Part shown: one piece after another, positions 1-64,000 of the stretch
Position numbering within the stretch: the stretch's first letter is position 1
How the letters are laid out: each line of letters begins with the position of its first letter
Source: Alphaproteobacteria bacterium
GTDB taxonomy: Bacteria; Pseudomonadota; Alphaproteobacteria; Rickettsiales; UBA3002
Length of the DNA stretch: 64,000 bases
Direction of reading: 5' to 3'
NCBI GenBank assembly: GCA_035911175.1
Contig: JAMHWA010000018.1
Span: 73,500 to 137,499, forward strand
Notes under the pieces: model-generated
Seen by the model: only the letters and a program-made list of their open reading frames with translations
What the model was told of the DNA's origin: nothing
Database searches by the model: none
Program-made: the position numbers and the translations under genes

Positions 1-19
1 CGCCCGCGGCCTGCTTGAG

Positions 20-2071
20 GTGGCAATGCGCCACAAACCCTATTTTTACCCGACCGACCTACTGCGCGAAGCGGGCATCAGCACCAGCACCTACGACATC
101 CCCCATAAAAAAGACCGTAGCAGCATCAAGCGTATTCCCTTCCCGCCGCTCGAGCGCAAAGGCGAAGTCTACCCCGATGAGGTAGATGCTATTAACCTGC
201 ACGCACTGCCCGAGGCAGAACTTGCCAAACTCGCTGCGCGCATGGCATTGCCCGCCGATCGCCAATCCACCTTCACCCAGCTCGAATATAACGGTAACCG
301 CTTCCGTTACCCCTTCAGTAAGGACACCAAGCTCACCAAAGAAATTCGCAAGAAGGAAGCGCAGGAATATGCTGCGCAGGGCGTCAATTTTGCCCTCACT
401 GCCTATGTCGGGCTCGACAACCCTGATACCTTGCGTACCATTCACGAAGCCGTGGATGAACTAAAAGCCGACCCACAAACAGAAAACTTTGCACAGCGCT
501 ACATGATCGGCATTCCGCGCAAACTCTCGTCCGAGCAGCTCAAGGAAAAACTCGATAAAGCACAAATCCTGCTCGATAGTCCCTACATCATGGGCGTCGA
601 TATTCTGGGGTATGAGGCCAACAAAACGAAAGAGTTCATCGAGCGCCTCGATGATTATGCCAAATGGGCGAACGAGCACAAACCTGGCTCTTTCATTCGC
701 GTACATGCGGGCGAGAACGACAAAAACCACGACAACGTCAAAGACTTCCTCAAGATTGCGGTGAAATACCCGAACCTCAAATTCCTTGTGGGTCATGGGG
801 TCTACGGCATGGACGAAGAAACAATCCGACTTGCCAAAAAACTCTGTAAGGATCCGAAGAACCCGCAACTCACCATCGAATTCAATCCTTCTTCCAACAT
901 CGCCCTGAACAATGTCGATGATTTAAGGAAAATACCGTTCGCCAAAGCGATTGAGAACGGGATCCCTTTCACCGTGAGCTCGGATTCCGCGGGCATGTAC
1001 CAGACGGATGCCAAACAGCTTGGCCTTGCCGCTTATTATGCTGGGCTCGATGGCAAAGGATTCGCGGCGCTGAAGCACCACCAAGAGCATTTGGTGGCTC
1101 ATATGCAGGATTACTCGAAACGCATAGCCGCCGCCATCCCACAGTGGGATACGGCAGACGGGAAACAGGCGCATTTCGATGCTATGTTTAAGCGGCTAGC
1201 GGGCGTTGAGAAGGCACCAAACCCACCCAGCGAAGCGGTGGATGAAGCACAAATGGCTGCCAAGTTAACTACCGAGCAAGTCACCCTCATTCACTCGCCC
1301 AAAGAGCGCGTCCCCGAGTTCGAGGGCAAAGTTCCCATCACCGTTGTTGGCGCATCGGGCAGCAGTTGGAACAGCCTGAGCAAAGGCCAGCAACGCGAGA
1401 ATGCCATTGCTATCGACATGCTCATCCATGCGCTGGGCGATACCTGCTACCTTGTGCAAGGGCGCAACAAAAAAACGGGCTTAAGCAAGGTCATCAACCA
1501 AGCCCTTCATGAGGCCAATGCAACGCGCAAACAAGGCGGCAAGCACGAGCTATACAACGTTGGCTTACTCGTGAACCCCAGCTTCGATAATGCCACAAGC
1601 CACAAGCATCTCACGCATATGGTGCGCATTGATGGCGAACCCCTCGTATTGGCGGATGCGGTTGTCGACCACACATTTGATCATCACGGCGTGCTGATTG
1701 CGGTCGGCGGAGCCCAGTATACCCGCGATATTATCCATGTTGCCGATCAGCGCGGTATCCATGCCAAAGATCCCAACAATCGCAAAATGATGCTCTTGCT
1801 GGCCAACACCGAAGGCGCTTCTGCCGAAAAAGCGAGCGTACTGCATCCCGATTACACCGCCATGGATGGCTGCCAGCTCTTGAGCAAACTCTACAAAAAC
1901 CAGCCTGATTTGTTCGCGTCATCCTTCAAACCCAATGCCATCAACAGCCTCTACAAAGAATCAGCCGCGCGGGTCGCAAGCTATGGCTATAACAGCGTCG
2001 ATGAAACCGTTGTTTCTAATGCTGAGCTGATACCACCAAAACTTGTCGTTTCCCGAGGTGGGCGCGGTTAA
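20..2071 (+). CDS. Adenosine-deaminase-like amidohydrolase fused to a LOG/SLOG-like Rossmann domain (683 aa; frame is open to the window edge, so possibly 5'-truncated)
   Basis: ORF track. FIRVHAGEND, GHGVYG, EFNPSSNIAL and FTVSSDSAG resemble ADA-family HAGE / E-x-x-P-x-SN / TDD motifs. The C-terminal half (PITVVGASGSS ... LIAVGGAQYTRD) resembles the LOG/SLOG GGxGT fold. No N-terminal HxH seen. Confidence 0.45.
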   Translation: MAMRHKPYFYPTDLLREAGISTSTYDIPHKKDRSSIKRIPFPPLERKGEVYPDEVDAINLHALPEAELAKLAARMALPADRQSTFTQLEYNGNRFRYPFSKDTKLTKEIRKKEAQEYAAQGVNFALTAYVGLDNPDTLRTIHEAVDELKADPQTENFAQRYMIGIPRKLSSEQLKEKLDKAQILLDSPYIMGVDILGYEANKTKEFIERLDDYAKWANEHKPGSFIRVHAGENDKNHDNVKDFLKIAVKYPNLKFLVGHGVYGMDEETIRLAKKLCKDPKNPQLTIEFNPSSNIALNNVDDLRKIPFAKAIENGIPFTVSSDSAGMYQTDAKQLGLAAYYAGLDGKGFAALKHHQEHLVAHMQDYSKRIAAAIPQWDTADGKQAHFDAMFKRLAGVEKAPNPPSEAVDEAQMAAKLTTEQVTLIHSPKERVPEFEGKVPITVVGASGSSWNSLSKGQQRENAIAIDMLIHALGDTCYLVQGRNKKTGLSKVINQALHEANATRKQGGKHELYNVGLLVNPSFDNATSHKHLTHMVRIDGEPLVLADAVVDHTFDHHGVLIAVGGAQYTRDIIHVADQRGIHAKDPNNRKMMLLLANTEGASAEKASVLHPDYTAMDGCQLLSKLYKNQPDLFASSFKPNAINSLYKESAARVASYGYNSVDETVVSNAELIPPKLVVSRGGRG

Positions 2072-2109
2072 CGGTTGCGCTGTCGCCTGAGGCTCTCTAA
2101 AACAGTGCC

Positions 2110-3462
2110 ATGGCCAAAAATTCCAACCAATATGTCTGTCAGTCCTGCGGCGCGGTGCATTCCAAATGGGCAGGGCGTTGCGATGCCTGCGGCGAATGGA
2201 ATACCATCGTCGAGGAATCCATCACCGTCACCCCCAAGGGCATGAAGCCCGGTAAATCCAAGGGCCTCGAAATTGCCACATTGGCCGATACGGTTGCCCC
2301 TCATGCGCGCGAAAGCACCGGCATTGCCGAGCTTGATCGCGTGCTCGGCGGTGGCCTTGTCGAAGGTTCCGCCATTTTGCTGGGTGGTGATCCAGGCATC
2401 GGTAAATCCACGCTGCTGCTGCAAGCCGCCTCCACCCTTGCCCGCGGCGGGCGTGATGTGTTGTATGTGAGCGGCGAGGAGTCGCTCGCCCAAATTCAAC
2501 TCCGCAGTCAGCGGCTTGGGCTTGCCAACGCACCGCTTAAGCTCGCCACTGCCACCAGCGTGCGCGAAATTTTGGCGAGTATCGATTCTGGCCAAGCGCC
2601 CGATGTCGTCGTCATCGATTCCATCCAAACCATGTTCGTGGATTCGCTGGATTCCGCACCGGGCACTGTTGCCCAAGTGCGCGCCTCCACGCACGAACTC
2701 ATCCGCGCCGCGAAAAAACGCGGCTTCTCGCTTATCCTCGTCGGCCATGTCACCAAGGATGGCCAAATCGCGGGGCCACGCGTGCTCGAGCATATGGTCG
2801 ATACGGTGCTCTATTTCGAGGGTGACCGCGGGCAGTATTACCGCATCCTGCGCGCGGTGAAAAACCGTTTCGGCGCGACGGATGAAATCGGCGTCTTTGC
2901 CATGAGCGATACGGGACTCGAGGAAGTCAAAAACCCTAGCGCTCTGTTTTTGCATGCACGCGAAAACCCTGTCAGCGGCGCTGCCGTATTTGCGGGTATG
3001 GAGGGCACACGCCCATTGCTGGTTGAAATTCAGGCCCTCGTTTCCCCTTCCACCATGTCCACCCCCCGCCGCGCCACGGTGGGTTATGACGGTGCGCGCC
3101 TCTCCATGATTCTCGCCGTGCTCGAAACCCGCGCCGGCATGCGCTTTTCCGATAAGGAAGTGTTCCTCAACATCGCTGGCGGCCTTAAAATCGGCGAGCC
3201 TGCGGCGGATGTGGCCGTGGCCATGGCGCTGCTTTCGGCGTTGCTCGATAAGCCCCTGCCCACCAGCCTCGTTGGCTTTGGTGAAATTGGCCTGACGGGT
3301 GAAATCCGCTCCGTCAGCCGCACGGATACCCGCCTCAAGGAGGCTCTGGCACTTGGTTTTACCAAAGCAGTCATCCCAACCAGCAGCCCTGAAAAAAATA
3401 ACGCCCCCCACCGCGTGGGGCATGTAGACGCGCTGGTGCGTTTCATGCTAGAGAACGGCTGA
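2110..3462 (+). CDS. radA: DNA repair protein RadA/Sms
   Basis: N-terminal zinc ribbon (YVCQSCGAVHSKWAGRCDACGEWNT), Walker A GDPGIGKST, KNRFG motif, Lon-like C-terminal domain. Confidence 0.95.
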   Translation: MAKNSNQYVCQSCGAVHSKWAGRCDACGEWNTIVEESITVTPKGMKPGKSKGLEIATLADTVAPHARESTGIAELDRVLGGGLVEGSAILLGGDPGIGKSTLLLQAASTLARGGRDVLYVSGEESLAQIQLRSQRLGLANAPLKLATATSVREILASIDSGQAPDVVVIDSIQTMFVDSLDSAPGTVAQVRASTHELIRAAKKRGFSLILVGHVTKDGQIAGPRVLEHMVDTVLYFEGDRGQYYRILRAVKNRFGATDEIGVFAMSDTGLEEVKNPSALFLHARENPVSGAAVFAGMEGTRPLLVEIQALVSPSTMSTPRRATVGYDGARLSMILAVLETRAGMRFSDKEVFLNIAGGLKIGEPAADVAVAMALLSALLDKPLPTSLVGFGEIGLTGEIRSVSRTDTRLKEALALGFTKAVIPTSSPEKNNAPHRVGHVDALVRFMLENG

Positions 3463-3495
3463 ACCCCTTATTGCTAACCGCTAACGGCTGATATT

Positions 3496-4200
3496 ATGGA
3501 AGAAACTTCACTGGGTTTGTTCGATTTAAGCGTGCTGATTATTGTCGGCCTGTCGGCGCTGTTGTCGTTCTACCGTGGCTTCATCCGCGAAATTCTCTCG
3601 CTCGGCGGGTGGATTGTGGCCTCCATCGTCACCCTGCGCTACCTCGAACCTGCGACGGAGTATCTAAGGCCACAAATCGGTAATGCTGCCATTTCCGTAG
3701 CCGTGGCCTCAATCGGCTTGTTTCTCGTCTCCTTGATTTTGTTTTCCATCCTCACCCGCATGGTCATCAAATTCCTCAAGCTCGAGGAAAAAGTCGGCCT
3801 GCTTGATAACCTTGCTGGGCTTTGCTTTGGCTTTGCGCGCGGCGCACTCATTGTGGCGATTGGCTTCTTCATTATGTCGAAATTTTTTACCAGCGAAGAG
3901 GATTATCCCAAAGCGGTGCGCGAGGCAGTCACACGGCCTTATGTCGAAAAAGCGGCACACTTACTTGGCACGTTGATGCCAGGCTATCTCGATAAGCTCT
4001 CAGATAAAAACGATGAATCAAGCGAATCACTCTCGCCCGAAGATTCGAAGAAAAAAATGAACGAGCTGATTCAGAAATGGGATAGAAAAGCAAAAGACCA
4101 ACTTGAAGAAATCGTTCCTGAAGAAGATTTACCTGCCTCCTCGCTGCCTTCTATCGAGGATTTACAGCAACGCATCCGGCAAGAAAACGAGAGACGCTAA
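3496..4200 (+). CDS. cvpA: CvpA-family membrane protein
   Basis: Multi-TM N-terminus with FYRGFIREILSLGGWI typical of CvpA; conserved position immediately upstream of purF. Confidence 0.8.
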   Translation: MEETSLGLFDLSVLIIVGLSALLSFYRGFIREILSLGGWIVASIVTLRYLEPATEYLRPQIGNAAISVAVASIGLFLVSLILFSILTRMVIKFLKLEEKVGLLDNLAGLCFGFARGALIVAIGFFIMSKFFTSEEDYPKAVREAVTRPYVEKAAHLLGTLMPGYLDKLSDKNDESSESLSPEDSKKKMNELIQKWDRKAKDQLEEIVPEEDLPASSLPSIEDLQQRIRQENERR

Positions 4201-5636
4201 TGTTCGATAAATTTAATGATGAATGTGGTGTCTTTGGCATCTTTGGTTCCTCCAGTGCAGCGGCGCACACGGCGCTTGGGCTTCATGCGTTGCAACATCG
4301 TGGGCAGGAAGCCGCAGGCATTGTCAGCTGCGATAACGGCCAGTTCTTCTCGCACCGCGCGATGGGCTTGGTGGGTGATAATTTCTCGGATGCCGCTGTC
4401 ATGAACCGCCTGCAAGGCAGCGCTGCCATTGGCCACAACCGTTACTCCACCACGGGTGAAACATTGCTGCGCAATGTGCAGCCGTTTTATGCCGATTTGT
4501 CGCTGGGTGGCTTTGCGCTTGCCCATAACGGCAACCTCACCAACGCCATCACCCTGCGCCGCGAGCTGATTGCACGTGGCTCGCTGTTTGCATCCACTTC
4601 GGATACCGAAGTGATCGTCCACCGCGTTGCCCTCTCGCGCGCCGCCGCGATCGAGGATCGCGTGATCGATGCCTTGAAACTCGTCGAGGGCGCTTATTCC
4701 CTCGTCATCCTCTCGCCCAAATCGCTCATCGGTGTGCGCGACCCGAACGGCGTGCGCCCCTTAGTGCTTGGCAAACTTGGCGACGCCCATATCCTCACCT
4801 CCGAAACCTGCGCGCTCGACATTATCGGCGCCGAATATGTACGCGATGTCGCCCCTGGCGAAATGATTATTGTCGATGAAACCGGCGTGCGCAGTTCTTT
4901 CCCGCTGGTTGCGCAACCTTCGCGCTTTTGTATTTTTGAATATGTCTATTTCGCCCGCCCCGATTCGGTGATGCAAAATACCAGCGTCTATGCGGTGCGC
5001 AAACGCATTGGCGCCGAGCTCGCGCGGGAGTTTGGCGTGGATGCCGATGTGGTCGTCCCCGTGCCAGATTCAGGTGTCCCTGGTGCCATTGGCTATTCCG
5101 AAACAGCAGGCATCCCGTTCGATTTAGGCATCATCCGCAATCATTATGTTGGCCGCACCTTCATCGAGCCGTCGGAATCCGTGCGTCACCTTGGTGTTAA
5201 ACTCAAGCACAACGCCAACAGCGCGTTGCTCAAAGGCAAGCGGGTGATTCTCGTCGATGACTCCATCGTGCGCGGCACTACATCCAAAAAAATCGTCACC
5301 ATGGTGCGCGAGGCAGGGGCAACGGAAGTGCACATGCGCATCGCCAGCCCACCAACCACCAACCCATGCTTCTACGGCGTCGATACTCCTGAAAAATCGC
5401 AACTCATGGCCGCACAACACACCATCGAGGAAATGGCGAACATCATTGGTGTCGATTCGCTCGCCTTCCTCAGCATGGATGGTCTCTATCGCGCGGTGGG
5501 TGAAGCCAAACGCAACAACGAACTGCCGCAATATTGCGATGCCTGCTTCAGCGGCGAGTACCCCATTGCGCTGACCGATAATGCCTCAGGCATCGGCGGC
5601 AACCAGAAGGATCTCTTCGTGAAGGAAGTTGCGTGA
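4200..5636 (+). CDS. purF: Amidophosphoribosyltransferase
   Basis: Short propeptide then CGVFGIFG Ntn-nucleophile motif; PRTase loop VILVDDSIVRGTT; ATG overlaps the cvpA stop. Confidence 0.95.
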   Translation: MFDKFNDECGVFGIFGSSSAAAHTALGLHALQHRGQEAAGIVSCDNGQFFSHRAMGLVGDNFSDAAVMNRLQGSAAIGHNRYSTTGETLLRNVQPFYADLSLGGFALAHNGNLTNAITLRRELIARGSLFASTSDTEVIVHRVALSRAAAIEDRVIDALKLVEGAYSLVILSPKSLIGVRDPNGVRPLVLGKLGDAHILTSETCALDIIGAEYVRDVAPGEMIIVDETGVRSSFPLVAQPSRFCIFEYVYFARPDSVMQNTSVYAVRKRIGAELAREFGVDADVVVPVPDSGVPGAIGYSETAGIPFDLGIIRNHYVGRTFIEPSESVRHLGVKLKHNANSALLKGKRVILVDDSIVRGTTSKKIVTMVREAGATEVHMRIASPPTTNPCFYGVDTPEKSQLMAAQHTIEEMANIIGVDSLAFLSMDGLYRAVGEAKRNNELPQYCDACFSGEYPIALTDNASGIGGNQKDLFVKEVA

Positions 5637-6847
5637 CCTCTTCTCGCCGCGCTACCCAATCAGCGCCCAGCAGCCTCTCTCGCATCATCCTCTGGGGCGG
5701 TTTCTTGGCCCTTGGTGTGCTGACCTTGCGCAACCTCTACGCAAACCCCATCACCTTTGCGTTGACGCAAATCGATGAGCAAGGGCATTTTTCCTATGCG
5801 CTGCACCTCATCATGCATCAGCGGTGGTGGCCAGATTTTTCCGATTTCAGAATGTTCAATGTGCCCACAGGCATCGAACTCAACGCACTTAATTATATCA
5901 ATCATCCGCCCACGTTCTATTGGCTAGCAAAACTTATTGATATCCTCTTCCCATGGTGGGAGCCCATGCATCTGCGTGCGCTCTCATTTACTTTCTGTCT
6001 GTCCGCCATGCTGATCTACACGCGTATTGGAACGCGCCTTCAGCTCACCCCGTCTGCCAGCATGCTCTATGCGCTCATGCCGCTGCTGCTCTACATGCAT
6101 TTGCAAATCGGCTTTTATAATAATGACACACTCTGCGTGCTTGGCGGCATGGTGGCAACCAGTGCCAGCTTGCGGTGGTTGGGTGGCGAGCAGCCCACGC
6201 GGGCATGGGTGTGGATGGGCATCGGGGTACTCCTCGCCAGTGTCAAGCTCACGGCTCTCTTGCTAGTCGGCCTGTACGTGCTTGTTTGCCTTGTTCTGCG
6301 GCGTGGGCAATTGCGCTCCATACCGCTTGGCGGATGGCTCTATGGCGTGGCCATCGCCGCACTCTGCGTCGCGCCCTATCTCTACATGACCGTTGCCTAT
6401 GGCAGCCCTGCCCCCAATACGGCAGGCCAGCTTGCACTCCTTGCCGACCACCCCACATGCCACACCACACCGGCGCTACGCATGGATTGGATCACATGGT
6501 TGCCGTTTTTCTTTGCCAAGTTTGCCGATCAACATGCGATATCGGAAACCACTTTTTTCCCCATTATCTTTTATGGTGCCGCGCTCGTTGCTCTAGCTTT
6601 CAAATGGCGGGCGCCATCACTTAACGCAGAGAATAGTGGACTACACTCCGTTGCATTTGCCAGCGCTTTTGCTACGCTTGCCACGCTTGCCATCCACACC
6701 ATTTTTTCGTGGCAACGCCACCGCGATTTCGGCTGGATTTGTGATAGCCTTCTGCGCTATTACCTGCCATTAATTGCTGCGTATGCTGCCGTCAGCGCAG
6801 ACACACTGACACGACTGGCGTTTCACACAAGGGCCTCTCATGAGTAA
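5633..6847 (+). CDS. Polytopic membrane protein, possibly a GT-C (ArnT/PMT-like) glycosyltransferase
   Basis: About 10 hydrophobic segments; early loop DEQGHFSY resembles the GT-C DE motif; overlaps the purF stop and the SDR start. Confidence 0.4.
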   Translation: MTSSRRATQSAPSSLSRIILWGGFLALGVLTLRNLYANPITFALTQIDEQGHFSYALHLIMHQRWWPDFSDFRMFNVPTGIELNALNYINHPPTFYWLAKLIDILFPWWEPMHLRALSFTFCLSAMLIYTRIGTRLQLTPSASMLYALMPLLLYMHLQIGFYNNDTLCVLGGMVATSASLRWLGGEQPTRAWVWMGIGVLLASVKLTALLLVGLYVLVCLVLRRGQLRSIPLGGWLYGVAIAALCVAPYLYMTVAYGSPAPNTAGQLALLADHPTCHTTPALRMDWITWLPFFFAKFADQHAISETTFFPIIFYGAALVALAFKWRAPSLNAENSGLHSVAFASAFATLATLAIHTIFSWQRHRDFGWICDSLLRYYLPLIAAYAAVSADTLTRLAFHTRASHE

Positions 6848-7547
6848 ACTTACTGGCAAAATTGCTCTTATCACTGGTGCCAGCCGTGGCATTGGCGCTG
6901 CCGTGGCCAAGCGCTTTGCGGCCGAGGGGGCGCATGTCATCCTCACCGCGCGTACCATCGGCGGGCTCGAAGCGGTCGATGACGAGATCCAAAAAATCAC
7001 TGGCCAACCCGCCACCATTGTCCCGCTAGATTTGCGCCAATCGGATATGATCGACGCACTCGGTGCCCAAATTTATGAACGCTTCGGCAAGTTGGATATT
7101 CTGGTTGGCAATGCGGCCACCCTTGGCACATTGTCACCGCTTGCCCATGCCAGCCCCAGCGAGGTGGAGGATGTATTTTCCATCAACACCATCGCCAACG
7201 CGCGTCTGCTGCGCAGCTGCGATCCTCTGCTACGCCTTGCCAAAGCTGGGCGCGTCATCATGGTCACCTCGGGCGCGGCGGTGTCGCCTATCGCCTATTG
7301 GGGGCCCTATGCGGCAAGCAAAGCAGCGCTCGAACATCTCACCCTCACCTATGCCGCTGAAATGGCAATGACCACCGTGCGCGCCAACATCCTCGACCCT
7401 GGCGCCACCCGCACCGCTATGCGCGCGAAAGCCTTCCCAGGGGAAGACCCACTCACGCTACCTAGCCCCGAATCCATCACCGACTTATTTGTAACGTTAA
7501 GCGAAGCCGATGCCCCGAATGGCAAACGTGTGCGGGTGAGCTTATGA
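6840..7547 (+). CDS. SDR-family oxidoreductase
   Basis: TGASRGIG Rossmann motif and YAASKAAL catalytic YxxxK. Confidence 0.85.
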   Translation: MSKLTGKIALITGASRGIGAAVAKRFAAEGAHVILTARTIGGLEAVDDEIQKITGQPATIVPLDLRQSDMIDALGAQIYERFGKLDILVGNAATLGTLSPLAHASPSEVEDVFSINTIANARLLRSCDPLLRLAKAGRVIMVTSGAAVSPIAYWGPYAASKAALEHLTLTYAAEMAMTTVRANILDPGATRTAMRAKAFPGEDPLTLPSPESITDLFVTLSEADAPNGKRVRVSL

Positions 7548-8707
7548 AACGTAAATTTCAGCACCTGACCGAATATGCGCGGCACTTCCTCCTGCTCGAA
7601 TCCGCAGGCGGCATCGTCATGATCGCCACCGCCGCGATTGCGATTGCACTGGCGAACTCCCTATGGTCGGAAAGCTATCAGGCTATTATTCAGGCACCTT
7701 TATTTGCTGATTTTTATGTAAGCAGCTTCACCAAAGATGTGCTGATGGTCATCTTCTTTTTTGCCATCGGCATGGAGCTCAAGCTCGAAATGCGCGAGGG
7801 TGCCCTATCAGAAAAAGGGCAAAAACTACTCCCACTGATTGCTGCACTGGGCGGTATTGTGGCGCCCGCGCTGCTTTACCTTACCATCACCCGCAACCAC
7901 CCTGAACTGCAATCAGGTTGGGCCATCCCCACGGCGACGGATATTGCCTTTGCCATGTGTGTGCTGCGTCTTGTGGGTGGCAGCGTGCCTCCTGCAGCGA
8001 AAATCTTCCTCCTCGCCATTGCTATTTACGATGACTTGGCTGCCATCCTCATTATCGCTGCCTTCTATTCCAGTGGCTTGGCTTTGCTTCCCTTGCTTGC
8101 CGTGGTGTCGCTGGGTGGCATCCTCTATGCCATGAACCGCGCATCTATCAGCCGCGCGCTGCCCTACCTGCTTGTCGGCGTGGCGCTGTGGTTTGCCCTC
8201 CACGCGGCGGGTATCCACACCACGGTAGCGGGCGTCATGGTCGGCGTTGCTATCCCGATGCAGGACAAAGGCAATAAAGCTGTGCTCAGCCACATCCTGC
8301 ACCACATTCACCCGTATGTCGCATTCCTGATTCTACCGATCTTCGCCTTCACCAGCGCAGGGGTCGATTTACGTAGCATCCCCATCGATCAGGCATTTTC
8401 TGCCCTGCCGATGGGCATTGCCCTCGCCTTGTTCTTCGGCAAGCAATTCGGCATTTTCGCAGCAACCTTTGCCGCCGTGAAGCTTGGGATTTCCCCTCTG
8501 CCCAAAAACGTCAACTGGCCACTGGTTTATGGCGTTTCCATCCTTGCGGGTATTGGCTTCACCATGAGCTTATTTGTCGGCAAACTCGCCTTTACCGACC
8601 CCCTCTTATTGGATGAAGTAAAAATTGGAGTCATCGCAGGATCGCTGCTATCCTCGCTGTTTGGCATTCTTTACCTGCGCGCGCGGGGCAAGCCCAGCGC
8701 GGCTTAA
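7544..8707 (+). CDS. nhaA: Na+/H+ antiporter NhaA
   Basis: Length, 11-12 TM profile and IPTATDIAFAMCVL motif. Confidence 0.9.
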   Translation: MKRKFQHLTEYARHFLLLESAGGIVMIATAAIAIALANSLWSESYQAIIQAPLFADFYVSSFTKDVLMVIFFFAIGMELKLEMREGALSEKGQKLLPLIAALGGIVAPALLYLTITRNHPELQSGWAIPTATDIAFAMCVLRLVGGSVPPAAKIFLLAIAIYDDLAAILIIAAFYSSGLALLPLLAVVSLGGILYAMNRASISRALPYLLVGVALWFALHAAGIHTTVAGVMVGVAIPMQDKGNKAVLSHILHHIHPYVAFLILPIFAFTSAGVDLRSIPIDQAFSALPMGIALALFFGKQFGIFAATFAAVKLGISPLPKNVNWPLVYGVSILAGIGFTMSLFVGKLAFTDPLLLDEVKIGVIAGSLLSSLFGILYLRARGKPSAA

Positions 8708-8727
8708 CGCCATTTTCCCACTATCGC

Positions 8728-8756
8728 TTGACAACCACCCAGTCAGTCCCTAAAAG
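8728..8756 (+). promoter_or_regulatory. Candidate sigma70 promoter for tRNA-Ile
   Basis: TTGACA (8728-8733), 17-nt spacer, TAAAAG (8751-8756); the tRNA starts 24 nt downstream. Confidence 0.35.
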
Positions 8757-8779
8757 ACGGCCTCCAAACCGCAGGAAAT

Positions 8780-8861
<82 letters not shown>

Positions 8862-8934
8862 CGCCCGCGCTGAGCGGTCTTTTCGAGATTTCAGGTAGTC
8901 GGTGCAGGGTACCCAAAAGAGCCGAAAACAGGCT

Positions 8935-8953
8935 GTGTTTGCAATGTGTTTGC
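8935..8953 (+). repeat. Tandem GTGTTTGC repeats (11-nt phase), candidate arm-type integrase sites
   Basis: GTGTTTGC at 8935-8942 and 8946-8953; the same motif class recurs at 9066-9083 and 19716-19734. Confidence 0.4.
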
Positions 8954-9065
8954 AGGTTTAACTTCTACAAGTTGCTGATGGAATTCGTAAGGTCACCTAT
9001 CCCATGACAGCACTAAAGCTCTCCCATGGCATTGAATGGGTCAACGGTTCGGCTCCGCGCATCTC

Positions 9066-9083
9066 GTTTGCAGGATGTTTGCA
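9066..9083 (+). repeat. Tandem GTTTGCA repeats (11-nt phase)
   Basis: GTTTGCA at 9066-9072 and 9077-9083. Confidence 0.35.
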
Positions 9084-9113
9084 ATCGCACTGAGTCTTAC
9101 AACTCGATTTATT

Positions 9114-10073
9114 TTACACATCTGTTGGATTTTGATTGCCTGATTCAACGCTTTTCTGCGGAGCGTAACCGGGTGCCAATTTTGCACTGCTTACACCGTA
9201 TAAGGCTTGGGGGTTGCGCAGCCAAAGCTGCCTATTTGTGGGCATAGAAGCATCTGGCGTGCAGTCAACATTCCAAAGTCGCAAGATGTACCCAGCTAAC
9301 GAAGCACGTACTTTATAGGTAAGCATGCCATCTGTCATTTTATGTTCGTACTCTATGAACTCGGTACTTTTTCCTCGTGCCTTAATGTCGGGATGAGGAG
9401 TAATTTCGAGATCCACCATTCGATTCCATTGATGGTCATTCTCTCGCGTTTCGTGAGCATGGATTTTGCTCTCAGCTACCAGCTCAGCGCTCTTGATTCT
9501 ATTGATTACAAAATCCCCAAAGATTGACCTTTTCCTATCGAATGCTCTTACATGCCAGCGTAGCCCGTTTCCTGCAAAAGAGAATGGTACAATTTCACGT
9601 ACTGAAGGGCCGTTCTCAGAAATGTAGGTAATACTAACGACGCGCTTAGAATATATGGCACGTGAAATCGTGGCGAATGCTTCAATATTTGGCGCATGCA
9701 GTCGTACCGGAAGCTCGAATGGCACGATTGGATGTAGAGGCACGCCGAAGTCATCACCCATGCCATGAACCAATGCTAGCAGTAGCCGCTTTGCTTCAAC
9801 ACTGTCGATGTATCTGCGCCGAAAGCTGGGTGTAGCGAAGTAAAATTTCTCGGCACCGTTATACTCGATATTGTTGGGGGCTTCCTCCTTGTAAAGCGCG
9901 ATATCACGGGTGGCAGCAGCTTTAGCAATGCCGAAGCGATTCATCAGGTCGACCCGTGAAATCTGACCCGCAAAAAATAATCTGAAATCTATATAATTAA
10001 GTCTTTCCAATTGGTTCTGAGATTTTTCGAGCATACCAACCCCTATCGACCCAAAATAGTCCTTTAACATCAT
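9114..10073 (-). CDS. capW: WYL-domain transcriptional regulator (CapW/BrxR-like)
   Basis: N-terminal wHTH (ISRVDLMNRFGIAKAAATRDI); WYL core SITYISENGPSVREIVPFSFAGNGLRWHVRAFDRKRSIFGDFVINRI; divergent from the CBASS operon. The track start at 10076 is TTG; ATG at 10073 is preferred. Confidence 0.8.
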   Translation of the reverse strand: MMLKDYFGSIGVGMLEKSQNQLERLNYIDFRLFFAGQISRVDLMNRFGIAKAAATRDIALYKEEAPNNIEYNGAEKFYFATPSFRRRYIDSVEAKRLLLALVHGMGDDFGVPLHPIVPFELPVRLHAPNIEAFATISRAIYSKRVVSITYISENGPSVREIVPFSFAGNGLRWHVRAFDRKRSIFGDFVINRIKSAELVAESKIHAHETRENDHQWNRMVDLEITPHPDIKARGKSTEFIEYEHKMTDGMLTYKVRASLAGYILRLWNVDCTPDASMPTNRQLWLRNPQALYGVSSAKLAPGYAPQKSVESGNQNPTDV

Positions 10074-10083
10074 CAAAATGAGT

Positions 10084-10094
10084 GCTATAATAGC
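10084..10094. promoter_or_regulatory. Palindrome GCTAT-A-ATAGC containing a TATAAT box (candidate CBASS promoter and CapW operator)
   Basis: TATAAT at 10086-10091 lies inside an imperfect larger palindrome ATGAGTGCTATAATAGCTCAT in the capW/CBASS divergent spacer. Confidence 0.35.
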
Positions 10095-10169
10095 TCATGA
10101 TGGTGCGGATATCCGCCTCATTAACATTAATGACACTGAAGTCGTTCAAAAGCAAGAAGGAATTAACAG

Positions 10170-10343
10170 ATGGCTACCAATCCCCCCAAAAATGACGGAC
10201 ACCGCAATGGCGCAGTCCGTGATCGTACTCAAACGCAAACCCCGTCCGGTAACTGGGTTAAACGTGACAGTGACAACGGTCGCTTCATGGATGTGAAGAC
10301 AAGCTCCAAAACGCCGTTCAAGGGCGTTACGAAGGAGAAATAA
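10170..10343 (+). CDS. Small basic protein, 57 aa (below the ORF-track cutoff)
   Basis: Translated by hand: MATNPPKNDGHRNGAVRDRTQTQTPSGNWVKRDSDNGRFMDVKTSSKTPFKGVTKEK. SD AAGGA lies 8 nt upstream; the stop overlaps the cyclase start (TAATG). Confidence 0.45.
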   Translation: MATNPPKNDGHRNGAVRDRTQTQTPSGNWVKRDSDNGRFMDVKTSSKTPFKGVTKEK

Positions 10344-11590
10344 TGTCCAGCCCATTCAGCCCAAATCTCGACGACATGTTTTTGGATATCGCTACAGCTA
10401 TTGAGCTGAGCACCAACGACCGACAGGTCGTCGAATCCCGTTACCGTCAGTTAAAGACCCATTTGGAACGCCCGGGAAGTCCCTTGGCAGAATTTTTGAC
10501 CGACGATGAAGGTCACATCTACCCGCAAGGCTCAATTGCCGCAGGCACAGCAGTAGCCTATGGCACTAAGGATGACCGATTCGACCTAGATGCTCTAGTC
10601 GAGCTGAAGGTCCCATCGGGCTGGACTCCTAAAAAGGGACTCGACCTTCTGTACGAAGCATTGAAGGATTTCCCCGGCGCTCAGAAAGTGACGCGCTGCA
10701 CCCGCTGTGTTCAAATTCAGTTTGCATTCATGCACATGGATGTAACCATCATGGACCCAGCGAAAGGACAGCGCGCTGAGCGAGTGGGTGAAATCTTTCA
10801 TAGCGCCGACAATGGCGAGCAAAAGGTCGTTCCAGCCAATCCGTATGGATTTTCGCAATGGATTCGTGCCAGCGTTCAACCGGGTTCGCAGCAATTTAGG
10901 GAAATACTCAACGAGCGCCGTCAAAGCAACGGCATCGATCGTCTTTACACTCCCGAAATGGCGAAGTTCGCTGAGGACACAAAGCAAGACGACCTTCCCC
11001 CAGTATTGCCGCCACGCATGGATTCCGAACAGATTGTTGCACTGAAGCTGATGAAGCGTTTTCTGAGTCTACGGAATGAAGAGCGTTCTGGTCGTCGCGT
11101 ACCATCGATTTACGTGTCGAAGCTAGCAATCGACGTTGGTCCATCTTCAGATGGGCTGACATCGCAAGTGTTGGCATTGGCTATGTATATCAAGGAAGAG
11201 ATGCGCCAAAACATTGCTACACGGACATTCCCTGATGAACGGAATCCGACATATGCTAAAGACAAACTGAACGATCGCTGGCCCACCTCGTTGGACGACA
11301 TGAAAATCCTTGTCACTGACATGGACCACTTGATCGACCAAGTTGAGCACGCCAAGGAATCCGACTTTAAAGGTATTAAAAAAATCTTCGAAGGATTGTT
11401 CGGTGAAACCATTGCAACACGTTCCGTTGATGCGTTCTTGCAGCGCGAGTCATCTTCGCAGACTGGCAACGGACGAGCCTTCGTTAAAGGCGCTGGCACG
11501 GTGTTGGCCGCAAGCACATTCGCTGCACCAGCGATTGCAAAAGCCCTTGCTCAGGTGCCGAGTCATAACTTTCACTGTGACGAGCAGTGA
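10343..11590 (+). CDS. CD-NTase (cGAS/DncV-like nucleotidyltransferase, SMODS) of CBASS
   Basis: Pol-beta NTase signature QGSIAAGTAV..(10)..DDRFDLDALVEL plus a third acidic HMDVTIMD; strong SD AAGGAG 5 nt upstream; operon with E2 and patatin. Confidence 0.8.
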   Translation: MSSPFSPNLDDMFLDIATAIELSTNDRQVVESRYRQLKTHLERPGSPLAEFLTDDEGHIYPQGSIAAGTAVAYGTKDDRFDLDALVELKVPSGWTPKKGLDLLYEALKDFPGAQKVTRCTRCVQIQFAFMHMDVTIMDPAKGQRAERVGEIFHSADNGEQKVVPANPYGFSQWIRASVQPGSQQFREILNERRQSNGIDRLYTPEMAKFAEDTKQDDLPPVLPPRMDSEQIVALKLMKRFLSLRNEERSGRRVPSIYVSKLAIDVGPSSDGLTSQVLALAMYIKEEMRQNIATRTFPDERNPTYAKDKLNDRWPTSLDDMKILVTDMDHLIDQVEHAKESDFKGIKKIFEGLFGETIATRSVDAFLQRESSSQTGNGRAFVKGAGTVLAASTFAAPAIAKALAQVPSHNFHCDEQ

Positions 11591-12081
11591 AAGGGCTCCC
11601 CCATCACAATCGACCCCGCAGCATCGGCGCACAAATTGCAAGAATGCGGGGAGCATGGCCTGACTTCGAGGTGATACGGTCCGGCAAGAATTACGCTGTC
11701 TGGCACGGCACGCTTAGAGGATTCCAACGGGCGTATAAGGTCGGAGTATACTGGCATACTGACGGGGATGTAGCGCAGCCAAGAGTATGGCTAATCTCAC
11801 CACGCTTGGCTCCAAGAGAAGGCGGAACCTTTGAAGAAATTCCGCACCTGATCTTCAACAATGCCGATGCTGTGAGATCCGATTTGTGTCTCTATGACCC
11901 TGAAGGCAAGGAATGGTCCTCCAATGACCTGATTGCTGATACGACTATCCCTTGGGCAGCTAGTTGGTTACGTTATTACGAATTATGGCATTACGATGGA
12001 AAATGGAGAGGTGGCGGTGTCGGACCCGAGTCAGTTGCCGAAGCGCGGCGAGCAGCTATTCACAGAGCGCCGGAAGAATAG
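11587..12081 (+). CDS. E2 (UBC-fold) ubiquitin-conjugating-like protein, E2-only (type II-short CBASS accessory)
   Basis: UBC-like layout AVWHGTLRGFQRAYKVGVYW...PRVWLISP...IPHLIFN...SDLCLYDPEGKEW with candidate catalytic Cys101 (11887-11889); GTG start overlaps the cyclase stop (GTGA). Confidence 0.7.
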   Translation: MKGLPHHNRPRSIGAQIARMRGAWPDFEVIRSGKNYAVWHGTLRGFQRAYKVGVYWHTDGDVAQPRVWLISPRLAPREGGTFEEIPHLIFNNADAVRSDLCLYDPEGKEWSSNDLIADTTIPWAASWLRYYELWHYDGKWRGGGVGPESVAEARRAAIHRAPEE

Positions 12082-12097
12082 CTTGCCGACGCGGCGA

Positions 12098-13087
12098 ATG
12101 AAGCAGCCGTGGGACAAGAACCGGCCATTTAAAATACTCTCTCTCGATGGAGGCGGCATTCGCGGTCTTTACGGTGCAGCAATACTTGCGCGCGCTGAAG
12201 CTGAAATTACAAATGGTCGCCCTATAGCATCGTTCTTCGACATGATTGCAGGCACCTCAACCGGCGGCATCATCGCGCTTGGTCTCGGGCTTGGCGTTCC
12301 TGCGTCACGAATTGAAAAGCTCTACAAAGAAGACGGCGGCAAAATCTTCCCTCAAAAACGGTGGTGGCGTATACCTATATGGCCCGGCAAAACAGTGAAG
12401 AACATTCATCACCTCGTAGCACCTTTATACAGCTACAAGGCCCTTGAAGAGCAACTATACGCTGAATTTGCAGACCATAAACTAGGCGATTCGCAATGCC
12501 GCCTTATTATCCCGGCGTTCTTATCACCCGATGCAGAGATAACAGTATTTAAAACAGATCATCATCCTGACTTCAAAAACGATTGGAAATCGACCGCATG
12601 GGAAGTCGGTAGAGCTACATCAGCTGCGCCTACTTATCTTGGCGGGCATTGCTATGAAGATAAAATTTTTCTCGATGGCGGAGTTTGGGCGAACAATCCC
12701 ATTATGGTGGCAATAGTTGATGCTTTATCTTGCTACGATATTTCGGTTGATCAGATTCAAGTATTTTCTATCGGGACTGGAAACTTCCCATTTAAGACTG
12801 CATTAACGGCTGCAAAGCGCGGATTATGGGGATGGCGTGCGGTTATTAAAGCAGCAATGTATTTAACCACTGACAATGCTATGGCGCAGGCCTGCTTGTT
12901 ACTCGGACCCGAGCGAATCCTTCGCCTTGAACCGCCTAAAAACACAAGCAATATAGAAATGGATGACTGGCTCAGTGCGACCAAGGTATTCCCAGAATTA
13001 GCTGAGAATCATTTTATCGAAAATCGTGCATCCATAGCCAAATTTTTCGAAGCTACCGTTCCAGCACGTGAAAAAATTTATTCATAA
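12098..13087 (+). CDS. capV: Patatin-like phospholipase effector (CapV-like)
   Basis: DGGGIRG oxyanion motif, GTSTGG nucleophile elbow, DGGVWANNP catalytic Asp. The track ORF starts at 11933 inside the E2 gene; ATG at 12098 (17 nt after the E2 stop) is preferred. Confidence 0.85.
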   Translation: MKQPWDKNRPFKILSLDGGGIRGLYGAAILARAEAEITNGRPIASFFDMIAGTSTGGIIALGLGLGVPASRIEKLYKEDGGKIFPQKRWWRIPIWPGKTVKNIHHLVAPLYSYKALEEQLYAEFADHKLGDSQCRLIIPAFLSPDAEITVFKTDHHPDFKNDWKSTAWEVGRATSAAPTYLGGHCYEDKIFLDGGVWANNPIMVAIVDALSCYDISVDQIQVFSIGTGNFPFKTALTAAKRGLWGWRAVIKAAMYLTTDNAMAQACLLLGPERILRLEPPKNTSNIEMDDWLSATKVFPELAENHFIENRASIAKFFEATVPAREKIYS

Positions 13088-13356
13088 TAATTCGAATAAT
13101 TGACCCCGACTTCACGGCATGATTAAATCCTTGCTGGAACAAGACATTGTGTCGAGTTCCGGGGCTTAAGAACCCCTCGATTAGCGGCTGGTACCAGCCG
13201 TAATGGTGCCTCCTCTGCCTTATGGTCGGGGAGGCATTGGCGCATGTCCAGGCCTCACGGCTAAAGGCCAATGCGGTCGTCTAATCGCGGCTTCTTAACT
13301 CCCCGGTCACCCGCAGTAATGCTGGTGACCGTTCACCGCAACGAAGGGAGTTAGGT
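13088..13356 (+). ncRNA. Candidate structured RNA / 5' leader (no credible ORF)
   Basis: Stack of hairpins: 13152-13180; 13185-13200 (CGGCTG-GTAC-CAGCCG); 13207-13213/13230-13236; 13235-13241/13267-13273; 13305-13311/13324-13330. A 10-bp helix 13294-13303/13346-13355 covers the SD of the next gene. Confidence 0.3.
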
Positions 13357-13758
13357 ATGGATTCCAAAGGAATAAACGGAAGACGCATCGTAAGGTGGGT
13401 GTTTATTGGATGTGCAGTAATGCTGGCGCGCTACATTATCGACGGACCAATGCCTACTTCGACTACCCCACAGACACCACATCACCTAATCGAACAATTC
13501 GGCGAGCGACCGCATTCATCAGATTGGGGCAAGGCTTATCAAGAGGTACGTGACTATATTGAATTGCGGGCAAAAGATCCCGATAGCATTCAATTCGAGC
13601 GTTGTACGGAGGTACGGCAGACCAAACAAGGTTGGCTCGTTGGCTGTGTATTTCGCGGTAACAATTCTTTTGGGGGCAAAACTCTAGACGGTGGCTGGTA
13701 TACGATACGATATGGACAAGTGGTTAGAGAAGAGCCGCTTTCAGCCCACAAGATTTAG
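13357..13758 (+). CDS. Hypothetical membrane-anchored/exported small protein
   Basis: N-terminal hydrophobic segment WVFIGCAVMLARYII; SD GGGAG upstream; C-terminal DPDSIQFERC...GNNSFGGKT motif common in small periplasmic proteins. Confidence 0.6.
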   Translation: MDSKGINGRRIVRWVFIGCAVMLARYIIDGPMPTSTTPQTPHHLIEQFGERPHSSDWGKAYQEVRDYIELRAKDPDSIQFERCTEVRQTKQGWLVGCVFRGNNSFGGKTLDGGWYTIRYGQVVREEPLSAHKI

Positions 13759-13781
13759 TTAACGTACTTTAGGAAAACAAT

Positions 13782-14138
13782 ATGAGAAAGCTCCTCATCC
13801 TGACGCTTGCACTCACCGGCTGCGTCGGCCCCGACTACTGGGATCGCAAGGAACCTTGGCAACGCGAAGTGTTCAATCGACCCGCAGCAGCACTATCCCA
13901 ATGTGTATCGCAAGCGCAGGGCGGGCGTCCCATTTCGCGTGAACCCGGCTCGAACATTTACATCATCAAAATCATCGGGGGCGGGGCAGTCCAATCAGAA
14001 ATGGCGCGGGCCGTGTTCCGCGATTTAGGCAATCGGACTGAAGTCACTACCTACGGCATAACCCCCGCGTTCCGCGATATGCCCATCTATTCGACAGACT
14101 TCATGAACGCGGCACGGAGTTGTGGACGAACACGCTAG
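13782..14138 (+). CDS. Hypothetical lipoprotein
   Basis: Signal peptide with lipobox LALTGC; SD-like AGGAAAA upstream. Confidence 0.65.
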   Translation: MRKLLILTLALTGCVGPDYWDRKEPWQREVFNRPAAALSQCVSQAQGGRPISREPGSNIYIIKIIGGGAVQSEMARAVFRDLGNRTEVTTYGITPAFRDMPIYSTDFMNAARSCGRTR

Positions 14139-14162
14139 TGATATGCCACACTTAATCGTAAA

Positions 14163-14549
14163 CTAAGTACTTAATCCTTCCACACATATGTTGAAGTAAA
14201 GGCCATAGGAGTGAGGAATTGGCTCGAATCTAAAGCCACAGTGAATTGCTGCCGCTATGAACGCGCCTGTGCTTGTATACCCAATGTCTTTCTCGGCTAT
14301 ATGCTTCAAAGTATAATCACCGTATTTACGTGACATTCCCTCGGTTTTGTTTCTGCCCCTCAACCATGAACAAGCCCTCTCAAACTGCTCTGTATTATTT
14401 ATTAAGGCTTTTTGCTCCTTCGTGAATTGCTGCTTGTACTCATCATCGGAGAGCTTCCTACCCAAAGGTAAGCCTACTCCCACGTTAGTAAGCTCTGGCA
14501 ATCGTTTGAGAACTTTTTTTATAGCTTCCTTGCTCATGTTCTTCCTCAT
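14163..14549 (-). CDS. Hypothetical protein (128 aa) co-oriented with and 4 nt downstream of the integrase
   Basis: ORF track only; no recognisable motif. Confidence 0.5.
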   Translation of the reverse strand: MRKNMSKEAIKKVLKRLPELTNVGVGLPLGRKLSDDEYKQQFTKEQKALINNTEQFERACSWLRGRNKTEGMSRKYGDYTLKHIAEKDIGYTSTGAFIAAAIHCGFRFEPIPHSYGLYFNICVEGLST

Positions 14550-14553
14550 ACAG

Positions 14554-15798
14554 TTATAGAATTGGTTGGGGGTTAAACGCTTCTCGAAGTTTTTCTAATG
14601 CATGCTGTCCATCACCGACGGCATGGGTGTAGTAGGATAACGTCACAGCAGGATTGGAGTGACCAGCAAACCTAGCTACCATTGCCACCGCAACGCCACG
14701 TGCTTGTAGCGTTGAGATGAAGCTATGACGTGCGCTATGCGGGGTAACATAAGGGATGCCGAGCTTCGCAATCTTCTCAAATGCCGGAACCCAGATTCGC
14801 TTGCGGAAATTAACATACAGCATCGGATTGCCCCCCACCTGCGGACAGGGCCATTGGCTCTTCTTGCCATAGCCCGGAAATACCAATTTAAGTTCACCAT
14901 CTTTGCGCGGGCAACGTTCCCTCCAGTCGAGCAATGCATCACGCAGGTCACTCCACAGCGGTATTTCACGCATACCTGCCTCGGTCTTTGTGAAGTTGGT
15001 AATGGTGCCATCGCGCTCAAGCATTCGACTGATGGTTATAAACCCACCTTCAAAGTCGATATCCTGCCAATGCAAGGCTAGCTGCTCTGACGGACGTGTG
15101 CCTGCCATGAACGGGAACGCGTAATAGATACCCCAACGCTTGTCCTTTTTGGCCTCTCGGAGCAGCAAGGCAATCTGCTCGGGGGGCAGTATAGCTCTCT
15201 TCTCTTTACGCTTTCCTCGCCCTAGCTGCACCGGCATTGCAGGTGGCCGGAGACTATGATCCTCTGCTGCTAAAGCGAGAATTGTTTTTAGCCGTTGCAT
15301 CGAACGACGAGCCGAATAGCTACCAACCATCTCGGACAGCTGACGATGCCATGTCCGTATATCAGCAGTGGTCAACTCGCTAATTTTGATATGGCCCAAC
15401 ATAGGAATCAATTCGCACCCCTGGGGTAGTTGATGACCTATTGTATATACCATGCGCTGCTCTGGCGTACCCTTGAGCAGGGGGCCGACGATGTAATTGA
15501 GGTAGCAAGCATAGCCGCGCAAAGTCATCTTCTTGATTTCAGTGCTGCGGTTGGCAATCCAATAATCGTATGCGTCAGCAACCGTTAGACTGCTCTTCTC
15601 CGCAGTATAGGTGCCCTTTTGAAACTCAATCAGCAATTGCCGCTGTAAAGCTTGCGCCTCCTTTTGCAGTTTGCAGAAACGCTGTACCCTACCGCCCGTC
15701 TTCGGATCGTGATAACTAACAACATAACGTAGTAATATTTTGCTCGAACCGTTGCGCTGTTTGCGTTTGATTGGGCGTTTGTTGATATTGACGTTCAT
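14554..15798 (-). CDS. int: Tyrosine recombinase / phage-type integrase
   Basis: C-terminal catalytic region TPHSARHSFISTL...AGHSNPAVTLSYYTH (R..HxxR..Y). ATG at 15798 is preferred over GTG at 15804 on SD spacing (AAGGAG 9 nt upstream). Confidence 0.9.
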   Translation of the reverse strand: MNVNINKRPIKRKQRNGSSKILLRYVVSYHDPKTGGRVQRFCKLQKEAQALQRQLLIEFQKGTYTAEKSSLTVADAYDYWIANRSTEIKKMTLRGYACYLNYIVGPLLKGTPEQRMVYTIGHQLPQGCELIPMLGHIKISELTTADIRTWHRQLSEMVGSYSARRSMQRLKTILALAAEDHSLRPPAMPVQLGRGKRKEKRAILPPEQIALLLREAKKDKRWGIYYAFPFMAGTRPSEQLALHWQDIDFEGGFITISRMLERDGTITNFTKTEAGMREIPLWSDLRDALLDWRERCPRKDGELKLVFPGYGKKSQWPCPQVGGNPMLYVNFRKRIWVPAFEKIAKLGIPYVTPHSARHSFISTLQARGVAVAMVARFAGHSNPAVTLSYYTHAVGDGQHALEKLREAFNPQPIL

Positions 15799-16155
15799 AT
15801 GCACGGTCTCCTTTGACTTCTGTCGCCACAGGAAAACACGAGAGATACATCCTTAACAATTTTCCGAATGTGCAATGCACACACAGAAGTAACCACAGGT
15901 GGTCCAAAGCCCGAAGGACCGCCTCCATCTTCACTCGACTTCACGCCTAACAAGGTAGAGGTCACTGTTTCGATTTGTTCATTCATCTTAAAGTACCTTT
16001 GTAACTATAATTACCTGATCCAATTCCTAGCGGGTCTTGCGGCTTTTTTGCCTTCTCGGCTTTCTTCATTTTTTTTAACCCCCATACAAAGTTGTATGAG
16101 AGAAAAAGAGATAAAGAATTTTAGAAAACCATTTTAGTCGCTAGACCCGCTAGAA

Positions 16156-16710
16156 CTATTTCTTTCGAGCAAGATAATAGGGAAATTGAGTGAGATGTTT
16201 CATGTTGGAGTCACGCTGATACTGGTAGATATAATCTATCGGGATGAAAGTGCATCTTTGGGAGCCAGTGCCCGAACCCGCGAAATGACGAGGGTTGTGC
16301 TTGCTAGCCCCATTTATATTTAACAGGCTATGTCTCCACAACCCACCAGCCCAAAGAGTGTTGTCAAACAGCGCGTCAAGACCGGGGTGGTTGTTGGCTA
16401 CTAGAATGCCTTCGTGCATTACCTTGAGGCCATAGTAATTGTTTAAAATGTATAGTTGATTTTTAGAACTCTTGAACCAAGAAGGATCTATGTTTCCTTG
16501 GTTCTTCTCGATATGATAGATGCAGTTAATTGCCATCGCCCCTAGAGACCATGATTCGTCATCAGTCCGATGCGTAGTATTGAGTATATGCTCTAAACAC
16601 GTGAGGGGTCGCTTGCTATTTTTCGCGATGTTTTGAAATGCGCTATATCCAAGATCGTCAATTAAATCGGACAGCAATTTTAAAGATTTTTTGTCGAATC
16701 TGTTTCTCAT
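16156..16710 (-). CDS. Hypothetical protein (184 aa from MRNRFDKK)
   Basis: The track ORF extends to 16770, but ATG at 16710 follows the upstream stop by 1 nt with GAGGAG upstream; AT-rich; no recognisable family. Confidence 0.5.
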   Translation of the reverse strand: MRNRFDKKSLKLLSDLIDDLGYSAFQNIAKNSKRPLTCLEHILNTTHRTDDESWSLGAMAINCIYHIEKNQGNIDPSWFKSSKNQLYILNNYYGLKVMHEGILVANNHPGLDALFDNTLWAGGLWRHSLLNINGASKHNPRHFAGSGTGSQRCTFIPIDYIYQYQRDSNMKHLTQFPYYLARKK

Positions 16711-16711
16711 A

Positions 16712-16924
16712 TTACTCCTCAATCCCCATCGCTTTGAAAACATCGCAGATGCGAATAAGCTTACGACCATTCTGCAATGTGGTTGATTTCACCAATCCTG
16801 CCTTAACAGCGCGCTGCAATTTTGGATAAGTGATGTCGGGTGATGCGATACAATCGACGACCGTTTGTATCGACATTGGTCTTTTTTCGAGGGGTAGAAC
16901 TTCTTTGAAATCGATCTCGCTCAT
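16712..16924 (-). CDS. Small hypothetical protein (70 aa), possible DNA-binding or excisionase-like partner
   Basis: AGGAG lies 8 nt upstream of the ATG; abuts the 184-aa gene; function not recognisable from sequence. Confidence 0.45.
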   Translation of the reverse strand: MSEIDFKEVLPLEKRPMSIQTVVDCIASPDITYPKLQRAVKAGLVKSTTLQNGRKLIRICDVFKAMGIEE

Positions 16925-17186
16925 GGGCGAACTCCTGTTCGAAAGTTGTGAAATACTTTTTCAAACCGGTCGCTGCTGGCCCGTATTCGATGCTGCAATC
17001 CGCCCCAGATCGCTGACTATTGGACTGCAGATCGGGGAGAGCTATGTCCCGATTCTTTCCTGCCCCCATCCAAGTCACAAAGAAAAAGTTTCTTAGCTCT
17101 AGCAGAAAATTATTGCCTTGAGACCCCTTGCAAGTCCGATAGGGGGTCTGGGGCCTAACCCATTGTTATTTAGGCACCTGAATTTA

Positions 17187-17933
17187 TCAAGCCGACAAGA
17201 CCAGATGCGCCGATGAGAAGCTAGACCAGTCAAAACCGTAGCGACGATGCGTATCATCTGCCGAAACGAATTCGATTCGTTCTTTTGAGATAAAGGTTTT
17301 CCAATGGCCTTTTGCGATGGGTTTATTGTTGGCGAAGGCTTCGACGCTAAATAGGCCAACATTCGCACCCTCGCTCGCTCGTGCAGAGAAGAATGTGAAA
17401 AACTCAATTCCCGCACCGCGCATTTCTGCCCCAAGCGGCTGAGAGGCGGCATACGACTTTGGATCGCTTATTTCTTCGCGCAACTTTTTGAAAGGCACTT
17501 CGGTAAGCTGAATACCAACATTCGTTTTGATGTGAACCTGAATATTCGTGAAACCAACTTCGGTTGGTGTTAACTTTGCGTCGGATGCGTTCCAATGAGT
17601 TAATTGTCGATAAGCAATTTCTGCCATTGCCGTTTCTAATTCCAAAGAAGCATAGAAAATACTTTGCTCATCTTGTCTTCCAAATCGCGTTCCATCTCTT
17701 AATGGCGGATAGCGAAATGGAGTGAACAGCAGGTAATCCAAGTTGCCCCTTGAATTATGATAAGGCGCAATTGGCTTACTCTCTTCAATGAGAGACTCTA
17801 GAACATCTTGCTCAGCTGTAGAATCCACCAGCTTTCTAGTGGCTATGTAATGCTGACTCTCGACAATCCGATAGGGCTTATAGTCTAGTTGCCTGATATA
17901 CCCTTTGCCACGAAGCTTAGTCCATAAGCTCAT
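17187..17933 (-). CDS. RES-domain toxin
   Basis: R/E/S context: DGTRFGRQ, FYASLELETAMAEIAY, FFSARASEGANVGLF; ATGA overlap with the upstream antitoxin. Confidence 0.8.
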   Translation of the reverse strand: MSLWTKLRGKGYIRQLDYKPYRIVESQHYIATRKLVDSTAEQDVLESLIEESKPIAPYHNSRGNLDYLLFTPFRYPPLRDGTRFGRQDEQSIFYASLELETAMAEIAYRQLTHWNASDAKLTPTEVGFTNIQVHIKTNVGIQLTEVPFKKLREEISDPKSYAASQPLGAEMRGAGIEFFTFFSARASEGANVGLFSVEAFANNKPIAKGHWKTFISKERIEFVSADDTHRRYGFDWSSFSSAHLVLSA

Positions 17934-18307
17934 CCGTGGCCCCTTATTGCATCCAGGTATTGCACAGTCCGATATAGACCATCGACTTGTTCGATTAATT
18001 GGACAGGAATACCATTTAAAATATGGTTATGAGCATTGAGCCATGCTTTCTCATTCTCTACATGTCCGCCCATAGTGGCATCGAGACTGCGAAATGCTCT
18101 GACAAATAGAACTCCCAACTGTCCTTCTTTACTAGAGGGATCAATAAGACGTCCTTGAGTAGCCATTCTACTTACCGAAGCTTCGCTGATGCCTATAATA
18201 TCACCGAGCTGTTTGTTGCTTAGCTCCCAATAATCTTTTGCACGCAAAATTGCTTTAGTAAGAACTGCATCACTTGAGGGTGCGGTTAAAGGGGAAATTC
18301 TTGGCAT
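17930..18307 (-). CDS. Xre-family antitoxin with MbcA/ParS-type toxin-binding domain (DUF2384-like)
   Basis: HTH LSNKQLGDIIGISEASVSRM plus C-terminal WLNAHNHILNGIPVQLIEQVDGLYRTVQYLDAI; ATG at 18307 is preferred (AGGAAGG SD) over the track start at 18373. Confidence 0.8.
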   Translation of the reverse strand: MPRISPLTAPSSDAVLTKAILRAKDYWELSNKQLGDIIGISEASVSRMATQGRLIDPSSKEGQLGVLFVRAFRSLDATMGGHVENEKAWLNAHNHILNGIPVQLIEQVDGLYRTVQYLDAIRGHG

Positions 18308-18345
18308 ACAAACCTTCCTTTCATTTGAAAGTATAACAGATTCTA

Positions 18346-18359
18346 CTTGCATATGCAAG
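18346..18359. promoter_or_regulatory. Perfect 14-bp palindrome CTTGCATATGCAAG upstream of the Xre-RES pair (candidate operator)
   Basis: Read directly; a half-site-like GCTATGCAA follows 8 nt away. Confidence 0.3.
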
Positions 18360-18419
18360 TTTCTGCTATGCAACTATATTTAAGCTGCAGAAAGCATTTA
18401 ATTAATTATTGACAGCAAG

Positions 18420-19664
18420 TTAGATGGAATTATTCAGGGAAATTGCGTTTTTCAAGCCTTCAATCTTGGATACTGGCACAGCATACTGATCGGTCAGATT
18501 CTTAGGTAAGCGCTTATAAAGCTCTGCTGTTCTTCTATCCAATCGGATGCAATCAAAATAAGGCGCATAACTTGCGTGCATAATATCAACAATATCATTA
18601 GGAAGAATCTTAGAATTCTGCGTGGCTTTCGTAATCATCAGTTCAGTCGCAAGCAGCAAGAACAGATCAAAAGCTGGATAGGCCCCCATTTTGGCTTCCT
18701 TGGATTTTGCCTCTGCCTCGACAGATGCTATTTCTAGACCTAGCCATTGGGTTGTCTGGTTAATTCGCATAGAGCTGACGGCTGAGTAAGCTATTTCCCT
18801 AAGCTTTTTATTGAAATCATCCAATGAGAAGTGTCCGCTTTGAATAAACTTATCGCGATTCTCCATGATATTATCTATCGATTGCTGCAAAGCATTCGCT
18901 AATTTTTTTGCATTACCTCTTAGCCCGTTATAAAGTTGTTCTCGGTATTCTGTTTTGGCGTCAATAATGTGCTGCACTAAGTTTTCGATGTCCAAAATCT
19001 TACCAAAGAATTCTGTACGAAAAGTCTCTGCGGTTATCTCTCCCAAGAGGAATTGGAACAGTCTCTCTTTAGTCATGACTAGTTGCAAAATTGGGTAGAG
19101 GGGATCTGAAGAATCACCTTCACTTTCCTTTAAGTTCATCCAAAAAGCTTTGCTGCTCGGTCGAAACTTACCGTTTTTAATAAGCTGCGCCTCAAGTTGT
19201 CTCCGCTTAGCGCGGTTGGGAACTTTTAGCAAAATTTCTTGAACTTCCTTAATGGCATTATCTCTAAAGTCTTTGGCCCATGCATCATCCAAATTGCAGC
19301 CAAAAAAGTCGCCGTTATCACGATAAACATCGTTTCTTGCGATTATTTGATTTGTTGCAGAGGACCTAACTTCTAATTCGAACAATTCATATGGGTTTAT
19401 AATGGTTCTGCCTTTGCAGAATTCTTTGATTAAGCCTGCTCTGGGAACCGCGAATTTCTTGGAATCGCTATCTATATGGACGACTTCACCAAAAATACTC
19501 GCTGAAAAGCGTACCTCGATAATGCCTTGACCCAAAAAATTTCTTATCTCTTCAAGAGCAATAACTTTTGCAGGGTCATTGTCTAAGGCGGCAGGATTCG
19601 ATAGCGTCGAATAATCTGCTGTATCGAGATAGACTTGAAAGGGTATGCGCTCGGCGATGACCAT
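18420..19664 (-). CDS. Hypothetical 414-aa protein with a possible split PIN-like nuclease signature
   Basis: N-terminal FQVYLDTADYS and FSASIFGEV, C-terminal DIVDIMHASYAPYFDCIRLDRR, separated by a ~230-aa helical insert; AT-rich. Confidence 0.55.
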   Translation of the reverse strand: MVIAERIPFQVYLDTADYSTLSNPAALDNDPAKVIALEEIRNFLGQGIIEVRFSASIFGEVVHIDSDSKKFAVPRAGLIKEFCKGRTIINPYELFELEVRSSATNQIIARNDVYRDNGDFFGCNLDDAWAKDFRDNAIKEVQEILLKVPNRAKRRQLEAQLIKNGKFRPSSKAFWMNLKESEGDSSDPLYPILQLVMTKERLFQFLLGEITAETFRTEFFGKILDIENLVQHIIDAKTEYREQLYNGLRGNAKKLANALQQSIDNIMENRDKFIQSGHFSLDDFNKKLREIAYSAVSSMRINQTTQWLGLEIASVEAEAKSKEAKMGAYPAFDLFLLLATELMITKATQNSKILPNDIVDIMHASYAPYFDCIRLDRRTAELYKRLPKNLTDQYAVPVSKIEGLKNAISLNNSI

Positions 19665-19715
19665 CTCGTTATTAAGACATAAAATACAATTTTCCGTAAG
19701 TCTGGAATTCAGCCC

Positions 19716-19734
19716 GTGTTTACCTTGTGTTTAC
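19716..19734 (+). repeat. Tandem GTGTTTAC repeats (11-nt phase), candidate arm-type integrase sites
   Basis: GTGTTTAC at 19716-19723 and 19727-19734, same orientation and phase as the repeats near attL. Confidence 0.4.
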
Positions 19735-19902
19735 TGTTGGCTGCGTGCGAACGTATGCGAATGTATCCGCAGCTATACTGCTGCTGGCGTTATGCCGAGT
19801 AATTGCTAGGTTTTCAGAAGCCGCGTCCAGCTTCGTATCGGAACGCACACGAGCGCCTGCAACCACAAAGACAAGCATTTGATAAACATTTAAAAATCGA
19901 CT

Positions 19903-19952
19903 CTGATAAGCGTGAGGTCGGAAGTTCAACTCTTCCCGGACCCACCATTTCC
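19903..19952 (+). repeat. attR: 50-bp direct repeat (duplicate of the tRNA-Ile 3' half)
   Basis: Identical to 8812-8861. Confidence 0.85.
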
Positions 19953-20163
19953 TTTTAAATGCCAGCAATGCTCTGGTTTGTTGGAACGCATCCTGCACAC
20001 TCCCGTTCTAAAAATACGCCTAGCATTTCATAAAAGCCGCGTGCCCGTGCCGTTGTGACTCTCATTGCACAACAAGGTCAAATTCATAATAGAAAAAACA
20101 ATAGCCAAGTCGTCCATGTCTGCTAATTAAGCACTCCTGAAATTAACATGGTTGTGTTCCTTC

Positions 20164-20952
20164 ATGGGCTCGTCATTAGTGCAAATGGTGAAAGAAGTCT
20201 GGTCTGCCCGCGCGGTGGTTCACCAGCTTGTTCGCCAATATCTATTGCTACGTTACCGCCGTACAATGCTCGGCTACCTGTGGACATTGGTCAACCCGCT
20301 GCTGATGATGTCGGTGACGGCGTTTGTTTTTGCGAACCTCTTTCGTGCCGACCTTAAAACCTTTGCCGTATTCTTGTTTGCTGGCATGATTCCGTGGAAT
20401 TGCTTCTCCACCATCGTGATACAATCCTCGTGCTCCTTCATTAATAACGAAGGCCTGATCCGGAAGATTTACTTGCCTAAAATGGTATTCCCACTGAGCA
20501 CATGCATCGGCATTCTCATCGATAGTGTCTTATCGCTAGCCGCGTTGTTTATTATCATTCTCTTGATTGGTGGCCCTGCTTCATGGGCATTGTTGTTCCT
20601 GCCCGTTGCCTACCTAATCCTTTTTGTGTTCTCGTTTGGCATTGCCTTAATCATCTCGATTGCCACCGTTTACTCGCGCGACGTACAGCACGTGATTGCC
20701 ATCATCATGCAAGCACTCTTCTTCCTCACTCCCGTGCTCTACGATAAGTCGGCGATGGCTGGTAAATTCGCCTATATACTGCACCTCAACCCTCTCTCGC
20801 AATTCATCGAGCTGTTTCGTCAGCCAATCCGTAATGGCGCACTGCCTGCGCTCGATACAGTGATTGCAGCCAGCATCATGGCTATCATATCCCTTGCTAT
20901 TGGCTTGTGGTTCTTCTTCAAAAACGAAAAGAAAATCATTTTCCGCTTATGA
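20164..20952 (+). CDS. ABC-2 type polysaccharide/teichoic-acid-type export permease (Wzm/TagG/KpsM-like)
   Basis: N-terminal RYRRTMLGYLWTLVNPLL motif and 6 TM segments. The track start at 20152 is TTG; ATG at 20164 is used. Confidence 0.85.
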   Translation: MGSSLVQMVKEVWSARAVVHQLVRQYLLLRYRRTMLGYLWTLVNPLLMMSVTAFVFANLFRADLKTFAVFLFAGMIPWNCFSTIVIQSSCSFINNEGLIRKIYLPKMVFPLSTCIGILIDSVLSLAALFIIILLIGGPASWALLFLPVAYLILFVFSFGIALIISIATVYSRDVQHVIAIIMQALFFLTPVLYDKSAMAGKFAYILHLNPLSQFIELFRQPIRNGALPALDTVIAASIMAIISLAIGLWFFFKNEKKIIFRL

Positions 20953-21704
20953 CCTCACGCATCGACATCGAGAATCTTTCCGTTCGCTTCCGGCTTTATC
21001 ACGCCCGTGGCACGTCACTTAAGGAATACTTTGCAAGTATTTTTAACCCCTCCGTTATTCCAAAATCGCACACCGATTTCATGGCGGTCAAGAACCTCAG
21101 CACCAGCATCACCTCTGGCGAGCGCATTGGCATCATCGGTCACAATGGTGCGGGTAAATCAACACTCCTTAAAACCTTGTGCCGAATCTACGACCCCTCC
21201 GAAGGCAAGATCACCATTAAAGGCCGCATTGCGCCACTCATCGAGGTGGGCGCGGGCTTTCACCCTGAATTTACCGGCCGCGAGAATATCTATTTTAACG
21301 GCACCATCATGGGCTACAATAAAAAGGAGCTGGCTAAGCTTGAACCTGAAGTGATTGCGTTCGCCGAGCTTGAGGAGTTCATCGATACCCCCGTGAAATA
21401 CTACTCCACGGGCATGTATATGCGCCTCGCTTTCTCGCTGGCGACCGCTGTTCATCCCGATATTCTCATTCTCGATGAAATGTTTGCGGGTGGCGATGCT
21501 TCGTTCATCGCCCGCGCCAAAGCCCGCATGCACGAGATGATCGACCGCGCAAGCATCATGATCATGGTGAGCCACGACGAAACACTCGTTCGCAGCTTGT
21601 GCACCCGCGTATTGTGGATGGACCACGGCCAACTTATCGCCGATGGCAAGCCCGATGAAATTATCGATCGTTACCTTAAAGGGGCATCACCTTCGGCCAC
21701 GTAA
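20949..21704 (+). CDS. ABC transporter ATP-binding protein (Wzt/TagH-like)
   Basis: Walker A GHNGAGKST, signature YSTGMYMRLAFS, Walker B ILILDE; ATGA overlap with the permease stop. Confidence 0.9.
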   Translation: MTSRIDIENLSVRFRLYHARGTSLKEYFASIFNPSVIPKSHTDFMAVKNLSTSITSGERIGIIGHNGAGKSTLLKTLCRIYDPSEGKITIKGRIAPLIEVGAGFHPEFTGRENIYFNGTIMGYNKKELAKLEPEVIAFAELEEFIDTPVKYYSTGMYMRLAFSLATAVHPDILILDEMFAGGDASFIARAKARMHEMIDRASIMIMVSHDETLVRSLCTRVLWMDHGQLIADGKPDEIIDRYLKGASPSAT

Positions 21705-21759
21705 GGCGTGAAGCGCGAGCGTCGACGAAGAACCAACTCTGTCAGTTAAAAGGGTGCAC

Positions 21760-22965
21760 ATGACTCAGCGCATCGCCATTATCGGTGCAGGCCCTGCTGC
21801 ATTAATCGCGGCAGAAACACTCGCGCAGGCGGGGATGGCCGTCGATGTCTATGACCGCATGCCAAGCCCTGCACGCAAATTGCTCATTGCGGGTCGTGGC
21901 GGCCTGAACCTCACCCACAGCGAACCGCTCGAGCTATTGCTCACGCGCTATGGCGCAGCAAGCGACTGGCTCGCCCCTGCCATCCACGCCTTCTCGCCGG
22001 AAGCGTTGCGCAGCTGGTGCGAAGGGCTAGGTGAGCCAACCTTTGTTGGCAGTAGCGGCCGCGTTTTCCCGCGCAGCATGAAAGCAGCCCCGCTGTTGCG
22101 CGCATGGCTCAAACGGTTGGAAACACTTGGCGTGCGCTATCATCCGCACCACACATGGCTAGGCTGGCAGGAGGGTGCATTGCGTTTTGCAACACCTCAT
22201 GGCGAAACCATCCTCACTGCTGATGCTAGCTTGTTGGCACTGGGCGGTGCCTCGTGGCCACGGCTTGGGTCGGATGGTGGCTGGGTCACCATCCTGCGCG
22301 ACGAACATATCAGCATCGCCACTCTTGCCCCTGCCAATTGCGGATTCACCACCGATTGGTCAGAGTATCTACGCGAGCGCTTTGCGGGCCAACCTCTTAA
22401 ACCCGTTTCCATCACCCATCAGGGCATCACTCAGCAAGGCGAGGCGATGATCACCAGCCACGGCATCGAGGGCGGCGTTATCTACGCGCTTTCCTCCGCC
22501 CTGCGCGAAGCCATTACGCGTGACGGCCAAACCACCATCATGCTCGATCTTCGTCCCACCATGAGCATCGACGCCCTGCAAATGAAGCTTGGCACACGCG
22601 GCAATAAATCGCTCAGCTCGTTTCTGCGCAGCGCGCAATTCTCACCACTTGCCATTGCCCTGCTGCACGAAACCACGCCCAATGCCGCCTCACTCGATGC
22701 GCCTCAGCTTGCCGTGCGACTAAAATCTTTACCCCTCACACTCACGAACACGTTTGGCATGGCACGCGCCATTTCAAGTGCGGGTGGCATCACCCGCGCA
22801 GCGGTAAACGAGCATTATATGCTCCACGCCAAAGCGGGCGTATTCGTCGCGGGGGAAATGCTGGATTGGGAAGCGCCCACGGGTGGCTATCTGCTGCAAG
22901 CCTGTTTCAGCACGGGCGTCGCCGCGGCAAACGGTATTCTGCATTACCTCGGCAACGCCAAATGA
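21760..22965 (+). CDS. NAD(P)/FAD-dependent oxidoreductase (HI0933/BaiN-like flavoprotein)
   Basis: IAIIGAGPAALIAA dinucleotide fold, length, C-terminal GEMLDWEAPTGGYLLQ motif. Confidence 0.8.
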   Translation: MTQRIAIIGAGPAALIAAETLAQAGMAVDVYDRMPSPARKLLIAGRGGLNLTHSEPLELLLTRYGAASDWLAPAIHAFSPEALRSWCEGLGEPTFVGSSGRVFPRSMKAAPLLRAWLKRLETLGVRYHPHHTWLGWQEGALRFATPHGETILTADASLLALGGASWPRLGSDGGWVTILRDEHISIATLAPANCGFTTDWSEYLRERFAGQPLKPVSITHQGITQQGEAMITSHGIEGGVIYALSSALREAITRDGQTTIMLDLRPTMSIDALQMKLGTRGNKSLSSFLRSAQFSPLAIALLHETTPNAASLDAPQLAVRLKSLPLTLTNTFGMARAISSAGGITRAAVNEHYMLHAKAGVFVAGEMLDWEAPTGGYLLQACFSTGVAAANGILHYLGNAK

Positions 22966-23213
22966 CCTCCACGCCATGGATTGTCTATATGATCCTGTGT
23001 GCCGATGGCTCCCTATACACGGGTATCACCACCGACCTTGATGCCCGCCTTGCGAAGCATGCCAATGGCACAGGCGCCAAATACACACGCGGGCGCGGGC
23101 CGTTTCGCCCCCTCCTCACCGAGCATTATCCCAGCAAAAGCGAGGCCTCAGCGCGTGAGGCCGCAATTAAAAAGCTCCCCAGACAGCAAAAGCTGCGCCT
23201 TGCTGGGTTATGA
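22962..23213 (+). CDS. GIY-YIG nuclease family protein (UPF0213-like)
   Basis: WIVYMILCADGSLYTGITTDLDARLAKHANG...KYTRGRGP; ATGA overlap with the upstream stop. Confidence 0.85.
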   Translation: MTSTPWIVYMILCADGSLYTGITTDLDARLAKHANGTGAKYTRGRGPFRPLLTEHYPSKSEASAREAAIKKLPRQQKLRLAGL

Positions 23214-23275
23214 TAGAATAAACAAGGGCTCATGGCCGCCCTCCACCCTTCAGGGGCAAAGGCACAACAAACCCG

Positions 23276-23304
23276 TTGACAACCCGCCAATCCCCCACTA
23301 GAAA
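23276..23304 (+). promoter_or_regulatory. Candidate sigma70 promoter for rplM-rpsI
   Basis: TTGACA (23276-23281), 17-nt spacer, TAGAAA (23299-23304). Confidence 0.35.
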
Positions 23305-23344
23305 GCGCACCCTACTGCAACCATAACAACAAGAAGAGCGCGTC

Positions 23345-23806
23345 ATGAAAACGTACTCGGCAACGCCGAAAGATATTAAAAAAGAATGGGTTATGTTCGA
23401 CGCTAAAGACGTCGTGCTGGGTCGTCTGGCCAGCCATATCGCGAAAGTTTTGCGCGGTAAGCATAAGCCAAGCTTCACCCCGAACATGGATTGCGGCGAT
23501 AATGTCGTGATCATCAATGCTGACAAAGTGAAGCTCACGGGTCGCAAGCGTGGTAAAAAGGTGTACTACTACCACACCGGGTTCGCGGGCGGCATCAAAG
23601 AGCGTTCGGCTGAGAAAATCCTATCGGGTGAGCACCCAGAGCGCGTAGTGAAAATGGCGATTGAGCGCATGTTGCCTAAGGACAGCCCACTTGCGCGTCA
23701 GCAAATGAAAAACCTGCACGTGTACAACGGTGCAGAACATCCGCATGCAGGTCAGACCCCTAAACTGGTCGATTTTGCGGCAATGAACGTTAAAAACGCA
23801 CGATAA
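23345..23806 (+). CDS. rplM: 50S ribosomal protein L13
   Basis: [30 protein letters not shown]... canonical L13 N-terminus. Confidence 0.95.
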
Positions 23807-23820
23807 TAATAGGATAGATC

Positions 23821-24264
23821 ATGGCAACGGCAGCAGAAATCGAAATCAACAACGCCCGCACCCCTACCATCGACAAATTGGGTCGTGCTTATGGCACCGG
23901 TCGTCGTAAGGATGCTACCGCCCGCGTATGGGTGAAGCGTGGTTCGGGTAAAATCACCGTGAACGGCAAAACGCTCGAGCAATATTTCGCGCGCCCAGTA
24001 CTCCGCATGATCATCAACCAGCCTTTCGCTGTGCTGCAGTCCGAAGGCAAGTTCGACGTGATGGTAACCGTTGCTGGTGGTGGTCTTTCGGGCCAAGCCG
24101 GTGCAGTGCGCCACGGCATCAGCCGCGCGCTCGATGCTTACGATCCTTCGTTCCGCCCTGTGCTTCGCAAGTCGGGCTTCATGACCCGCGATAGCCGTGT
24201 GGTTGAACGTAAGAAATACGGCCGCGCTAAAGCACGCCGTAGCTTCCAGTTCAGCAAACGCTAA
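23821..24264 (+). CDS. rpsI: 30S ribosomal protein S9
   Basis: [12 protein letters not shown]...[19 protein letters not shown]...[17 protein letters not shown]. Confidence 0.95.
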
Positions 24265-24288
24265 GCGTTTCATTTTGGAAATACCAAA

Positions 24289-24325
24289 CCCCAGAATGGC
24301 GCGAAGCCTTCTGGGGTTTTTTCTT
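24289..24325 (+). terminator. Rho-independent terminator after rpsI
   Basis: CCCCAGAA-(12 nt)-TTCTGGGG followed by TTTTTTCTTTTT. Confidence 0.7.
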
Positions 24326-24367
24326 TTTGTGTTTTCCCCTACGCACAAACATCGGTAAGGAATGGTC

Positions 24368-25402
24368 ATGAAAGCAATCAACACAGTGATTTTGGGTGCC
24401 TCGGGCTATACGGGCGCGGAGCTATTGCGCCTGCTGCAAAACCACCCTGCTTTTAAAATCGTCGCCCTCACGGGTGATAGCCAAGCAGGCAAGCCCATCG
24501 AAGCCGTTTATCCGCACTTGCGCGGCCGCAATTTGCCTGCGCTGGTGAAACATACGGAAGTTGATTTTTCACAGGTGCAATTGGTGTTCTGCTGCCTGCC
24601 CCACGGCACCACGCAGGAGATTATTGCTGGCCTACCCGCCCATATCCGCATTGTCGATCTCTCGGCAGATTTCCGCCTACAGGATGCCGCTTCCTACGAA
24701 GAATGGTATGGCCACGCCCACCGCGCGCTCGACCTACAGAAAGAAGCCGTCTACGGCCTCACTGAATTGAATCGTGAACAGGTCAAGGCGGCGCGCCTTG
24801 TTGCAAACCCAGGCTGCTACCCCACCTCCATTTTGCTGCCCATGCAGCCGCTCATTGAAGCCAAGCTCATTGATGCGCATTCCATTATCGCCAATTCACT
24901 TTCGGGCATCTCAGGCGCGGGGCGCAGCGCGAAGCAGGAGATGTTGTTTAGCGAGCTCGATAGCGGCGTCTCCGCCTATGGCATCGGCCGCCACCGCCAT
25001 GTCGCCGAGATTGAGCAGGAACTCACCGCCGTAGCGAAGCCAATCAAAATCTCGTTTACTCCGCACCTCGTTCCCATGACACGTGGCATGCTCAGCACCA
25101 TCCACGCCACACTTGCTGATGGCATCACCATCGAAAAAATCCGCGCCACACTGGCCGCGCGCTATGCTACCGAGCCATTTGTGCATGTGCTGGAAACAGG
25201 CAGCGCCTCCACCCATCAAGTGCGCGGCACCAACCAGTGCGTTATCAGCGTCCACGCGGGGCGCCTGCCGAATGAACTCATTATTGTTTCGGTGATTGAT
25301 AATTTGGTGAAAGGCGCCAGCGGCGCGGCACTACAAAATGCTAACCTGATGTTTGGTTTGCCTGAAACAACGAATCTGGAATTAACGGCGGTGTTTCCTT
25401 AA
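24368..25402 (+). CDS. argC: N-acetyl-gamma-glutamyl-phosphate reductase
   Basis: ILGASGYTGAELLRLL, catalytic NPGCYPTS motif. Confidence 0.9.
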   Translation: MKAINTVILGASGYTGAELLRLLQNHPAFKIVALTGDSQAGKPIEAVYPHLRGRNLPALVKHTEVDFSQVQLVFCCLPHGTTQEIIAGLPAHIRIVDLSADFRLQDAASYEEWYGHAHRALDLQKEAVYGLTELNREQVKAARLVANPGCYPTSILLPMQPLIEAKLIDAHSIIANSLSGISGAGRSAKQEMLFSELDSGVSAYGIGRHRHVAEIEQELTAVAKPIKISFTPHLVPMTRGMLSTIHATLADGITIEKIRATLAARYATEPFVHVLETGSASTHQVRGTNQCVISVHAGRLPNELIIVSVIDNLVKGASGAALQNANLMFGLPETTNLELTAVFP

Positions 25403-25405
25403 ACC

Positions 25406-25597
25406 CTACTGGGTACACTTATATTTGATACCGCCCGCCATGGTCATCGCGCCAGCACATTGAGCCACATCTGCGGTCGTTGTGTAGTAGGTGGTGAGAT
25501 CGAACTGGGGAGTGATTTGGCGCTGAGCGACAGATTCACTGTTGCCACATCCTGCAACAAGCAATAGGGTTATTATGCATACACCTAAACGCTTCAT
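25406..25597 (-). CDS. Small putative lipoprotein (63 aa)
   Basis: MKRLGVCIITLLLVAGCGN lipobox; the internal ATG is preferred over the track start at 25627. Confidence 0.5.
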   Translation of the reverse strand: MKRLGVCIITLLLVAGCGNSESVAQRQITPQFDLTTYYTTTADVAQCAGAMTMAGGIKYKCTQ

Positions 25598-25698
25598 GCA
25601 ACCAGCCATACACCAAATCGCGCCCAATTGCTATTAAAAATCAATCCGTTATATTTTGCAGTGCAACATAACCCATCCCGACACAGGATACATTGATC

Positions 25699-26235
25699 AT
25701 GAGCCAATCGCAAAAACCCCTGATTTTACCTTATAATGGCATCATGCCAACCATCCACCCTGATGCATGGATTGCACCCGGTGCGGTCGTGATTGGGGAT
25801 GTGCATATCGGTGCGGAAACGGGTGTGTGGTTCGGCTGCGTGATTCGGGGCGATGTGAACTCCATTCGCATTGGTGCACGCACCAATATTCAAGATGGCA
25901 CGGTCATTCACGTTACCCGCAAAACGGGGCCAACCACCATCGGCAGCGGCGTCACCATTGGCCACCAAGTGCTGCTACATGCCTGCACGCTCGAGGATGA
26001 TTGCTTCATCGGCATGGGCGCCACCATCATCGATTTTGCACAGGTGGAATCCGGCGGGTTTGTGGCGGCGGGCAGTGTGGTCACCCCAAAAAAGCGCATC
26101 CCCAGCGGGCAAATGTGGGGCGGCAACCCCGCCAAATACATGCGCGACCTGACGCCCGAGGAAACGGCCTTCATCCCCATTTCGGCGGCGAACTATGTGA
26201 AACATGTGCACGAGTACAAGGCCATGAATATATAA
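25699..26235 (+). CDS. Gamma carbonic anhydrase-family / hexapeptide-repeat protein
   Basis: Left-handed beta-helix repeats (IGDVHIGAETGVWFGCVIRGD...IRIGARTNIQDGTVIH). Confidence 0.85.
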   Translation: MSQSQKPLILPYNGIMPTIHPDAWIAPGAVVIGDVHIGAETGVWFGCVIRGDVNSIRIGARTNIQDGTVIHVTRKTGPTTIGSGVTIGHQVLLHACTLEDDCFIGMGATIIDFAQVESGGFVAAGSVVTPKKRIPSGQMWGGNPAKYMRDLTPEETAFIPISAANYVKHVHEYKAMNI

Positions 26236-26370
26236 TATATCGTTATATACCAATATATTATAAGCATATCATCCTGCCTTATTCAGGCAGAATCGTCACA
26301 AAAGCTTCACACACAAACCACCCCCCTTTTGGTAGAATTAAACTAGGAAATTCTAACCAATAGCGGTGCA

Positions 26371-27393
26371 ATGTTCGAGAACTCCAGAGACTTCCTCAAG
26401 CAGCTTGGCGTCTTCGCGCTGGGTAAAAGCTTGCTGACGTTCAGCGTGCTCGTTGCAGGTGCTGTTGGTGCGGCCACGGGTGTTGGCGCCTTAATACCTG
26501 CGCTGGTAGTGGGCGTTGGTGGCTTTGCCTTCACTGCCGTACGCCGCTTTCACAGCCAAGCAATCTATGAAGAGAACATGGTCAATCTCTACCGCGATAA
26601 CATCGCCGACCAGCTTGGCATCGCGCCCGAGGAAGTCACGCGCGCAAGCCTGAAGGAAGCAGCGAAAGACAACGAAATCATTGGAAAGGCGCTAACCCGC
26701 CAGCGCAAGAAAACTTTCCTCACGCTTGGTACTGCGGCGCTTGCAAGTGTGGTTAGCGTTGGGCTTATCGGCTGGCTGGGTGTGGCAGAAAGCTTGACCA
26801 CCATGGCAAGCGAATCATCTGTCGGCCTACTCAAGGCAATGAGCGGATTTCTTGGTGTTGGGTTTGTTGCGGGTATCAGCAACCTCATCATTCACGAGGG
26901 GCTGGATGCATTGGTCGGCTATAAATCGGGCATCAGCAAAGCAGCAGCACATGATTTGATTTACCAGATGGATCTCGAAGTTAAACGCGGCAAACCTATC
27001 AGCCGCGAGGAAGTGTTTGGCGTCATGGTCGCGGGCGATGAATCCCTGCATAATCGCATCACCAAACAATACAGCAAAAGCTACGGTAGCATGACTCAAG
27101 GGGAAAAGAGTCGCGTGCTACATGATTTGAACTTGGCAACCACTATGGACAAACTCGCCATCGCCATTTCCGAGCAGAAAGTTCGCCCAGGTTATTTGGC
27201 CTACGCGGCGGATGACCCGCGCTTTACAGCACCACGTAGCGCGAAACAGGTGGAAGACATCCCAACCCCCGATAAACCTGCACGCGCAAGTTTTGTCGAG
27301 CGCCTAGGGCTGTTACAGCACCCCAATGAGCTGGGTCATGCCGATCGCATAAGCGCGAAGGAATCGGTGCAGCTCGGTGGTGCCGCGCGCTAG
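26371..27393 (+). CDS. Hypothetical membrane protein
   Basis: ORF track; several Gly/Ala/Val-rich hydrophobic segments; no family recognised. Confidence 0.5.
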   Translation: MFENSRDFLKQLGVFALGKSLLTFSVLVAGAVGAATGVGALIPALVVGVGGFAFTAVRRFHSQAIYEENMVNLYRDNIADQLGIAPEEVTRASLKEAAKDNEIIGKALTRQRKKTFLTLGTAALASVVSVGLIGWLGVAESLTTMASESSVGLLKAMSGFLGVGFVAGISNLIIHEGLDALVGYKSGISKAAAHDLIYQMDLEVKRGKPISREEVFGVMVAGDESLHNRITKQYSKSYGSMTQGEKSRVLHDLNLATTMDKLAIAISEQKVRPGYLAYAADDPRFTAPRSAKQVEDIPTPDKPARASFVERLGLLQHPNELGHADRISAKESVQLGGAAR

Positions 27394-27396
27394 CAC

Positions 27397-27849
27397 CTAC
27401 TCGGGGCGAAACAGCATCGCGCCAAAAATAGACTCCACTTTCTTCGGCTTGCTGCCAACAGGCAACAAGCACTGGCGATAAAGAATCTTGCGCCCATCAT
27501 CGGCATAAAAATGATTGCTCTCGACTAATGGCTGGCGCGATTCCATCACCTGACGAAAATGGGGTGCAAGGTAAAATGCGTTCGGGCCGACAAGGTGTAA
27601 ATTATTCGGGTCAATCCCTGCGCGGGCGTAGGCCGCTGTAATTCCCTCGCCCAAATAGGTGAAGTTGAACTGCTCAATATGCTCGATATCCCGCGTTTGG
27701 AGCAAAAAACAATGGGGCCAATCCTCGCCTAACATGTCGGGGTCAATATCGACTTCATCGGGCATCACCCGACCACGGCACAGGCTTTCCCAGTAATTGT
27801 AAACCCGCTGGGTAATGCGTCGTTCAACAATCAGTCGCCCTTCATCCAT
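27397..27849 (-). CDS. PAS_5 (DUF1457)-like small PAS-fold protein, paralog 2
   Basis: Shares MP..VDIDP..LGEDWPHCFLLQ.RDI..I..FNFTYLGE.I...VGPNAF...HF...LYRQ.LLP with the adjacent gene. Confidence 0.6.
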   Translation of the reverse strand: MDEGRLIVERRITQRVYNYWESLCRGRVMPDEVDIDPDMLGEDWPHCFLLQTRDIEHIEQFNFTYLGEGITAAYARAGIDPNNLHLVGPNAFYLAPHFRQVMESRQPLVESNHFYADDGRKILYRQCLLPVGSKPKKVESIFGAMLFRPE

Positions 27850-27863
27850 TACTTCCCCGCAGG

Positions 27864-28328
27864 CTAGTCTATGATTTTATAGCTCATTCCACCGAAAATA
27901 GCCTCAATCACGCCCTGTGCTTGCCCAAGGGGCAGCAGCACCTGACGATAGAGCACTCTGCGCCCTTGCATGGTGGCAAACTCGCCTTCATCGAGCACGG
28001 GGGCTTTGCTATCGACCACTTTGCTGAAATGGGTGGAGAGGCGGAACGCATTGGGCCCCACCATGAATTGGTTATGCGCATCAAGCGACGCATCGAAATA
28101 GGCCTTCATGATGTTCTCACCCAGATAGGTGAAATTATAATCCTGAATATTATCGATATCCCGCGCCTGCAGCAGGAAGCAATGTCCCCAATCCGCACCC
28201 AGCTCTTCAGGGTCGAGGTCGTTTTCGACCGGCATCGCGCGCTGGCCACGTTTCTCATTCCAATACCGCAACAGCCGCGCGCTCAAGCGGCGCTCGCCGT
28301 AGGGATAGATGCTCGTTTCTTCGGTCAT
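27864..28328 (-). CDS. PAS_5 (DUF1457)-like small PAS-fold protein, paralog 1
   Basis: Paralog of 27397-27849; start codon overlaps the pstB stop (ATGA at 28325-28328). Confidence 0.6.
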
Positions 28329-29101
28329 CCATACCTGCCCGTGATGTAATCCTTCGTTTGCTGATGGATGGGGGCTTCAAATATCTGCTCCGTCGCCCCC
28401 GTTTCCACCAGTTTACCCAGATGGAAGAATGCCGTCGTATCCGCCACGCGGCGCGCCTGCGCCATCGAGTGGGTCACGATGATGAGTGCATAATGCTCGC
28501 GCAGTTGGGCAATCAAATCCTCGACCTTACCGGTGGCGATGGGGTCGAGCGCGCTGCAAGGCTCATCCATCAAAATCACCTCGGGGCTCACGGCCATCGT
28601 GCGCGCAATGCACAAGCGCTGTTGCTGCCCACCCGAGAGGCCGGTGCCAGCAGCATCAAGGCGATCCTTCACCTCGTCCCACAGCGCCGCGCCGCGCAGG
28701 GCTTGCTCCACAATCGCATCCATATCCGCTTTGGTTTTTGCCAACCCGTGAATACGCGGGCCATAGGCCACGTTCTCATAAATCGACTTAGGGAAAGGGT
28801 TCGGCTTTTGGAACACCATGCCCACCCGCGCCCGCAGCAACACGGCGTCAAAGTCGGCGGCATAGATATCGCGGCCATCCAGCGTCAGACTGCCTGTAAT
28901 GCGGCAGCCCGGGATGAGGTCGTTCATGCGGTTGATACAGCGTAAGAATGTCGATTTCCCGCAACCCGAGGGGCCAATGAACGCCGTTACGCTATTTGGC
29001 ATAATATCAACCGACACGCCAAACAGCGCCTGCTTCGCGCCATAGAACACGTCGACATTATTAGCTTCGATGGTGGGGCGGGTTTCGGTCATCAATTCCA
29101 C
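28325..29101 (-). CDS. pstB: Phosphate ABC transporter ATP-binding protein
   Basis: [49 protein letters not shown]. Confidence 0.95.
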
Positions 29102-30369
29102 GTTAGCTGAGATTTGTTGCGCAATCTAATCGCCACCCAGTTGAGAAGCAACAAAATGGCGAGCAAAACCAAAATGGCGGAGGAAGTTTTTTCAATAAAG
29201 CCCAATTCGGGGCTCGAAGCCCACATATAAATCTCAACTGGCATCACGGTGGCGGGGTCGGTTAAGCCTCGCGGCACATCCGCCACAAATGCCACCATGC
29301 CCACCATCAGCAACGGCGCACTCTCGCCCAGCGCGCGGCACACGCTCAAAATCGTTCCTGTCAAAATCCCCGGCAACGCATAGGGCAGCACATGGTGGCG
29401 CACCACTTGCAATGGCGTGGCGCCAAGCCCCGTCGCCGCATGGCGCATGCTTGGTGGCACCGCGCGAATCGCCGCACGGCCAGCAATAATCATCACCGGC
29501 ATAATCAGCATCGCAAGCGTCAGGCCGCCTACCAGTGGCGACGAGCGCGGCATGCCAAACCATTGCAGGTAGACCGATAAGCCCAGCAGCCCATAAATAA
29601 TCGAAGGCACCGCCGCGAGGTTATTGATAATCACCTCCAGCGCCTCGGCCACGCGCGTTTTACGCGCAAATTCCTCGAGCGTAATTGCCGCCGCAATGGA
29701 AATCGGCAAGGCCACCACCAAACACACCACCAGCGAGAGCAACGAGCCCACAATCGCCCCCATAAAGCCCGCTGCCTCAGGCGCACGGCTATCCCCACGT
29801 GTAAAGAAATCGGTATTGAAACGGTTACGCACGCGCCCGTCTTTCTGCCAACCGTCTACCCACGCTATCTGGCGGTCTTTCAATGGTCGCTGTGCCTCGG
29901 GCAAATTGCGGTCAATGCGGCCTTTAAGCAATTGGTCAACATTATCCGCCAGCGGTAGCGAAACCGTTATCACCTTGCCCCACTGATCTGGCTGCTTCAT
30001 CACCTGCCGCTTGGCATCGGCGGCGGCAAAGGTTCCCGCGAGAGATAAAAACTGGTGGCGCGTCACTTTATCTGTCAGCGCATCAGCTTGTGTTGCCTTC
30101 ATCGCAGCGTTGGTGAGCGTATAAAAATCCACCTGCGATGCATCCTCGCGCAATTGCTGCGCAATGGGCGCGGTGTCCAGTTCGAGCGTTATCTCATGCC
30201 GCATGAACCCGCTTATCCCAGGACGAATAATGGTGATGAGCAACACCACCAACATCAGCCCCGCAAAGGCCAGCCCCGCTATGCCATACGCCTTGAAGCG
30301 TGCCTCCGCACGGTAGCGCCGCGCGAGCCCAGCATTGATGGTGGCGGTGATGTCCGAAGCGTTACTCAT
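29092..30369 (-). CDS. pstA: Phosphate ABC transporter permease PstA (long N-terminal form)
   Basis: C-terminal permease core with [12 protein letters not shown]; position between pstC and pstB. Confidence 0.9.
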
Positions 30370-31306
30370 ATTGCTCCCGATATTTTTTCACGATGATTTG
30401 TGCAAACACATTCAGCAACAGTGTGAAGCAAAACAGCGTGAGGCCAAGGGCAAACGCCGCGAGGGTTTTGGGGCTATCGAATTCTTGGTCGCCGGTCAGC
30501 AACGTTACCATCTGCACCGTCACGGTCGTCACGGCCTCGAGCGGGTTTGCTGTCAGGTTCGCACTCAACCCCGCCGCCATCACCACAATCATCGTTTCAC
30601 CCACCGCGCGCGCCACCGCCAGCAGCACCGCACCCATAATGCCCGGTAATGCGGAGCGCAGCACCACGCGCTTGATGGTCTCGGATTTCGTGGCGCCCAA
30701 TCCATAGGATGCATCACGCAGACCGCGCGGCACCGCAGTCATCATGTCATCGCTGAGGGATGACACAAACGGGATGATCATAATCCCCATCACCAAGCCC
30801 GCAACCAACGCGCTTTCCGAAGCAATGGAAAGACCAACGCTCGCGCCGATGCCATGCAAAAACGGCGCAACGGTAATCACCGCAAAATAGCCATAGACCA
30901 CGGTGGGAATCCCCGCCAGCAACTCCAGCACCGGCTTGGCCGTACGGCGAAAACGGGGCGAGGCATATTCCGATAAATAAATTGCGCTCATCAAACCCAC
31001 CGGCACCGCGAGCAGCAGTGCAATCAGTGTAATCATGAAGGTGCCAGCCAGCAGCGGCAGCGCACCAAAGGCGCCACTTGCCCCCGCCTGATCAGCGCGC
31101 ATGGCTGTCTGCGGGCTCCATTGCACGCCAAACAGAAAATCAAAAAACGGCACATGCTGGAAGAACGCGATGGCCTCACTCACCACCGAATAAATAATCG
31201 CCGCTGTCACCAACACCGCGAACGCCGCCGATGCCCACATCAACGCCATCACTACACCCTCGGCGGGGCGGCGGCGGAAAGCGGCAATAGCAGCGCCCAT
31301 CGACAT
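30362..31306 (-). CDS. pstC: Phosphate ABC transporter permease PstC
   Basis: EAA-like loop RDASYGLGATKSETIKRVVLRSALPGI; operon context. Confidence 0.9.
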   Translation of the reverse strand: MSMGAAIAAFRRRPAEGVVMALMWASAAFAVLVTAAIIYSVVSEAIAFFQHVPFFDFLFGVQWSPQTAMRADQAGASGAFGALPLLAGTFMITLIALLLAVPVGLMSAIYLSEYASPRFRRTAKPVLELLAGIPTVVYGYFAVITVAPFLHGIGASVGLSIASESALVAGLVMGIMIIPFVSSLSDDMMTAVPRGLRDASYGLGATKSETIKRVVLRSALPGIMGAVLLAVARAVGETMIVVMAAGLSANLTANPLEAVTTVTVQMVTLLTGDQEFDSPKTLAAFALGLTLFCFTLLLNVFAQIIVKKYREQYE

Positions 31307-31309
31307 GAA

Positions 31310-32707
31310 TCAGCCCTCCCAAATCGGCAGATACACGGTGAAGCACGTCCCCTCACCCACCACGGAATCAACAAGGATGACACCGCGATGGCGCTGCACA
31401 ATGCCCTTCACGATGGCCAAGCCAAGCCCCGTGCCACCCACTTGGCGCGTGCGCGCGGAGTCAACACGGTAGAAGCGCTCCATCAGCCGTGGCAGATGCT
31501 GCTTGGGAATACCATCGCCTTGGTCGCGCACACTGAGCGCCACCACGCGGGTCAGGTTGCGCATGTTAATGTCCTGCGGCAATTCCGTCGTCACCTTGGC
31601 GCTAATCGTCACATCGGAATCGGCATGGCCATACTTGATGGCGTTGCTCACCAAATTATGCACCACCTGCGCCAGCTCGTTGCTCTCGCCTTTCACCTGC
31701 GGCAGGTTATCGTGCACATTGAGCACCAGCCGCACATTCTTCTCGGCAGCTAGGCGCTTGAGTATTTCGGCTTCCTTGCGCAGCACGTGGGCTAAATCCA
31801 TGGGCTCAGTCGGCACCGAGTGCACGTTCATCTCGATCTTGCTTAAGCTGAGCAAGTCGCCAATCAGCTGCTGCATGCGGTCGGATTGTTCGAGCATGAT
31901 TTTCAAAAACTCTATGCGTGCGGGCTCATCGTCGCGCGCGGGCCCGAGCAAGGTTTCCACAAACCCTTTAATGCTGGCCAGCGGCGTGCGCAGTTCGTGG
32001 CTGGCATTGGCCACGAAGTCGGCGCGCATTTGCTCGACGGCTTTCAGCTCCGTAATATCATTCATGGTGATGACGGTAGAAATCCCACCCGCGGTCGGCA
32101 CCGGAAAACGCTCGATGATGGCGAGGAAATCCCTCACCACGGGGTCTTCAATCCGAAATTCAATCTCGCGCCCCTTCAGGTCATTGATCACTGAAGAAAT
32201 CGCATCAATCAGGTAGGCGCTGCCAATCACATCCTTGAGCTGCTTACCCGCAAGGTTCTGGCCGAAGATGGCACGCGCCGCGCGGTTGGTGCGTACAATT
32301 TTCTTCTCATCATTCACCATGATGAGAATATCAGGCAACGTATCGACCAAAATCTCACGCTCGGTGATGATGGTCTCCATCTGTTTTTTCTTCACATCCC
32401 AACTGGCCTGCAATTTGCGCAACGCATCCGACAATTCCGCCGCCGAGCCCAGAAAACTTAAATCTGGTGCAGCGACACGCTTATCCTGAGCAATTTCGTT
32501 TACATAATGGGTGAGCGACGACACATTCGACAAAAATGGGTAGATAAGAAGCCCTGTGGCGATAAAAATCACCGCATAGGCATACATCATCTGCGCAAGG
32601 CTCAGCACGCCCAGAAAGACATCCAGTCCCAACACCACAAGGGCAGGGCTTGAAATCAAAAGCACCGATTTAAGCAGCGCATTAAACGAAACATAGGTCT
32701 TTTTCAT
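31310..32707 (-). CDS. phoR: Phosphate regulon sensor histidine kinase
   Basis: 2 TM + PAS + H-box [13 protein letters not shown] + N/G boxes; directly upstream of pstCAB; ATG at 32707 is preferred. Confidence 0.85.
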   Translation of the reverse strand: MKKTYVSFNALLKSVLLISSPALVVLGLDVFLGVLSLAQMMYAYAVIFIATGLLIYPFLSNVSSLTHYVNEIAQDKRVAAPDLSFLGSAAELSDALRKLQASWDVKKKQMETIITEREILVDTLPDILIMVNDEKKIVRTNRAARAIFGQNLAGKQLKDVIGSAYLIDAISSVINDLKGREIEFRIEDPVVRDFLAIIERFPVPTAGGISTVITMNDITELKAVEQMRADFVANASHELRTPLASIKGFVETLLGPARDDEPARIEFLKIMLEQSDRMQQLIGDLLSLSKIEMNVHSVPTEPMDLAHVLRKEAEILKRLAAEKNVRLVLNVHDNLPQVKGESNELAQVVHNLVSNAIKYGHADSDVTISAKVTTELPQDINMRNLTRVVALSVRDQGDGIPKQHLPRLMERFYRVDSARTRQVGGTGLGLAIVKGIVQRHRGVILVDSVVGEGTCFTVYLPIWEG

Positions 32708-32777
32708 GTCCCCACCATTCCCCAAATCGGTGACTTATGCAAGAAAAACGGGTGGTTACACCCCCTTATGTTTTGGG

Positions 32778-32805
32778 TTGACAGTTGGGCGGGCACGAGT
32801 ATATT
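32778..32805 (+). promoter_or_regulatory. Candidate sigma70 promoter for rplU-rpmA
   Basis: TTGACA (32778-32783), 16-nt spacer, TATATT (32800-32805). Confidence 0.4.
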
Positions 32806-32842
32806 CCCGCCTCCTTTTAACACAAAAACAAGAGAGCGCGCT

Positions 32843-33337
32843 ATGCACGCAGTTATTATTACCGGTGGCAAACAATATCGTGTAACCGCAGGCAGCATTA
32901 TCGAAGTTGAAAAACTCGAAGTGAATGTCGGCGATACCGTCAAAATCGACCAAGTTCTGGCGCTTTCGGGCGACAAAAACGTAATCGGCAGCCCTGTGGT
33001 TGCTGGTGCGCTGGTCGAGGCACAAGTGCTCGAGCAAGGTAAGGCTGACAAAGTGCTTATCTTCAAGAAAAAGCGCCGCCACAACTACCGCCGCAAAAAC
33101 GGCCACCGCCAGCGCTTCACGGCGCTCCACATCACCAGCATCTCGCTGAACGGCACCGCACTGGTTACCGCTGAGAAGCGTACACCAAAACCACGCGCTA
33201 CCACGCCTCAGCCCGAGGGCGCTGTTTCGGCCAAACCAGCCAAAGCTGCTGCCCCGAAAGCCAAAGCTGCCGTGAAACCAGCAGCGAAAAAGCCTGCTGC
33301 TGCTAAAAAACCTGCTGCTAAAAAAGCAGCGAAATAA
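32843..33337 (+). CDS. rplU: 50S ribosomal protein L21 with Ala/Lys/Pro-rich C-terminal extension
   Basis: MHAVIITGGKQYRVTAGSIIEVEKL canonical L21 start. The track ORF begins 75 nt earlier at a non-homologous ATG. Confidence 0.9.
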   Translation: MHAVIITGGKQYRVTAGSIIEVEKLEVNVGDTVKIDQVLALSGDKNVIGSPVVAGALVEAQVLEQGKADKVLIFKKKRRHNYRRKNGHRQRFTALHITSISLNGTALVTAEKRTPKPRATTPQPEGAVSAKPAKAAAPKAKAAVKPAAKKPAAAKKPAAKKAAK

Positions 33338-33362
33338 TTACGCGAACGAAGGAGTCTAAGTC

Positions 33363-33674
33363 ATGGCACATAAGAAAGCTGGTGGATCATCCCGCAACGG
33401 TCGCGATTCAGCAGGCCAGCGCCTCGGCGTAAAAAAATTCGGTGACGAGCAAGTTGTTGCTGGCAACATCATCATCCGCCAACGTGGCACCACCTACCAC
33501 CCTGGCGTGGGCGTTGGTTTGGGTCGTGACTACACGATCTTCGCGACGGTCGATGGCCAAGTGAAGTTCAGCAAAAAAGCTGGCAACAAGAACGTGGTGA
33601 ACGTGGTTGCTGCCGCCGCTGCTGCTACCGAAACTGCTAAAAAAGCACCTAAGAAAAAAGCTGCCGCCGCCTAA
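33363..33674 (+). CDS. rpmA: 50S ribosomal protein L27
   Basis: [29 protein letters not shown]... Confidence 0.95.
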
Positions 33675-33693
33675 GCGCGCACTTCACACGTAA

Positions 33694-34788
<1,095 letters not shown>

Positions 34789-34794
34789 CGCGCG

Positions 34795-35175
34795 CTATTT
34801 TTTTGGTTTTTCCGCTGCTTCAGGCATCACTTCCTCAGCACGCACAAGGTTCGGGTACATGCTGAAAAACGGGATGCGCCAACCATAGACCTTGAAGCGA
34901 TAGCGCTTGCCCACGTCCAAATTCCCATACACGTCCGAGCTGTTATATTTCATGAACCAGCCCGCATCGTCGTTACGAAACACGCCTTGGTCGGTGAAAA
35001 TAAGGTAGGTGCTCTCCACCTTGTCATCCTTGCGCGAGGACTCCGTGGTGATTTGTTTATCCTTCACCAACACATTGTCAATGCTGCGCTGGGTCAGCCA
35101 TTGGTAGGGTGCATTGGTGAATAATAAGGAGATGAGAATCAGCAGCGGAATGGCAATAAGCAGGTATTTTTTCAT
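34795..35175 (-). CDS. DUF1523-like membrane-anchored protein
   Basis: N-terminal TM, then FRNDDAGWFMKYNSSDVYG...GWRIPFFSMYPN pattern. Confidence 0.5.
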   Translation of the reverse strand: MKKYLLIAIPLLILISLLFTNAPYQWLTQRSIDNVLVKDKQITTESSRKDDKVESTYLIFTDQGVFRNDDAGWFMKYNSSDVYGNLDVGKRYRFKVYGWRIPFFSMYPNLVRAEEVMPEAAEKPKK

Positions 35176-35296
35176 GGGTGCCTCGTTCAAGTAACGTGGC
35201 GCTTATACTACCCTCACGCGCATGCGTCGAGATTTTATCCCGCACCTTCTACCATTACCCTATTCACACCGCCCCATTCGCTGCTATAAGTCTTAC

Positions 35297-36412
35297 ATGA
35301 GTAAAACCCCCACATTGGCTACGGCCAAGCGCATCGTCATCAAAATCGGCAGCAGCTTGATTGCTGAGTCGGCGCGCCTGCGCGCAAGCTGGCTAGCGGC
35401 CATGGCGGCGGATATTGCAAGCCTGCACGCGGCAGGCAAAGAGATCATTTTGGTTTCTTCAGGCGCGGTGGCGCTAGGGCGTCCTCAAGTGGGCTTGGGC
35501 AGCCAAAAACTAAGCTTGGAAGAAAAACAAGCCGCCGCCGCTGCGGGGCAACCCCTACTCATTCAGGCATGGAGCAAAGCCTTCGCCGCGCACGATATTC
35601 ACGTCGCCCAATTACTGCTAACGCTCGATGACTCCGAGGATCGCCAGCGCTATCTCAACGCCCGCGCCACCTTCACCACGCTGCTGTCGCACAAGCTGAT
35701 TCCTATCGTGAACGAGAATGATTCCGTCGCCACGGCAGAGCTGAAGTTCGGCGATAATGACCGCCTCGCCGCCCGCGTTGCCGTCATGCTCGGGGCGGAT
35801 GTGCTCGTGCTGTTTTCCGATGTCGATGGGTTATATACAAAGAACCCAAGCCAGTTTTCCGATGCAGAGCATATCAAGCTCGTCAAAGATCTTACACCCG
35901 CCATCATGGCCATGGGTGGTGGTGCGGCAAGCAGCATCAGCAATGGTGGCATGAAAACTAAGCTGGAAGCCGCACAAATGGCCACCGCCAGCGGCTGCCA
36001 CATGGTCATTGCCAAGGGCACAGAAAAACACGCCTTATCACAACTTATCGAAGTGGGGCATGCCTCGTGGTTTGTCGCCGCTACCAAACCCCACCTTGCC
36101 CGCAAGGATTGGATCGCCTCGGCGGTCAAAATCAGCGGTAGCGTGACGGTGGATGCCGGTGCGATCAAGGCGCTGAAGGCAGGGAAAAGCTTGCTTCCCG
36201 CAGGCGTCACCGCTGTTTCAGGGAAATTCGAGCGCGGCGATATCATCGCTATTCATGAAGCTGGCGGTGCGCCTGTTGCAAAGGGCATCGCGGGCTATAA
36301 TGCCGCTGAAACTAAGCAAATTCGTGGCAAAAAGTCGGACGAGGTCGAGGGCATTCTCGGCTACTCACACCGCGACACGCTCATCCACCGCGACGATTTG
36401 GTGATGCTATGA
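35297..36412 (+). CDS. proB: Glutamate 5-kinase
   Basis: RIVIKIGSSL, VSSGAVALG, C-terminal PUA domain; ATG at 35297 is preferred. Confidence 0.95.
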   Translation: MSKTPTLATAKRIVIKIGSSLIAESARLRASWLAAMAADIASLHAAGKEIILVSSGAVALGRPQVGLGSQKLSLEEKQAAAAAGQPLLIQAWSKAFAAHDIHVAQLLLTLDDSEDRQRYLNARATFTTLLSHKLIPIVNENDSVATAELKFGDNDRLAARVAVMLGADVLVLFSDVDGLYTKNPSQFSDAEHIKLVKDLTPAIMAMGGGAASSISNGGMKTKLEAAQMATASGCHMVIAKGTEKHALSQLIEVGHASWFVAATKPHLARKDWIASAVKISGSVTVDAGAIKALKAGKSLLPAGVTAVSGKFERGDIIAIHEAGGAPVAKGIAGYNAAETKQIRGKKSDEVEGILGYSHRDTLIHRDDLVML

Positions 36413-36867
36413 AACCCCTCCAAACCATGTATGCGGGGCGGTTAGAGCGCGTGTTCGCCAACCTAATCGATAGCCTCATCCTCATCATCCCCAGCGGGCT
36501 AGTCGGCGCGCTGCTGGATGATACAGGGCTCACCACGCTCGCCACCTTTTTGCTCAGCCTTGGCTATTACACCCATTTCACTGCCTCAAGCTGGCAAGCA
36601 ACCCCTGGCAAACGCATCCTTGGAATCCATGTCGTCCGCACCGACCAGCGCGCCCTCACCCAGCGCGATGCGGTGGAACGTTTCTTGGCATTCAGCATCC
36701 CCAGCCTACCACTCTACACCAGCCTGCTCACGATGGAGCAAGCGCCCATGCTGGTTTTTTGGCTCAGCCTGATATGGTTCGCGCCTATTCTCTTCACTGC
36801 CGAGCGCATCGGCACGCATGACCGTTTATGCGGCACGCGAGTAATGGTCGGAAAGGTCGGCACATGA
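36409..36867 (+). CDS. RDD-family membrane protein
   Basis: R..ANLIDSLIL N-terminus, ATPGKRILGIHVVRTD, C-terminal HDRLCGTRV. Confidence 0.65.
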   Translation: MKPLQTMYAGRLERVFANLIDSLILIIPSGLVGALLDDTGLTTLATFLLSLGYYTHFTASSWQATPGKRILGIHVVRTDQRALTQRDAVERFLAFSIPSLPLYTSLLTMEQAPMLVFWLSLIWFAPILFTAERIGTHDRLCGTRVMVGKVGT

Positions 36868-38132
36868 CGAATATTAAACAAACCATGGAGCAGATGGGGC
36901 GTGATGCCCGTGTTGCTTCGCGTATACTTGCGCAGCTTTCTGCGCAAACCAAACAACGCGCCCTGCATGCCGTGGCCGCCAGCATCCGTGCGCATGCCGA
37001 ACATATTATGGCAGCAAATACGATTGATATGAATGCAGCCACGCACCTTTCCCCCGCCATGCGCGATCGCTTGTTGGTCGATGCAAAACGCATCGAGGGC
37101 ATCGCTTCGGGCGTCGCCAGCGTGGCCGATTTGGCCGACCCTGTCGGGCGCGTGCTGACGAGTTGGGATATCGATCATAGTGGTCTGCATTTCGAGAAAG
37201 TGGCGGTGCCCCTCGGTGTCATTGGCATCATCTATGAATCACGCCCCAACGTCACGGCGGATGCAGCGGCGATTGCGTTCAAAGCGGGCAACGCCGTCAT
37301 CCTGCGCGGCGGGTCAGAAAGTTTGCACACCAACCGTGCGATTTTAGCGGCGTTTCATGAAGGGCTCGCAGTCGAGAAAATATCGCCCACCGCGGCGCAA
37401 CTGGTGCCCACGACCGACCGCGAAGCCGTCGCCGAAATGCTGACAATGAACGACTACATCGACGTCATCATCCCCCGTGGTGGCAAAACCCTCACCACCC
37501 GCATCCGCGAGGAAGCACGCGTGCCCACGTTGCTGCACCTCGATGGCAACTGCCATATCTATGTCAGCGCACATGCCGATGCGGCCACCGCGCGCGCGGT
37601 CGTGCTGAACGCCAAAATGCGCCGCACAGGCATTTGCGGTGCACTCGAAACCTTGCTGATCGATCGCACAGTGATGAACACCATCGCCCCCACTCTTATT
37701 GCGGATTTGCTCGCCGCTGGTTGCGAATTGCGTGGCGACGACTCCATCCGCGCGCTCGATACACGCATTATTGCAGCAACGGATGAGGATTGGGTCACGG
37801 AATACCTCGCACCCATTCTCGCCATCAAAGTAGTGAACGGTGCGGACGAAGCAATTGCCCACATCAATCAGTATGGCTCACACCATACGGATGCGATCAT
37901 CACCGCCGATGCAGCCGAAGCCGAGCGCTTCATGGCCGAGGTAGATAGTGCCATCGTTCTCACCAATGCCAGCACCCAATTTGCCGATGGCGGCGAGTTC
38001 GGTTTTGGTGCCGAGATTGGCATTGCCACTGGCCGCCTGCATGCGCGTGGGCCTGTCGGTGCGCCTGAGTTGACCACCTATAAATACCGCGTCACCACCA
38101 CCAAGCCAAACGGGGCGGTGCGTGCGGGCTGA
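36864..38132 (+). CDS. proA: Gamma-glutamyl phosphate reductase
   Basis: Aldehyde-dehydrogenase fold, catalytic-Cys context RTGICGALETLLI, HHTDAIIT; ATGA overlap with the RDD stop. Confidence 0.95.
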   Translation: MTNIKQTMEQMGRDARVASRILAQLSAQTKQRALHAVAASIRAHAEHIMAANTIDMNAATHLSPAMRDRLLVDAKRIEGIASGVASVADLADPVGRVLTSWDIDHSGLHFEKVAVPLGVIGIIYESRPNVTADAAAIAFKAGNAVILRGGSESLHTNRAILAAFHEGLAVEKISPTAAQLVPTTDREAVAEMLTMNDYIDVIIPRGGKTLTTRIREEARVPTLLHLDGNCHIYVSAHADAATARAVVLNAKMRRTGICGALETLLIDRTVMNTIAPTLIADLLAAGCELRGDDSIRALDTRIIAATDEDWVTEYLAPILAIKVVNGADEAIAHINQYGSHHTDAIITADAAEAERFMAEVDSAIVLTNASTQFADGGEFGFGAEIGIATGRLHARGPVGAPELTTYKYRVTTTKPNGAVRAG

Positions 38133-38147
38133 TAACAACCGTCTCTC

Positions 38148-38265
38148 GAAGGGTTTATGATGAGGCGAGTTCTAGGAATGACCGCGCGCAACACCGCAGT
38201 GTAGCAGCGCTACATGAGGATGTGAGCACGGACATGACAACGAAATCGACCATCAGAAATCCTTC
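38148..38265 (+). repeat. Structured intergenic repeat, copy A
   Basis: Core CTAGGAATGACCGCGCGCAACACCGCAGTGTAGCAGCGCTACATGAGGATGTGAGCACGGACATGACAACGAAATCGACCA; outer helix GAAGGGTTTATGATG / CATCAGAAATCCTTC. Confidence 0.75.
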
Positions 38266-38872
38266 GCGCAAAATCGGTTTGCTCGGTGGCTCCTTCAACC
38301 CCGCCCACGAAGGTCACCTGCACATTTCGCTTGAAGCCTTGAAGCGTTTGCAGCTCGATGAAATCTGGTGGCTGGTTTCGCCCAAAAACCCACTCAAGAA
38401 AGCCGATGATTTGGCCGATTATACCCTGCGCCTCACCTTCGCGCGCGGGCTTGCCAATCACCCGCGCATCCGCGTGCTGGATGTCGAGCAGCGCGAGGGG
38501 CTTTACTACACCATCGACAGCATCCGTTTTTTGCAATCGCACCACCGTGATTGCAGCTTTGTGTGGCTCATGGGGGCGGATAATCTTGCTGGCTTTCATC
38601 GCTGGCGTAACTGGCGCGAGATTGCTTCGCGGCTGCCCATCGCCGTGCTCGACCGCGCACCCTATGGCATCAAGGCGTTGCACGCGCGCTTTGCAACTGC
38701 CTATGTGCACCACCGCCTGAGATCCGCCGAGGCTGCGCGTTTGGCGGATGCTGCAGCGCCGCAATGGGTCTATCTGTGCATCCCCCGACACCCACTCAGC
38801 GCCACCCTGTTGCGAAAAACGCTTGGAAGAAATGCTTTTTTGCGCCATACTGCGCCCGATAAAACCTCTTAA
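38234..38872 (+). CDS. nadD: Nicotinate-nucleotide adenylyltransferase
   Basis: IGLLGGSFNPAHEGH motif. Start uncertain: GTG 38222 or ATG 38234, both inside repeat copy A. Confidence 0.85.
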   Translation: MTTKSTIRNPSRKIGLLGGSFNPAHEGHLHISLEALKRLQLDEIWWLVSPKNPLKKADDLADYTLRLTFARGLANHPRIRVLDVEQREGLYYTIDSIRFLQSHHRDCSFVWLMGADNLAGFHRWRNWREIASRLPIAVLDRAPYGIKALHARFATAYVHHRLRSAEAARLADAAAPQWVYLCIPRHPLSATLLRKTLGRNAFLRHTAPDKTS

Positions 38873-38974
38873 GGAGTAACGGCTATTCCACCGCGCACCA
38901 CTGCTAAAAAGCCTGCTAGCTCTAGCAAAGCTACCTCGAAAAAAACCACTGCACCGAAATCGGTAGCAGCCAAA

Positions 38975-39469
38975 GTGGCCAAGCCCGCTGCAAAATCCGT
39001 CAAAAAAGCACCTGCTAAAACCACCCCTGCCAAAGCGATGAAGAAAAACGCCGCCGTGAAAGCGCGCGCCAAGGTCGAAAAAACCGTCGCCAAAAAGGCA
39101 GCCGCACCTGCCAAAAAACTCACCCCCGCACAGGCCGCAACCGAAGCCTTGTGCAAACAGATTGTCAAAATTATCGACACCAACAAGGGCGAGGAAATTA
39201 CCACCCTCAACCTACGCGACAAATGCAGCTTCGCGGATTTCATGATTGTGGCCAGCGGCCGCGCCCCACGCCATGTGAGTGCACTGGCAGATTATGTGGC
39301 CGATATGCTCAAAAAACAAGGCACGCCCCCCCTTTCCATCGAGGGCAAAGAAACCGGCGATTGGGTGCTGATCGACGCGGGCGATATCGTCGTTCACATC
39401 TTCCGCCCCGAAGTGCGCCAGTTCTACAACATCGAAAAAATGTGGGCGATGCCCATGGTGACCGCTTAA
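38975..39469 (+). CDS. rsfS: Ribosome silencing factor RsfS with Ala/Lys/Pro-rich N-terminal extension
   Basis: C-terminal core DFMIVASGRAPRHVSALADYV...WVLIDAGDIVVHIF. The true start may lie upstream, since the frame is open back to the nadD stop. Confidence 0.8.
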   Translation: MAKPAAKSVKKAPAKTTPAKAMKKNAAVKARAKVEKTVAKKAAAPAKKLTPAQAATEALCKQIVKIIDTNKGEEITTLNLRDKCSFADFMIVASGRAPRHVSALADYVADMLKKQGTPPLSIEGKETGDWVLIDAGDIVVHIFRPEVRQFYNIEKMWAMPMVTA

Positions 39470-39476
39470 GGCCACC

Positions 39477-39941
39477 GTGCACATCACCATCGCTGCTGTT
39501 GGCAAAGCCAAGCACAAGCCCGAAGCGGAACTGATTGCCCACTACCTGAAGCAAACGCGGTGGGACATCGCCATCAAAGAAATCCCCGATGCCCCAAGCA
39601 ACATGACGGCGGATGCGCGGCGCGCGCGCGAGGCCGAAGGCTTCCAAAAACTCCTCACCCCGCAAACCCGTTTATTCGTGATGGATTCCACGGGCAAATC
39701 CCTCACCAGCCCCCAATTCGCCAAGCTGATTCAGGATGCTCAGAAAAACGCGACTAAACATGTAATGTTTGCCATCGGTGGGCAAGATGGGCTGGATATA
39801 TCCCTCATCAAGGCCGCGCACACCACCATCGCTTTCGGCGCCGCCACATGGCCACACCAGCTGCTGCGCGCCATGCTGATGGAACAAATCTACCGCGCCT
39901 ACACCATTACCATCGGCCATCCCTATCATGTCGGCCACTAG
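39477..39941 (+). CDS. rlmH: 23S rRNA (pseudouridine1915-N3)-methyltransferase
   Basis: SPOUT fold, C-terminal [27 protein letters not shown]..GHPYH. Confidence 0.9.
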   Translation: [154 protein letters not shown]

Positions 39942-40072
39942 TCTTTATTTGCTCCGAACATCGGCATACTGCCTAGTTCTTCGCGCAGCTTCGCTGGCTC
40001 ATGGCTGACGCGGTTTGCTAACCGCGTACGTTTACTACTTGCACGTCCAGTGCGCACTGCTAAAACCACCTC

Positions 40073-41620
40073 ATGAGCACACCAAAACCTGTCATGTTAT
40101 GCATCCTCGATGGCTGGGGCGAAAGCGCCGAGCGCGAGCACAACGCCATTGCCCAAGCACACACGCCGAACTTCGACGCCATGCGTGCCACCTATCCCTT
40201 CGGCACCATCAGCGCGAGCGAGCTGGATGTGGGCTTGCCCACTGGCCAAATGGGCAATTCCGAAGTCGGCCACATGAACATCGGCGCGGGCCGCGTGGTG
40301 ATGCAGGAACTGCCGCGCATCGATGCTGCGATTGCCGATGGCACGCTTGCCAACAATACTGCACTTCTCAACTACATTGCCGCACTCAAACAATCGGGCG
40401 GCACCTGCCATTTGCTCGGCCTACTTTCCGATGGCGGCGTCCATTCACACATGAACCACATGGCGGCACTCGCCAACGCGGTGGCGGCCAGCGGCGTTCC
40501 CGTCGCCGTGCATGCATTCCTCGATGGGCGCGACACTTCACCCAAAAGTGCACTTGGTTTTGCTGCACAATTCGAGGCTGCCATTGCTGCACAACAACTG
40601 GTTTCCATCGCCACCATCAGCGGCCGTTACTACGCTATGGATCGCGACAAGCGCTGGGATCGCGTAAGCTTGGCGTATGAAGCATTGCTGTACGCCCAAG
40701 GCAACAAAGCACCGAACGCCGCTGCCGCCATCACCATGTCGTATGACGCCGACAAATCCGACGAGTTCGTCATGCCCACCATCATCAATCGCTACGAGGG
40801 CATGAAAGACGGCGACGGCATCCTCATGGCCAATTTCCGTGCTGACCGCGCGCGCGAAATCCTGCATGCGCTCATCGATCCCAATTTCAACGAGTTTGCA
40901 CGCGAGCGCACCGTGCGCTTTGCCGCCACCCTCGGCGTGGTGGAATATAGCGAGAAGCTGAACCCGCTCATCCCCGCCATGTTCCCTGCACAAACGCTGG
41001 TGAATAATTTGGGCGAGCTGGTGGCGAATGCTGGCATGAAACAACTGCGCATTGCCGAAACCGAAAAATACGCCCACGTCACCTTCTTCTTCAACGGTGG
41101 CCGCGAGGAGCCCTTCGCAGGCGAGGATCGCATTCTCGTCCCCTCCCCCAAAGTCGCGACGTATGATTTACAGCCAGAAATGTCTGCGCCCGAAGTGACC
41201 GATAAACTGGTCGAGGCGATTGGCAGCGGCAAATATGATTTGATTGTGGTGAACTACGCGAACACCGACATGGTCGGCCACTCGGGTGATTTGGCCGCCG
41301 CGATGAAAGCGGTGGAGGCAGTGGATGCCTCATTGGGTCGCCTCAAAACCGCCATCGATGCAGCAGGCGGCGCCATGCTCATCACCGCCGATCATGGCAA
41401 TGCCGAATGTTTGCACGACGATGAAACGGGCCAAGCACACACCGCGCACACGCTCAATTTCGTTCCATGCATCCTTGTGGGCGAGGCCTATAAAAACACG
41501 CCAAAGAATCTTGGCCAAGGCATCCTTGCCGATATTGCGCCCACCCTGTGCGCCATGCTTGGCATCACCCCACCGCCAGAGATGACTGGCCGCAATTTGC
41601 TTGCCCATGCGCGCGCGTAG
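40073..41620 (+). CDS. gpmI: 2,3-bisphosphoglycerate-independent phosphoglycerate mutase
   Basis: ILDGWG, MGNSEVGHMNIGAGR, ITADHGNAE motifs. Confidence 0.95.
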   Translation: MSTPKPVMLCILDGWGESAEREHNAIAQAHTPNFDAMRATYPFGTISASELDVGLPTGQMGNSEVGHMNIGAGRVVMQELPRIDAAIADGTLANNTALLNYIAALKQSGGTCHLLGLLSDGGVHSHMNHMAALANAVAASGVPVAVHAFLDGRDTSPKSALGFAAQFEAAIAAQQLVSIATISGRYYAMDRDKRWDRVSLAYEALLYAQGNKAPNAAAAITMSYDADKSDEFVMPTIINRYEGMKDGDGILMANFRADRAREILHALIDPNFNEFARERTVRFAATLGVVEYSEKLNPLIPAMFPAQTLVNNLGELVANAGMKQLRIAETEKYAHVTFFFNGGREEPFAGEDRILVPSPKVATYDLQPEMSAPEVTDKLVEAIGSGKYDLIVVNYANTDMVGHSGDLAAAMKAVEAVDASLGRLKTAIDAAGGAMLITADHGNAECLHDDETGQAHTAHTLNFVPCILVGEAYKNTPKNLGQGILADIAPTLCAMLGITPPPEMTGRNLLAHARA

Positions 41621-42755
41621 CTTGCTCATGGTGGTGGCGATGTGGGCAAGCATTGCCCACGCCCAAGCGCCGCAGCAAAAGCTCGATTCAACACTCGAGA
41701 ACCTTGCCAAAAGCAAAGAGAACGAAGCCGCCATCCGCCGTCGTTTGGCCGAAACAGAGCGCGAGCTTGAAGCGATGCGCGAGCGCGCGGCAACCCTTGC
41801 CGAGCAATTGCAAAAGACCGAACGGCGGGTGGATAGCGAAGAAGACGCGCTGGCCAAGGTGAATGCTGAATATGCCGAGAAGCGCCGCGAGTTCGAGCGC
41901 CGCAAGCATGATTATGCAGTGACGGTTGTCACCCTGCTGCGCATGCGCAACATGCCCACCACCGCACTTTTCTCGTCGAGCGAGGATACGCAAACCATGC
42001 TGCGCACCGCCAGCGTGCTTGAAAAAACCAACGAGGCCGTCGCCGCAAAGGCAGCCCGTTTACGTACCGACATGACACAAATGAAGGCGCTACAAACCTC
42101 CGCAAAAACGCGTGATGCGCGCACCAAAGCCGAAAAAGCGAAGTTGGCGGATGAGCAAAAGAAACTCGAACGCGAACTCAACGCACGGCAAAAACTGCAA
42201 GCACGCCTGAGTGCCGACCAGATCCGTGAAGCCGCCAAAGTGTCGGAGCTCTCACTCGAATCCAAATCACTGCAAGAGTTGATTGCCAAGCTTGATGCCA
42301 ATCAGAAAGAAAAAGCCAAAGACAAATCCGCGCCGAAGCAAAACGCCAAGCTGCGAAGCTTCGATGGAAAAAAAGGGAGCGCGCGCGCGCCTGTCTCGGG
42401 CGATGTTATCCACCGCTTCGGTGACAAACAGAACGATAACGGCACCTATCGCGGCATGGTATTCAAAGCACGCGCAGGCGCCACTGTCGTCGCCCCGTTC
42501 GATGGTGAAGTCGTGTTCACTGGGCCCTTCCGCGATTATGGCAACATGGTGCTCATCAAACACAAGAACGGCTTTATTTCGCTCATTGCTGGCTTGGGCA
42601 AAGTCAATACCAGCCTCAACCAAGCCGCCATTCGCGGCGAGCCAATCGGCACCATGCCACAAAACGGCAAAACCGAGGCCTATGTGGAATTACGCGATAG
42701 CAGTGCCAAGCCTATTGACCCCGCCAACTGGTTCGCTAATGTCGTTGGTAATTAA
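41607..42755 (+). CDS. EnvC-like murein hydrolase activator (coiled coil + M23/LytM domain)
   Basis: Signal peptide, long coiled coil, C-terminal GMVFKARAGATVVAPFDGEVVF...GNMVLIKH. Confidence 0.8.
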   Translation: MRARSLLMVVAMWASIAHAQAPQQKLDSTLENLAKSKENEAAIRRRLAETERELEAMRERAATLAEQLQKTERRVDSEEDALAKVNAEYAEKRREFERRKHDYAVTVVTLLRMRNMPTTALFSSSEDTQTMLRTASVLEKTNEAVAAKAARLRTDMTQMKALQTSAKTRDARTKAEKAKLADEQKKLERELNARQKLQARLSADQIREAAKVSELSLESKSLQELIAKLDANQKEKAKDKSAPKQNAKLRSFDGKKGSARAPVSGDVIHRFGDKQNDNGTYRGMVFKARAGATVVAPFDGEVVFTGPFRDYGNMVLIKHKNGFISLIAGLGKVNTSLNQAAIRGEPIGTMPQNGKTEAYVELRDSSAKPIDPANWFANVVGN

Positions 42756-42821
42756 ATGCTACAACTTGTAGCATCTACAGTAACACATTATGGCGGATGA
42801 AGCTCGCCGCAATGAAGTGGC

Positions 42822-42862
42822 GAAAGCGCAGTGTAGATTTACTACATGAGCATTTCGACGAA
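42822..42862 (+). repeat. Structured intergenic repeat, degenerate copy E (core only)
   Basis: GAAAGCGCAGTGTAGATTTACTACATGAGCATTTCGACGAA matches the family core, with apical stem TGTAG/CTACA. A perfect 9-bp hairpin ATGCTACAA-C-TTGTAGCAT lies just upstream (42756-42774). Confidence 0.45.
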
Positions 42863-42939
42863 GCTTTATTGCAAGTAGGTTCGCCGACAGAATGAAGTTA
42901 ATGGAGATGCCTTTAAAAACACTTTCGCACGGATTGTTC

Positions 42940-44331
42940 ATGCGCTTTGCCACCCGCTTTCTTGCTGCCCTTTTCCTCACCACCACCCTTGCCAACGCAG
43001 CCACCCCTGCCGCGGCACCCAAGGCCAGCAGCAGCTCTACGTATGAACTACTCAACCTGTTTGGTGAAGTGTTCGACCGCGTGCGCAGCGATTATGTCGA
43101 GCCCGTAGCGGATGACAAACTCATCGAGTCGGCCCTAAACGGCATGCTCACCTCGCTCGACCCGCACTCGGGCTACATGAACGAAAAAAGCTTCGGCGAC
43201 ATGAAAATCCAAACCAAGGGCGAATTTGGCGGCCTTGGTATCGAAGTGACCATGGAGAATGGCCTCGTTAAAGTCGTCTCGCCGATTGACGATACACCTG
43301 CTGCCAAAGCTGGCATCAAACCCGGAGACTACGTCAGCGAGATCGACGGCACCGCCGTGATGGGTCTCACGTTGCAGGATGCTGTCGATAAAATGCGGGG
43401 TGCGGTGGGCACAAGCGTCAAACTTACAGTTCTACGTGAGGGCGCGAAAGAGCCACTGAACATTACCATTAAGCGCGACCTCATCAAAATTCAATCCGTA
43501 CGCAGCCGCTCGGAAGACGATGTCGCCTACCTGCGCATCACCTCCTTCTCGGAAGCGACATCCGAAACCATGAAGGCAGCCTTCGAGAAAGAGAAAAAAG
43601 CCATTGGCGGTAAACTCAAAGGCGTCGTGCTCGATTTGCGTAACAACCCAGGTGGTTTGCTCGACCAAGCGGTGGATGTGTCGGATGCTTTCCTCGACCA
43701 TGGCGAAATTGTTTCTACCCGCTCGCGCAAACCCGAGGAATCGCGCCGCTATAGCGCCAGAAAAGGCGATATCGCGAACGGTTTGCCTATTGTTGTCCTG
43801 ATTAACGAAGGCTCCGCCTCTGCATCCGAAATTGTGGCGGGCGCCTTGAAGGACCACAAACGCGGCGTGGTCATGGGCACCAAATCGTTCGGTAAAGGCT
43901 CCGTCCAAACCGTGATTCCGATTGAAGATCATGGCGCCATCCGCCTCACCACCGCACGCTACTACACCCCATCGGGCGTCTCGATTCAGGCCAAAGGCAT
44001 CGTGCCCGATATTGTGGTCGAGCAGGCGAAGGTGGAAACCATCAAACCGACTGCCAATTTCTCGGAAATGAACCTGCCTGGTCACTTGGATAACGATCAG
44101 AACAAGGACGAGGGCGCGGCACCTGCCGCCGCAAATGATAACAAAAAGGACAGCAAGAAGGATGCCGCCAAGGATGATAAGAAAGACGGCAAAAAGGATA
44201 AGAGCGCCGATACTGACTATCAGCTCAGCCGCGCACTCGATCTGATTCGTGCTGTATCCATCTATCAGCGCAACGAAAATGCCGCCGCAGAGCCAGCCCC
44301 TGCAGCAGCAAAACCTGCTGCAAAAAAATGA
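42940..44331 (+). CDS. ctpA: Carboxy-terminal processing protease (S41)
   Basis: Signal peptide MRFATRFLAALFLTTTLANA, PDZ, GSASASEI and KGSVQT motifs; alternative upstream ATG at 42892. Confidence 0.9.
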   Translation: MRFATRFLAALFLTTTLANAATPAAAPKASSSSTYELLNLFGEVFDRVRSDYVEPVADDKLIESALNGMLTSLDPHSGYMNEKSFGDMKIQTKGEFGGLGIEVTMENGLVKVVSPIDDTPAAKAGIKPGDYVSEIDGTAVMGLTLQDAVDKMRGAVGTSVKLTVLREGAKEPLNITIKRDLIKIQSVRSRSEDDVAYLRITSFSEATSETMKAAFEKEKKAIGGKLKGVVLDLRNNPGGLLDQAVDVSDAFLDHGEIVSTRSRKPEESRRYSARKGDIANGLPIVVLINEGSASASEIVAGALKDHKRGVVMGTKSFGKGSVQTVIPIEDHGAIRLTTARYYTPSGVSIQAKGIVPDIVVEQAKVETIKPTANFSEMNLPGHLDNDQNKDEGAAPAAANDNKKDSKKDAAKDDKKDGKKDKSADTDYQLSRALDLIRAVSIYQRNENAAAEPAPAAAKPAAKK

Positions 44332-44339
44332 GGTAGATC

Positions 44340-45857
44340 ATGGCAGGCGGTCGCAAAATCAGCCTCCCACATGTCAGTAGCTTTGCCCTATGGGCGACCA
44401 TTACTGGCTTGCTTGCGCTTGGCATGATGACCACCCTCGTCGACTTCATCGGGCTTTCCGATCACGAATCAAAACGCGCGAACGAGGCAAAGCAGCGCTT
44501 CGTTATTAATGCCGTTACGGGCGAGGTCATGCTCAGCAGCGACCCCCATGCTGTCGAAGAAACGACATTCGATGTTGCCACCCCTGAGGCCGAGCCGCCT
44601 GCTGCTGCTGAAGCAGAAGCACCTGCGCACGCTGAAGCTGCGCCCGAACCCGCCCCCGCTGAAGGCGAGCACAGTGCGACTGAAGCACCGACTGAGCCTA
44701 CGAGCGAACCAACCACAAGCACCGAACCCGCGAGCGACCATTCCGCTGCCGCGCCAGAAACAGCCACCCCTGAAGCCGCGGCACCCGAGGCGGCACCAGC
44801 ACCTGCACCAGAGCCCGTCATCGCCAATGCCCCCAGCTTGCGCACCGCCCCCATCGAGGCATCCCTCACTGCACCCGTACACACTAAAAACAGCCTTGTC
44901 CCCGCTCCTGCGCGTGAGGTGAGCGAAACACTCCATGGCCTCACCCTGCCCAAGCGTGGCGATAACGATCTGCTCCCATCCAAACTTTATGCCCGCCCCT
45001 TCGCGCGCAAAGAAGGGCAGGCCGCACTCAGCTTTGTCGTCATGGAAGCTGGGCTTGATACGCAATCCATTGGCCTCATCATGAATTTGCCGCCGGAAGT
45101 CACCGTTGCCTATTCACCCTATAGCCGCAAATCCACCAGCTACAGCGAAAATCTCCGTAGCCTCGGCCACGAAGTATGGACCATGCTTCCTGCCATGAAC
45201 GACAACTATCCTTCCGATGACCCAGGCCCGATGGGCATCATCAGCAAAATGCCGCCCGAGGAAACATTGCGCCGCACGCAAGAAGTGCTGGCCGCCATTG
45301 CTGGCAGCGTGGGCCTCATCACCGCACCAAACGAGGCGGTAACGACCTCGGCAGAAAATATTGCGCCCGTTCTTGGCGAAATCAGCAAGCGCGGGTTGCT
45401 CATGCTTTCCACGCACCCCACACGCACCCTCAGCCAAATGACCACCAATCGCGGCATATTGGAGATGATGCGCCGCGCCGATTTAGTGCTCGACCCCGCA
45501 CCCAACGAAGCACAAATCCGCAGCAAATTGGCAGGCATTCTTGCCGCAGCAAAAGAAAAAGGTGACTATGTGGTCGTCCTTTCTGCGCGCCCACAAAGCC
45601 TACAATTACTGGCCGAATGGCTGAAGGCCAACCCACTCGATGAATCGATTGCGCTGGCGCCCCTTTCAGCCATGTTCGTGCCCAAGGAAGCGCCTCAGCC
45701 GAAGGCCGAGGAAGCCGCCGCCGCTGAAGGCGAACACGCTGCCCCGCCCAAGAAGGAAAAGAAAAAAGAGAAACCCGCCGAGAAAAAGCAAAAGCCCCTC
45801 CCGCAGGATAAATACCTCAAGCCTGCAGCGGCCGAAAAATCAAGCGGCGGGCACTAA
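44340..45857 (+). CDS. Divergent polysaccharide deacetylase (YibQ-like) with a long Pro/Ala/Glu-rich linker
   Basis: N-terminal TM, ~130-aa low-complexity region, then a YibQ-like core (LSFVVMEAGLD...VTVAYSPYS...), Lys-rich tail. Confidence 0.65.
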   Translation: MAGGRKISLPHVSSFALWATITGLLALGMMTTLVDFIGLSDHESKRANEAKQRFVINAVTGEVMLSSDPHAVEETTFDVATPEAEPPAAAEAEAPAHAEAAPEPAPAEGEHSATEAPTEPTSEPTTSTEPASDHSAAAPETATPEAAAPEAAPAPAPEPVIANAPSLRTAPIEASLTAPVHTKNSLVPAPAREVSETLHGLTLPKRGDNDLLPSKLYARPFARKEGQAALSFVVMEAGLDTQSIGLIMNLPPEVTVAYSPYSRKSTSYSENLRSLGHEVWTMLPAMNDNYPSDDPGPMGIISKMPPEETLRRTQEVLAAIAGSVGLITAPNEAVTTSAENIAPVLGEISKRGLLMLSTHPTRTLSQMTTNRGILEMMRRADLVLDPAPNEAQIRSKLAGILAAAKEKGDYVVVLSARPQSLQLLAEWLKANPLDESIALAPLSAMFVPKEAPQPKAEEAAAAEGEHAAPPKKEKKKEKPAEKKQKPLPQDKYLKPAAAEKSSGGH

Positions 45858-46339
45858 TGAGCGCCTATAGCAACCTACCTTACCGCGACGGCGTGGGCAT
45901 CATGCTTCTCAACGCACAGGGCAAGGTCTTCGTCGCCAAGCGGCTCGACACGCTGGCGGAGGCATGGCAAATGCCGCAGGGAGGCATTGATGCGGACGAG
46001 GAGCCACGGGCAGCAGCTCTGCGGGAACTCACCGAAGAAACTGGCGTACCCGCCGATAACGTCACCATCCTTGCCGAATCCGCTGATTGGCACCGCTATG
46101 ATTTACCCGACGATTTAATCCCCATCATCTGGAAAGGCCAGTATCGCGGCCAGCAGCAAAAATGGTTTGTCATGCGGCTTGATGGCGATGATTCCCTCAT
46201 CAACATCCATGCCGATGACCACCCCGAATTCAGCGAATGGAAATGGATCCCCATGCACGAATTGCCCGAGGTGATTGTGCCCTTTAAGCGGGAATTATAC
46301 GCGACGCTGGTGGCGGAGTTTTCTAAATTTTCTTCCTAA
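45857..46339 (+). CDS. rppH: RNA pyrophosphohydrolase (Nudix)
   Basis: YRDGVGIMLLN...WQMPQGGIDADEEPRAAALRELTEETG Nudix box. Confidence 0.9.
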   Translation: MSAYSNLPYRDGVGIMLLNAQGKVFVAKRLDTLAEAWQMPQGGIDADEEPRAAALRELTEETGVPADNVTILAESADWHRYDLPDDLIPIIWKGQYRGQQQKWFVMRLDGDDSLINIHADDHPEFSEWKWIPMHELPEVIVPFKRELYATLVAEFSKFSS

Positions 46340-46351
46340 ACACACCCCATC

Positions 46352-46472
46352 TTGCTGCGTCAAAATAGTTGAGATGCTAGGAGTGGCGGCGCACAGAAGC
46401 GCAGTGTAGCAGCGCCACATGAGCATTCGAGCACCGACACGACAACGCAGATCAGCTGTTTTCACGCAGCAA
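46352..46472 (+). repeat. Structured intergenic repeat, copy B
   Basis: Core GCTAGGAGTGGCGGCGCACAGAAGCGCAGTGTAGCAGCGCCACATGAGCATTCGAGCACCGACACGACAACGCAGATCAG; outer helix TTGCTGCGTCAAAA / TTTTCACGCAGCAA. Confidence 0.8.
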
Positions 46473-46473
46473 A

Positions 46474-47379
46474 CTACGCGCGAATCATCGTACTCGCACC
46501 ACCTGCGGTAAACACTTCAATCAGCAACACATGCGGAATGCGCCCATCAAGAATGTGGGCTTGCTTCACGCCGCCGCGCAGGGCATTCACGCAGGTTTCC
46601 ACTTTCGGAATCATGCCGCCGGTAATGGTTCCATCGGCCAGCAGCGCATCAATTTCTTCGGCATCAATCTCGCTGATGAGTTGTTTCTCTTTCGTCAGAA
46701 TCCCTGCCACATCGGTCAGCATCATCAGCTTATGAGCCTTAAGCGCGCTCGCAATCGCGCCCGCAGCCGTATCGGCGTTGATGTTATAGGTCTCGCCGTT
46801 CGGGCCCATGCCAATCGGTGCAATCACAGGAATCATGCCGCTGGCCACAATATTCTGAATCGCTTGCGGATTGACCTTCACGGGCTCGCCCACAAAGCCC
46901 AGATCCAGCACGCGCTCGATATTGCTATCGGGGTCCTTCTTCGTGCGCTTGAGTTGCTGCGCTTCAATCAGGTTGCCGTCCTTGCCCGAAATACCAATCG
47001 CCGTGCCGCCCATTTGGTTGATGGCGGTGACGATTTGCTTGTTGATGGAGCCTGAGAGCACCATCTCCACAATCTCGACCGCCGCTTGATCCGTCACCCG
47101 CAAGCCATCGATGAATTCGGATTGGATTTTAAGACGCTCTAGCATCGCGCCAATTTGCGGGCCGCCGCCATGCACCACCACAGGGTTGATGCCAATGGTT
47201 TTCAGCATCACAATATCGCGTGCAAAGGTTTCCGCCGTGCGCTCGTCGCCCATGGCGTTGCCGCCGTATTTGATGACAAAGGTTTGCCCTGCAAAACGCT
47301 GAATATAGGGCAGTGCTTCACTTACCGTTTTGGCGGTGCGCAGCAGCAGTTCTTTGGTCTTAATCGTTTTAATTTGCAT
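46474..47379 (-). CDS. argB: Acetylglutamate kinase
   Basis: [19 protein letters not shown] motifs. Confidence 0.95.
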
Positions 47380-47382
47380 GGG

Positions 47383-48003
47383 CTAAATCTTCCCTTCCAA
47401 TGCCTCAATAACAGCATCCTGCAAGGCGTCAATCCCCTGCTTACCATGAGAGCTAGTCGTCACCAAATCAGGGTGCGCGGCGGGGTGCTTGCGCGCCACG
47501 GCACGTACACGTTCCTGCACGCCCTCTAGGTCATCCGCCTTGTCGGCTTTGGTCAGCACAAATTGATAGCTCACGGCCGCATCATCGAGGCGCTTGAGCA
47601 TTTCGTCATCCGCATCCTTAACCCCATGGCGGCTATCGACGAGCACAAACGCGCGCGCCAATTGCTGCCGCCCACGCAAATAATCGAACAGCACCCCTTG
47701 CCACTGCTTCACATCCTTCTTCGCCGCTTTGGCATAGCCATAGCCCGGCACATCCACCAGATGCAGCACCTCGTTGAGGTTGAAGAAATTCAACTGCCGC
47801 GTCGCCCCTGGTGTACCCGAGGTGCGCGCAAGGTGGTTTTGCCCTACCAGTGCATTCAGCAAGCTCGATTTACCGACATTGCTGCGGCCAATGAACGCCA
47901 CTTCAGGCAGATTCAGCTCGGGGAATTGATCCATGGTCGCCACGCCCGCCACAAAGCGGATGGGTTTGGCAAACAAAGCGCGGCTGAGTGGTTCACCCGT
48001 CAT
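47383..48003 (-). CDS. engB: GTP-binding protein EngB/YihA
   Basis: GRSNVGKSSLLNAL, DVPGYGYA, TKADK; ATG at 48003 overlaps the yidC stop (ATGA). Confidence 0.9.
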   Translation of the reverse strand: MTGEPLSRALFAKPIRFVAGVATMDQFPELNLPEVAFIGRSNVGKSSLLNALVGQNHLARTSGTPGATRQLNFFNLNEVLHLVDVPGYGYAKAAKKDVKQWQGVLFDYLRGRQQLARAFVLVDSRHGVKDADDEMLKRLDDAAVSYQFVLTKADKADDLEGVQERVRAVARKHPAAHPDLVTTSSHGKQGIDALQDAVIEALEGKI

Positions 48004-49736
48004 TTCTTTTTCTTGCTTTCTTTCTTCTCCAGCAAGCCCTTCTTCTCGAGGTGCGTATTGATGTAAAGCTGCTGGAAAATCGTCAGTGTGTTGTTCCATG
48101 CCCAGTACACTACCAATCCTGCGGGGAAGCTTCCGCAGATAAATAGGAAAATATACGGCATCCAGCTCATCATCGCTGCTTGAACGGGGTCAGCAGGTTT
48201 GGGGTTCAATCGTTGTTGAAGCACCATCGTCACGCACATGATCAGTGGCCATACCCCAAGATGTAAGATGCTTGGCGGATCCCACGGAATCAACCCAAAC
48301 AGGTTAAAGACGTTGGTCGGGTCAATCGCCGAAAGGTCATGGATCCAGCCAAAGAACGGCGCATGACGCATCTCGATGGTGACAAACAACACGCGGTAGA
48401 GCGCAAAAAATACAGGAAGCTGAATCAGAATCGGTAAGCAGCCCGAGGCAGGATTCACCTTCTCGCGCTTATACATCGCCATGATTTCTTGGTTCATCTT
48501 CATTTTGTCGTCTTTGTAACGATCGCGAATCTCCGTCATTTTCGGCGTCAGTTGTTTCATCCGCGCCATCGCCGTCATCGATTTACTTGCGAGCGGGAAC
48601 AGCAAGCCTTTGATAACCAGCGTCAGCAACAAAATGGCGACACCAAAGTTACCTACCAAGCCTTGGAAGAAGCTGAGCAAGCCAAAGATGGGGCGCGCGA
48701 GGAAATAGAGCGTGCCAAAATCTACCGAGCGGTCGAACAGCGGAATGTTGTATTGCAAGCGATAGGCATCAAGCTGCTTCATCACTTTTGCGCCTGCAAA
48801 CACGCGCACCGTGTGCGCTGCATCTTGCCCCACCGCCACATTCATCGGTGTTGCGCGCATGTCGGCTTGGTAGGCATCAATCTCACCGCGTTTAAACTGC
48901 TTATAGTTGGCATCAAACACCGCATCGCTCTCGGGAATAATCGCCGACAACCAATACTGATCGGTGATCCCAAACCAGCCTTTGGTGGCTTCAAATTTCT
49001 GCGGGCCATCCTCTTTAAGCGTCTTGTACGCCACATCCTGCAACACCTCGTTCATGACGCCAACAGGGCCTTCATGCATCATGATGGTGTGCTTGGAAAT
49101 ATCAGCATAATTGCGGCTGACAGAGCCATAAGGATAGAGCTTCACCGCCGCGCTACCATTATTCTTCACGCTATCGGTGATGGTGAACATGAAGTGCTCA
49201 TCCACTGAAATTTTGCGCGTGAACGTAAGACCCGCACCATTGTTCCATGTCAGGGTAATGGGCTTATCGACGGTTAGTTCCGTATCATTGGATTGCCAAC
49301 GCGTGGCGGCAGTGGGCACCGCCGCACCATTTGCCGCAAGCATGCCCAGCTCAATAAAATACGCATCCGCCGCCGAGGCGCGCGTGAACATTTTCACTTC
49401 GGGTGAAGATTTGTCGAGCTTCTCGTGGTAATTGGCGAGCGTTAAATCGTCGAACCGCGCGCCCACCAAACTGATGGAGCCATGCAGCGCTGGCGTGTTG
49501 ATGCGAATGCGCGGCGCGCCTTCAGTGGCATCAAGCGCCGTATCAATCTCTGATGCCTTGGGCGCAATGGGTTCCTCAGCTACTTTTTTTGCCATCTCTA
49601 CTTTTTGTTGCGCGACAATCGCCAATTGGCGTGGGCGCTCGTAGAAATATTGCCAGCCGAACATAATTGCCGTCGCAGCAACAATCGCGAACACTAGGTT
49701 TTTCGTTTCGGGGCCTTGGCCAACAGGAGCAGTCAT
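48000..49736 (-). CDS. yidC: Membrane protein insertase YidC
   Basis: Large periplasmic P1 domain plus C-terminal 60-kDa insertase core (PKMTEIRDRYKDDKMKMNQEIMAMYKREKVNP). Confidence 0.95.
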   Translation of the reverse strand: MTAPVGQGPETKNLVFAIVAATAIMFGWQYFYERPRQLAIVAQQKVEMAKKVAEEPIAPKASEIDTALDATEGAPRIRINTPALHGSISLVGARFDDLTLANYHEKLDKSSPEVKMFTRASAADAYFIELGMLAANGAAVPTAATRWQSNDTELTVDKPITLTWNNGAGLTFTRKISVDEHFMFTITDSVKNNGSAAVKLYPYGSVSRNYADISKHTIMMHEGPVGVMNEVLQDVAYKTLKEDGPQKFEATKGWFGITDQYWLSAIIPESDAVFDANYKQFKRGEIDAYQADMRATPMNVAVGQDAAHTVRVFAGAKVMKQLDAYRLQYNIPLFDRSVDFGTLYFLARPIFGLLSFFQGLVGNFGVAILLLTLVIKGLLFPLASKSMTAMARMKQLTPKMTEIRDRYKDDKMKMNQEIMAMYKREKVNPASGCLPILIQLPVFFALYRVLFVTIEMRHAPFFGWIHDLSAIDPTNVFNLFGLIPWDPPSILHLGVWPLIMCVTMVLQQRLNPKPADPVQAAMMSWMPYIFLFICGSFPAGLVVYWAWNNTLTIFQQLYINTHLEKKGLLEKKESKKKK

Positions 49737-49775
49737 GGATTATATTACCTTCAAAGTTAACAGCTACCATTCACG

Positions 49776-49997
49776 TCATGGTACGGGGTCATCACCGCTA
49801 CCACCCCAAGGGTGACAACGGGCAAGGCGTTTTATGGCAAGCCATGCCCCCTTGCAAGCCCCATGTCGTGTAATCGCTTCTGCCGCATAATGCGAACAGG
49901 TGGGGTTAAAGCGGCAGCTAGCAGGCGTAACTGGTGAGATGGCATATTGGTATACCCGTATCACCCCAAGCATCAGCATTTTAATCACACGCTGCAT
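49776..49997 (-). CDS. yidD: Membrane protein insertion efficiency factor YidD
   Basis: YQYAISP...[11 protein letters not shown]...CHPWG. Confidence 0.9.
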
Positions 49998-50350
49998 CAG
50001 CGATGCACCCCAGCGATGGCGCGGCTCATAGCTGCACGTAAATCGCCATACGCAGCCTCCGCCGCGTTGGGCTTGGCCTTATCCAGCGCAATCAGGATAT
50101 AATCATAACCTTCTTTGGCAGTTTCGGGGAAAATCTCCGCCACAAGCGCCCGCAAGCGCCGTTTAGTGCGGTTACGCAGCACCGCATTGCCGCATTTGGT
50201 GGTCACCGTGTAACCCACCCGCGCCCCAGCCTGCCCTGCAACATCCGATGGTGCGGCGCGTAAAATAAAATACGGCGTCGTAAACTTGCGGCCATGCCTC
50301 AAGCGAAGAAAATCCGCGCGGTTTTTTAAGGTGGTGATTACTAGTGTCAT
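49997..50350 (-). CDS. rnpA: Ribonuclease P protein component
   Basis: Basic ~117-aa protein with [11 protein letters not shown] motif; between rpmH and yidD. Confidence 0.85.
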
Positions 50351-50470
50351 GCCTATCCACTAGCACATACGAAAAAAATGAATAGCCTAAGTAAGCCTAG
50401 GTCACGCAAGGCATGACCCGCATAGCGGCGGGAGCTTGAGGGTTAAGACCCTCATCATGCACGAATTGCT

Positions 50471-50499
50471 GAAAAAAACCTCAGTGCTTAAGCGCTGAG
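50471..50499 (-). terminator. Hairpin plus U-run overlapping the rpmH stop
   Basis: Minus strand reads CTCAGCGC-TTAA-GCACTGAG-GTTTTTTTC (one stem mismatch). Confidence 0.5.
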
Positions 50500-50622
50500 A
50501 ACTTTACGGCCTTTAGCGCGGCGTGCGGCGAGCACTTTGCGGCCACCAACGGTTGCCATGCGCGCACGGAAACCATGGCGACGGGCGCGAACAATTTTGC
50601 TTGGCTGATAGGTGCGTTTCAT
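50488..50622 (-). CDS. rpmH: 50S ribosomal protein L34 (44 aa; below the ORF-track cutoff)
   Basis: Hand translation of the minus strand: [44 protein letters not shown]. Confidence 0.9.
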
Positions 50623-50794
50623 AGCACTCTCCTTTGTGGTAGTGTTATTTAAAGAGGGTGCCTTATAATGGCGTCACCACGTGCTGTCAAGCCTCGGTTT
50701 TAGCCTCACCCAACCGCGCAAAATACTTATCCCATTCAGTAGGCAACTATCTAGTTTCGGTTGTAATTGAACAACTAATCGCTAGAATCAACCC

Positions 50795-52276
50795 ATGTTT
50801 ACTCATTTACGCTATCTGGCTTTTATTAGCTTCTTTCTGATGCTCATTGCGGCTGGATTTGTGGTATTCTACTCCAACGGCCTGAAAAATAGCGGTATTA
50901 CAAAATTATTCACCCAACAGACGGTAGCGACCTTATCTAGCTATTCTGCCACCGTTTGGGATCGCTATGCGGCGGAAATAACCGCTAACCCAACATCGCC
51001 CTACCTGCCCTCTTTTGCCAGTGAAACCAAACGCTTCTTCGAAAAACACCCCGTCAGCAAAATAACTATCTTCTCGCCCGATGTGGTACGCCTCTACTAC
51101 CAATCCAATAACGAAATCGCCACAACCGATGGCAGCACACGCATTACGTTATTCGATCTGGAACAAGCGCGGGCCGGAACGCCTGTTATTCGCACCCATA
51201 AAAGCGTGTTTCTCGCGGGGAGTAGCAATCCCAACAGCGAACGCACCATGCTACAGGCGATCATTCCCATCATGAGGGTGGGAAGCCCAGCGCCCGAGGC
51301 ATTGGCAGAGGTGTATATTGATACCACTAAGCAAACGCAGCTCATCGGTGATGGCCTGCTTTTCTTCCTTGGTGGCGTCCTTGTCCTATTCACCATTGTA
51401 ATGGTCGTACTGCTCGTCACTGCTAATCGTGCGGAAAGCATCATTACCAAGCAGCACGAAGTGAACATGGAATTGATCGCCACCGCAGCACAAGCGGAAG
51501 CACAAAGCCGTGAAAAGTCACAATTCTTGGCCAGTGTCAGTCACGAATTGCGCACACCATTGAACGCCATCATTGGCTTTTCGGATATTATTCGCAACGA
51601 ATCGCGCGAACTACTCCAAAAAATCCACCAAGAATATCTCGATGATATCAATGCTTCAGGCAAGCATCTGCTCAGCCTGATTAACGACATCCTCGACTAC
51701 TCGAAGGCTGAAGCAGGCAAACTGCAAATCGAGTGGGCAGAAACAGACGCCACAAAAATCGTGCGCAACTCGCTGCGCATGGTCATGCCGCGCGCCGAGA
51801 CGGCACAAGTTACGCTGGTTGAAGACTTGCCCGGCCACCATCTCGTGATTGTTACCGATGCCAAGAAGCTCAAACAGGTATTGCTCAACCTGCTGTCAAA
51901 CTCTGTAAAATTCACTCCTGCTGGGGGTGAAGTGCGCTGCCAAGCGTGGCACGACGTTACCACAGGCGCTCTCAATCTTCAGGTGCGCGACACAGGGATT
52001 GGTATTGCGCCCAAAGACATTTCGCGCGTCATGACACCCTTTGGTCAGGTGGATTCTGCCCTCTCGCGTAAGTATGAAGGCACCGGACTTGGTTTGCCGC
52101 TTGCCAAAAAATTCATTGAATCTATGGGCGGCGAGTTTGCGATTGAAAGTGAACTCAAAGTGGGAACAACCATTACCATCACACTGCCCAAAGCTCCGCC
52201 TGGGTGGGGCACGCCAGCTATGAACAACCAGCAGGCTAGCACCAAGGAGGAAGCCGATGTCGCACCAGCCGCTTAG
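50795..52276 (+). CDS. Sensor histidine kinase (no adjacent response regulator)
   Basis: 2 TM flanking a periplasmic domain, H-box [18 protein letters not shown]1/G2 boxes. Confidence 0.8.
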
Positions 52277-53111
52277 CACCTCTACTGGCCGTATTGGTGT
52301 TCCTCAAATTCGTGCTGCCAAAGCAAACGAGAAAATCGTCATACTTACCGCCTACACCGCCCCCATGGCCGCCCTGCTCGATTCACATTGCGATATGCTC
52401 ATGGTTGGTGATTCGCTTGGCATGGTCGTCTACGGGTTCGACTCTACCTTGCCCGTCACGCTCGACTTGATGATTGCACACGGGGCTGCTGTGGTGCGCG
52501 CCAGCAAGCGCGCCTGCGTGGTGGTCGACATGCCTTTTGGAAGCTATCAAGCGTCGCCGGAGCAGGCATTTATAAATGCCTCCCGCGTCATGAAAGAAAC
52601 GGGTGCGGCCTGCATCAAAATGGAAGGCGGGGTCGAACTGGCCGAAACCATCCGCTTCCTTACCCAGCGCGGCATTCCCGTGATGGCGCATATTGGGCTC
52701 ATGCCGCAGCACAGCAACACGCTCGGCGGCTTCAAAACCCAAGGGCGCGATGACGCTGCCCGCGCGGCTATCCTTGCCGATGCAAACGCCGTTGCCGAGG
52801 CTGGCGCGTTTGCCGTCGTCATCGAGGGCGTTGTCGAGTCGCTTGCGACGGAGATCACCCGCACCATCGCCATCCCTACCATTGGCATCGGCGCCTCCGC
52901 CGCGTGCGACGGTCAGGTACTGGTGGTGGATGATATGCTCGGCCTATTCGAGCGCAGCCCCAAATTCGTCAAAAAATACGCGGATATGCGTAGCGTCATT
53001 ACCACTGCGGCCAGCACCTATGCTGCGGAAGTTCGTAGCGGCCAATTCCCTAGCGACGCACAATGCTATGGTGTGGTAACGACAGATGCACCGCGCAAAG
53101 TGAAAAAGTAA
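52257..53111 (+). CDS. panB: 3-methyl-2-oxobutanoate hydroxymethyltransferase
   Basis: [30 protein letters not shown] motifs; AAGGAGG SD. Confidence 0.95.
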
Positions 53112-53112
53112 T

Positions 53113-53970
53113 CTATTTCCCGCCCAAGGTTGGCGCGCCAACATCACTCGGTGGCCCCAAAGGTTGGGGCTCCGCGATGCCTTTGGCTTTCATTTCGTCT
53201 TTCTCGCGCTGAGCTGCATCAAAATCTTTCTGCACTTGGTCGAGGCGGTTCAAGCGCTCATCAACAAAATAGCGCATAAAATTAAGCTCGCCTTGGCTAT
53301 ATTCCTCGGGGTTCTTAACCACCTCTTCGATGATGGCCAGCGCCTCGCCAAACTCGCCGCGTTGCTCATGAATAAAAGCTGGCAACTGTTGTGCCCATAG
53401 CGGAATGCCGCGCACGCCCGCTAGCTTACTCGCCAATTCCAGGGCGCGACCAGTATCTTTGAGTTTATGGGTCGCCAGATAGGCGCCTTGGGTCACCCAC
53501 CACCATTTTTCTTTGGCGCGACCATCCGTGTAATCATCGAGATAATCGACGATGTAACGCACATCATTGGCATTTTGTGTTTGGCTAAAATAATAGGATG
53601 CCATGGCGGGAATGTAGTTGGATTCATTGTTCAGTTTCCCAAGCAGGGTGAACCAATGGTACAGCTTGTTAAAATCGTATTTATACAGCGCCGTGAAGCG
53701 CCCGAATGTGTCGCCCGCACTTTGAATACTCAGTGCATGCAGACGAAAGAATGCTTCCTCATCGCCAAACGATAAGGCGCGCACAGCACGCTCGCCTGGC
53801 ACATCGGGAACAACACTCATTTCGGGTTTAATCGCGCGCGTATGGTGCCAGAATGCTGCTTGTCCTGCCAGCATCAACGCAAACACGGCGACTGCTGCTT
53901 GCATCGCGGGTTCGCGCAGCGCCTTGCGTAAACTGGCATGCTGGCTAGGCTTTGTGAACATCCGCAGCAT
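53113..53970 (-). CDS. Hypothetical membrane-anchored helical-repeat protein
   Basis: ORF track; one N-terminal TM; helical, TPR-like composition; last gene of the secretin cluster. Confidence 0.5.
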   Translation of the reverse strand: MLRMFTKPSQHASLRKALREPAMQAAVAVFALMLAGQAAFWHHTRAIKPEMSVVPDVPGERAVRALSFGDEEAFFRLHALSIQSAGDTFGRFTALYKYDFNKLYHWFTLLGKLNNESNYIPAMASYYFSQTQNANDVRYIVDYLDDYTDGRAKEKWWWVTQGAYLATHKLKDTGRALELASKLAGVRGIPLWAQQLPAFIHEQRGEFGEALAIIEEVVKNPEEYSQGELNFMRYFVDERLNRLDQVQKDFDAAQREKDEMKAKGIAEPQPLGPPSDVGAPTLGGK

Positions 53971-53986
53971 GGTGCGCTTGCCTTAC

Positions 53987-54751
53987 CTAGAATTGTTTGC
54001 GTTTAAAATCGATAACACAGGCTGCCAGCAGCAACGGAATAAATACACCCGCTTGCATGAGCACCAAGGCCGCATCTTCATACGAGCGCGCACCGTAAAT
54101 TAGCCAGTTACTTTTAGCGAAAAGGTCAAGCCGTGGCACAACCACTGCAATCCCATCCATGAGCCATTGGGCACCCACATTGATGTGCTGCTCCTTGAAT
54201 ACATTGCGCACACTGGTCGTCGCCAGAAAGAATCCCATCATGCGCGACAAGCTATAAATCGCAAGCGAGGCCAGCACCGTCCCAACCCCACTTTTGATCG
54301 TCAGCGAGGCAAACAACGCCACCGAGACCACCAACCACGATTCCAGCAACAAACTGACCGACCACAACCAGAAGCCTGTCTGGTTAAGGATACCAATAAC
54401 CCCTATCAACGCTACCGTTGGCAACACGAGGAATGTAGCCACGGCTGCGAATCCAAGCCAGTAGGAAAGTACGAGGCTTGTGCGCGAGATGGGGCGCGAC
54501 AGCAAGACATCGATTTCCTTCGCATCGAACGCATTGCGCATATGAAAGCCAATAAAGACAATAATGCCAATCATGATAATGACGCGCGCACTCGCCGCAG
54601 TGAAGGCAATCGCCATTTGCTGCGTTTCCAGCATCGCTGTCGATCCAAGGACATGAGAAATATAGGCGGCCGCAAGAATCCCAAGCAACAAACCAAGAAA
54701 TAATCGGTCACGTGTCGCCGTCATCAACACATAACGAATGCTGCTTAACAT
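53987..54751 (-). CDS. Polytopic membrane protein (ABC-2 permease-like)
   Basis: About 6 TM segments; no adjacent ATPase. Confidence 0.55.
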   Translation of the reverse strand: MLSSIRYVLMTATRDRLFLGLLLGILAAAYISHVLGSTAMLETQQMAIAFTAASARVIIMIGIIVFIGFHMRNAFDAKEIDVLLSRPISRTSLVLSYWLGFAAVATFLVLPTVALIGVIGILNQTGFWLWSVSLLLESWLVVSVALFASLTIKSGVGTVLASLAIYSLSRMMGFFLATTSVRNVFKEQHINVGAQWLMDGIAVVVPRLDLFAKSNWLIYGARSYEDAALVLMQAGVFIPLLLAACVIDFKRKQF

Positions 54752-54776
54752 GGCTGCTTAGAGCTCCTTCAGGCGA

Positions 54777-56630
54777 CTATTTAAACAGCGGACGGGGGTC
54801 GTCTAAGAACTTCTCGTAGACCTTCTTGTCGACAGGATGCGTACTTCCGTCAGAGTTCACAATCGTTGCCTTGATAAAAATAATGAGCTCACGCTTTTGC
54901 GAATTCTCCGTGCGGCCTTTGAATAGGTTCCCAAAAAGCGGCACCTCACCCAATCCAGGCATCGAATCGGTCTCATTGCGGGTGATGTCTTCCATCAAGC
55001 CACCAATGACCATCACACCGCCACTTTTCACTTTCGTAATCGAGTCAATCTCGCGCGATTCAATAATGGGGGTATTGATATCTGGAATCGCATCAGCCGC
55101 CGCTGTCGTTGCCGCCTGCGATCTCAAAAAGCCTGTGACGGGACTCAGCTCGAAGTCGAGCAAGCGTGTCAAGGTTGGGCGAACATTGAGTGTCACCTCT
55201 TGTGTATCGAGATTAACCGAAGGCAAGATGCTCATGATGATACCGATCGGCACCGTCCGCTGCGGGCAATCCAGTGTTGCCTGAGTGGATTGGGTCGAGC
55301 TCGACGAGGAGCTGGTGCTTGCTGGCGTGTAGGTGCACTCGTAATAAACTTGGTTTCGAGCAAACGTCAGCACGGCTTGCTGGTTGTTGATCGCCGACAA
55401 GCGTGGGCTTGATAGGGTGCGCGTTGTACCGAATTGCTGGGTCAGCGCAACCACGGCCCCTAAATCCGGCTGGTTAATCCCAAAGGTGAGCGCCGTGCCG
55501 CGCGCGCCGTCCGATGCCATGCTTGGAATCCCTCCAGGGATATAATTGCCAAGGCCGAGATAGCTATCATTCACGTCACCAATCACGCGGTTCCAGTTGA
55601 CCCCTGATGCAAATTCATCCGACAAGGCCACTTCCACAATTTTTGCTTCAATCAGAACCTGAGCTGAAGAGTTGCGGGTCATGAGCGATAGAAAATTCGC
55701 GATCATTTCATGCTGACGCTGCGTACCATTAACCGCGAGAACACCGGCTTGACGGTTGATGACAAAGTTGCCTTCGCGCGTAGTTCCGGCGCCAGCCGCT
55801 CCCGTCGGCGAGGGCGGTGGCGTACCCGCAGTAGGGCGCACAGCATCTGTAGTTGCGTCCTGTGCCACGGGAGAATAATTCAGAATTTCAGCAATCGAAG
55901 ACTGCAATGCCGACCACAGATCACTTTCTGCACTTCCAGTGATCGTCCCTTCTGAACCACTTGACCCCACGCCAGAGGACGAGTCTGAATCACTTGAGCC
56001 AGAACTCGATGAAGAAGAACTATTGCTGCTGCCACCACCAATGCTCGTGCTGGAGCTGTAGGTCGTTTGGCTCGAGCGCACTAAGTTCAAAAAGTCGAGG
56101 GAGTAGTTCTTCACGTAGGGTAAATCTCTCTCCACGCGAATGGAGCTACCCGTAACGCTGTAACGCAAATTGGCCAGCGAGGAAATACGGTCGATCACTT
56201 CATTAAAAGGCCTATTGGTAGCGCGCAGGTTGATACCCGCCGCATCCAAGCCCGGCCCCACTTCAATATCAACCTCGGCCAAACGCCCAAGCTCAAAAAG
56301 CACGTCGCGCAACGGCACATCATCGGTCACGGCAAGGGTCACCAACTTGGTATTGGCAACCTTCGGTGGTTTCGGCGCGGCCAGCACCTGAGCAATATCC
56401 GGAATCGGCGGAGCACTGAGCGAAGCAGTTACCGTCGGGTCTGTCTCCGCGAGCTCCTTGTTAATCTCGTTTATCTTACGAAAATCATCAATGGTCAGAT
56501 TTTTCTGACGATCAATGACATCTGTCTTTTCGCCATCTTTAGGAACGAAAGAATCGATAAAAGTACAGGCGTAAAGTGGCGCAACGCACACCGTAACTAT
56601 TGTCCACCGAGTCCATGTACTTATTGGCAT
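54777..56630 (-). CDS. Secretin-family outer-membrane channel, lipoprotein type (MshL/PilQ-like)
   Basis: Lipobox VAPLYAC; secretin C-domain VMVIGGLMED...PGLGEVPLFGNLFKGR...RELIIFIKATIV; internal Ser-rich tract. Confidence 0.85.
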   Translation of the reverse strand: MPISTWTRWTIVTVCVAPLYACTFIDSFVPKDGEKTDVIDRQKNLTIDDFRKINEINKELAETDPTVTASLSAPPIPDIAQVLAAPKPPKVANTKLVTLAVTDDVPLRDVLFELGRLAEVDIEVGPGLDAAGINLRATNRPFNEVIDRISSLANLRYSVTGSSIRVERDLPYVKNYSLDFLNLVRSSQTTYSSSTSIGGGSSNSSSSSSSGSSDSDSSSGVGSSGSEGTITGSAESDLWSALQSSIAEILNYSPVAQDATTDAVRPTAGTPPPSPTGAAGAGTTREGNFVINRQAGVLAVNGTQRQHEMIANFLSLMTRNSSAQVLIEAKIVEVALSDEFASGVNWNRVIGDVNDSYLGLGNYIPGGIPSMASDGARGTALTFGINQPDLGAVVALTQQFGTTRTLSSPRLSAINNQQAVLTFARNQVYYECTYTPASTSSSSSSTQSTQATLDCPQRTVPIGIIMSILPSVNLDTQEVTLNVRPTLTRLLDFELSPVTGFLRSQAATTAAADAIPDINTPIIESREIDSITKVKSGGVMVIGGLMEDITRNETDSMPGLGEVPLFGNLFKGRTENSQKRELIIFIKATIVNSDGSTHPVDKKVYEKFLDDPRPLFK

Positions 56631-56745
56631 TCGTGATCCCCATCAGGAATGATTTCACCCTAGACTAGTAACACACCACTAATAGTCGACAAGATGTTTG
56701 TGATAGGATGTGAGTAACCTCAAACCATTCATCCGCAACGCCAAA

Positions 56746-57522
56746 TCAATTGCCAATAAATCCGTAGAGTTGCCAGAATTGATTCGCCACATTTGGCCAC
56801 ACCACACATAGTAAAAGCGATGCCGCAAGCGCAGGGCCAAAGGGGAATAGTTCGCCGCGGCCAATCATCCGCCAGCCAAGGCCAAACACTACACCAAGCA
56901 CGCCCGAGAAAAATAAGAACGGCACAAAGCTTGCGCCGCTCGCAAGCCAAATGCCCGCACCAAATAATAACTTCACATCGCCGAGGCCAAGACCATCCTT
57001 ATTGCGCAAATAGAGGAAGCCATATTTGAGGATGAGGCCAATCGTAAGGCCAATGAAACCTGCTACAATCACATCCGTGAAATCAGTGCCAATCGCGTAA
57101 TGATACAGCACGCCAAAAACAATCATCGCAATCTGCACTTCATCGAGGATGATGTAATGCTCTAGGTCCGTGATGATAATGGCGACGATGCACCACCATA
57201 ACCCCGTCACTGCAAATGCCTCGAGGGTGATGCCATAACGATACGTCGCCACCAGCGCTCCCAATGCACAGGCAAGTTCCGTCAGCGGATAGCGCGCGCT
57301 GATTTTTGTTTTGCAGTGCCGACATTTCCCGCGCGAAAAAACCCACGAGAGGACAGGAAATAAATCGCGCACCGCAAGTGTAGTACCACAACTGGGGCAG
57401 CGCGATCGCGTCATGCCAATCGTTTCGTCACGCGGCAGCCGATAAGTCACCAGCGTCAGGAATGAGCCAATGCACGCGCCCACAAACGCAATAAATCCCA
57501 AAATCATCCAGCTATGTTCCAT
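56746..57522 (-). CDS. pilD: Prepilin peptidase (A24 family)
   Basis: IGSFLTLVTYRLP, CPSCG...CRHCK zinc motif, two Asp-containing TM regions; ATG at 57522 is preferred over the track start at 57585. Confidence 0.85.
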   Translation of the reverse strand: MEHSWMILGFIAFVGACIGSFLTLVTYRLPRDETIGMTRSRCPSCGTTLAVRDLFPVLSWVFSRGKCRHCKTKISARYPLTELACALGALVATYRYGITLEAFAVTGLWWCIVAIIITDLEHYIILDEVQIAMIVFGVLYHYAIGTDFTDVIVAGFIGLTIGLILKYGFLYLRNKDGLGLGDVKLLFGAGIWLASGASFVPFLFFSGVLGVVFGLGWRMIGRGELFPFGPALAASLLLCVVWPNVANQFWQLYGFIGN

Positions 57523-57696
57523 AAAATCAATCGCTTGCGGTTCTTGGTTGCGCTCGCTGCGGCTTCGTGGCAAAAACAGGCGCACCTACTATATATAGTT
57601 TTGCTTGGCAGCCTTCGCTGCAAAGCGACACTAAATACCGTGGTCACGTTAGCGCCAAGCCAACGCAGAATGCAAAACAAAAACTCGACCGAGCCC

Positions 57697-58134
57697 ATGA
57701 CCGTGAATAAAACCATCGCCATCGCCAACGACCATGCTGGGCTTATGCTCAAGCAACTCCTGTTGGCCGAAATCGAAGCGCTTGGTTTCACCGCGCTCGA
57801 CCTAGGAACGAACACGGCGGACTCCGTCGATTACCCTGATTACGGTTACGCCGTCGCCAAAGCAGTGACGGATGGCCGCGCGCAATTTGGCGTTGCCATT
57901 TGCGGTTCAGGTATTGGCATTTCCATCGCGGCGAATCGTGTCGCTGGCGCACGCGCCGCATTGTGCAGCACTGGCCTTGCCGCCGAGCTGAGCCGTCAAC
58001 ATAACGACGCCAACATTCTATGCCTCGGCGCCCGCCTGATTGGTGATGCCGAAGCCAAGGAATGTTTGAAACGTTTTTTGGCCACGCGCTTTGAAGGCGG
58101 GCGGCACGAAAACCGCGTAAAAAAATTAGGATAG
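57697..58134 (+). CDS. rpiB: Ribose-5-phosphate isomerase B
   Basis: IAIANDHAG...CGSGIGISIAANR...RHENRV. Confidence 0.9.
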   Translation: MTVNKTIAIANDHAGLMLKQLLLAEIEALGFTALDLGTNTADSVDYPDYGYAVAKAVTDGRAQFGVAICGSGIGISIAANRVAGARAALCSTGLAAELSRQHNDANILCLGARLIGDAEAKECLKRFLATRFEGGRHENRVKKLG

Positions 58135-58148
58135 TAAGGGAAAACTCA

Positions 58149-58793
58149 ATGTCAGCCACGTTGCTTGATTTCGTAAAGGACGCCTCCCGCCTCGGTAAAA
58201 GCCGCGAGGAAATCAACGCCGTACTCAAAACCGCTGGTTGGCCCGAGGATCAACTTGCCGCATTTTGGAGCAAATATAGCGACGAGCCATTTCCCGTGCC
58301 TGTGCCCAAACCTACAGTCTATGCCTCGCCGCGCCTAACGATGCTCAATCTCTTCTTCTTCATCGTGCTGTACATCACCATCTACTCGGCTCTCTCCATT
58401 CTTTTCACCATCCTTGATTACAATTTGCCAGATGGGCGCGGCCAAATGCGCGGCATCTACTATTCATCGCAACCAATTGCAGATGCCATTCGTGGCTACC
58501 TCGCCGCTATTTTTGTCAGTGCACCGCTGGTTTATTTCACCTCGCGCCAACTTAACAAATCGATGGTGGCTATCGGCCAGTTCATCCACGGCACGCGCCT
58601 CAAGCTCATGAACCTCTCGCTGTTGATTGCCGCGCTCGTCATTTTGTGTAACTTCATCAGCTTCAGCTACTATTTCCTAAGCGGTGAGTTAAGCATTCGC
58701 TTCATACTGAAGGTACTCATACTCACCGCCACCAGCGCTGGGATATATTACTTCTTCAAGCCTGAAATTGCTGCGTTCGAGAAAAAGGCATAA
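58149..58793 (+). CDS. Membrane protein (DUF5671-like)
   Basis: Soluble N-terminal ~50 aa followed by 4 TM segments. Confidence 0.45.
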   Translation: MSATLLDFVKDASRLGKSREEINAVLKTAGWPEDQLAAFWSKYSDEPFPVPVPKPTVYASPRLTMLNLFFFIVLYITIYSALSILFTILDYNLPDGRGQMRGIYYSSQPIADAIRGYLAAIFVSAPLVYFTSRQLNKSMVAIGQFIHGTRLKLMNLSLLIAALVILCNFISFSYYFLSGELSIRFILKVLILTATSAGIYYFFKPEIAAFEKKA

Positions 58794-58796
58794 CCC

Positions 58797-59267
58797 ATGC
58801 AAAAATTCCTACGTATTTTTGCGATTGCCGCGCTGCTAGGGATTGTGGGTTACGCCCTCACCATCACGGGTTCCCCCGCCCACACGCGCATGGTGAACGA
58901 GGATATGGATACGCTGGAAGGACTGGAGCAGCTGCACCGCGCGCTCACGGCGTATCACCAGCAGAATGGTCATGTGCTAACGAGCCTGAACGGCAAAGCG
59001 CTCAACGCTATCAATAGCGGTTCGTACGGCTCCCAAAGCTGTGGCGGATACTACAACAATATCCATTTCAGTGATGAGCAACTCAAACGCTATCACTACA
59101 CGCCTAACGCCACTGGCTACAAGATTTGCACGAACTTCAATACGAATTGGTCAGAGGTTAAGCTGAATCGCTATACTCATGACAATCTTTACAATTGGGC
59201 CGAGAATTTCCAAAAAGGCCAAAATTGCTTTGAACGCACCATCCCAGAATGTAAGAAAAGGAATTAA
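58797..59267 (+). CDS. Hypothetical N-terminally anchored Cys-containing protein
   Basis: ORF track; N-terminal TM; no family recognised. Confidence 0.45.
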
Positions 59268-59302
59268 CCATGACCAACACCGCACGTAAACTCGAGGAAA
59301 CC

Positions 59303-60628
59303 ATGAGCACCACCACCGCCTACTTCACCGCGCCACTGTCGACGACGGATAAAGACATCTTCAACGCCATCCAGAATGAGCTTGGCCGTCAGCAACATCA
59401 GGTGGAGCTGATTGCTTCCGAGAACATCGTATCCAAAGCCGTGATGGATGCGCAAGGCTCCGTGTTCACCAACAAATACGCCGAAGGCTACCCTGGCAAA
59501 CGCTACTACGGCGGCTGTGAGTTTGCTGATGTGGTAGAGCAACTGGCGATTGACCGCGCGAAGAAACTCTTCAACACCAACTATGCCAACGTGCAGCCAA
59601 ACAGCGGCAGCCAAGCCAACCAAGGTGTGTTCAACGCGCTGCTGAAGCCCGGCGATACCATCATGGGTCAATCGCTCGCAGCGGGCGGCCACCTCACCCA
59701 CGGCGCGCCCGTCAACCAGTCGGGCAAATGGTTCAACGCCATCACCTACGGCGTGCGCGAGGACACCCACCTGCTCGATTACGATGCGATTGAAAAGCTT
59801 GCATTGGAGCACAAACCCAAACTCATCATCGCGGGCTTCTCGGCTTATCCACGTGTGGTTGATTGGGCGCGCTTCCGCCAGATTGCCGATAAAGTCGGCG
59901 CATATTTCATGGTCGATATGGCGCATATCGCAGGCCTCGTTGCTGGTGGTTCCTACCCCTCGCCACTGCCGCACGCGCATGTTGTCACCACCACCACCCA
60001 CAAAACCCTGCGCGGGCCACGCGGCGGCATGATTCTTTCCAACGTGCCTGAACTCGTGGTCGGCAAAACGCCGATGGGCAAAGACCAAACCCTCGAAATG
60101 GCCATCAACAGCAGCATTTTCCCTGGCATCCAAGGTGGGCCGCTGGTGCATGTCATGGCAGGTAAAGCCGTGGCCTATGGTGAAGCGCTGCAACCAGCCT
60201 TCAAGCAGTATGCGCAAGCCGTGGTGGATAACGCCCGTGCACTCGCAGCAGTGCTCGTCAAACGTGGCCTGAACATTGTGAGTGGCGGTACGGATAATCA
60301 CCTCGTGCTGGTCGACCTACGCCCCAAAAACGTGACGGGTAAAGCGGCGGAAGCATCGCTCGAGCGTGCTGGCCTCACCTGCAACAAAAACGCCATTCCG
60401 TTCGATCCTGCATCGCCGTTCGTCACCAGCGGCGTGCGTTTGGGAACCCCTGCGGGCACCACGCGTGGATTCGGCATCAAAGAGTTCGAAGAAATCGGCA
60501 ACCTGATTGGCGATGTACTCGATGGCCTTTCCAAAAACCCCGAAGCGCCCGAAGCGAACGCGGCGGTGGAAGCTGCCACCAAAGCGAAGGTGCGTGCGCT
60601 GACGGATAGATTCCCCATCTATAGCTAG
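59303..60628 (+). CDS. glyA: Serine hydroxymethyltransferase
   Basis: [24 protein letters not shown]-lysine motif. ATG at 59303 fits the conserved N-terminus; the track start is 59270. Confidence 0.95.
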
Positions 60629-60636
60629 GAGATTTT

Positions 60637-61080
60637 GTGCGCTGTCCTTTCTGTAACCATGAGGATACTCAGGTAAAAGATTCTCGCCCCAGCGAGGACG
60701 GCTCCTCCATCCGCCGCCGCCGGTTCTGCCCTGCGTGCAATTCGCGCTTCACCACGTTCGAACGTGTGCAACTGCGCGAGCTGACGGTGGTGAAAAGCAA
60801 TAACGAGCGCCGCTTGTTCGACCGCGATAAAATCGCCCGCTCCATGGCCATTGCCCTGCGCAAGCGCCCTGTGGATGCGGATTCGGTGGAAATGGCCATC
60901 AACCGCATTGTGCAAAAACTCGAATCCGAAGGCGAGTCCGATATCCCCACCCGCCGCATCGGCGCACTGGTCATGGATGAACTGAAAAAACTCGATGCCG
61001 TCGCCTATATCCGCTACGCCAGCGTCTACCGCGATTTCGGCACAGCGGATGATTTCGAGAAGTTTGTCGATAAGCTGTAA
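60637..61080 (+). CDS. nrdR: Transcriptional repressor NrdR
   Basis: MRCPFCNH...[17 protein letters not shown] zinc ribbon + ATP-cone. Confidence 0.95.
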
Positions 61081-62162
61081 TGCTCACCGATTCCCACTTC
61101 CTCCTCCACGCCACGCGCCTTGCTAGCCGCGGCTTTGGACGCACATGGCCGAACCCCAGCGTCGGCTGCATTATTGTCAAAAACAACCATATCATCGGCC
61201 TTGGTCGCACGGCGGATGGTGGCCGCCCACATGCGGAAACCGAAGCGCTGAAGCAAGCTGGCGATGCCGCACACGGCGCCACGGCGTATGTATCGCTCGA
61301 ACCCTGCGCGCACCACGGAAAAACCCCACCCTGCGCTCAGGCGCTTATCGATGCAGGCATCGCCCGCGTGGTGATTGCGTGCGAGGACACCGACCCCCGC
61401 GTCAGCGGCAAAGGCGCCGCCATGCTGCGCGCAGCGGGCATTGACGTCATCATCAAACCCACCGCCGAAGCCATTCGCCTCAACAAAGGCTTCTTCCGCC
61501 GCATCGCGCAAAACCTGCCCCATGTCGCCCTGAAACTCGCCACCAGCCAAGATAACTTCATGGCACGGGGTGATGGCGGCGGCCAATGGCTCACGGGTGA
61601 ATTTGCGCGCCAGCACGGCCACCTGTTGCGCGGGCAGTTCGATTGCATCGTCACGGGCATCGGCACTGTGCTCGCGGATGATCCTCTTCTCACCGTGCGC
61701 CCGCCCATTGCCCCACACCCCAACCTTGTGCGCGTGGTGGCGGATAGGCAGTTGCGCCTGCCGCTTAGCAGCAAGCTCGTGAAAACTGCCAACCAGTTCC
61801 CGCTCTGGGTCATCACCCATGCCGAAGCGGTGGAATTAAACGCCAGCCACGCCACCGATCTGCGCGAGGCAGGGGTGAAATTTCTGGTGGTGGAGGATAG
61901 CGCCCTTGCCCCACGCACCATCCTTGCCGCACTCGCCACCGAGGGCATCACCCGCGCTTTTATCGAGGCTGGGCCTACGCTTTCCGCCAGTTTCCTTGCT
62001 TCAGGCCTCGTCGAAACCCTGCACCATTACTGCGCCCCCATCACGCTCGGAAATGCTGGTAAATCGCCGATAGATGGACTAAATACCACCCTCTCTAGTG
62101 CCACCCGTGTTGATGCCCGCACGCTAGGTCAGGATTCATATGAACGGTATGAGCTCTCCTAG
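61080..62162 (+). CDS. ribD: Bifunctional riboflavin biosynthesis deaminase/reductase
   Basis: HAETEAL, TLEPCAHHGKTPPC CDA motif, C-terminal reductase domain. Confidence 0.9.
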   Translation: MLTDSHFLLHATRLASRGFGRTWPNPSVGCIIVKNNHIIGLGRTADGGRPHAETEALKQAGDAAHGATAYVSLEPCAHHGKTPPCAQALIDAGIARVVIACEDTDPRVSGKGAAMLRAAGIDVIIKPTAEAIRLNKGFFRRIAQNLPHVALKLATSQDNFMARGDGGGQWLTGEFARQHGHLLRGQFDCIVTGIGTVLADDPLLTVRPPIAPHPNLVRVVADRQLRLPLSSKLVKTANQFPLWVITHAEAVELNASHATDLREAGVKFLVVEDSALAPRTILAALATEGITRAFIEAGPTLSASFLASGLVETLHHYCAPITLGNAGKSPIDGLNTTLSSATRVDARTLGQDSYERYELS

Positions 62163-62174
62163 ACACCAGCAAGA

Positions 62175-62291
62175 AAGCGGTTTATATGCGGCGAGTGCTA
62201 GGAGTCGGCGCGCACAGAAGCGCAAGTGTAGCAGCGCTACATGAGCATTCGAGCACGCCGATGACAACGCAATCGACCATAGAAACCGCTT
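62175..62291 (+). repeat. Structured intergenic repeat, copy C
   Basis: Core GCTAGGAGTCGGCGCGCACAGAAGCGCAAGTGTAGCAGCGCTACATGAGCATTCGAGCACGCCGATGACAACGCAATCGACCA; outer helix AAGCGGTTTATATG / CATAGAAACCGCTT. Confidence 0.8.
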
Positions 62292-62298
62292 GGTAGTC

Positions 62299-62910
62299 AT
62301 GTTCACAGGATTAGTAAAAACCCAAGGCACCATCCGCCGCGTCGACCAACGTGGCGATTGCATGATCACGATTGCGATGAAGGATCCCTTTGCTATCGAG
62401 GTGGGTGATTCCATTTGTGTGAACGGCATTTGCCTCACGGCCGTAAAGGTAAGCGATAACGAGTTCAAAGTGTCCCTCTCCGCCGAAACCATGAACCGCA
62501 CCACCGCGAAGGATTGGGCCGTGGGCACAGTGGTGAATCTCGAACCATCGTTGAGTGTGGGCGATGCCATGGGCGGCCATTTTGTGAGTGGGCATGTCGA
62601 TGGTTTGGCGCGGGTTGTCGCTGCCGAAAAAAGCGGTGATTCCACCATCTGGGAATTCGAAGTGCCTCCCGCACTCGCTCGCTTCATTGCCCCCAAAGGC
62701 TCCGTCACCCTCGATGGTGTTTCGCTCACTGTGAACAACGTGAAGGACACACGCGGCGTTGGCGGCACCACCGTCACCATCTTCAGCGTCAACATCATTC
62801 CCCACACCGCCAAGGTAACAAGCTTTGGCAGCTTGAAGGTGGGTGATAGCGTCAACCTCGAAGTCGATATGCTCGCGCGCTATGTGGCGCGGCTCAAGGA
62901 AGCGCCATGA
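62299..62910 (+). CDS. ribE: Riboflavin synthase
   Basis: MFTGLVKTQGTI...GDSICVNGICLT and the second repeat GSVTLDGVSLTV. Confidence 0.9.
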   Translation: MFTGLVKTQGTIRRVDQRGDCMITIAMKDPFAIEVGDSICVNGICLTAVKVSDNEFKVSLSAETMNRTTAKDWAVGTVVNLEPSLSVGDAMGGHFVSGHVDGLARVVAAEKSGDSTIWEFEVPPALARFIAPKGSVTLDGVSLTVNNVKDTRGVGGTTVTIFSVNIIPHTAKVTSFGSLKVGDSVNLEVDMLARYVARLKEAP

Positions 62911-62927
62911 TGAGAACGACAGGGTGT

Positions 62928-63046
62928 AAAACTTCTTTGTGTGAGGTGAGCGCTAGGAGCGCCCGCGCACAAGGAGTGAGTGTACACTTAGTACATGACC
63001 GACTGAGCACGGACGCGACGCCGCGATCGACCACAGAAAGAGTTTT
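62928..63046 (+). repeat. Structured intergenic repeat, copy D
   Basis: Core GCTAGGAGCGCCCGCGCACAAGGAGTGAGTGTACACTTAGTACATGACCGACTGAGCACGGACGCGACGCCGCGATCGACCA; outer helix AAAACTTCTTTGTGTG / CCACAGAAAGAGTTTT. Confidence 0.75.
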
Positions 63047-64000
63047 ATGAGCACACTCGCCACCACCGAAGAAATTATCGCCGAGGCCAAAGCAGGCCGC
63101 ATGGTCATCCTTGTTGATGACGAAGACCGCGAGAACGAGGGCGACCTTGTCATCCCCGCACAATTTTGCGATGCCGCTGCTGTCAACTACATGGCCAAAC
63201 ATGCACGCGGCCTCATCTGCTTGGCGCTCGAGAAACCACAAGTCGAGCGCCTCGGTTTGCCACCCATGGCACGCCACAATTCCAGCCGCCACGCCACTGC
63301 CTTCACGGTGAGCATCGAAGCGCGCGAGGGCGTAACAACGGGGATTTCAGCGGCGGATCGTGCGCACACCATCAGCGTCGCCATGAACCCATTGGCGCAG
63401 CCTTATGACATCGCATCCCCTGGACACATCTTCCCGCTTGAGGCGCGCGAGGGTGGTGTGCTGGTGCGCGCAGGCCATACCGAGGCCGCAGTCGATATTG
63501 CACGCCTTGCGGGCGTCACCCCAGCGGGCGTGATTTGCGAAATCATGAACGATGACGGCACCATGGCACGCCTGCCTGATCTGCTGAAATTCGCCGCCGA
63601 GCATAAACTCAAAATCGGCACGATTGCGGATTTAATTGCCTATCGCCGCCGCAGCGAAAAGCTCGTCAGCCGCATTGTCGAGAGCACCATTTCCACCAGC
63701 TTCGCGGGCGAGTGGCACTGCATCGCCTATGCGCAAAGCCCCGGCTATGCCGAGCATTTAGCATTGATAAAAAATACCGTTAGCAGCACAGCACCAACCC
63801 TTGTCAGAATGCATGCGCTGGATGTGTTGCACGATGTGCTGGGCGATAGCTCGCATGGCAAAGCAGGTATTCTGCATGCAGCTATGAAAACAATTGATGC
63901 CGAAGGTTCGGGCGTGGTGGTGCTGCTGCGCGAGCCGCGCCGCACCGCCGCCAGCGATGGGCTGAAGCTGAAACGCGGCGAGGAACCCGCAACCCCCATC
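63047..64000 (+). CDS. ribBA: Bifunctional 3,4-dihydroxy-2-butanone-4-phosphate synthase / GTP cyclohydrolase II (3'-truncated by the window)
   Basis: Hand translation: MSTLATTEEIIAEAKAGRMVILVDDEDRENEGDLVIPAQF...GHTEAAVD; runs in frame to the window end, so it is absent from the ORF track. Confidence 0.9.
   Translation, partial: MSTLATTEEIIAEAKAGRMVILVDDEDRENEGDLVIPAQFCDAAAVNYMAKHARGLICLALEKPQVERLGLPPMARHNSSRHATAFTVSIEAREGVTTGISAADRAHTISVAMNPLAQPYDIASPGHIFPLEAREGGVLVRAGHTEAAVDIARLAGVTPAGVICEIMNDDGTMARLPDLLKFAAEHKLKIGTIADLIAYRRRSEKLVSRIVESTISTSFAGEWHCIAYAQSPGYAEHLALIKNTVSSTAPTLVRMHALDVLHDVLGDSSHGKAGILHAAMKTIDAEGSGVVVLLREPRRTAASDGLKLKRGEEPATPI

Follow-up and report, generated by a model that had tools for sequence, protein, structure and literature searches.

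Hairpin elements at gene junctions of a Rickettsiales contig probably belong to an unnamed family of non-autonomous foldback transposable elements

The window analysed here, a 64,000-nucleotide stretch of contig JAMHWA010000018.1 from an alphaproteobacterium of the order Rickettsiales (UBA3002), holds five copies of a hairpin-forming element, all on the + strand, inside operons and sense to the upstream gene. Four of them (A to D) had been described in an earlier note on this DNA, and their coordinates and strand proved correct; the fifth, E, is indeed degenerate as reported there, but it is a full-length copy and not a core only. The copies, and the target-site duplication (TSD) around copy D, are as follows.

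38130..38266, + strand: copy A, inserted between proA and nadD (137 nt)
42763..42916, + strand: copy E, between an M23 peptidase gene and ctpA, with its hairpin at about 42781-42900
46342..46470, + strand: copy B, between the convergent stops TAA (46337-46339) and CTA (46474-46476)
62160..62296, + strand: copy C, between ribD and ribE
62907..62910, + strand: left TSD of copy D, ATGA, retaining the ribE stop codon
62911..63046, + strand: copy D, inserted between ribE and ribBA (136 nt)
63047..63050, + strand: right TSD of copy D, ATGA, retaining the ribBA start codon

The pattern AGTGTAN7YACATGAN6GAGCAC matches A, B, C and D exactly and nothing else in the window, with a chance expectation of 0. 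The window copies were scored with a covariance model (CM) trained on 76 diverse copies, which gave 115 bits for A (38130-38284), 108 bits for D (62911-63063), 99 bits for C (62156-62307), 83 bits for B (46346-46476) and 38.9 bits for E (E = 2e-7; 42763-42916). Copy B represents a shorter-arm subtype, like that of locus L091; a symmetric deletion has removed about 11 nt in both of its arms. Every window copy folds as a single long imperfect hairpin, with z-scores from -3.6 to -6.0 (-3.65 for E, -6.0 for B) and 0 of 200 shuffles folding equally well, and the two strands fold equally well. The termini of these copies have diverged and are unlike one another; a clean TSD is seen within the window only at copy D, and copy B has AAAC on either side (46338-46341 and 46471-46474).

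In related genomes the sites of A, C, D and E were found empty, as tightly abutting or overlapping gene junctions containing no palindrome. Copy A has replaced the ancestral proA/nadD overlap GGGG-TAAA-CGCAAAATC; with the boundaries used here, the insert opens with the proA stop codon TGA (38130-38132), and the ATG at 38234 within the copy is likely the new nadD start. The N-terminus of NadD reads MRGKRK in relatives and the element-derived MTTKSTIRNPSRK in the window. This site is empty in L195 (NadD 96%) and in L196 and L197 (NadD 86%), while L194 carries a copy of the same subtype at the same position. Two TAG triplets bracket copy C, one at 62160-62162, serving as the ribD stop, and one at 62294-62296. 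In L119, L120, L121, L123, L124 and L125 the site is empty and the two genes touch or overlap; L122 carries an identical copy. The site of copy D is empty in L119 to L125, L122 included (RibE 97%), where a single ATGA or GTGA forms the stop/start overlap; L083 has a copy at the same site, and the 3' arms of both end at the ribBA ATG. The site of copy E is empty in L196 (4860-5000). Because of these empty sites, the outer helix must be regarded as part of the inserted block and not as a pre-existing palindrome, contrary to the earlier suggestion that the element inserts into such palindromes. In the window lineage the copies have thus been inserted at junctions where the genes used to abut or overlap, and both neighbouring reading frames were kept usable either by the duplicated target (D) or by the element itself (a stop at C, a start at A). 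The description of all copies as intergenic needs amending for A, which abuts the proA stop and supplies the likely nadD start, and for C, which supplies the ribD stop.

From end to end the element forms a single long imperfect palindrome, built around a core of about 65 nt that is strongly conserved, and the paired state was found in 92% of pair cells across the 76 copies. The three nested co-varying helices noted earlier were reproduced, with covariation far beyond controls: the apical pair occurs as UA (50), CG (12) and GC (10), the outer helix covaries strongly, and the middle helix keeps its conserved C.A mismatch, accompanied in A, B and D by a second mismatch that had escaped the earlier description. 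Conserved mismatches, bulges and internal loops persist from Alpha- to Gammaproteobacteria, one G.U pair is invariant (76/76 copies), and unpaired core positions are likewise conserved. G.T combinations exceed A.C (288 vs 62), and the forward strand provides the better fold in 72 of the 76 copies. Copies occupying the same site in different genomes (four pairs) differ by 22 double changes that keep the pairing, 9 that keep it through G.U, 2 single changes and 2 double changes that break it. Decay after a recent burst is one-sided, 13 copies of the metagenome-assembled genome (MAG) WLWT01 differing from their own consensus by 1 double, 13 G.U and 13 broken changes. The hairpin appears constrained because same-site copies in different genomes evolve by compensatory change; together with the G.T excess, these changes point to constraint, whereas an inert relic predicts neither. 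The earlier reading of the co-varying stems as a sign of selection on structure is supported by the compensatory evolution among same-site copies.

The element is not a private RNA of the window genome, since at least 118 stretches of public genomes contain the family core, mostly those of Gamma- and Alphaproteobacteria, with single core matches in MAGs labelled beta-proteobacterial, Verrucomicrobia and Maribacter. Copies measure 130-150 nt and have no ORF of their own. Copy-number bursts are seen in some host-associated genomes. The gammaproteobacterial WLWT01 reaches 3 copies per 8 kb, and in one Holosporaceae MAG copies lie at many contig ends, the contigs breaking at the element because the copies are so numerous. 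Gamma-type copies share fixed terminal inverted repeats (TIRs) of about 16-38 nt, GGGCRCCTCTAAAAAT...ATTTTTAGAGGTGCCC, and a 4-bp TSD that is perfect in 16 of 41 cases and matches at three or more of the four positions in 29 of 41, against a mean of 1.9 and a maximum of 6 for shuffled partners; 5-mer direct repeats were found in 0/38 copies. Holosporaceae-type copies share the TIR TAGACTTCTTTCGAAAC and are flanked by TA only. Termini and apparent TSD length vary by lineage, and conservation is higher at the centre than at the ends, opposite to what an ordinary MITE shows. Nested insertions, one TIR-only remnant, and in-frame copies within QueG (L007) and the tail of an isoleucyl-tRNA-synthetase-like protein (L009) were also observed. 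Alleles carrying the element are old and move from lineage to lineage on short patches of recombination. Scans for solo TIRs and multi-copy ORFs, covering about 0.9 Mb of loci, detected no autonomous insertion sequence (IS) with the same termini, and the one IS630-family element observed, in L013 and L052, has TIRs different from those of the hairpin element. The view that the element does not fit a classical MITE was not sustained, given the fixed TIRs and 4-bp TSD of the gammaproteobacterial copies and the ATGA duplicated around D. The earlier note had also held that fixed terminal repeats with TSDs and no supported covariation would speak against its reading; the former exist in the gamma-type copies, but the covariation is real.

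Relative to genes, as judged from rough calls based on greedy ORFs, orientation is mixed in tandem contexts (20 co-oriented, 32 anti-oriented), and it follows local GC skew, which is only a proxy for replication direction, at 43:18 gamma loci (p = 0.002) and 11:2 alpha loci (p = 0.02). Flanking genes are unrelated across the family (cox genes, lpdA, hpt/lysA, priA and others), and neither a promoter nor a terminator was found within the element. An Rfam CM search of the window and nine loci covering all subtypes returned tRNAs only, with mere noise in E-value mode, in agreement with the earlier statement that no Rfam family was recognised.

Taken together, the five elements are probably copies of an unnamed family of non-autonomous, MITE-like foldback transposable elements of about 130-150 nt without coding capacity. 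Mobilisation would occur in trans, by a DDE-type transposase making 4-bp staggered cuts, while for the Holosporaceae subtype a TA-duplicating IS630-like enzyme may serve. Persisting copies would then be held as hairpins by selection on a folded single strand, which could be DNA at the replication fork and/or co-transcribed mRNA; such selection would account for the compensatory changes and the conserved mismatches, as well as for the excess of G.T on one strand and the orientation bias with respect to GC skew.

Compatible with a mobile origin, and perhaps true though clearly less probable, is that the element acts in cis as a MITE-borne structured RNA, the operon-transcribed hairpin being preserved by a host-level role, for instance in stabilising the 3' end of the upstream cistron, in offering RNase III/E a processing site or in masking cryptic signals such as the conserved AGGAG and ATG. 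The almost exclusively compensatory or G.U changes of same-site pairs, the G.T excess, the better-folding forward strand and the persistent mismatches, bulges and invariant G.U speak in its favour, as do the sense placement of the five window copies inside operons, the nadD start derived from A and the 3' arms ending at the ribBA ATG. Across the family, however, copies lie in both orientations to genes with, at most, a lean towards antisense, neighbouring genes are unrelated, close relatives without copies keep intact compact operons, both strands of the window copies fold equally well, and conservation of the core sequence would be superfluous for a simple hairpin role. A dedicated structured RNA, as entertained in the earlier note, is disfavoured by the two orientations, the unrelated neighbours and the lack of promoter and terminator. 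A riboswitch or trans-acting small RNA gene is highly improbable: the structured core is conserved and A, C and D lie upstream of the cofactor genes nadD, ribE and ribBA, but other copies sit beside quite different genes, and the element has neither promoter nor terminator, is multi-copy with TSDs and does not precede these genes in close relatives. Cis-regulatory leaders in general were rejected, since a fixed sense orientation upstream of related genes was not observed.

Covariation could also arise without selection, if quasi-palindrome template switching or mismatch correction within the hairpin copied changes from arm to arm, a form of mutagenesis known from E. coli. This is rather unlikely. 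In its favour are the double changes that dominate long-resident copies, the single changes of recent ones and the replication link hinted at by the GC-skew bias; under it, however, mismatches should vanish, yet the C.A mismatch, bulges, internal loops and invariant G.U are conserved from Alpha- to Gammaproteobacteria, and so are unpaired core positions. Descent from an HUH/Y1 single-strand transposon (REPIN/RAYT-like or an IS200/IS605 PATE-like derivative), recognised as a one-strand hairpin at the fork, would suit the strand-asymmetric folding, the biased orientation and an outer stem that keeps its structure while varying in sequence. It is nevertheless improbable: the variable 4-bp direct duplications are genuine, whereas HUH elements make none and insert beside a fixed tetranucleotide; the better-folding strand is the C-rich one and not the lagging-strand template; and no RAYT or TnpA was seen in an unsystematic look. 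That an element of about 90 nt inserted into the loops of pre-existing palindromes such as terminators, with a target-derived outer helix, would account for an outer helix that differs between copies and stays complementary, but the palindrome-free empty sites at A, C and D, where the whole outer helix is absent, contradict it at three sites, and gamma-type copies share their outer sequence; its probability is accordingly minimal.

A bolder proposal is offered only tentatively and is itself unlikely: that the core of about 65 nt is a functional folded nucleic-acid module, recognised by a conserved protein either in RNA form or as single-stranded DNA at the fork, which rides on interchangeable termini and is retained after insertion under host-level or replication-linked selection, with a role that might be, for example, that of an intercistronic RNA hairpin. 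If so, the family would represent either a MITE with cargo that several proteobacterial classes have repeatedly domesticated, or a hairpin element whose mobility is coupled to replication in a not-yet-described way.

Few bacterial foldback repeats have been described (ERIC, RPE, Correia, REPIN), and the family is a widespread addition to them. The class is familiar, and the notable part is that the hairpin shape is preserved by paired mutations long after insertion. Fresh copies decaying one-sidedly and long-resident same-site copies changing by compensatory pairs form a natural contrast which, with the GC-skew orientation bias, makes the question of why hairpin repeats are conserved directly testable; three cultured carriers are available, Porticoccus litoralis DSM 25064, Pseudomaricurvus alkylphenolicus KCTC 32386 and Legionella bozemanae ATCC 33217. 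In practical terms, the element remodels gene starts and stops, breaks MAG assemblies and leads gene callers astray, so that RibE and NadD are given N-terminal extensions.

Searches yielded no published name for the family and no match among PLSDB plasmids. A gamma-type copy had no blastn match (word size 11) in 5,426 complete E. coli genomes, so that ERIC/IRU, REP/BIME and other E. coli repeat families carried by these genomes were rejected on sequence. A Tn3-derived TIME was likewise rejected: TIMEs have Tn3-type inverted repeats of about 38 bp and a 5-bp TSD, while the TSD here is 4 bp. The element tip presumably resembles the Tn21 inverted repeat. The variable 4-bp duplications also separate the family from REPINs and IS200/IS605 PATEs, which lack a TSD. 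With REPIN/REP-RAYT systems it shares hairpin-forming doublets of about 100 nt, within-genome evolution that keeps the hairpin and strand-specific biology, but these have conserved ends and a variable centre, in contrast to the conserved centre seen here, and depend on a single-copy RAYT. IS-derived MITEs (IS630/Tc1-like with TA; IS5-like with 3-4 bp) are alike in size, TIRs/TSD, bursts and one-sided decay of recent copies; the family differs in being palindromic over its full length, with a class-spanning conserved core, lineage-varying termini and no parental IS identified. Among the features of bacterial MITEs, short length without coding capacity, common TIRs, a fixed-length TSD and dispersal with empty sites are present. 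Correia elements (CREE/NEMIS) are similarly MITEs of about 100-150 bp with TIRs and no known autonomous partner, co-transcribed with neighbouring genes and yielding a folded RNA that is a nuclease substrate; unlike the family, whose interior is its most conserved part, they are restricted to Neisseria, duplicate TA and combine conserved 26-bp TIRs with variable interiors. RPEs are palindromic selfish repeats of about 100-150 nt in host-associated alphaproteobacterial genomes and can reside in frame in protein genes, as here in QueG, the IleRS-like tail and the NadD N-terminus of the window; their peptides and sequence are presumably unrelated, and the family differs in the several proteobacterial classes that it spans and in its clear TIRs and TSDs in some lineages. 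ERIC/IRU is an imperfect palindrome of about 127 nt, conserved across genera, which occupies, in both orientations, the transcribed spacers between operon genes, is polymorphic for presence at orthologous sites and evolves slowly with its structure preserved; we know of no transposase for it. The family has no sequence similarity to it, shows a 4-bp TSD in gamma-type copies in place of TA, and has marine or host-associated Alpha- and Gammaproteobacteria as hosts, but it shares the imperfect palindrome, the cross-genus distribution, the operon intergenic setting, the two orientations, the site polymorphism and the slow evolution that preserves structure. Our verdict is that the family, which has no name, belongs to the ERIC/RPE/Correia-like foldback MITEs.

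A covariance model (R1) built from 76 diverse members of the family was run over the 64-kb window and recovered five copies of the element, all on the + strand.

Copies of the element in the window, with covariance-model scores
38130-38284, + strand, copy A, 115 bits
42763-42916, + strand, copy E, degenerate but full-length, 38.9 bits
46346-46476, + strand, copy B, 83 bits
62156-62307, + strand, copy C, 99 bits
62911-63063, + strand, copy D, 108 bits

The positions and strand that the earlier note had given for copies A-D were confirmed, while copy E, described there as a core only, proved to be a degenerate copy of full length. The core pattern AGTGTAN7YACATGAN6GAGCAC matched exactly copies A-D in the window and had no match in 100 shuffles. 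Each copy folds into a single long imperfect hairpin (z from -3.6 to -6.0; none of 200 shuffles equally stable), so that the three helices noticed earlier are present but represent sections of one structure; the conserved C.A mismatch reported in the middle helix is real, and A, B and D carry a second mismatch there. No consistent promoter or terminator was found in the window copies, and no reading frame was consistently open, the best being open in 22 of the 76 copies. The host, an uncultured member of the Alphaproteobacteria with 54% G+C, carries the label Rickettsiales. Upstream of copy E, at 42754-42780 and directly after the stop of an M23-peptidase gene, lies a short perfect palindrome, ATGCTACAACTTGTAGCAT; a different palindrome, CGCTTTGATCAAAGCG, occupies the matching place in locus L196 (~4907-4926).

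Comparison with orthologous junctions in related genomes demonstrated insertion. The sites of C and D are empty in six relatives (63-87% RibE identity), where ribD, ribE and ribBA abut or overlap (ATGA or GTGA), and that of A is empty in relatives with 96% and 86% NadD identity, where proA and nadD overlap (…GCGGGGTAAACGCAAAATCGG…); the window has 137 extra bases at this junction. The site of E is also empty in the 86% relative. The outer helix lies wholly within the inserted block and the empty targets hold no palindrome, contrary to the earlier proposal of insertion into pre-existing palindromes. An ATGA stands on either side of copy D, at 62907-62910 and 63047-63050; through this duplication of the ancestral stop/start overlap both the ribE stop and the ribBA start were retained. 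Copy C lies between two TAG triplets (62160-62162, which now serves as the ribD stop, and 62294-62296) and copy B between two AAAC tetramers. Copy A destroyed the native nadD start (the NadD N-terminus of relatives is MRGKRK), and the sole in-frame start in the window is the ATG at 38234, inside the copy, giving MTTKSTIRNPSRK…. Elsewhere the element lies in-frame within QueG (L007) or takes the place of the tail in a class I tRNA synthetase (L009), an in-gene residence like that of Rickettsia palindromic elements (RPE). RibE of L083 (6437-7156, - strand) contains an in-frame insertion of ~45 aa (GFGIRDSGKQESTPISHPLASEVPTLGMLHETRASLNPESRILNPS) and is about 36 aa longer than that of the window; the insertion may be another repeat residing in a gene. 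The nadD-rsfS spacer of L196 (about 960-1080) holds a different palindromic element of ~120 nt, with ends TTTAGAAAGATACGC…GCGTATCTTTCTAAA and apex TGTACATCAAGTACA, which bears a loose family resemblance, escaped the covariance model and does not occur in the corresponding spacer of the window.

The gamma-type copies, the subtype of gammaproteobacterial hosts, end in fixed terminal inverted repeats (TIRs), GGGCRCCTCTAAAAAT ... ATTTTTAGAGGTGCCC, their arms being similar over about 38 nt and further. Perfect 4-bp direct repeats stand outside the termini in 16 of 41 such copies, with at least three of four positions matching in 29 of 41, against 1.9 on average and 6 at most with shuffled partners; no 5-mer flanking repeats occurred in 38 copies. 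These flanking tetramers vary in sequence and are AT-rich (TTAA, TAAA, TATA, GATA and others). These fixed TIRs and the 4-bp target-site duplication (TSD) contradict the earlier view that the element is unlike a classical MITE, although its centre is far more conserved than its termini, the opposite of the pattern in ordinary MITEs. Holosporaceae-type copies have the ends TAGACTTCTTTCGAAAC, always with TA on both sides. In L080 (2789-2821), a 33-nt perfect palindrome consists only of two Holosporaceae-type termini (TAGACTTCTTTCGAAACATTCGAAAGAAGTCTA), and could be either an internal-deletion derivative or a footprint. Some gamma-type copies contain small hairpin modules nested at fixed junctions, such as CGACTGCATGGATGCAGGAGGTAGAACAA… and CAACAGTAGGGACCACGAGGC (L005 1812-2026 and 3681-3832; L050, L051, L024, L002, L030 and L102), a mosaic architecture resembling that of BIMEs.

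A pattern scan of the species-representative genome collection found the core in at least 118 stretches. Among the matches listed, carriers are mostly Gammaproteobacteria (Porticoccaceae, Cellvibrionales, Thiotrichaceae, Chromatiales, Arenicellales and many MAGs), with alphaproteobacterial carriers in Holosporales, Midichloriaceae and 'Rickettsiales' MAGs, and single matches in one MAG each of Nitrotoga and Chthoniobacterales and in one labelled Maribacter (L107); the cultured carriers listed are Porticoccus litoralis (DSM 25064), Pseudomaricurvus alkylphenolicus (KCTC 32386) and Legionella bozemanae (ATCC 33217). Across 0.68 Mb of carrier loci the covariance model gave 145 matches at E <= 0.001, about 20 of which are weaker opposite-strand matches to the same copies. 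The family has multiplied in bursts: copies reach three per 8 kb in WLWT01, a 7-Mb gammaproteobacterial MAG, and many contigs of the Holosporaceae MAG JAIRZD01 end in a copy, the signature of a near-identical high-copy repeat. The copy of L. bozemanae ATCC 33217 (L106 6106-6259) has termini of the Holosporales type and not of the gamma type, which suggests cross-class transfer, perhaps between co-residents of amoebae. Copies upstream of the same orthologous gene in L018 (7329-7475) and L063 (7090-7239) have opposite orientations, indicating that independent insertions into the same intergenic region also occur.

Selection on structure, as put forward in the earlier note, was upheld by covariation above controls and by compensatory change at shared sites. 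Standard pairs fill 92% of pair cells in the 76-copy alignment, compared with 34-47% when partners were slid by 1-3 columns; both sides have changed in 31 of 39 pairs, double changes number 384 cells versus about 100 in either control, and the covariation score is 0.44 versus 0.08-0.10 in the slid controls and 0.15 in shuffles. Within ten alpha-type copies, which give 39 pairs, 23 pairs show double changes, the outer helix being the most variable. Since transposon inverted repeats are complementary by construction, covariation alone is not proof of selection. Recent copies decay one-sidedly: the 13 copies of WLWT01 differ from their own consensus by 1 double change, 13 single changes preserving a G.U pair, 13 pair-breaking single changes and 1 double-broken pair. 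By contrast, most differences between copies that share a site in different genomes are compensatory pairs, where random substitution predicts 0.5-0.8 doubles (maximum 4 in 5000 simulations).

Paired differences between same-site copies (double kept, G.U kept, single broken, double broken)
A / L194, proA-nadD, 72% NadD identity: 7, 1, 0, 1
D / L083, ribE-ribBA, 69% RibE identity: 5, 2, 0, 1
L067 / L104, syntenic gamma loci: 6, 4, 2, 0
L059 / L110, upstream of the same orthologous gene (gamma): 4, 2, 0, 0

This contrast indicates that the structure of old copies is constrained and not merely inherited. A/L194 and D/L083 each have subtype-specific characters and junction structure in common, most simply explained by descent from one insertion. 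Templated correction of one arm by the other would also keep arms complementary; as the sole cause it is argued against by features conserved from alpha- to gamma-type copies, namely the mismatches and bulges and a G.U pair that is unchanged in 76/76.

The close relative L122 (97% RibE identity) has an identical copy C and lacks copy D, an absence that had suggested recent transposition of D; this was revised, as the flanks show a recombination patch. Over most of ribBA the window and L122 show 100% identity, which drops to 90% within 100 nt of D on either side; there the window matches L083 at 86% and 84%, and L122 matches L083 at 74% and 75%. Identity falls similarly at site A, to 88-91% near the site versus 96-97% deeper in nadD. 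These local drops indicate that filled and empty alleles were exchanged on short recombination patches, by which filled alleles have spread laterally, and D is an old allele, not a fresh transposition.

G.T pairs outnumber A.C by 288 to 62 (104 to 59 in columns where the consensus is not G.U), and folding favours the forward strand in 72 of 76 copies (mean -58.0 vs -48.5 kcal/mol); for the four window copies both strands fold equally well. With rough gene calls, the element is not preferentially sense relative to flanking ORFs (20 co-oriented and 32 anti-oriented in all tandem contexts; 13 vs 25 in gamma only, p=0.07; 4 vs 6 in alpha). Judged by local GC skew, orientation is biased: the forward strand of the element is the C-rich one at 43 of 61 loci in gamma (p=0.002) and at 11 of 13 in alpha (p=0.02), with no such bias in the Holosporaceae MAG. 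The window conforms, all five copies being on a + strand whose skew is negative throughout. Should G-richness be a mark of the leading strand, the strand that folds better would avoid the lagging-strand template, a pattern compatible either with selection against extrusion of the hairpin at the fork or with a mechanism that inserts the element in a specific orientation.

Two other features of the window were recorded. The 3' half of tRNA-Ile(GAT) (8780-8856) and a few bases (8812-8861) are repeated exactly at 19903-19952, with G+C falling to 0.43-0.51 in between; this region looks like an integrated island of ~11 kb with tRNA-derived att repeats. Several proteins end in Lys/Ala-rich (KKPAAKK-like) low-complexity repeats (33269-33338, 38903-38944, 44287-44341).

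The best-supported interpretation is a non-autonomous, MITE-like family of foldback transposons. A DDE transposase that cuts with a 4-bp stagger would mobilise it in trans, a TA-duplicating enzyme possibly serving the Holosporaceae copies, and selection would act on the folded single strand. Scans of carrier loci for solo TIRs and multi-copy ORFs found no partner IS with matching termini; solo TIRs were truncated copies, the TIR-only palindrome of L080 (2789-2821) or diverged relatives. The only multi-copy ORF, an apparently frameshifted IS630-family DDE_3 transposase in WLWT01 (L013 6407-7519; L052 5883-6995), was rejected as partner because its TIRs, TACTACTTCGGCAAAAGATTACCCGACA with TA flanks, differ, their resemblance to the Holosporaceae-type end being faint. 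The tip GGGCACCTC prompted a Tn3/TIME origin, ruled out by a TSD of 4 bp rather than 5 bp, and the presence of a TSD likewise excludes HUH-type REPINs and PATEs. A riboswitch, considered for the neighbours nadD, ribE and ribBA, was dismissed since the neighbours of other copies are unrelated.

Rfam 15 at the gathering threshold returned only tRNAs for the window and nine loci of all subtypes, and in E-value mode only noise for window 62100-63100. There was no blastn match of gamma- and window-type copies to plasmids or of a gamma-type copy to 5,426 E. coli genomes, and none of the core pattern to viral contigs. Literature searches with core sequence strings returned nothing, and those on MITE/Holosporales/Legionella and foldback MITEs left the family undescribed. 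MITEs of Thiomargarita, considered as possible relatives, have 10-bp or TATAG direct repeats (PMC4853749). The element is not a member of any family that could be tested; in the way it works it resembles ERIC/IRU, Correia elements and RPE.
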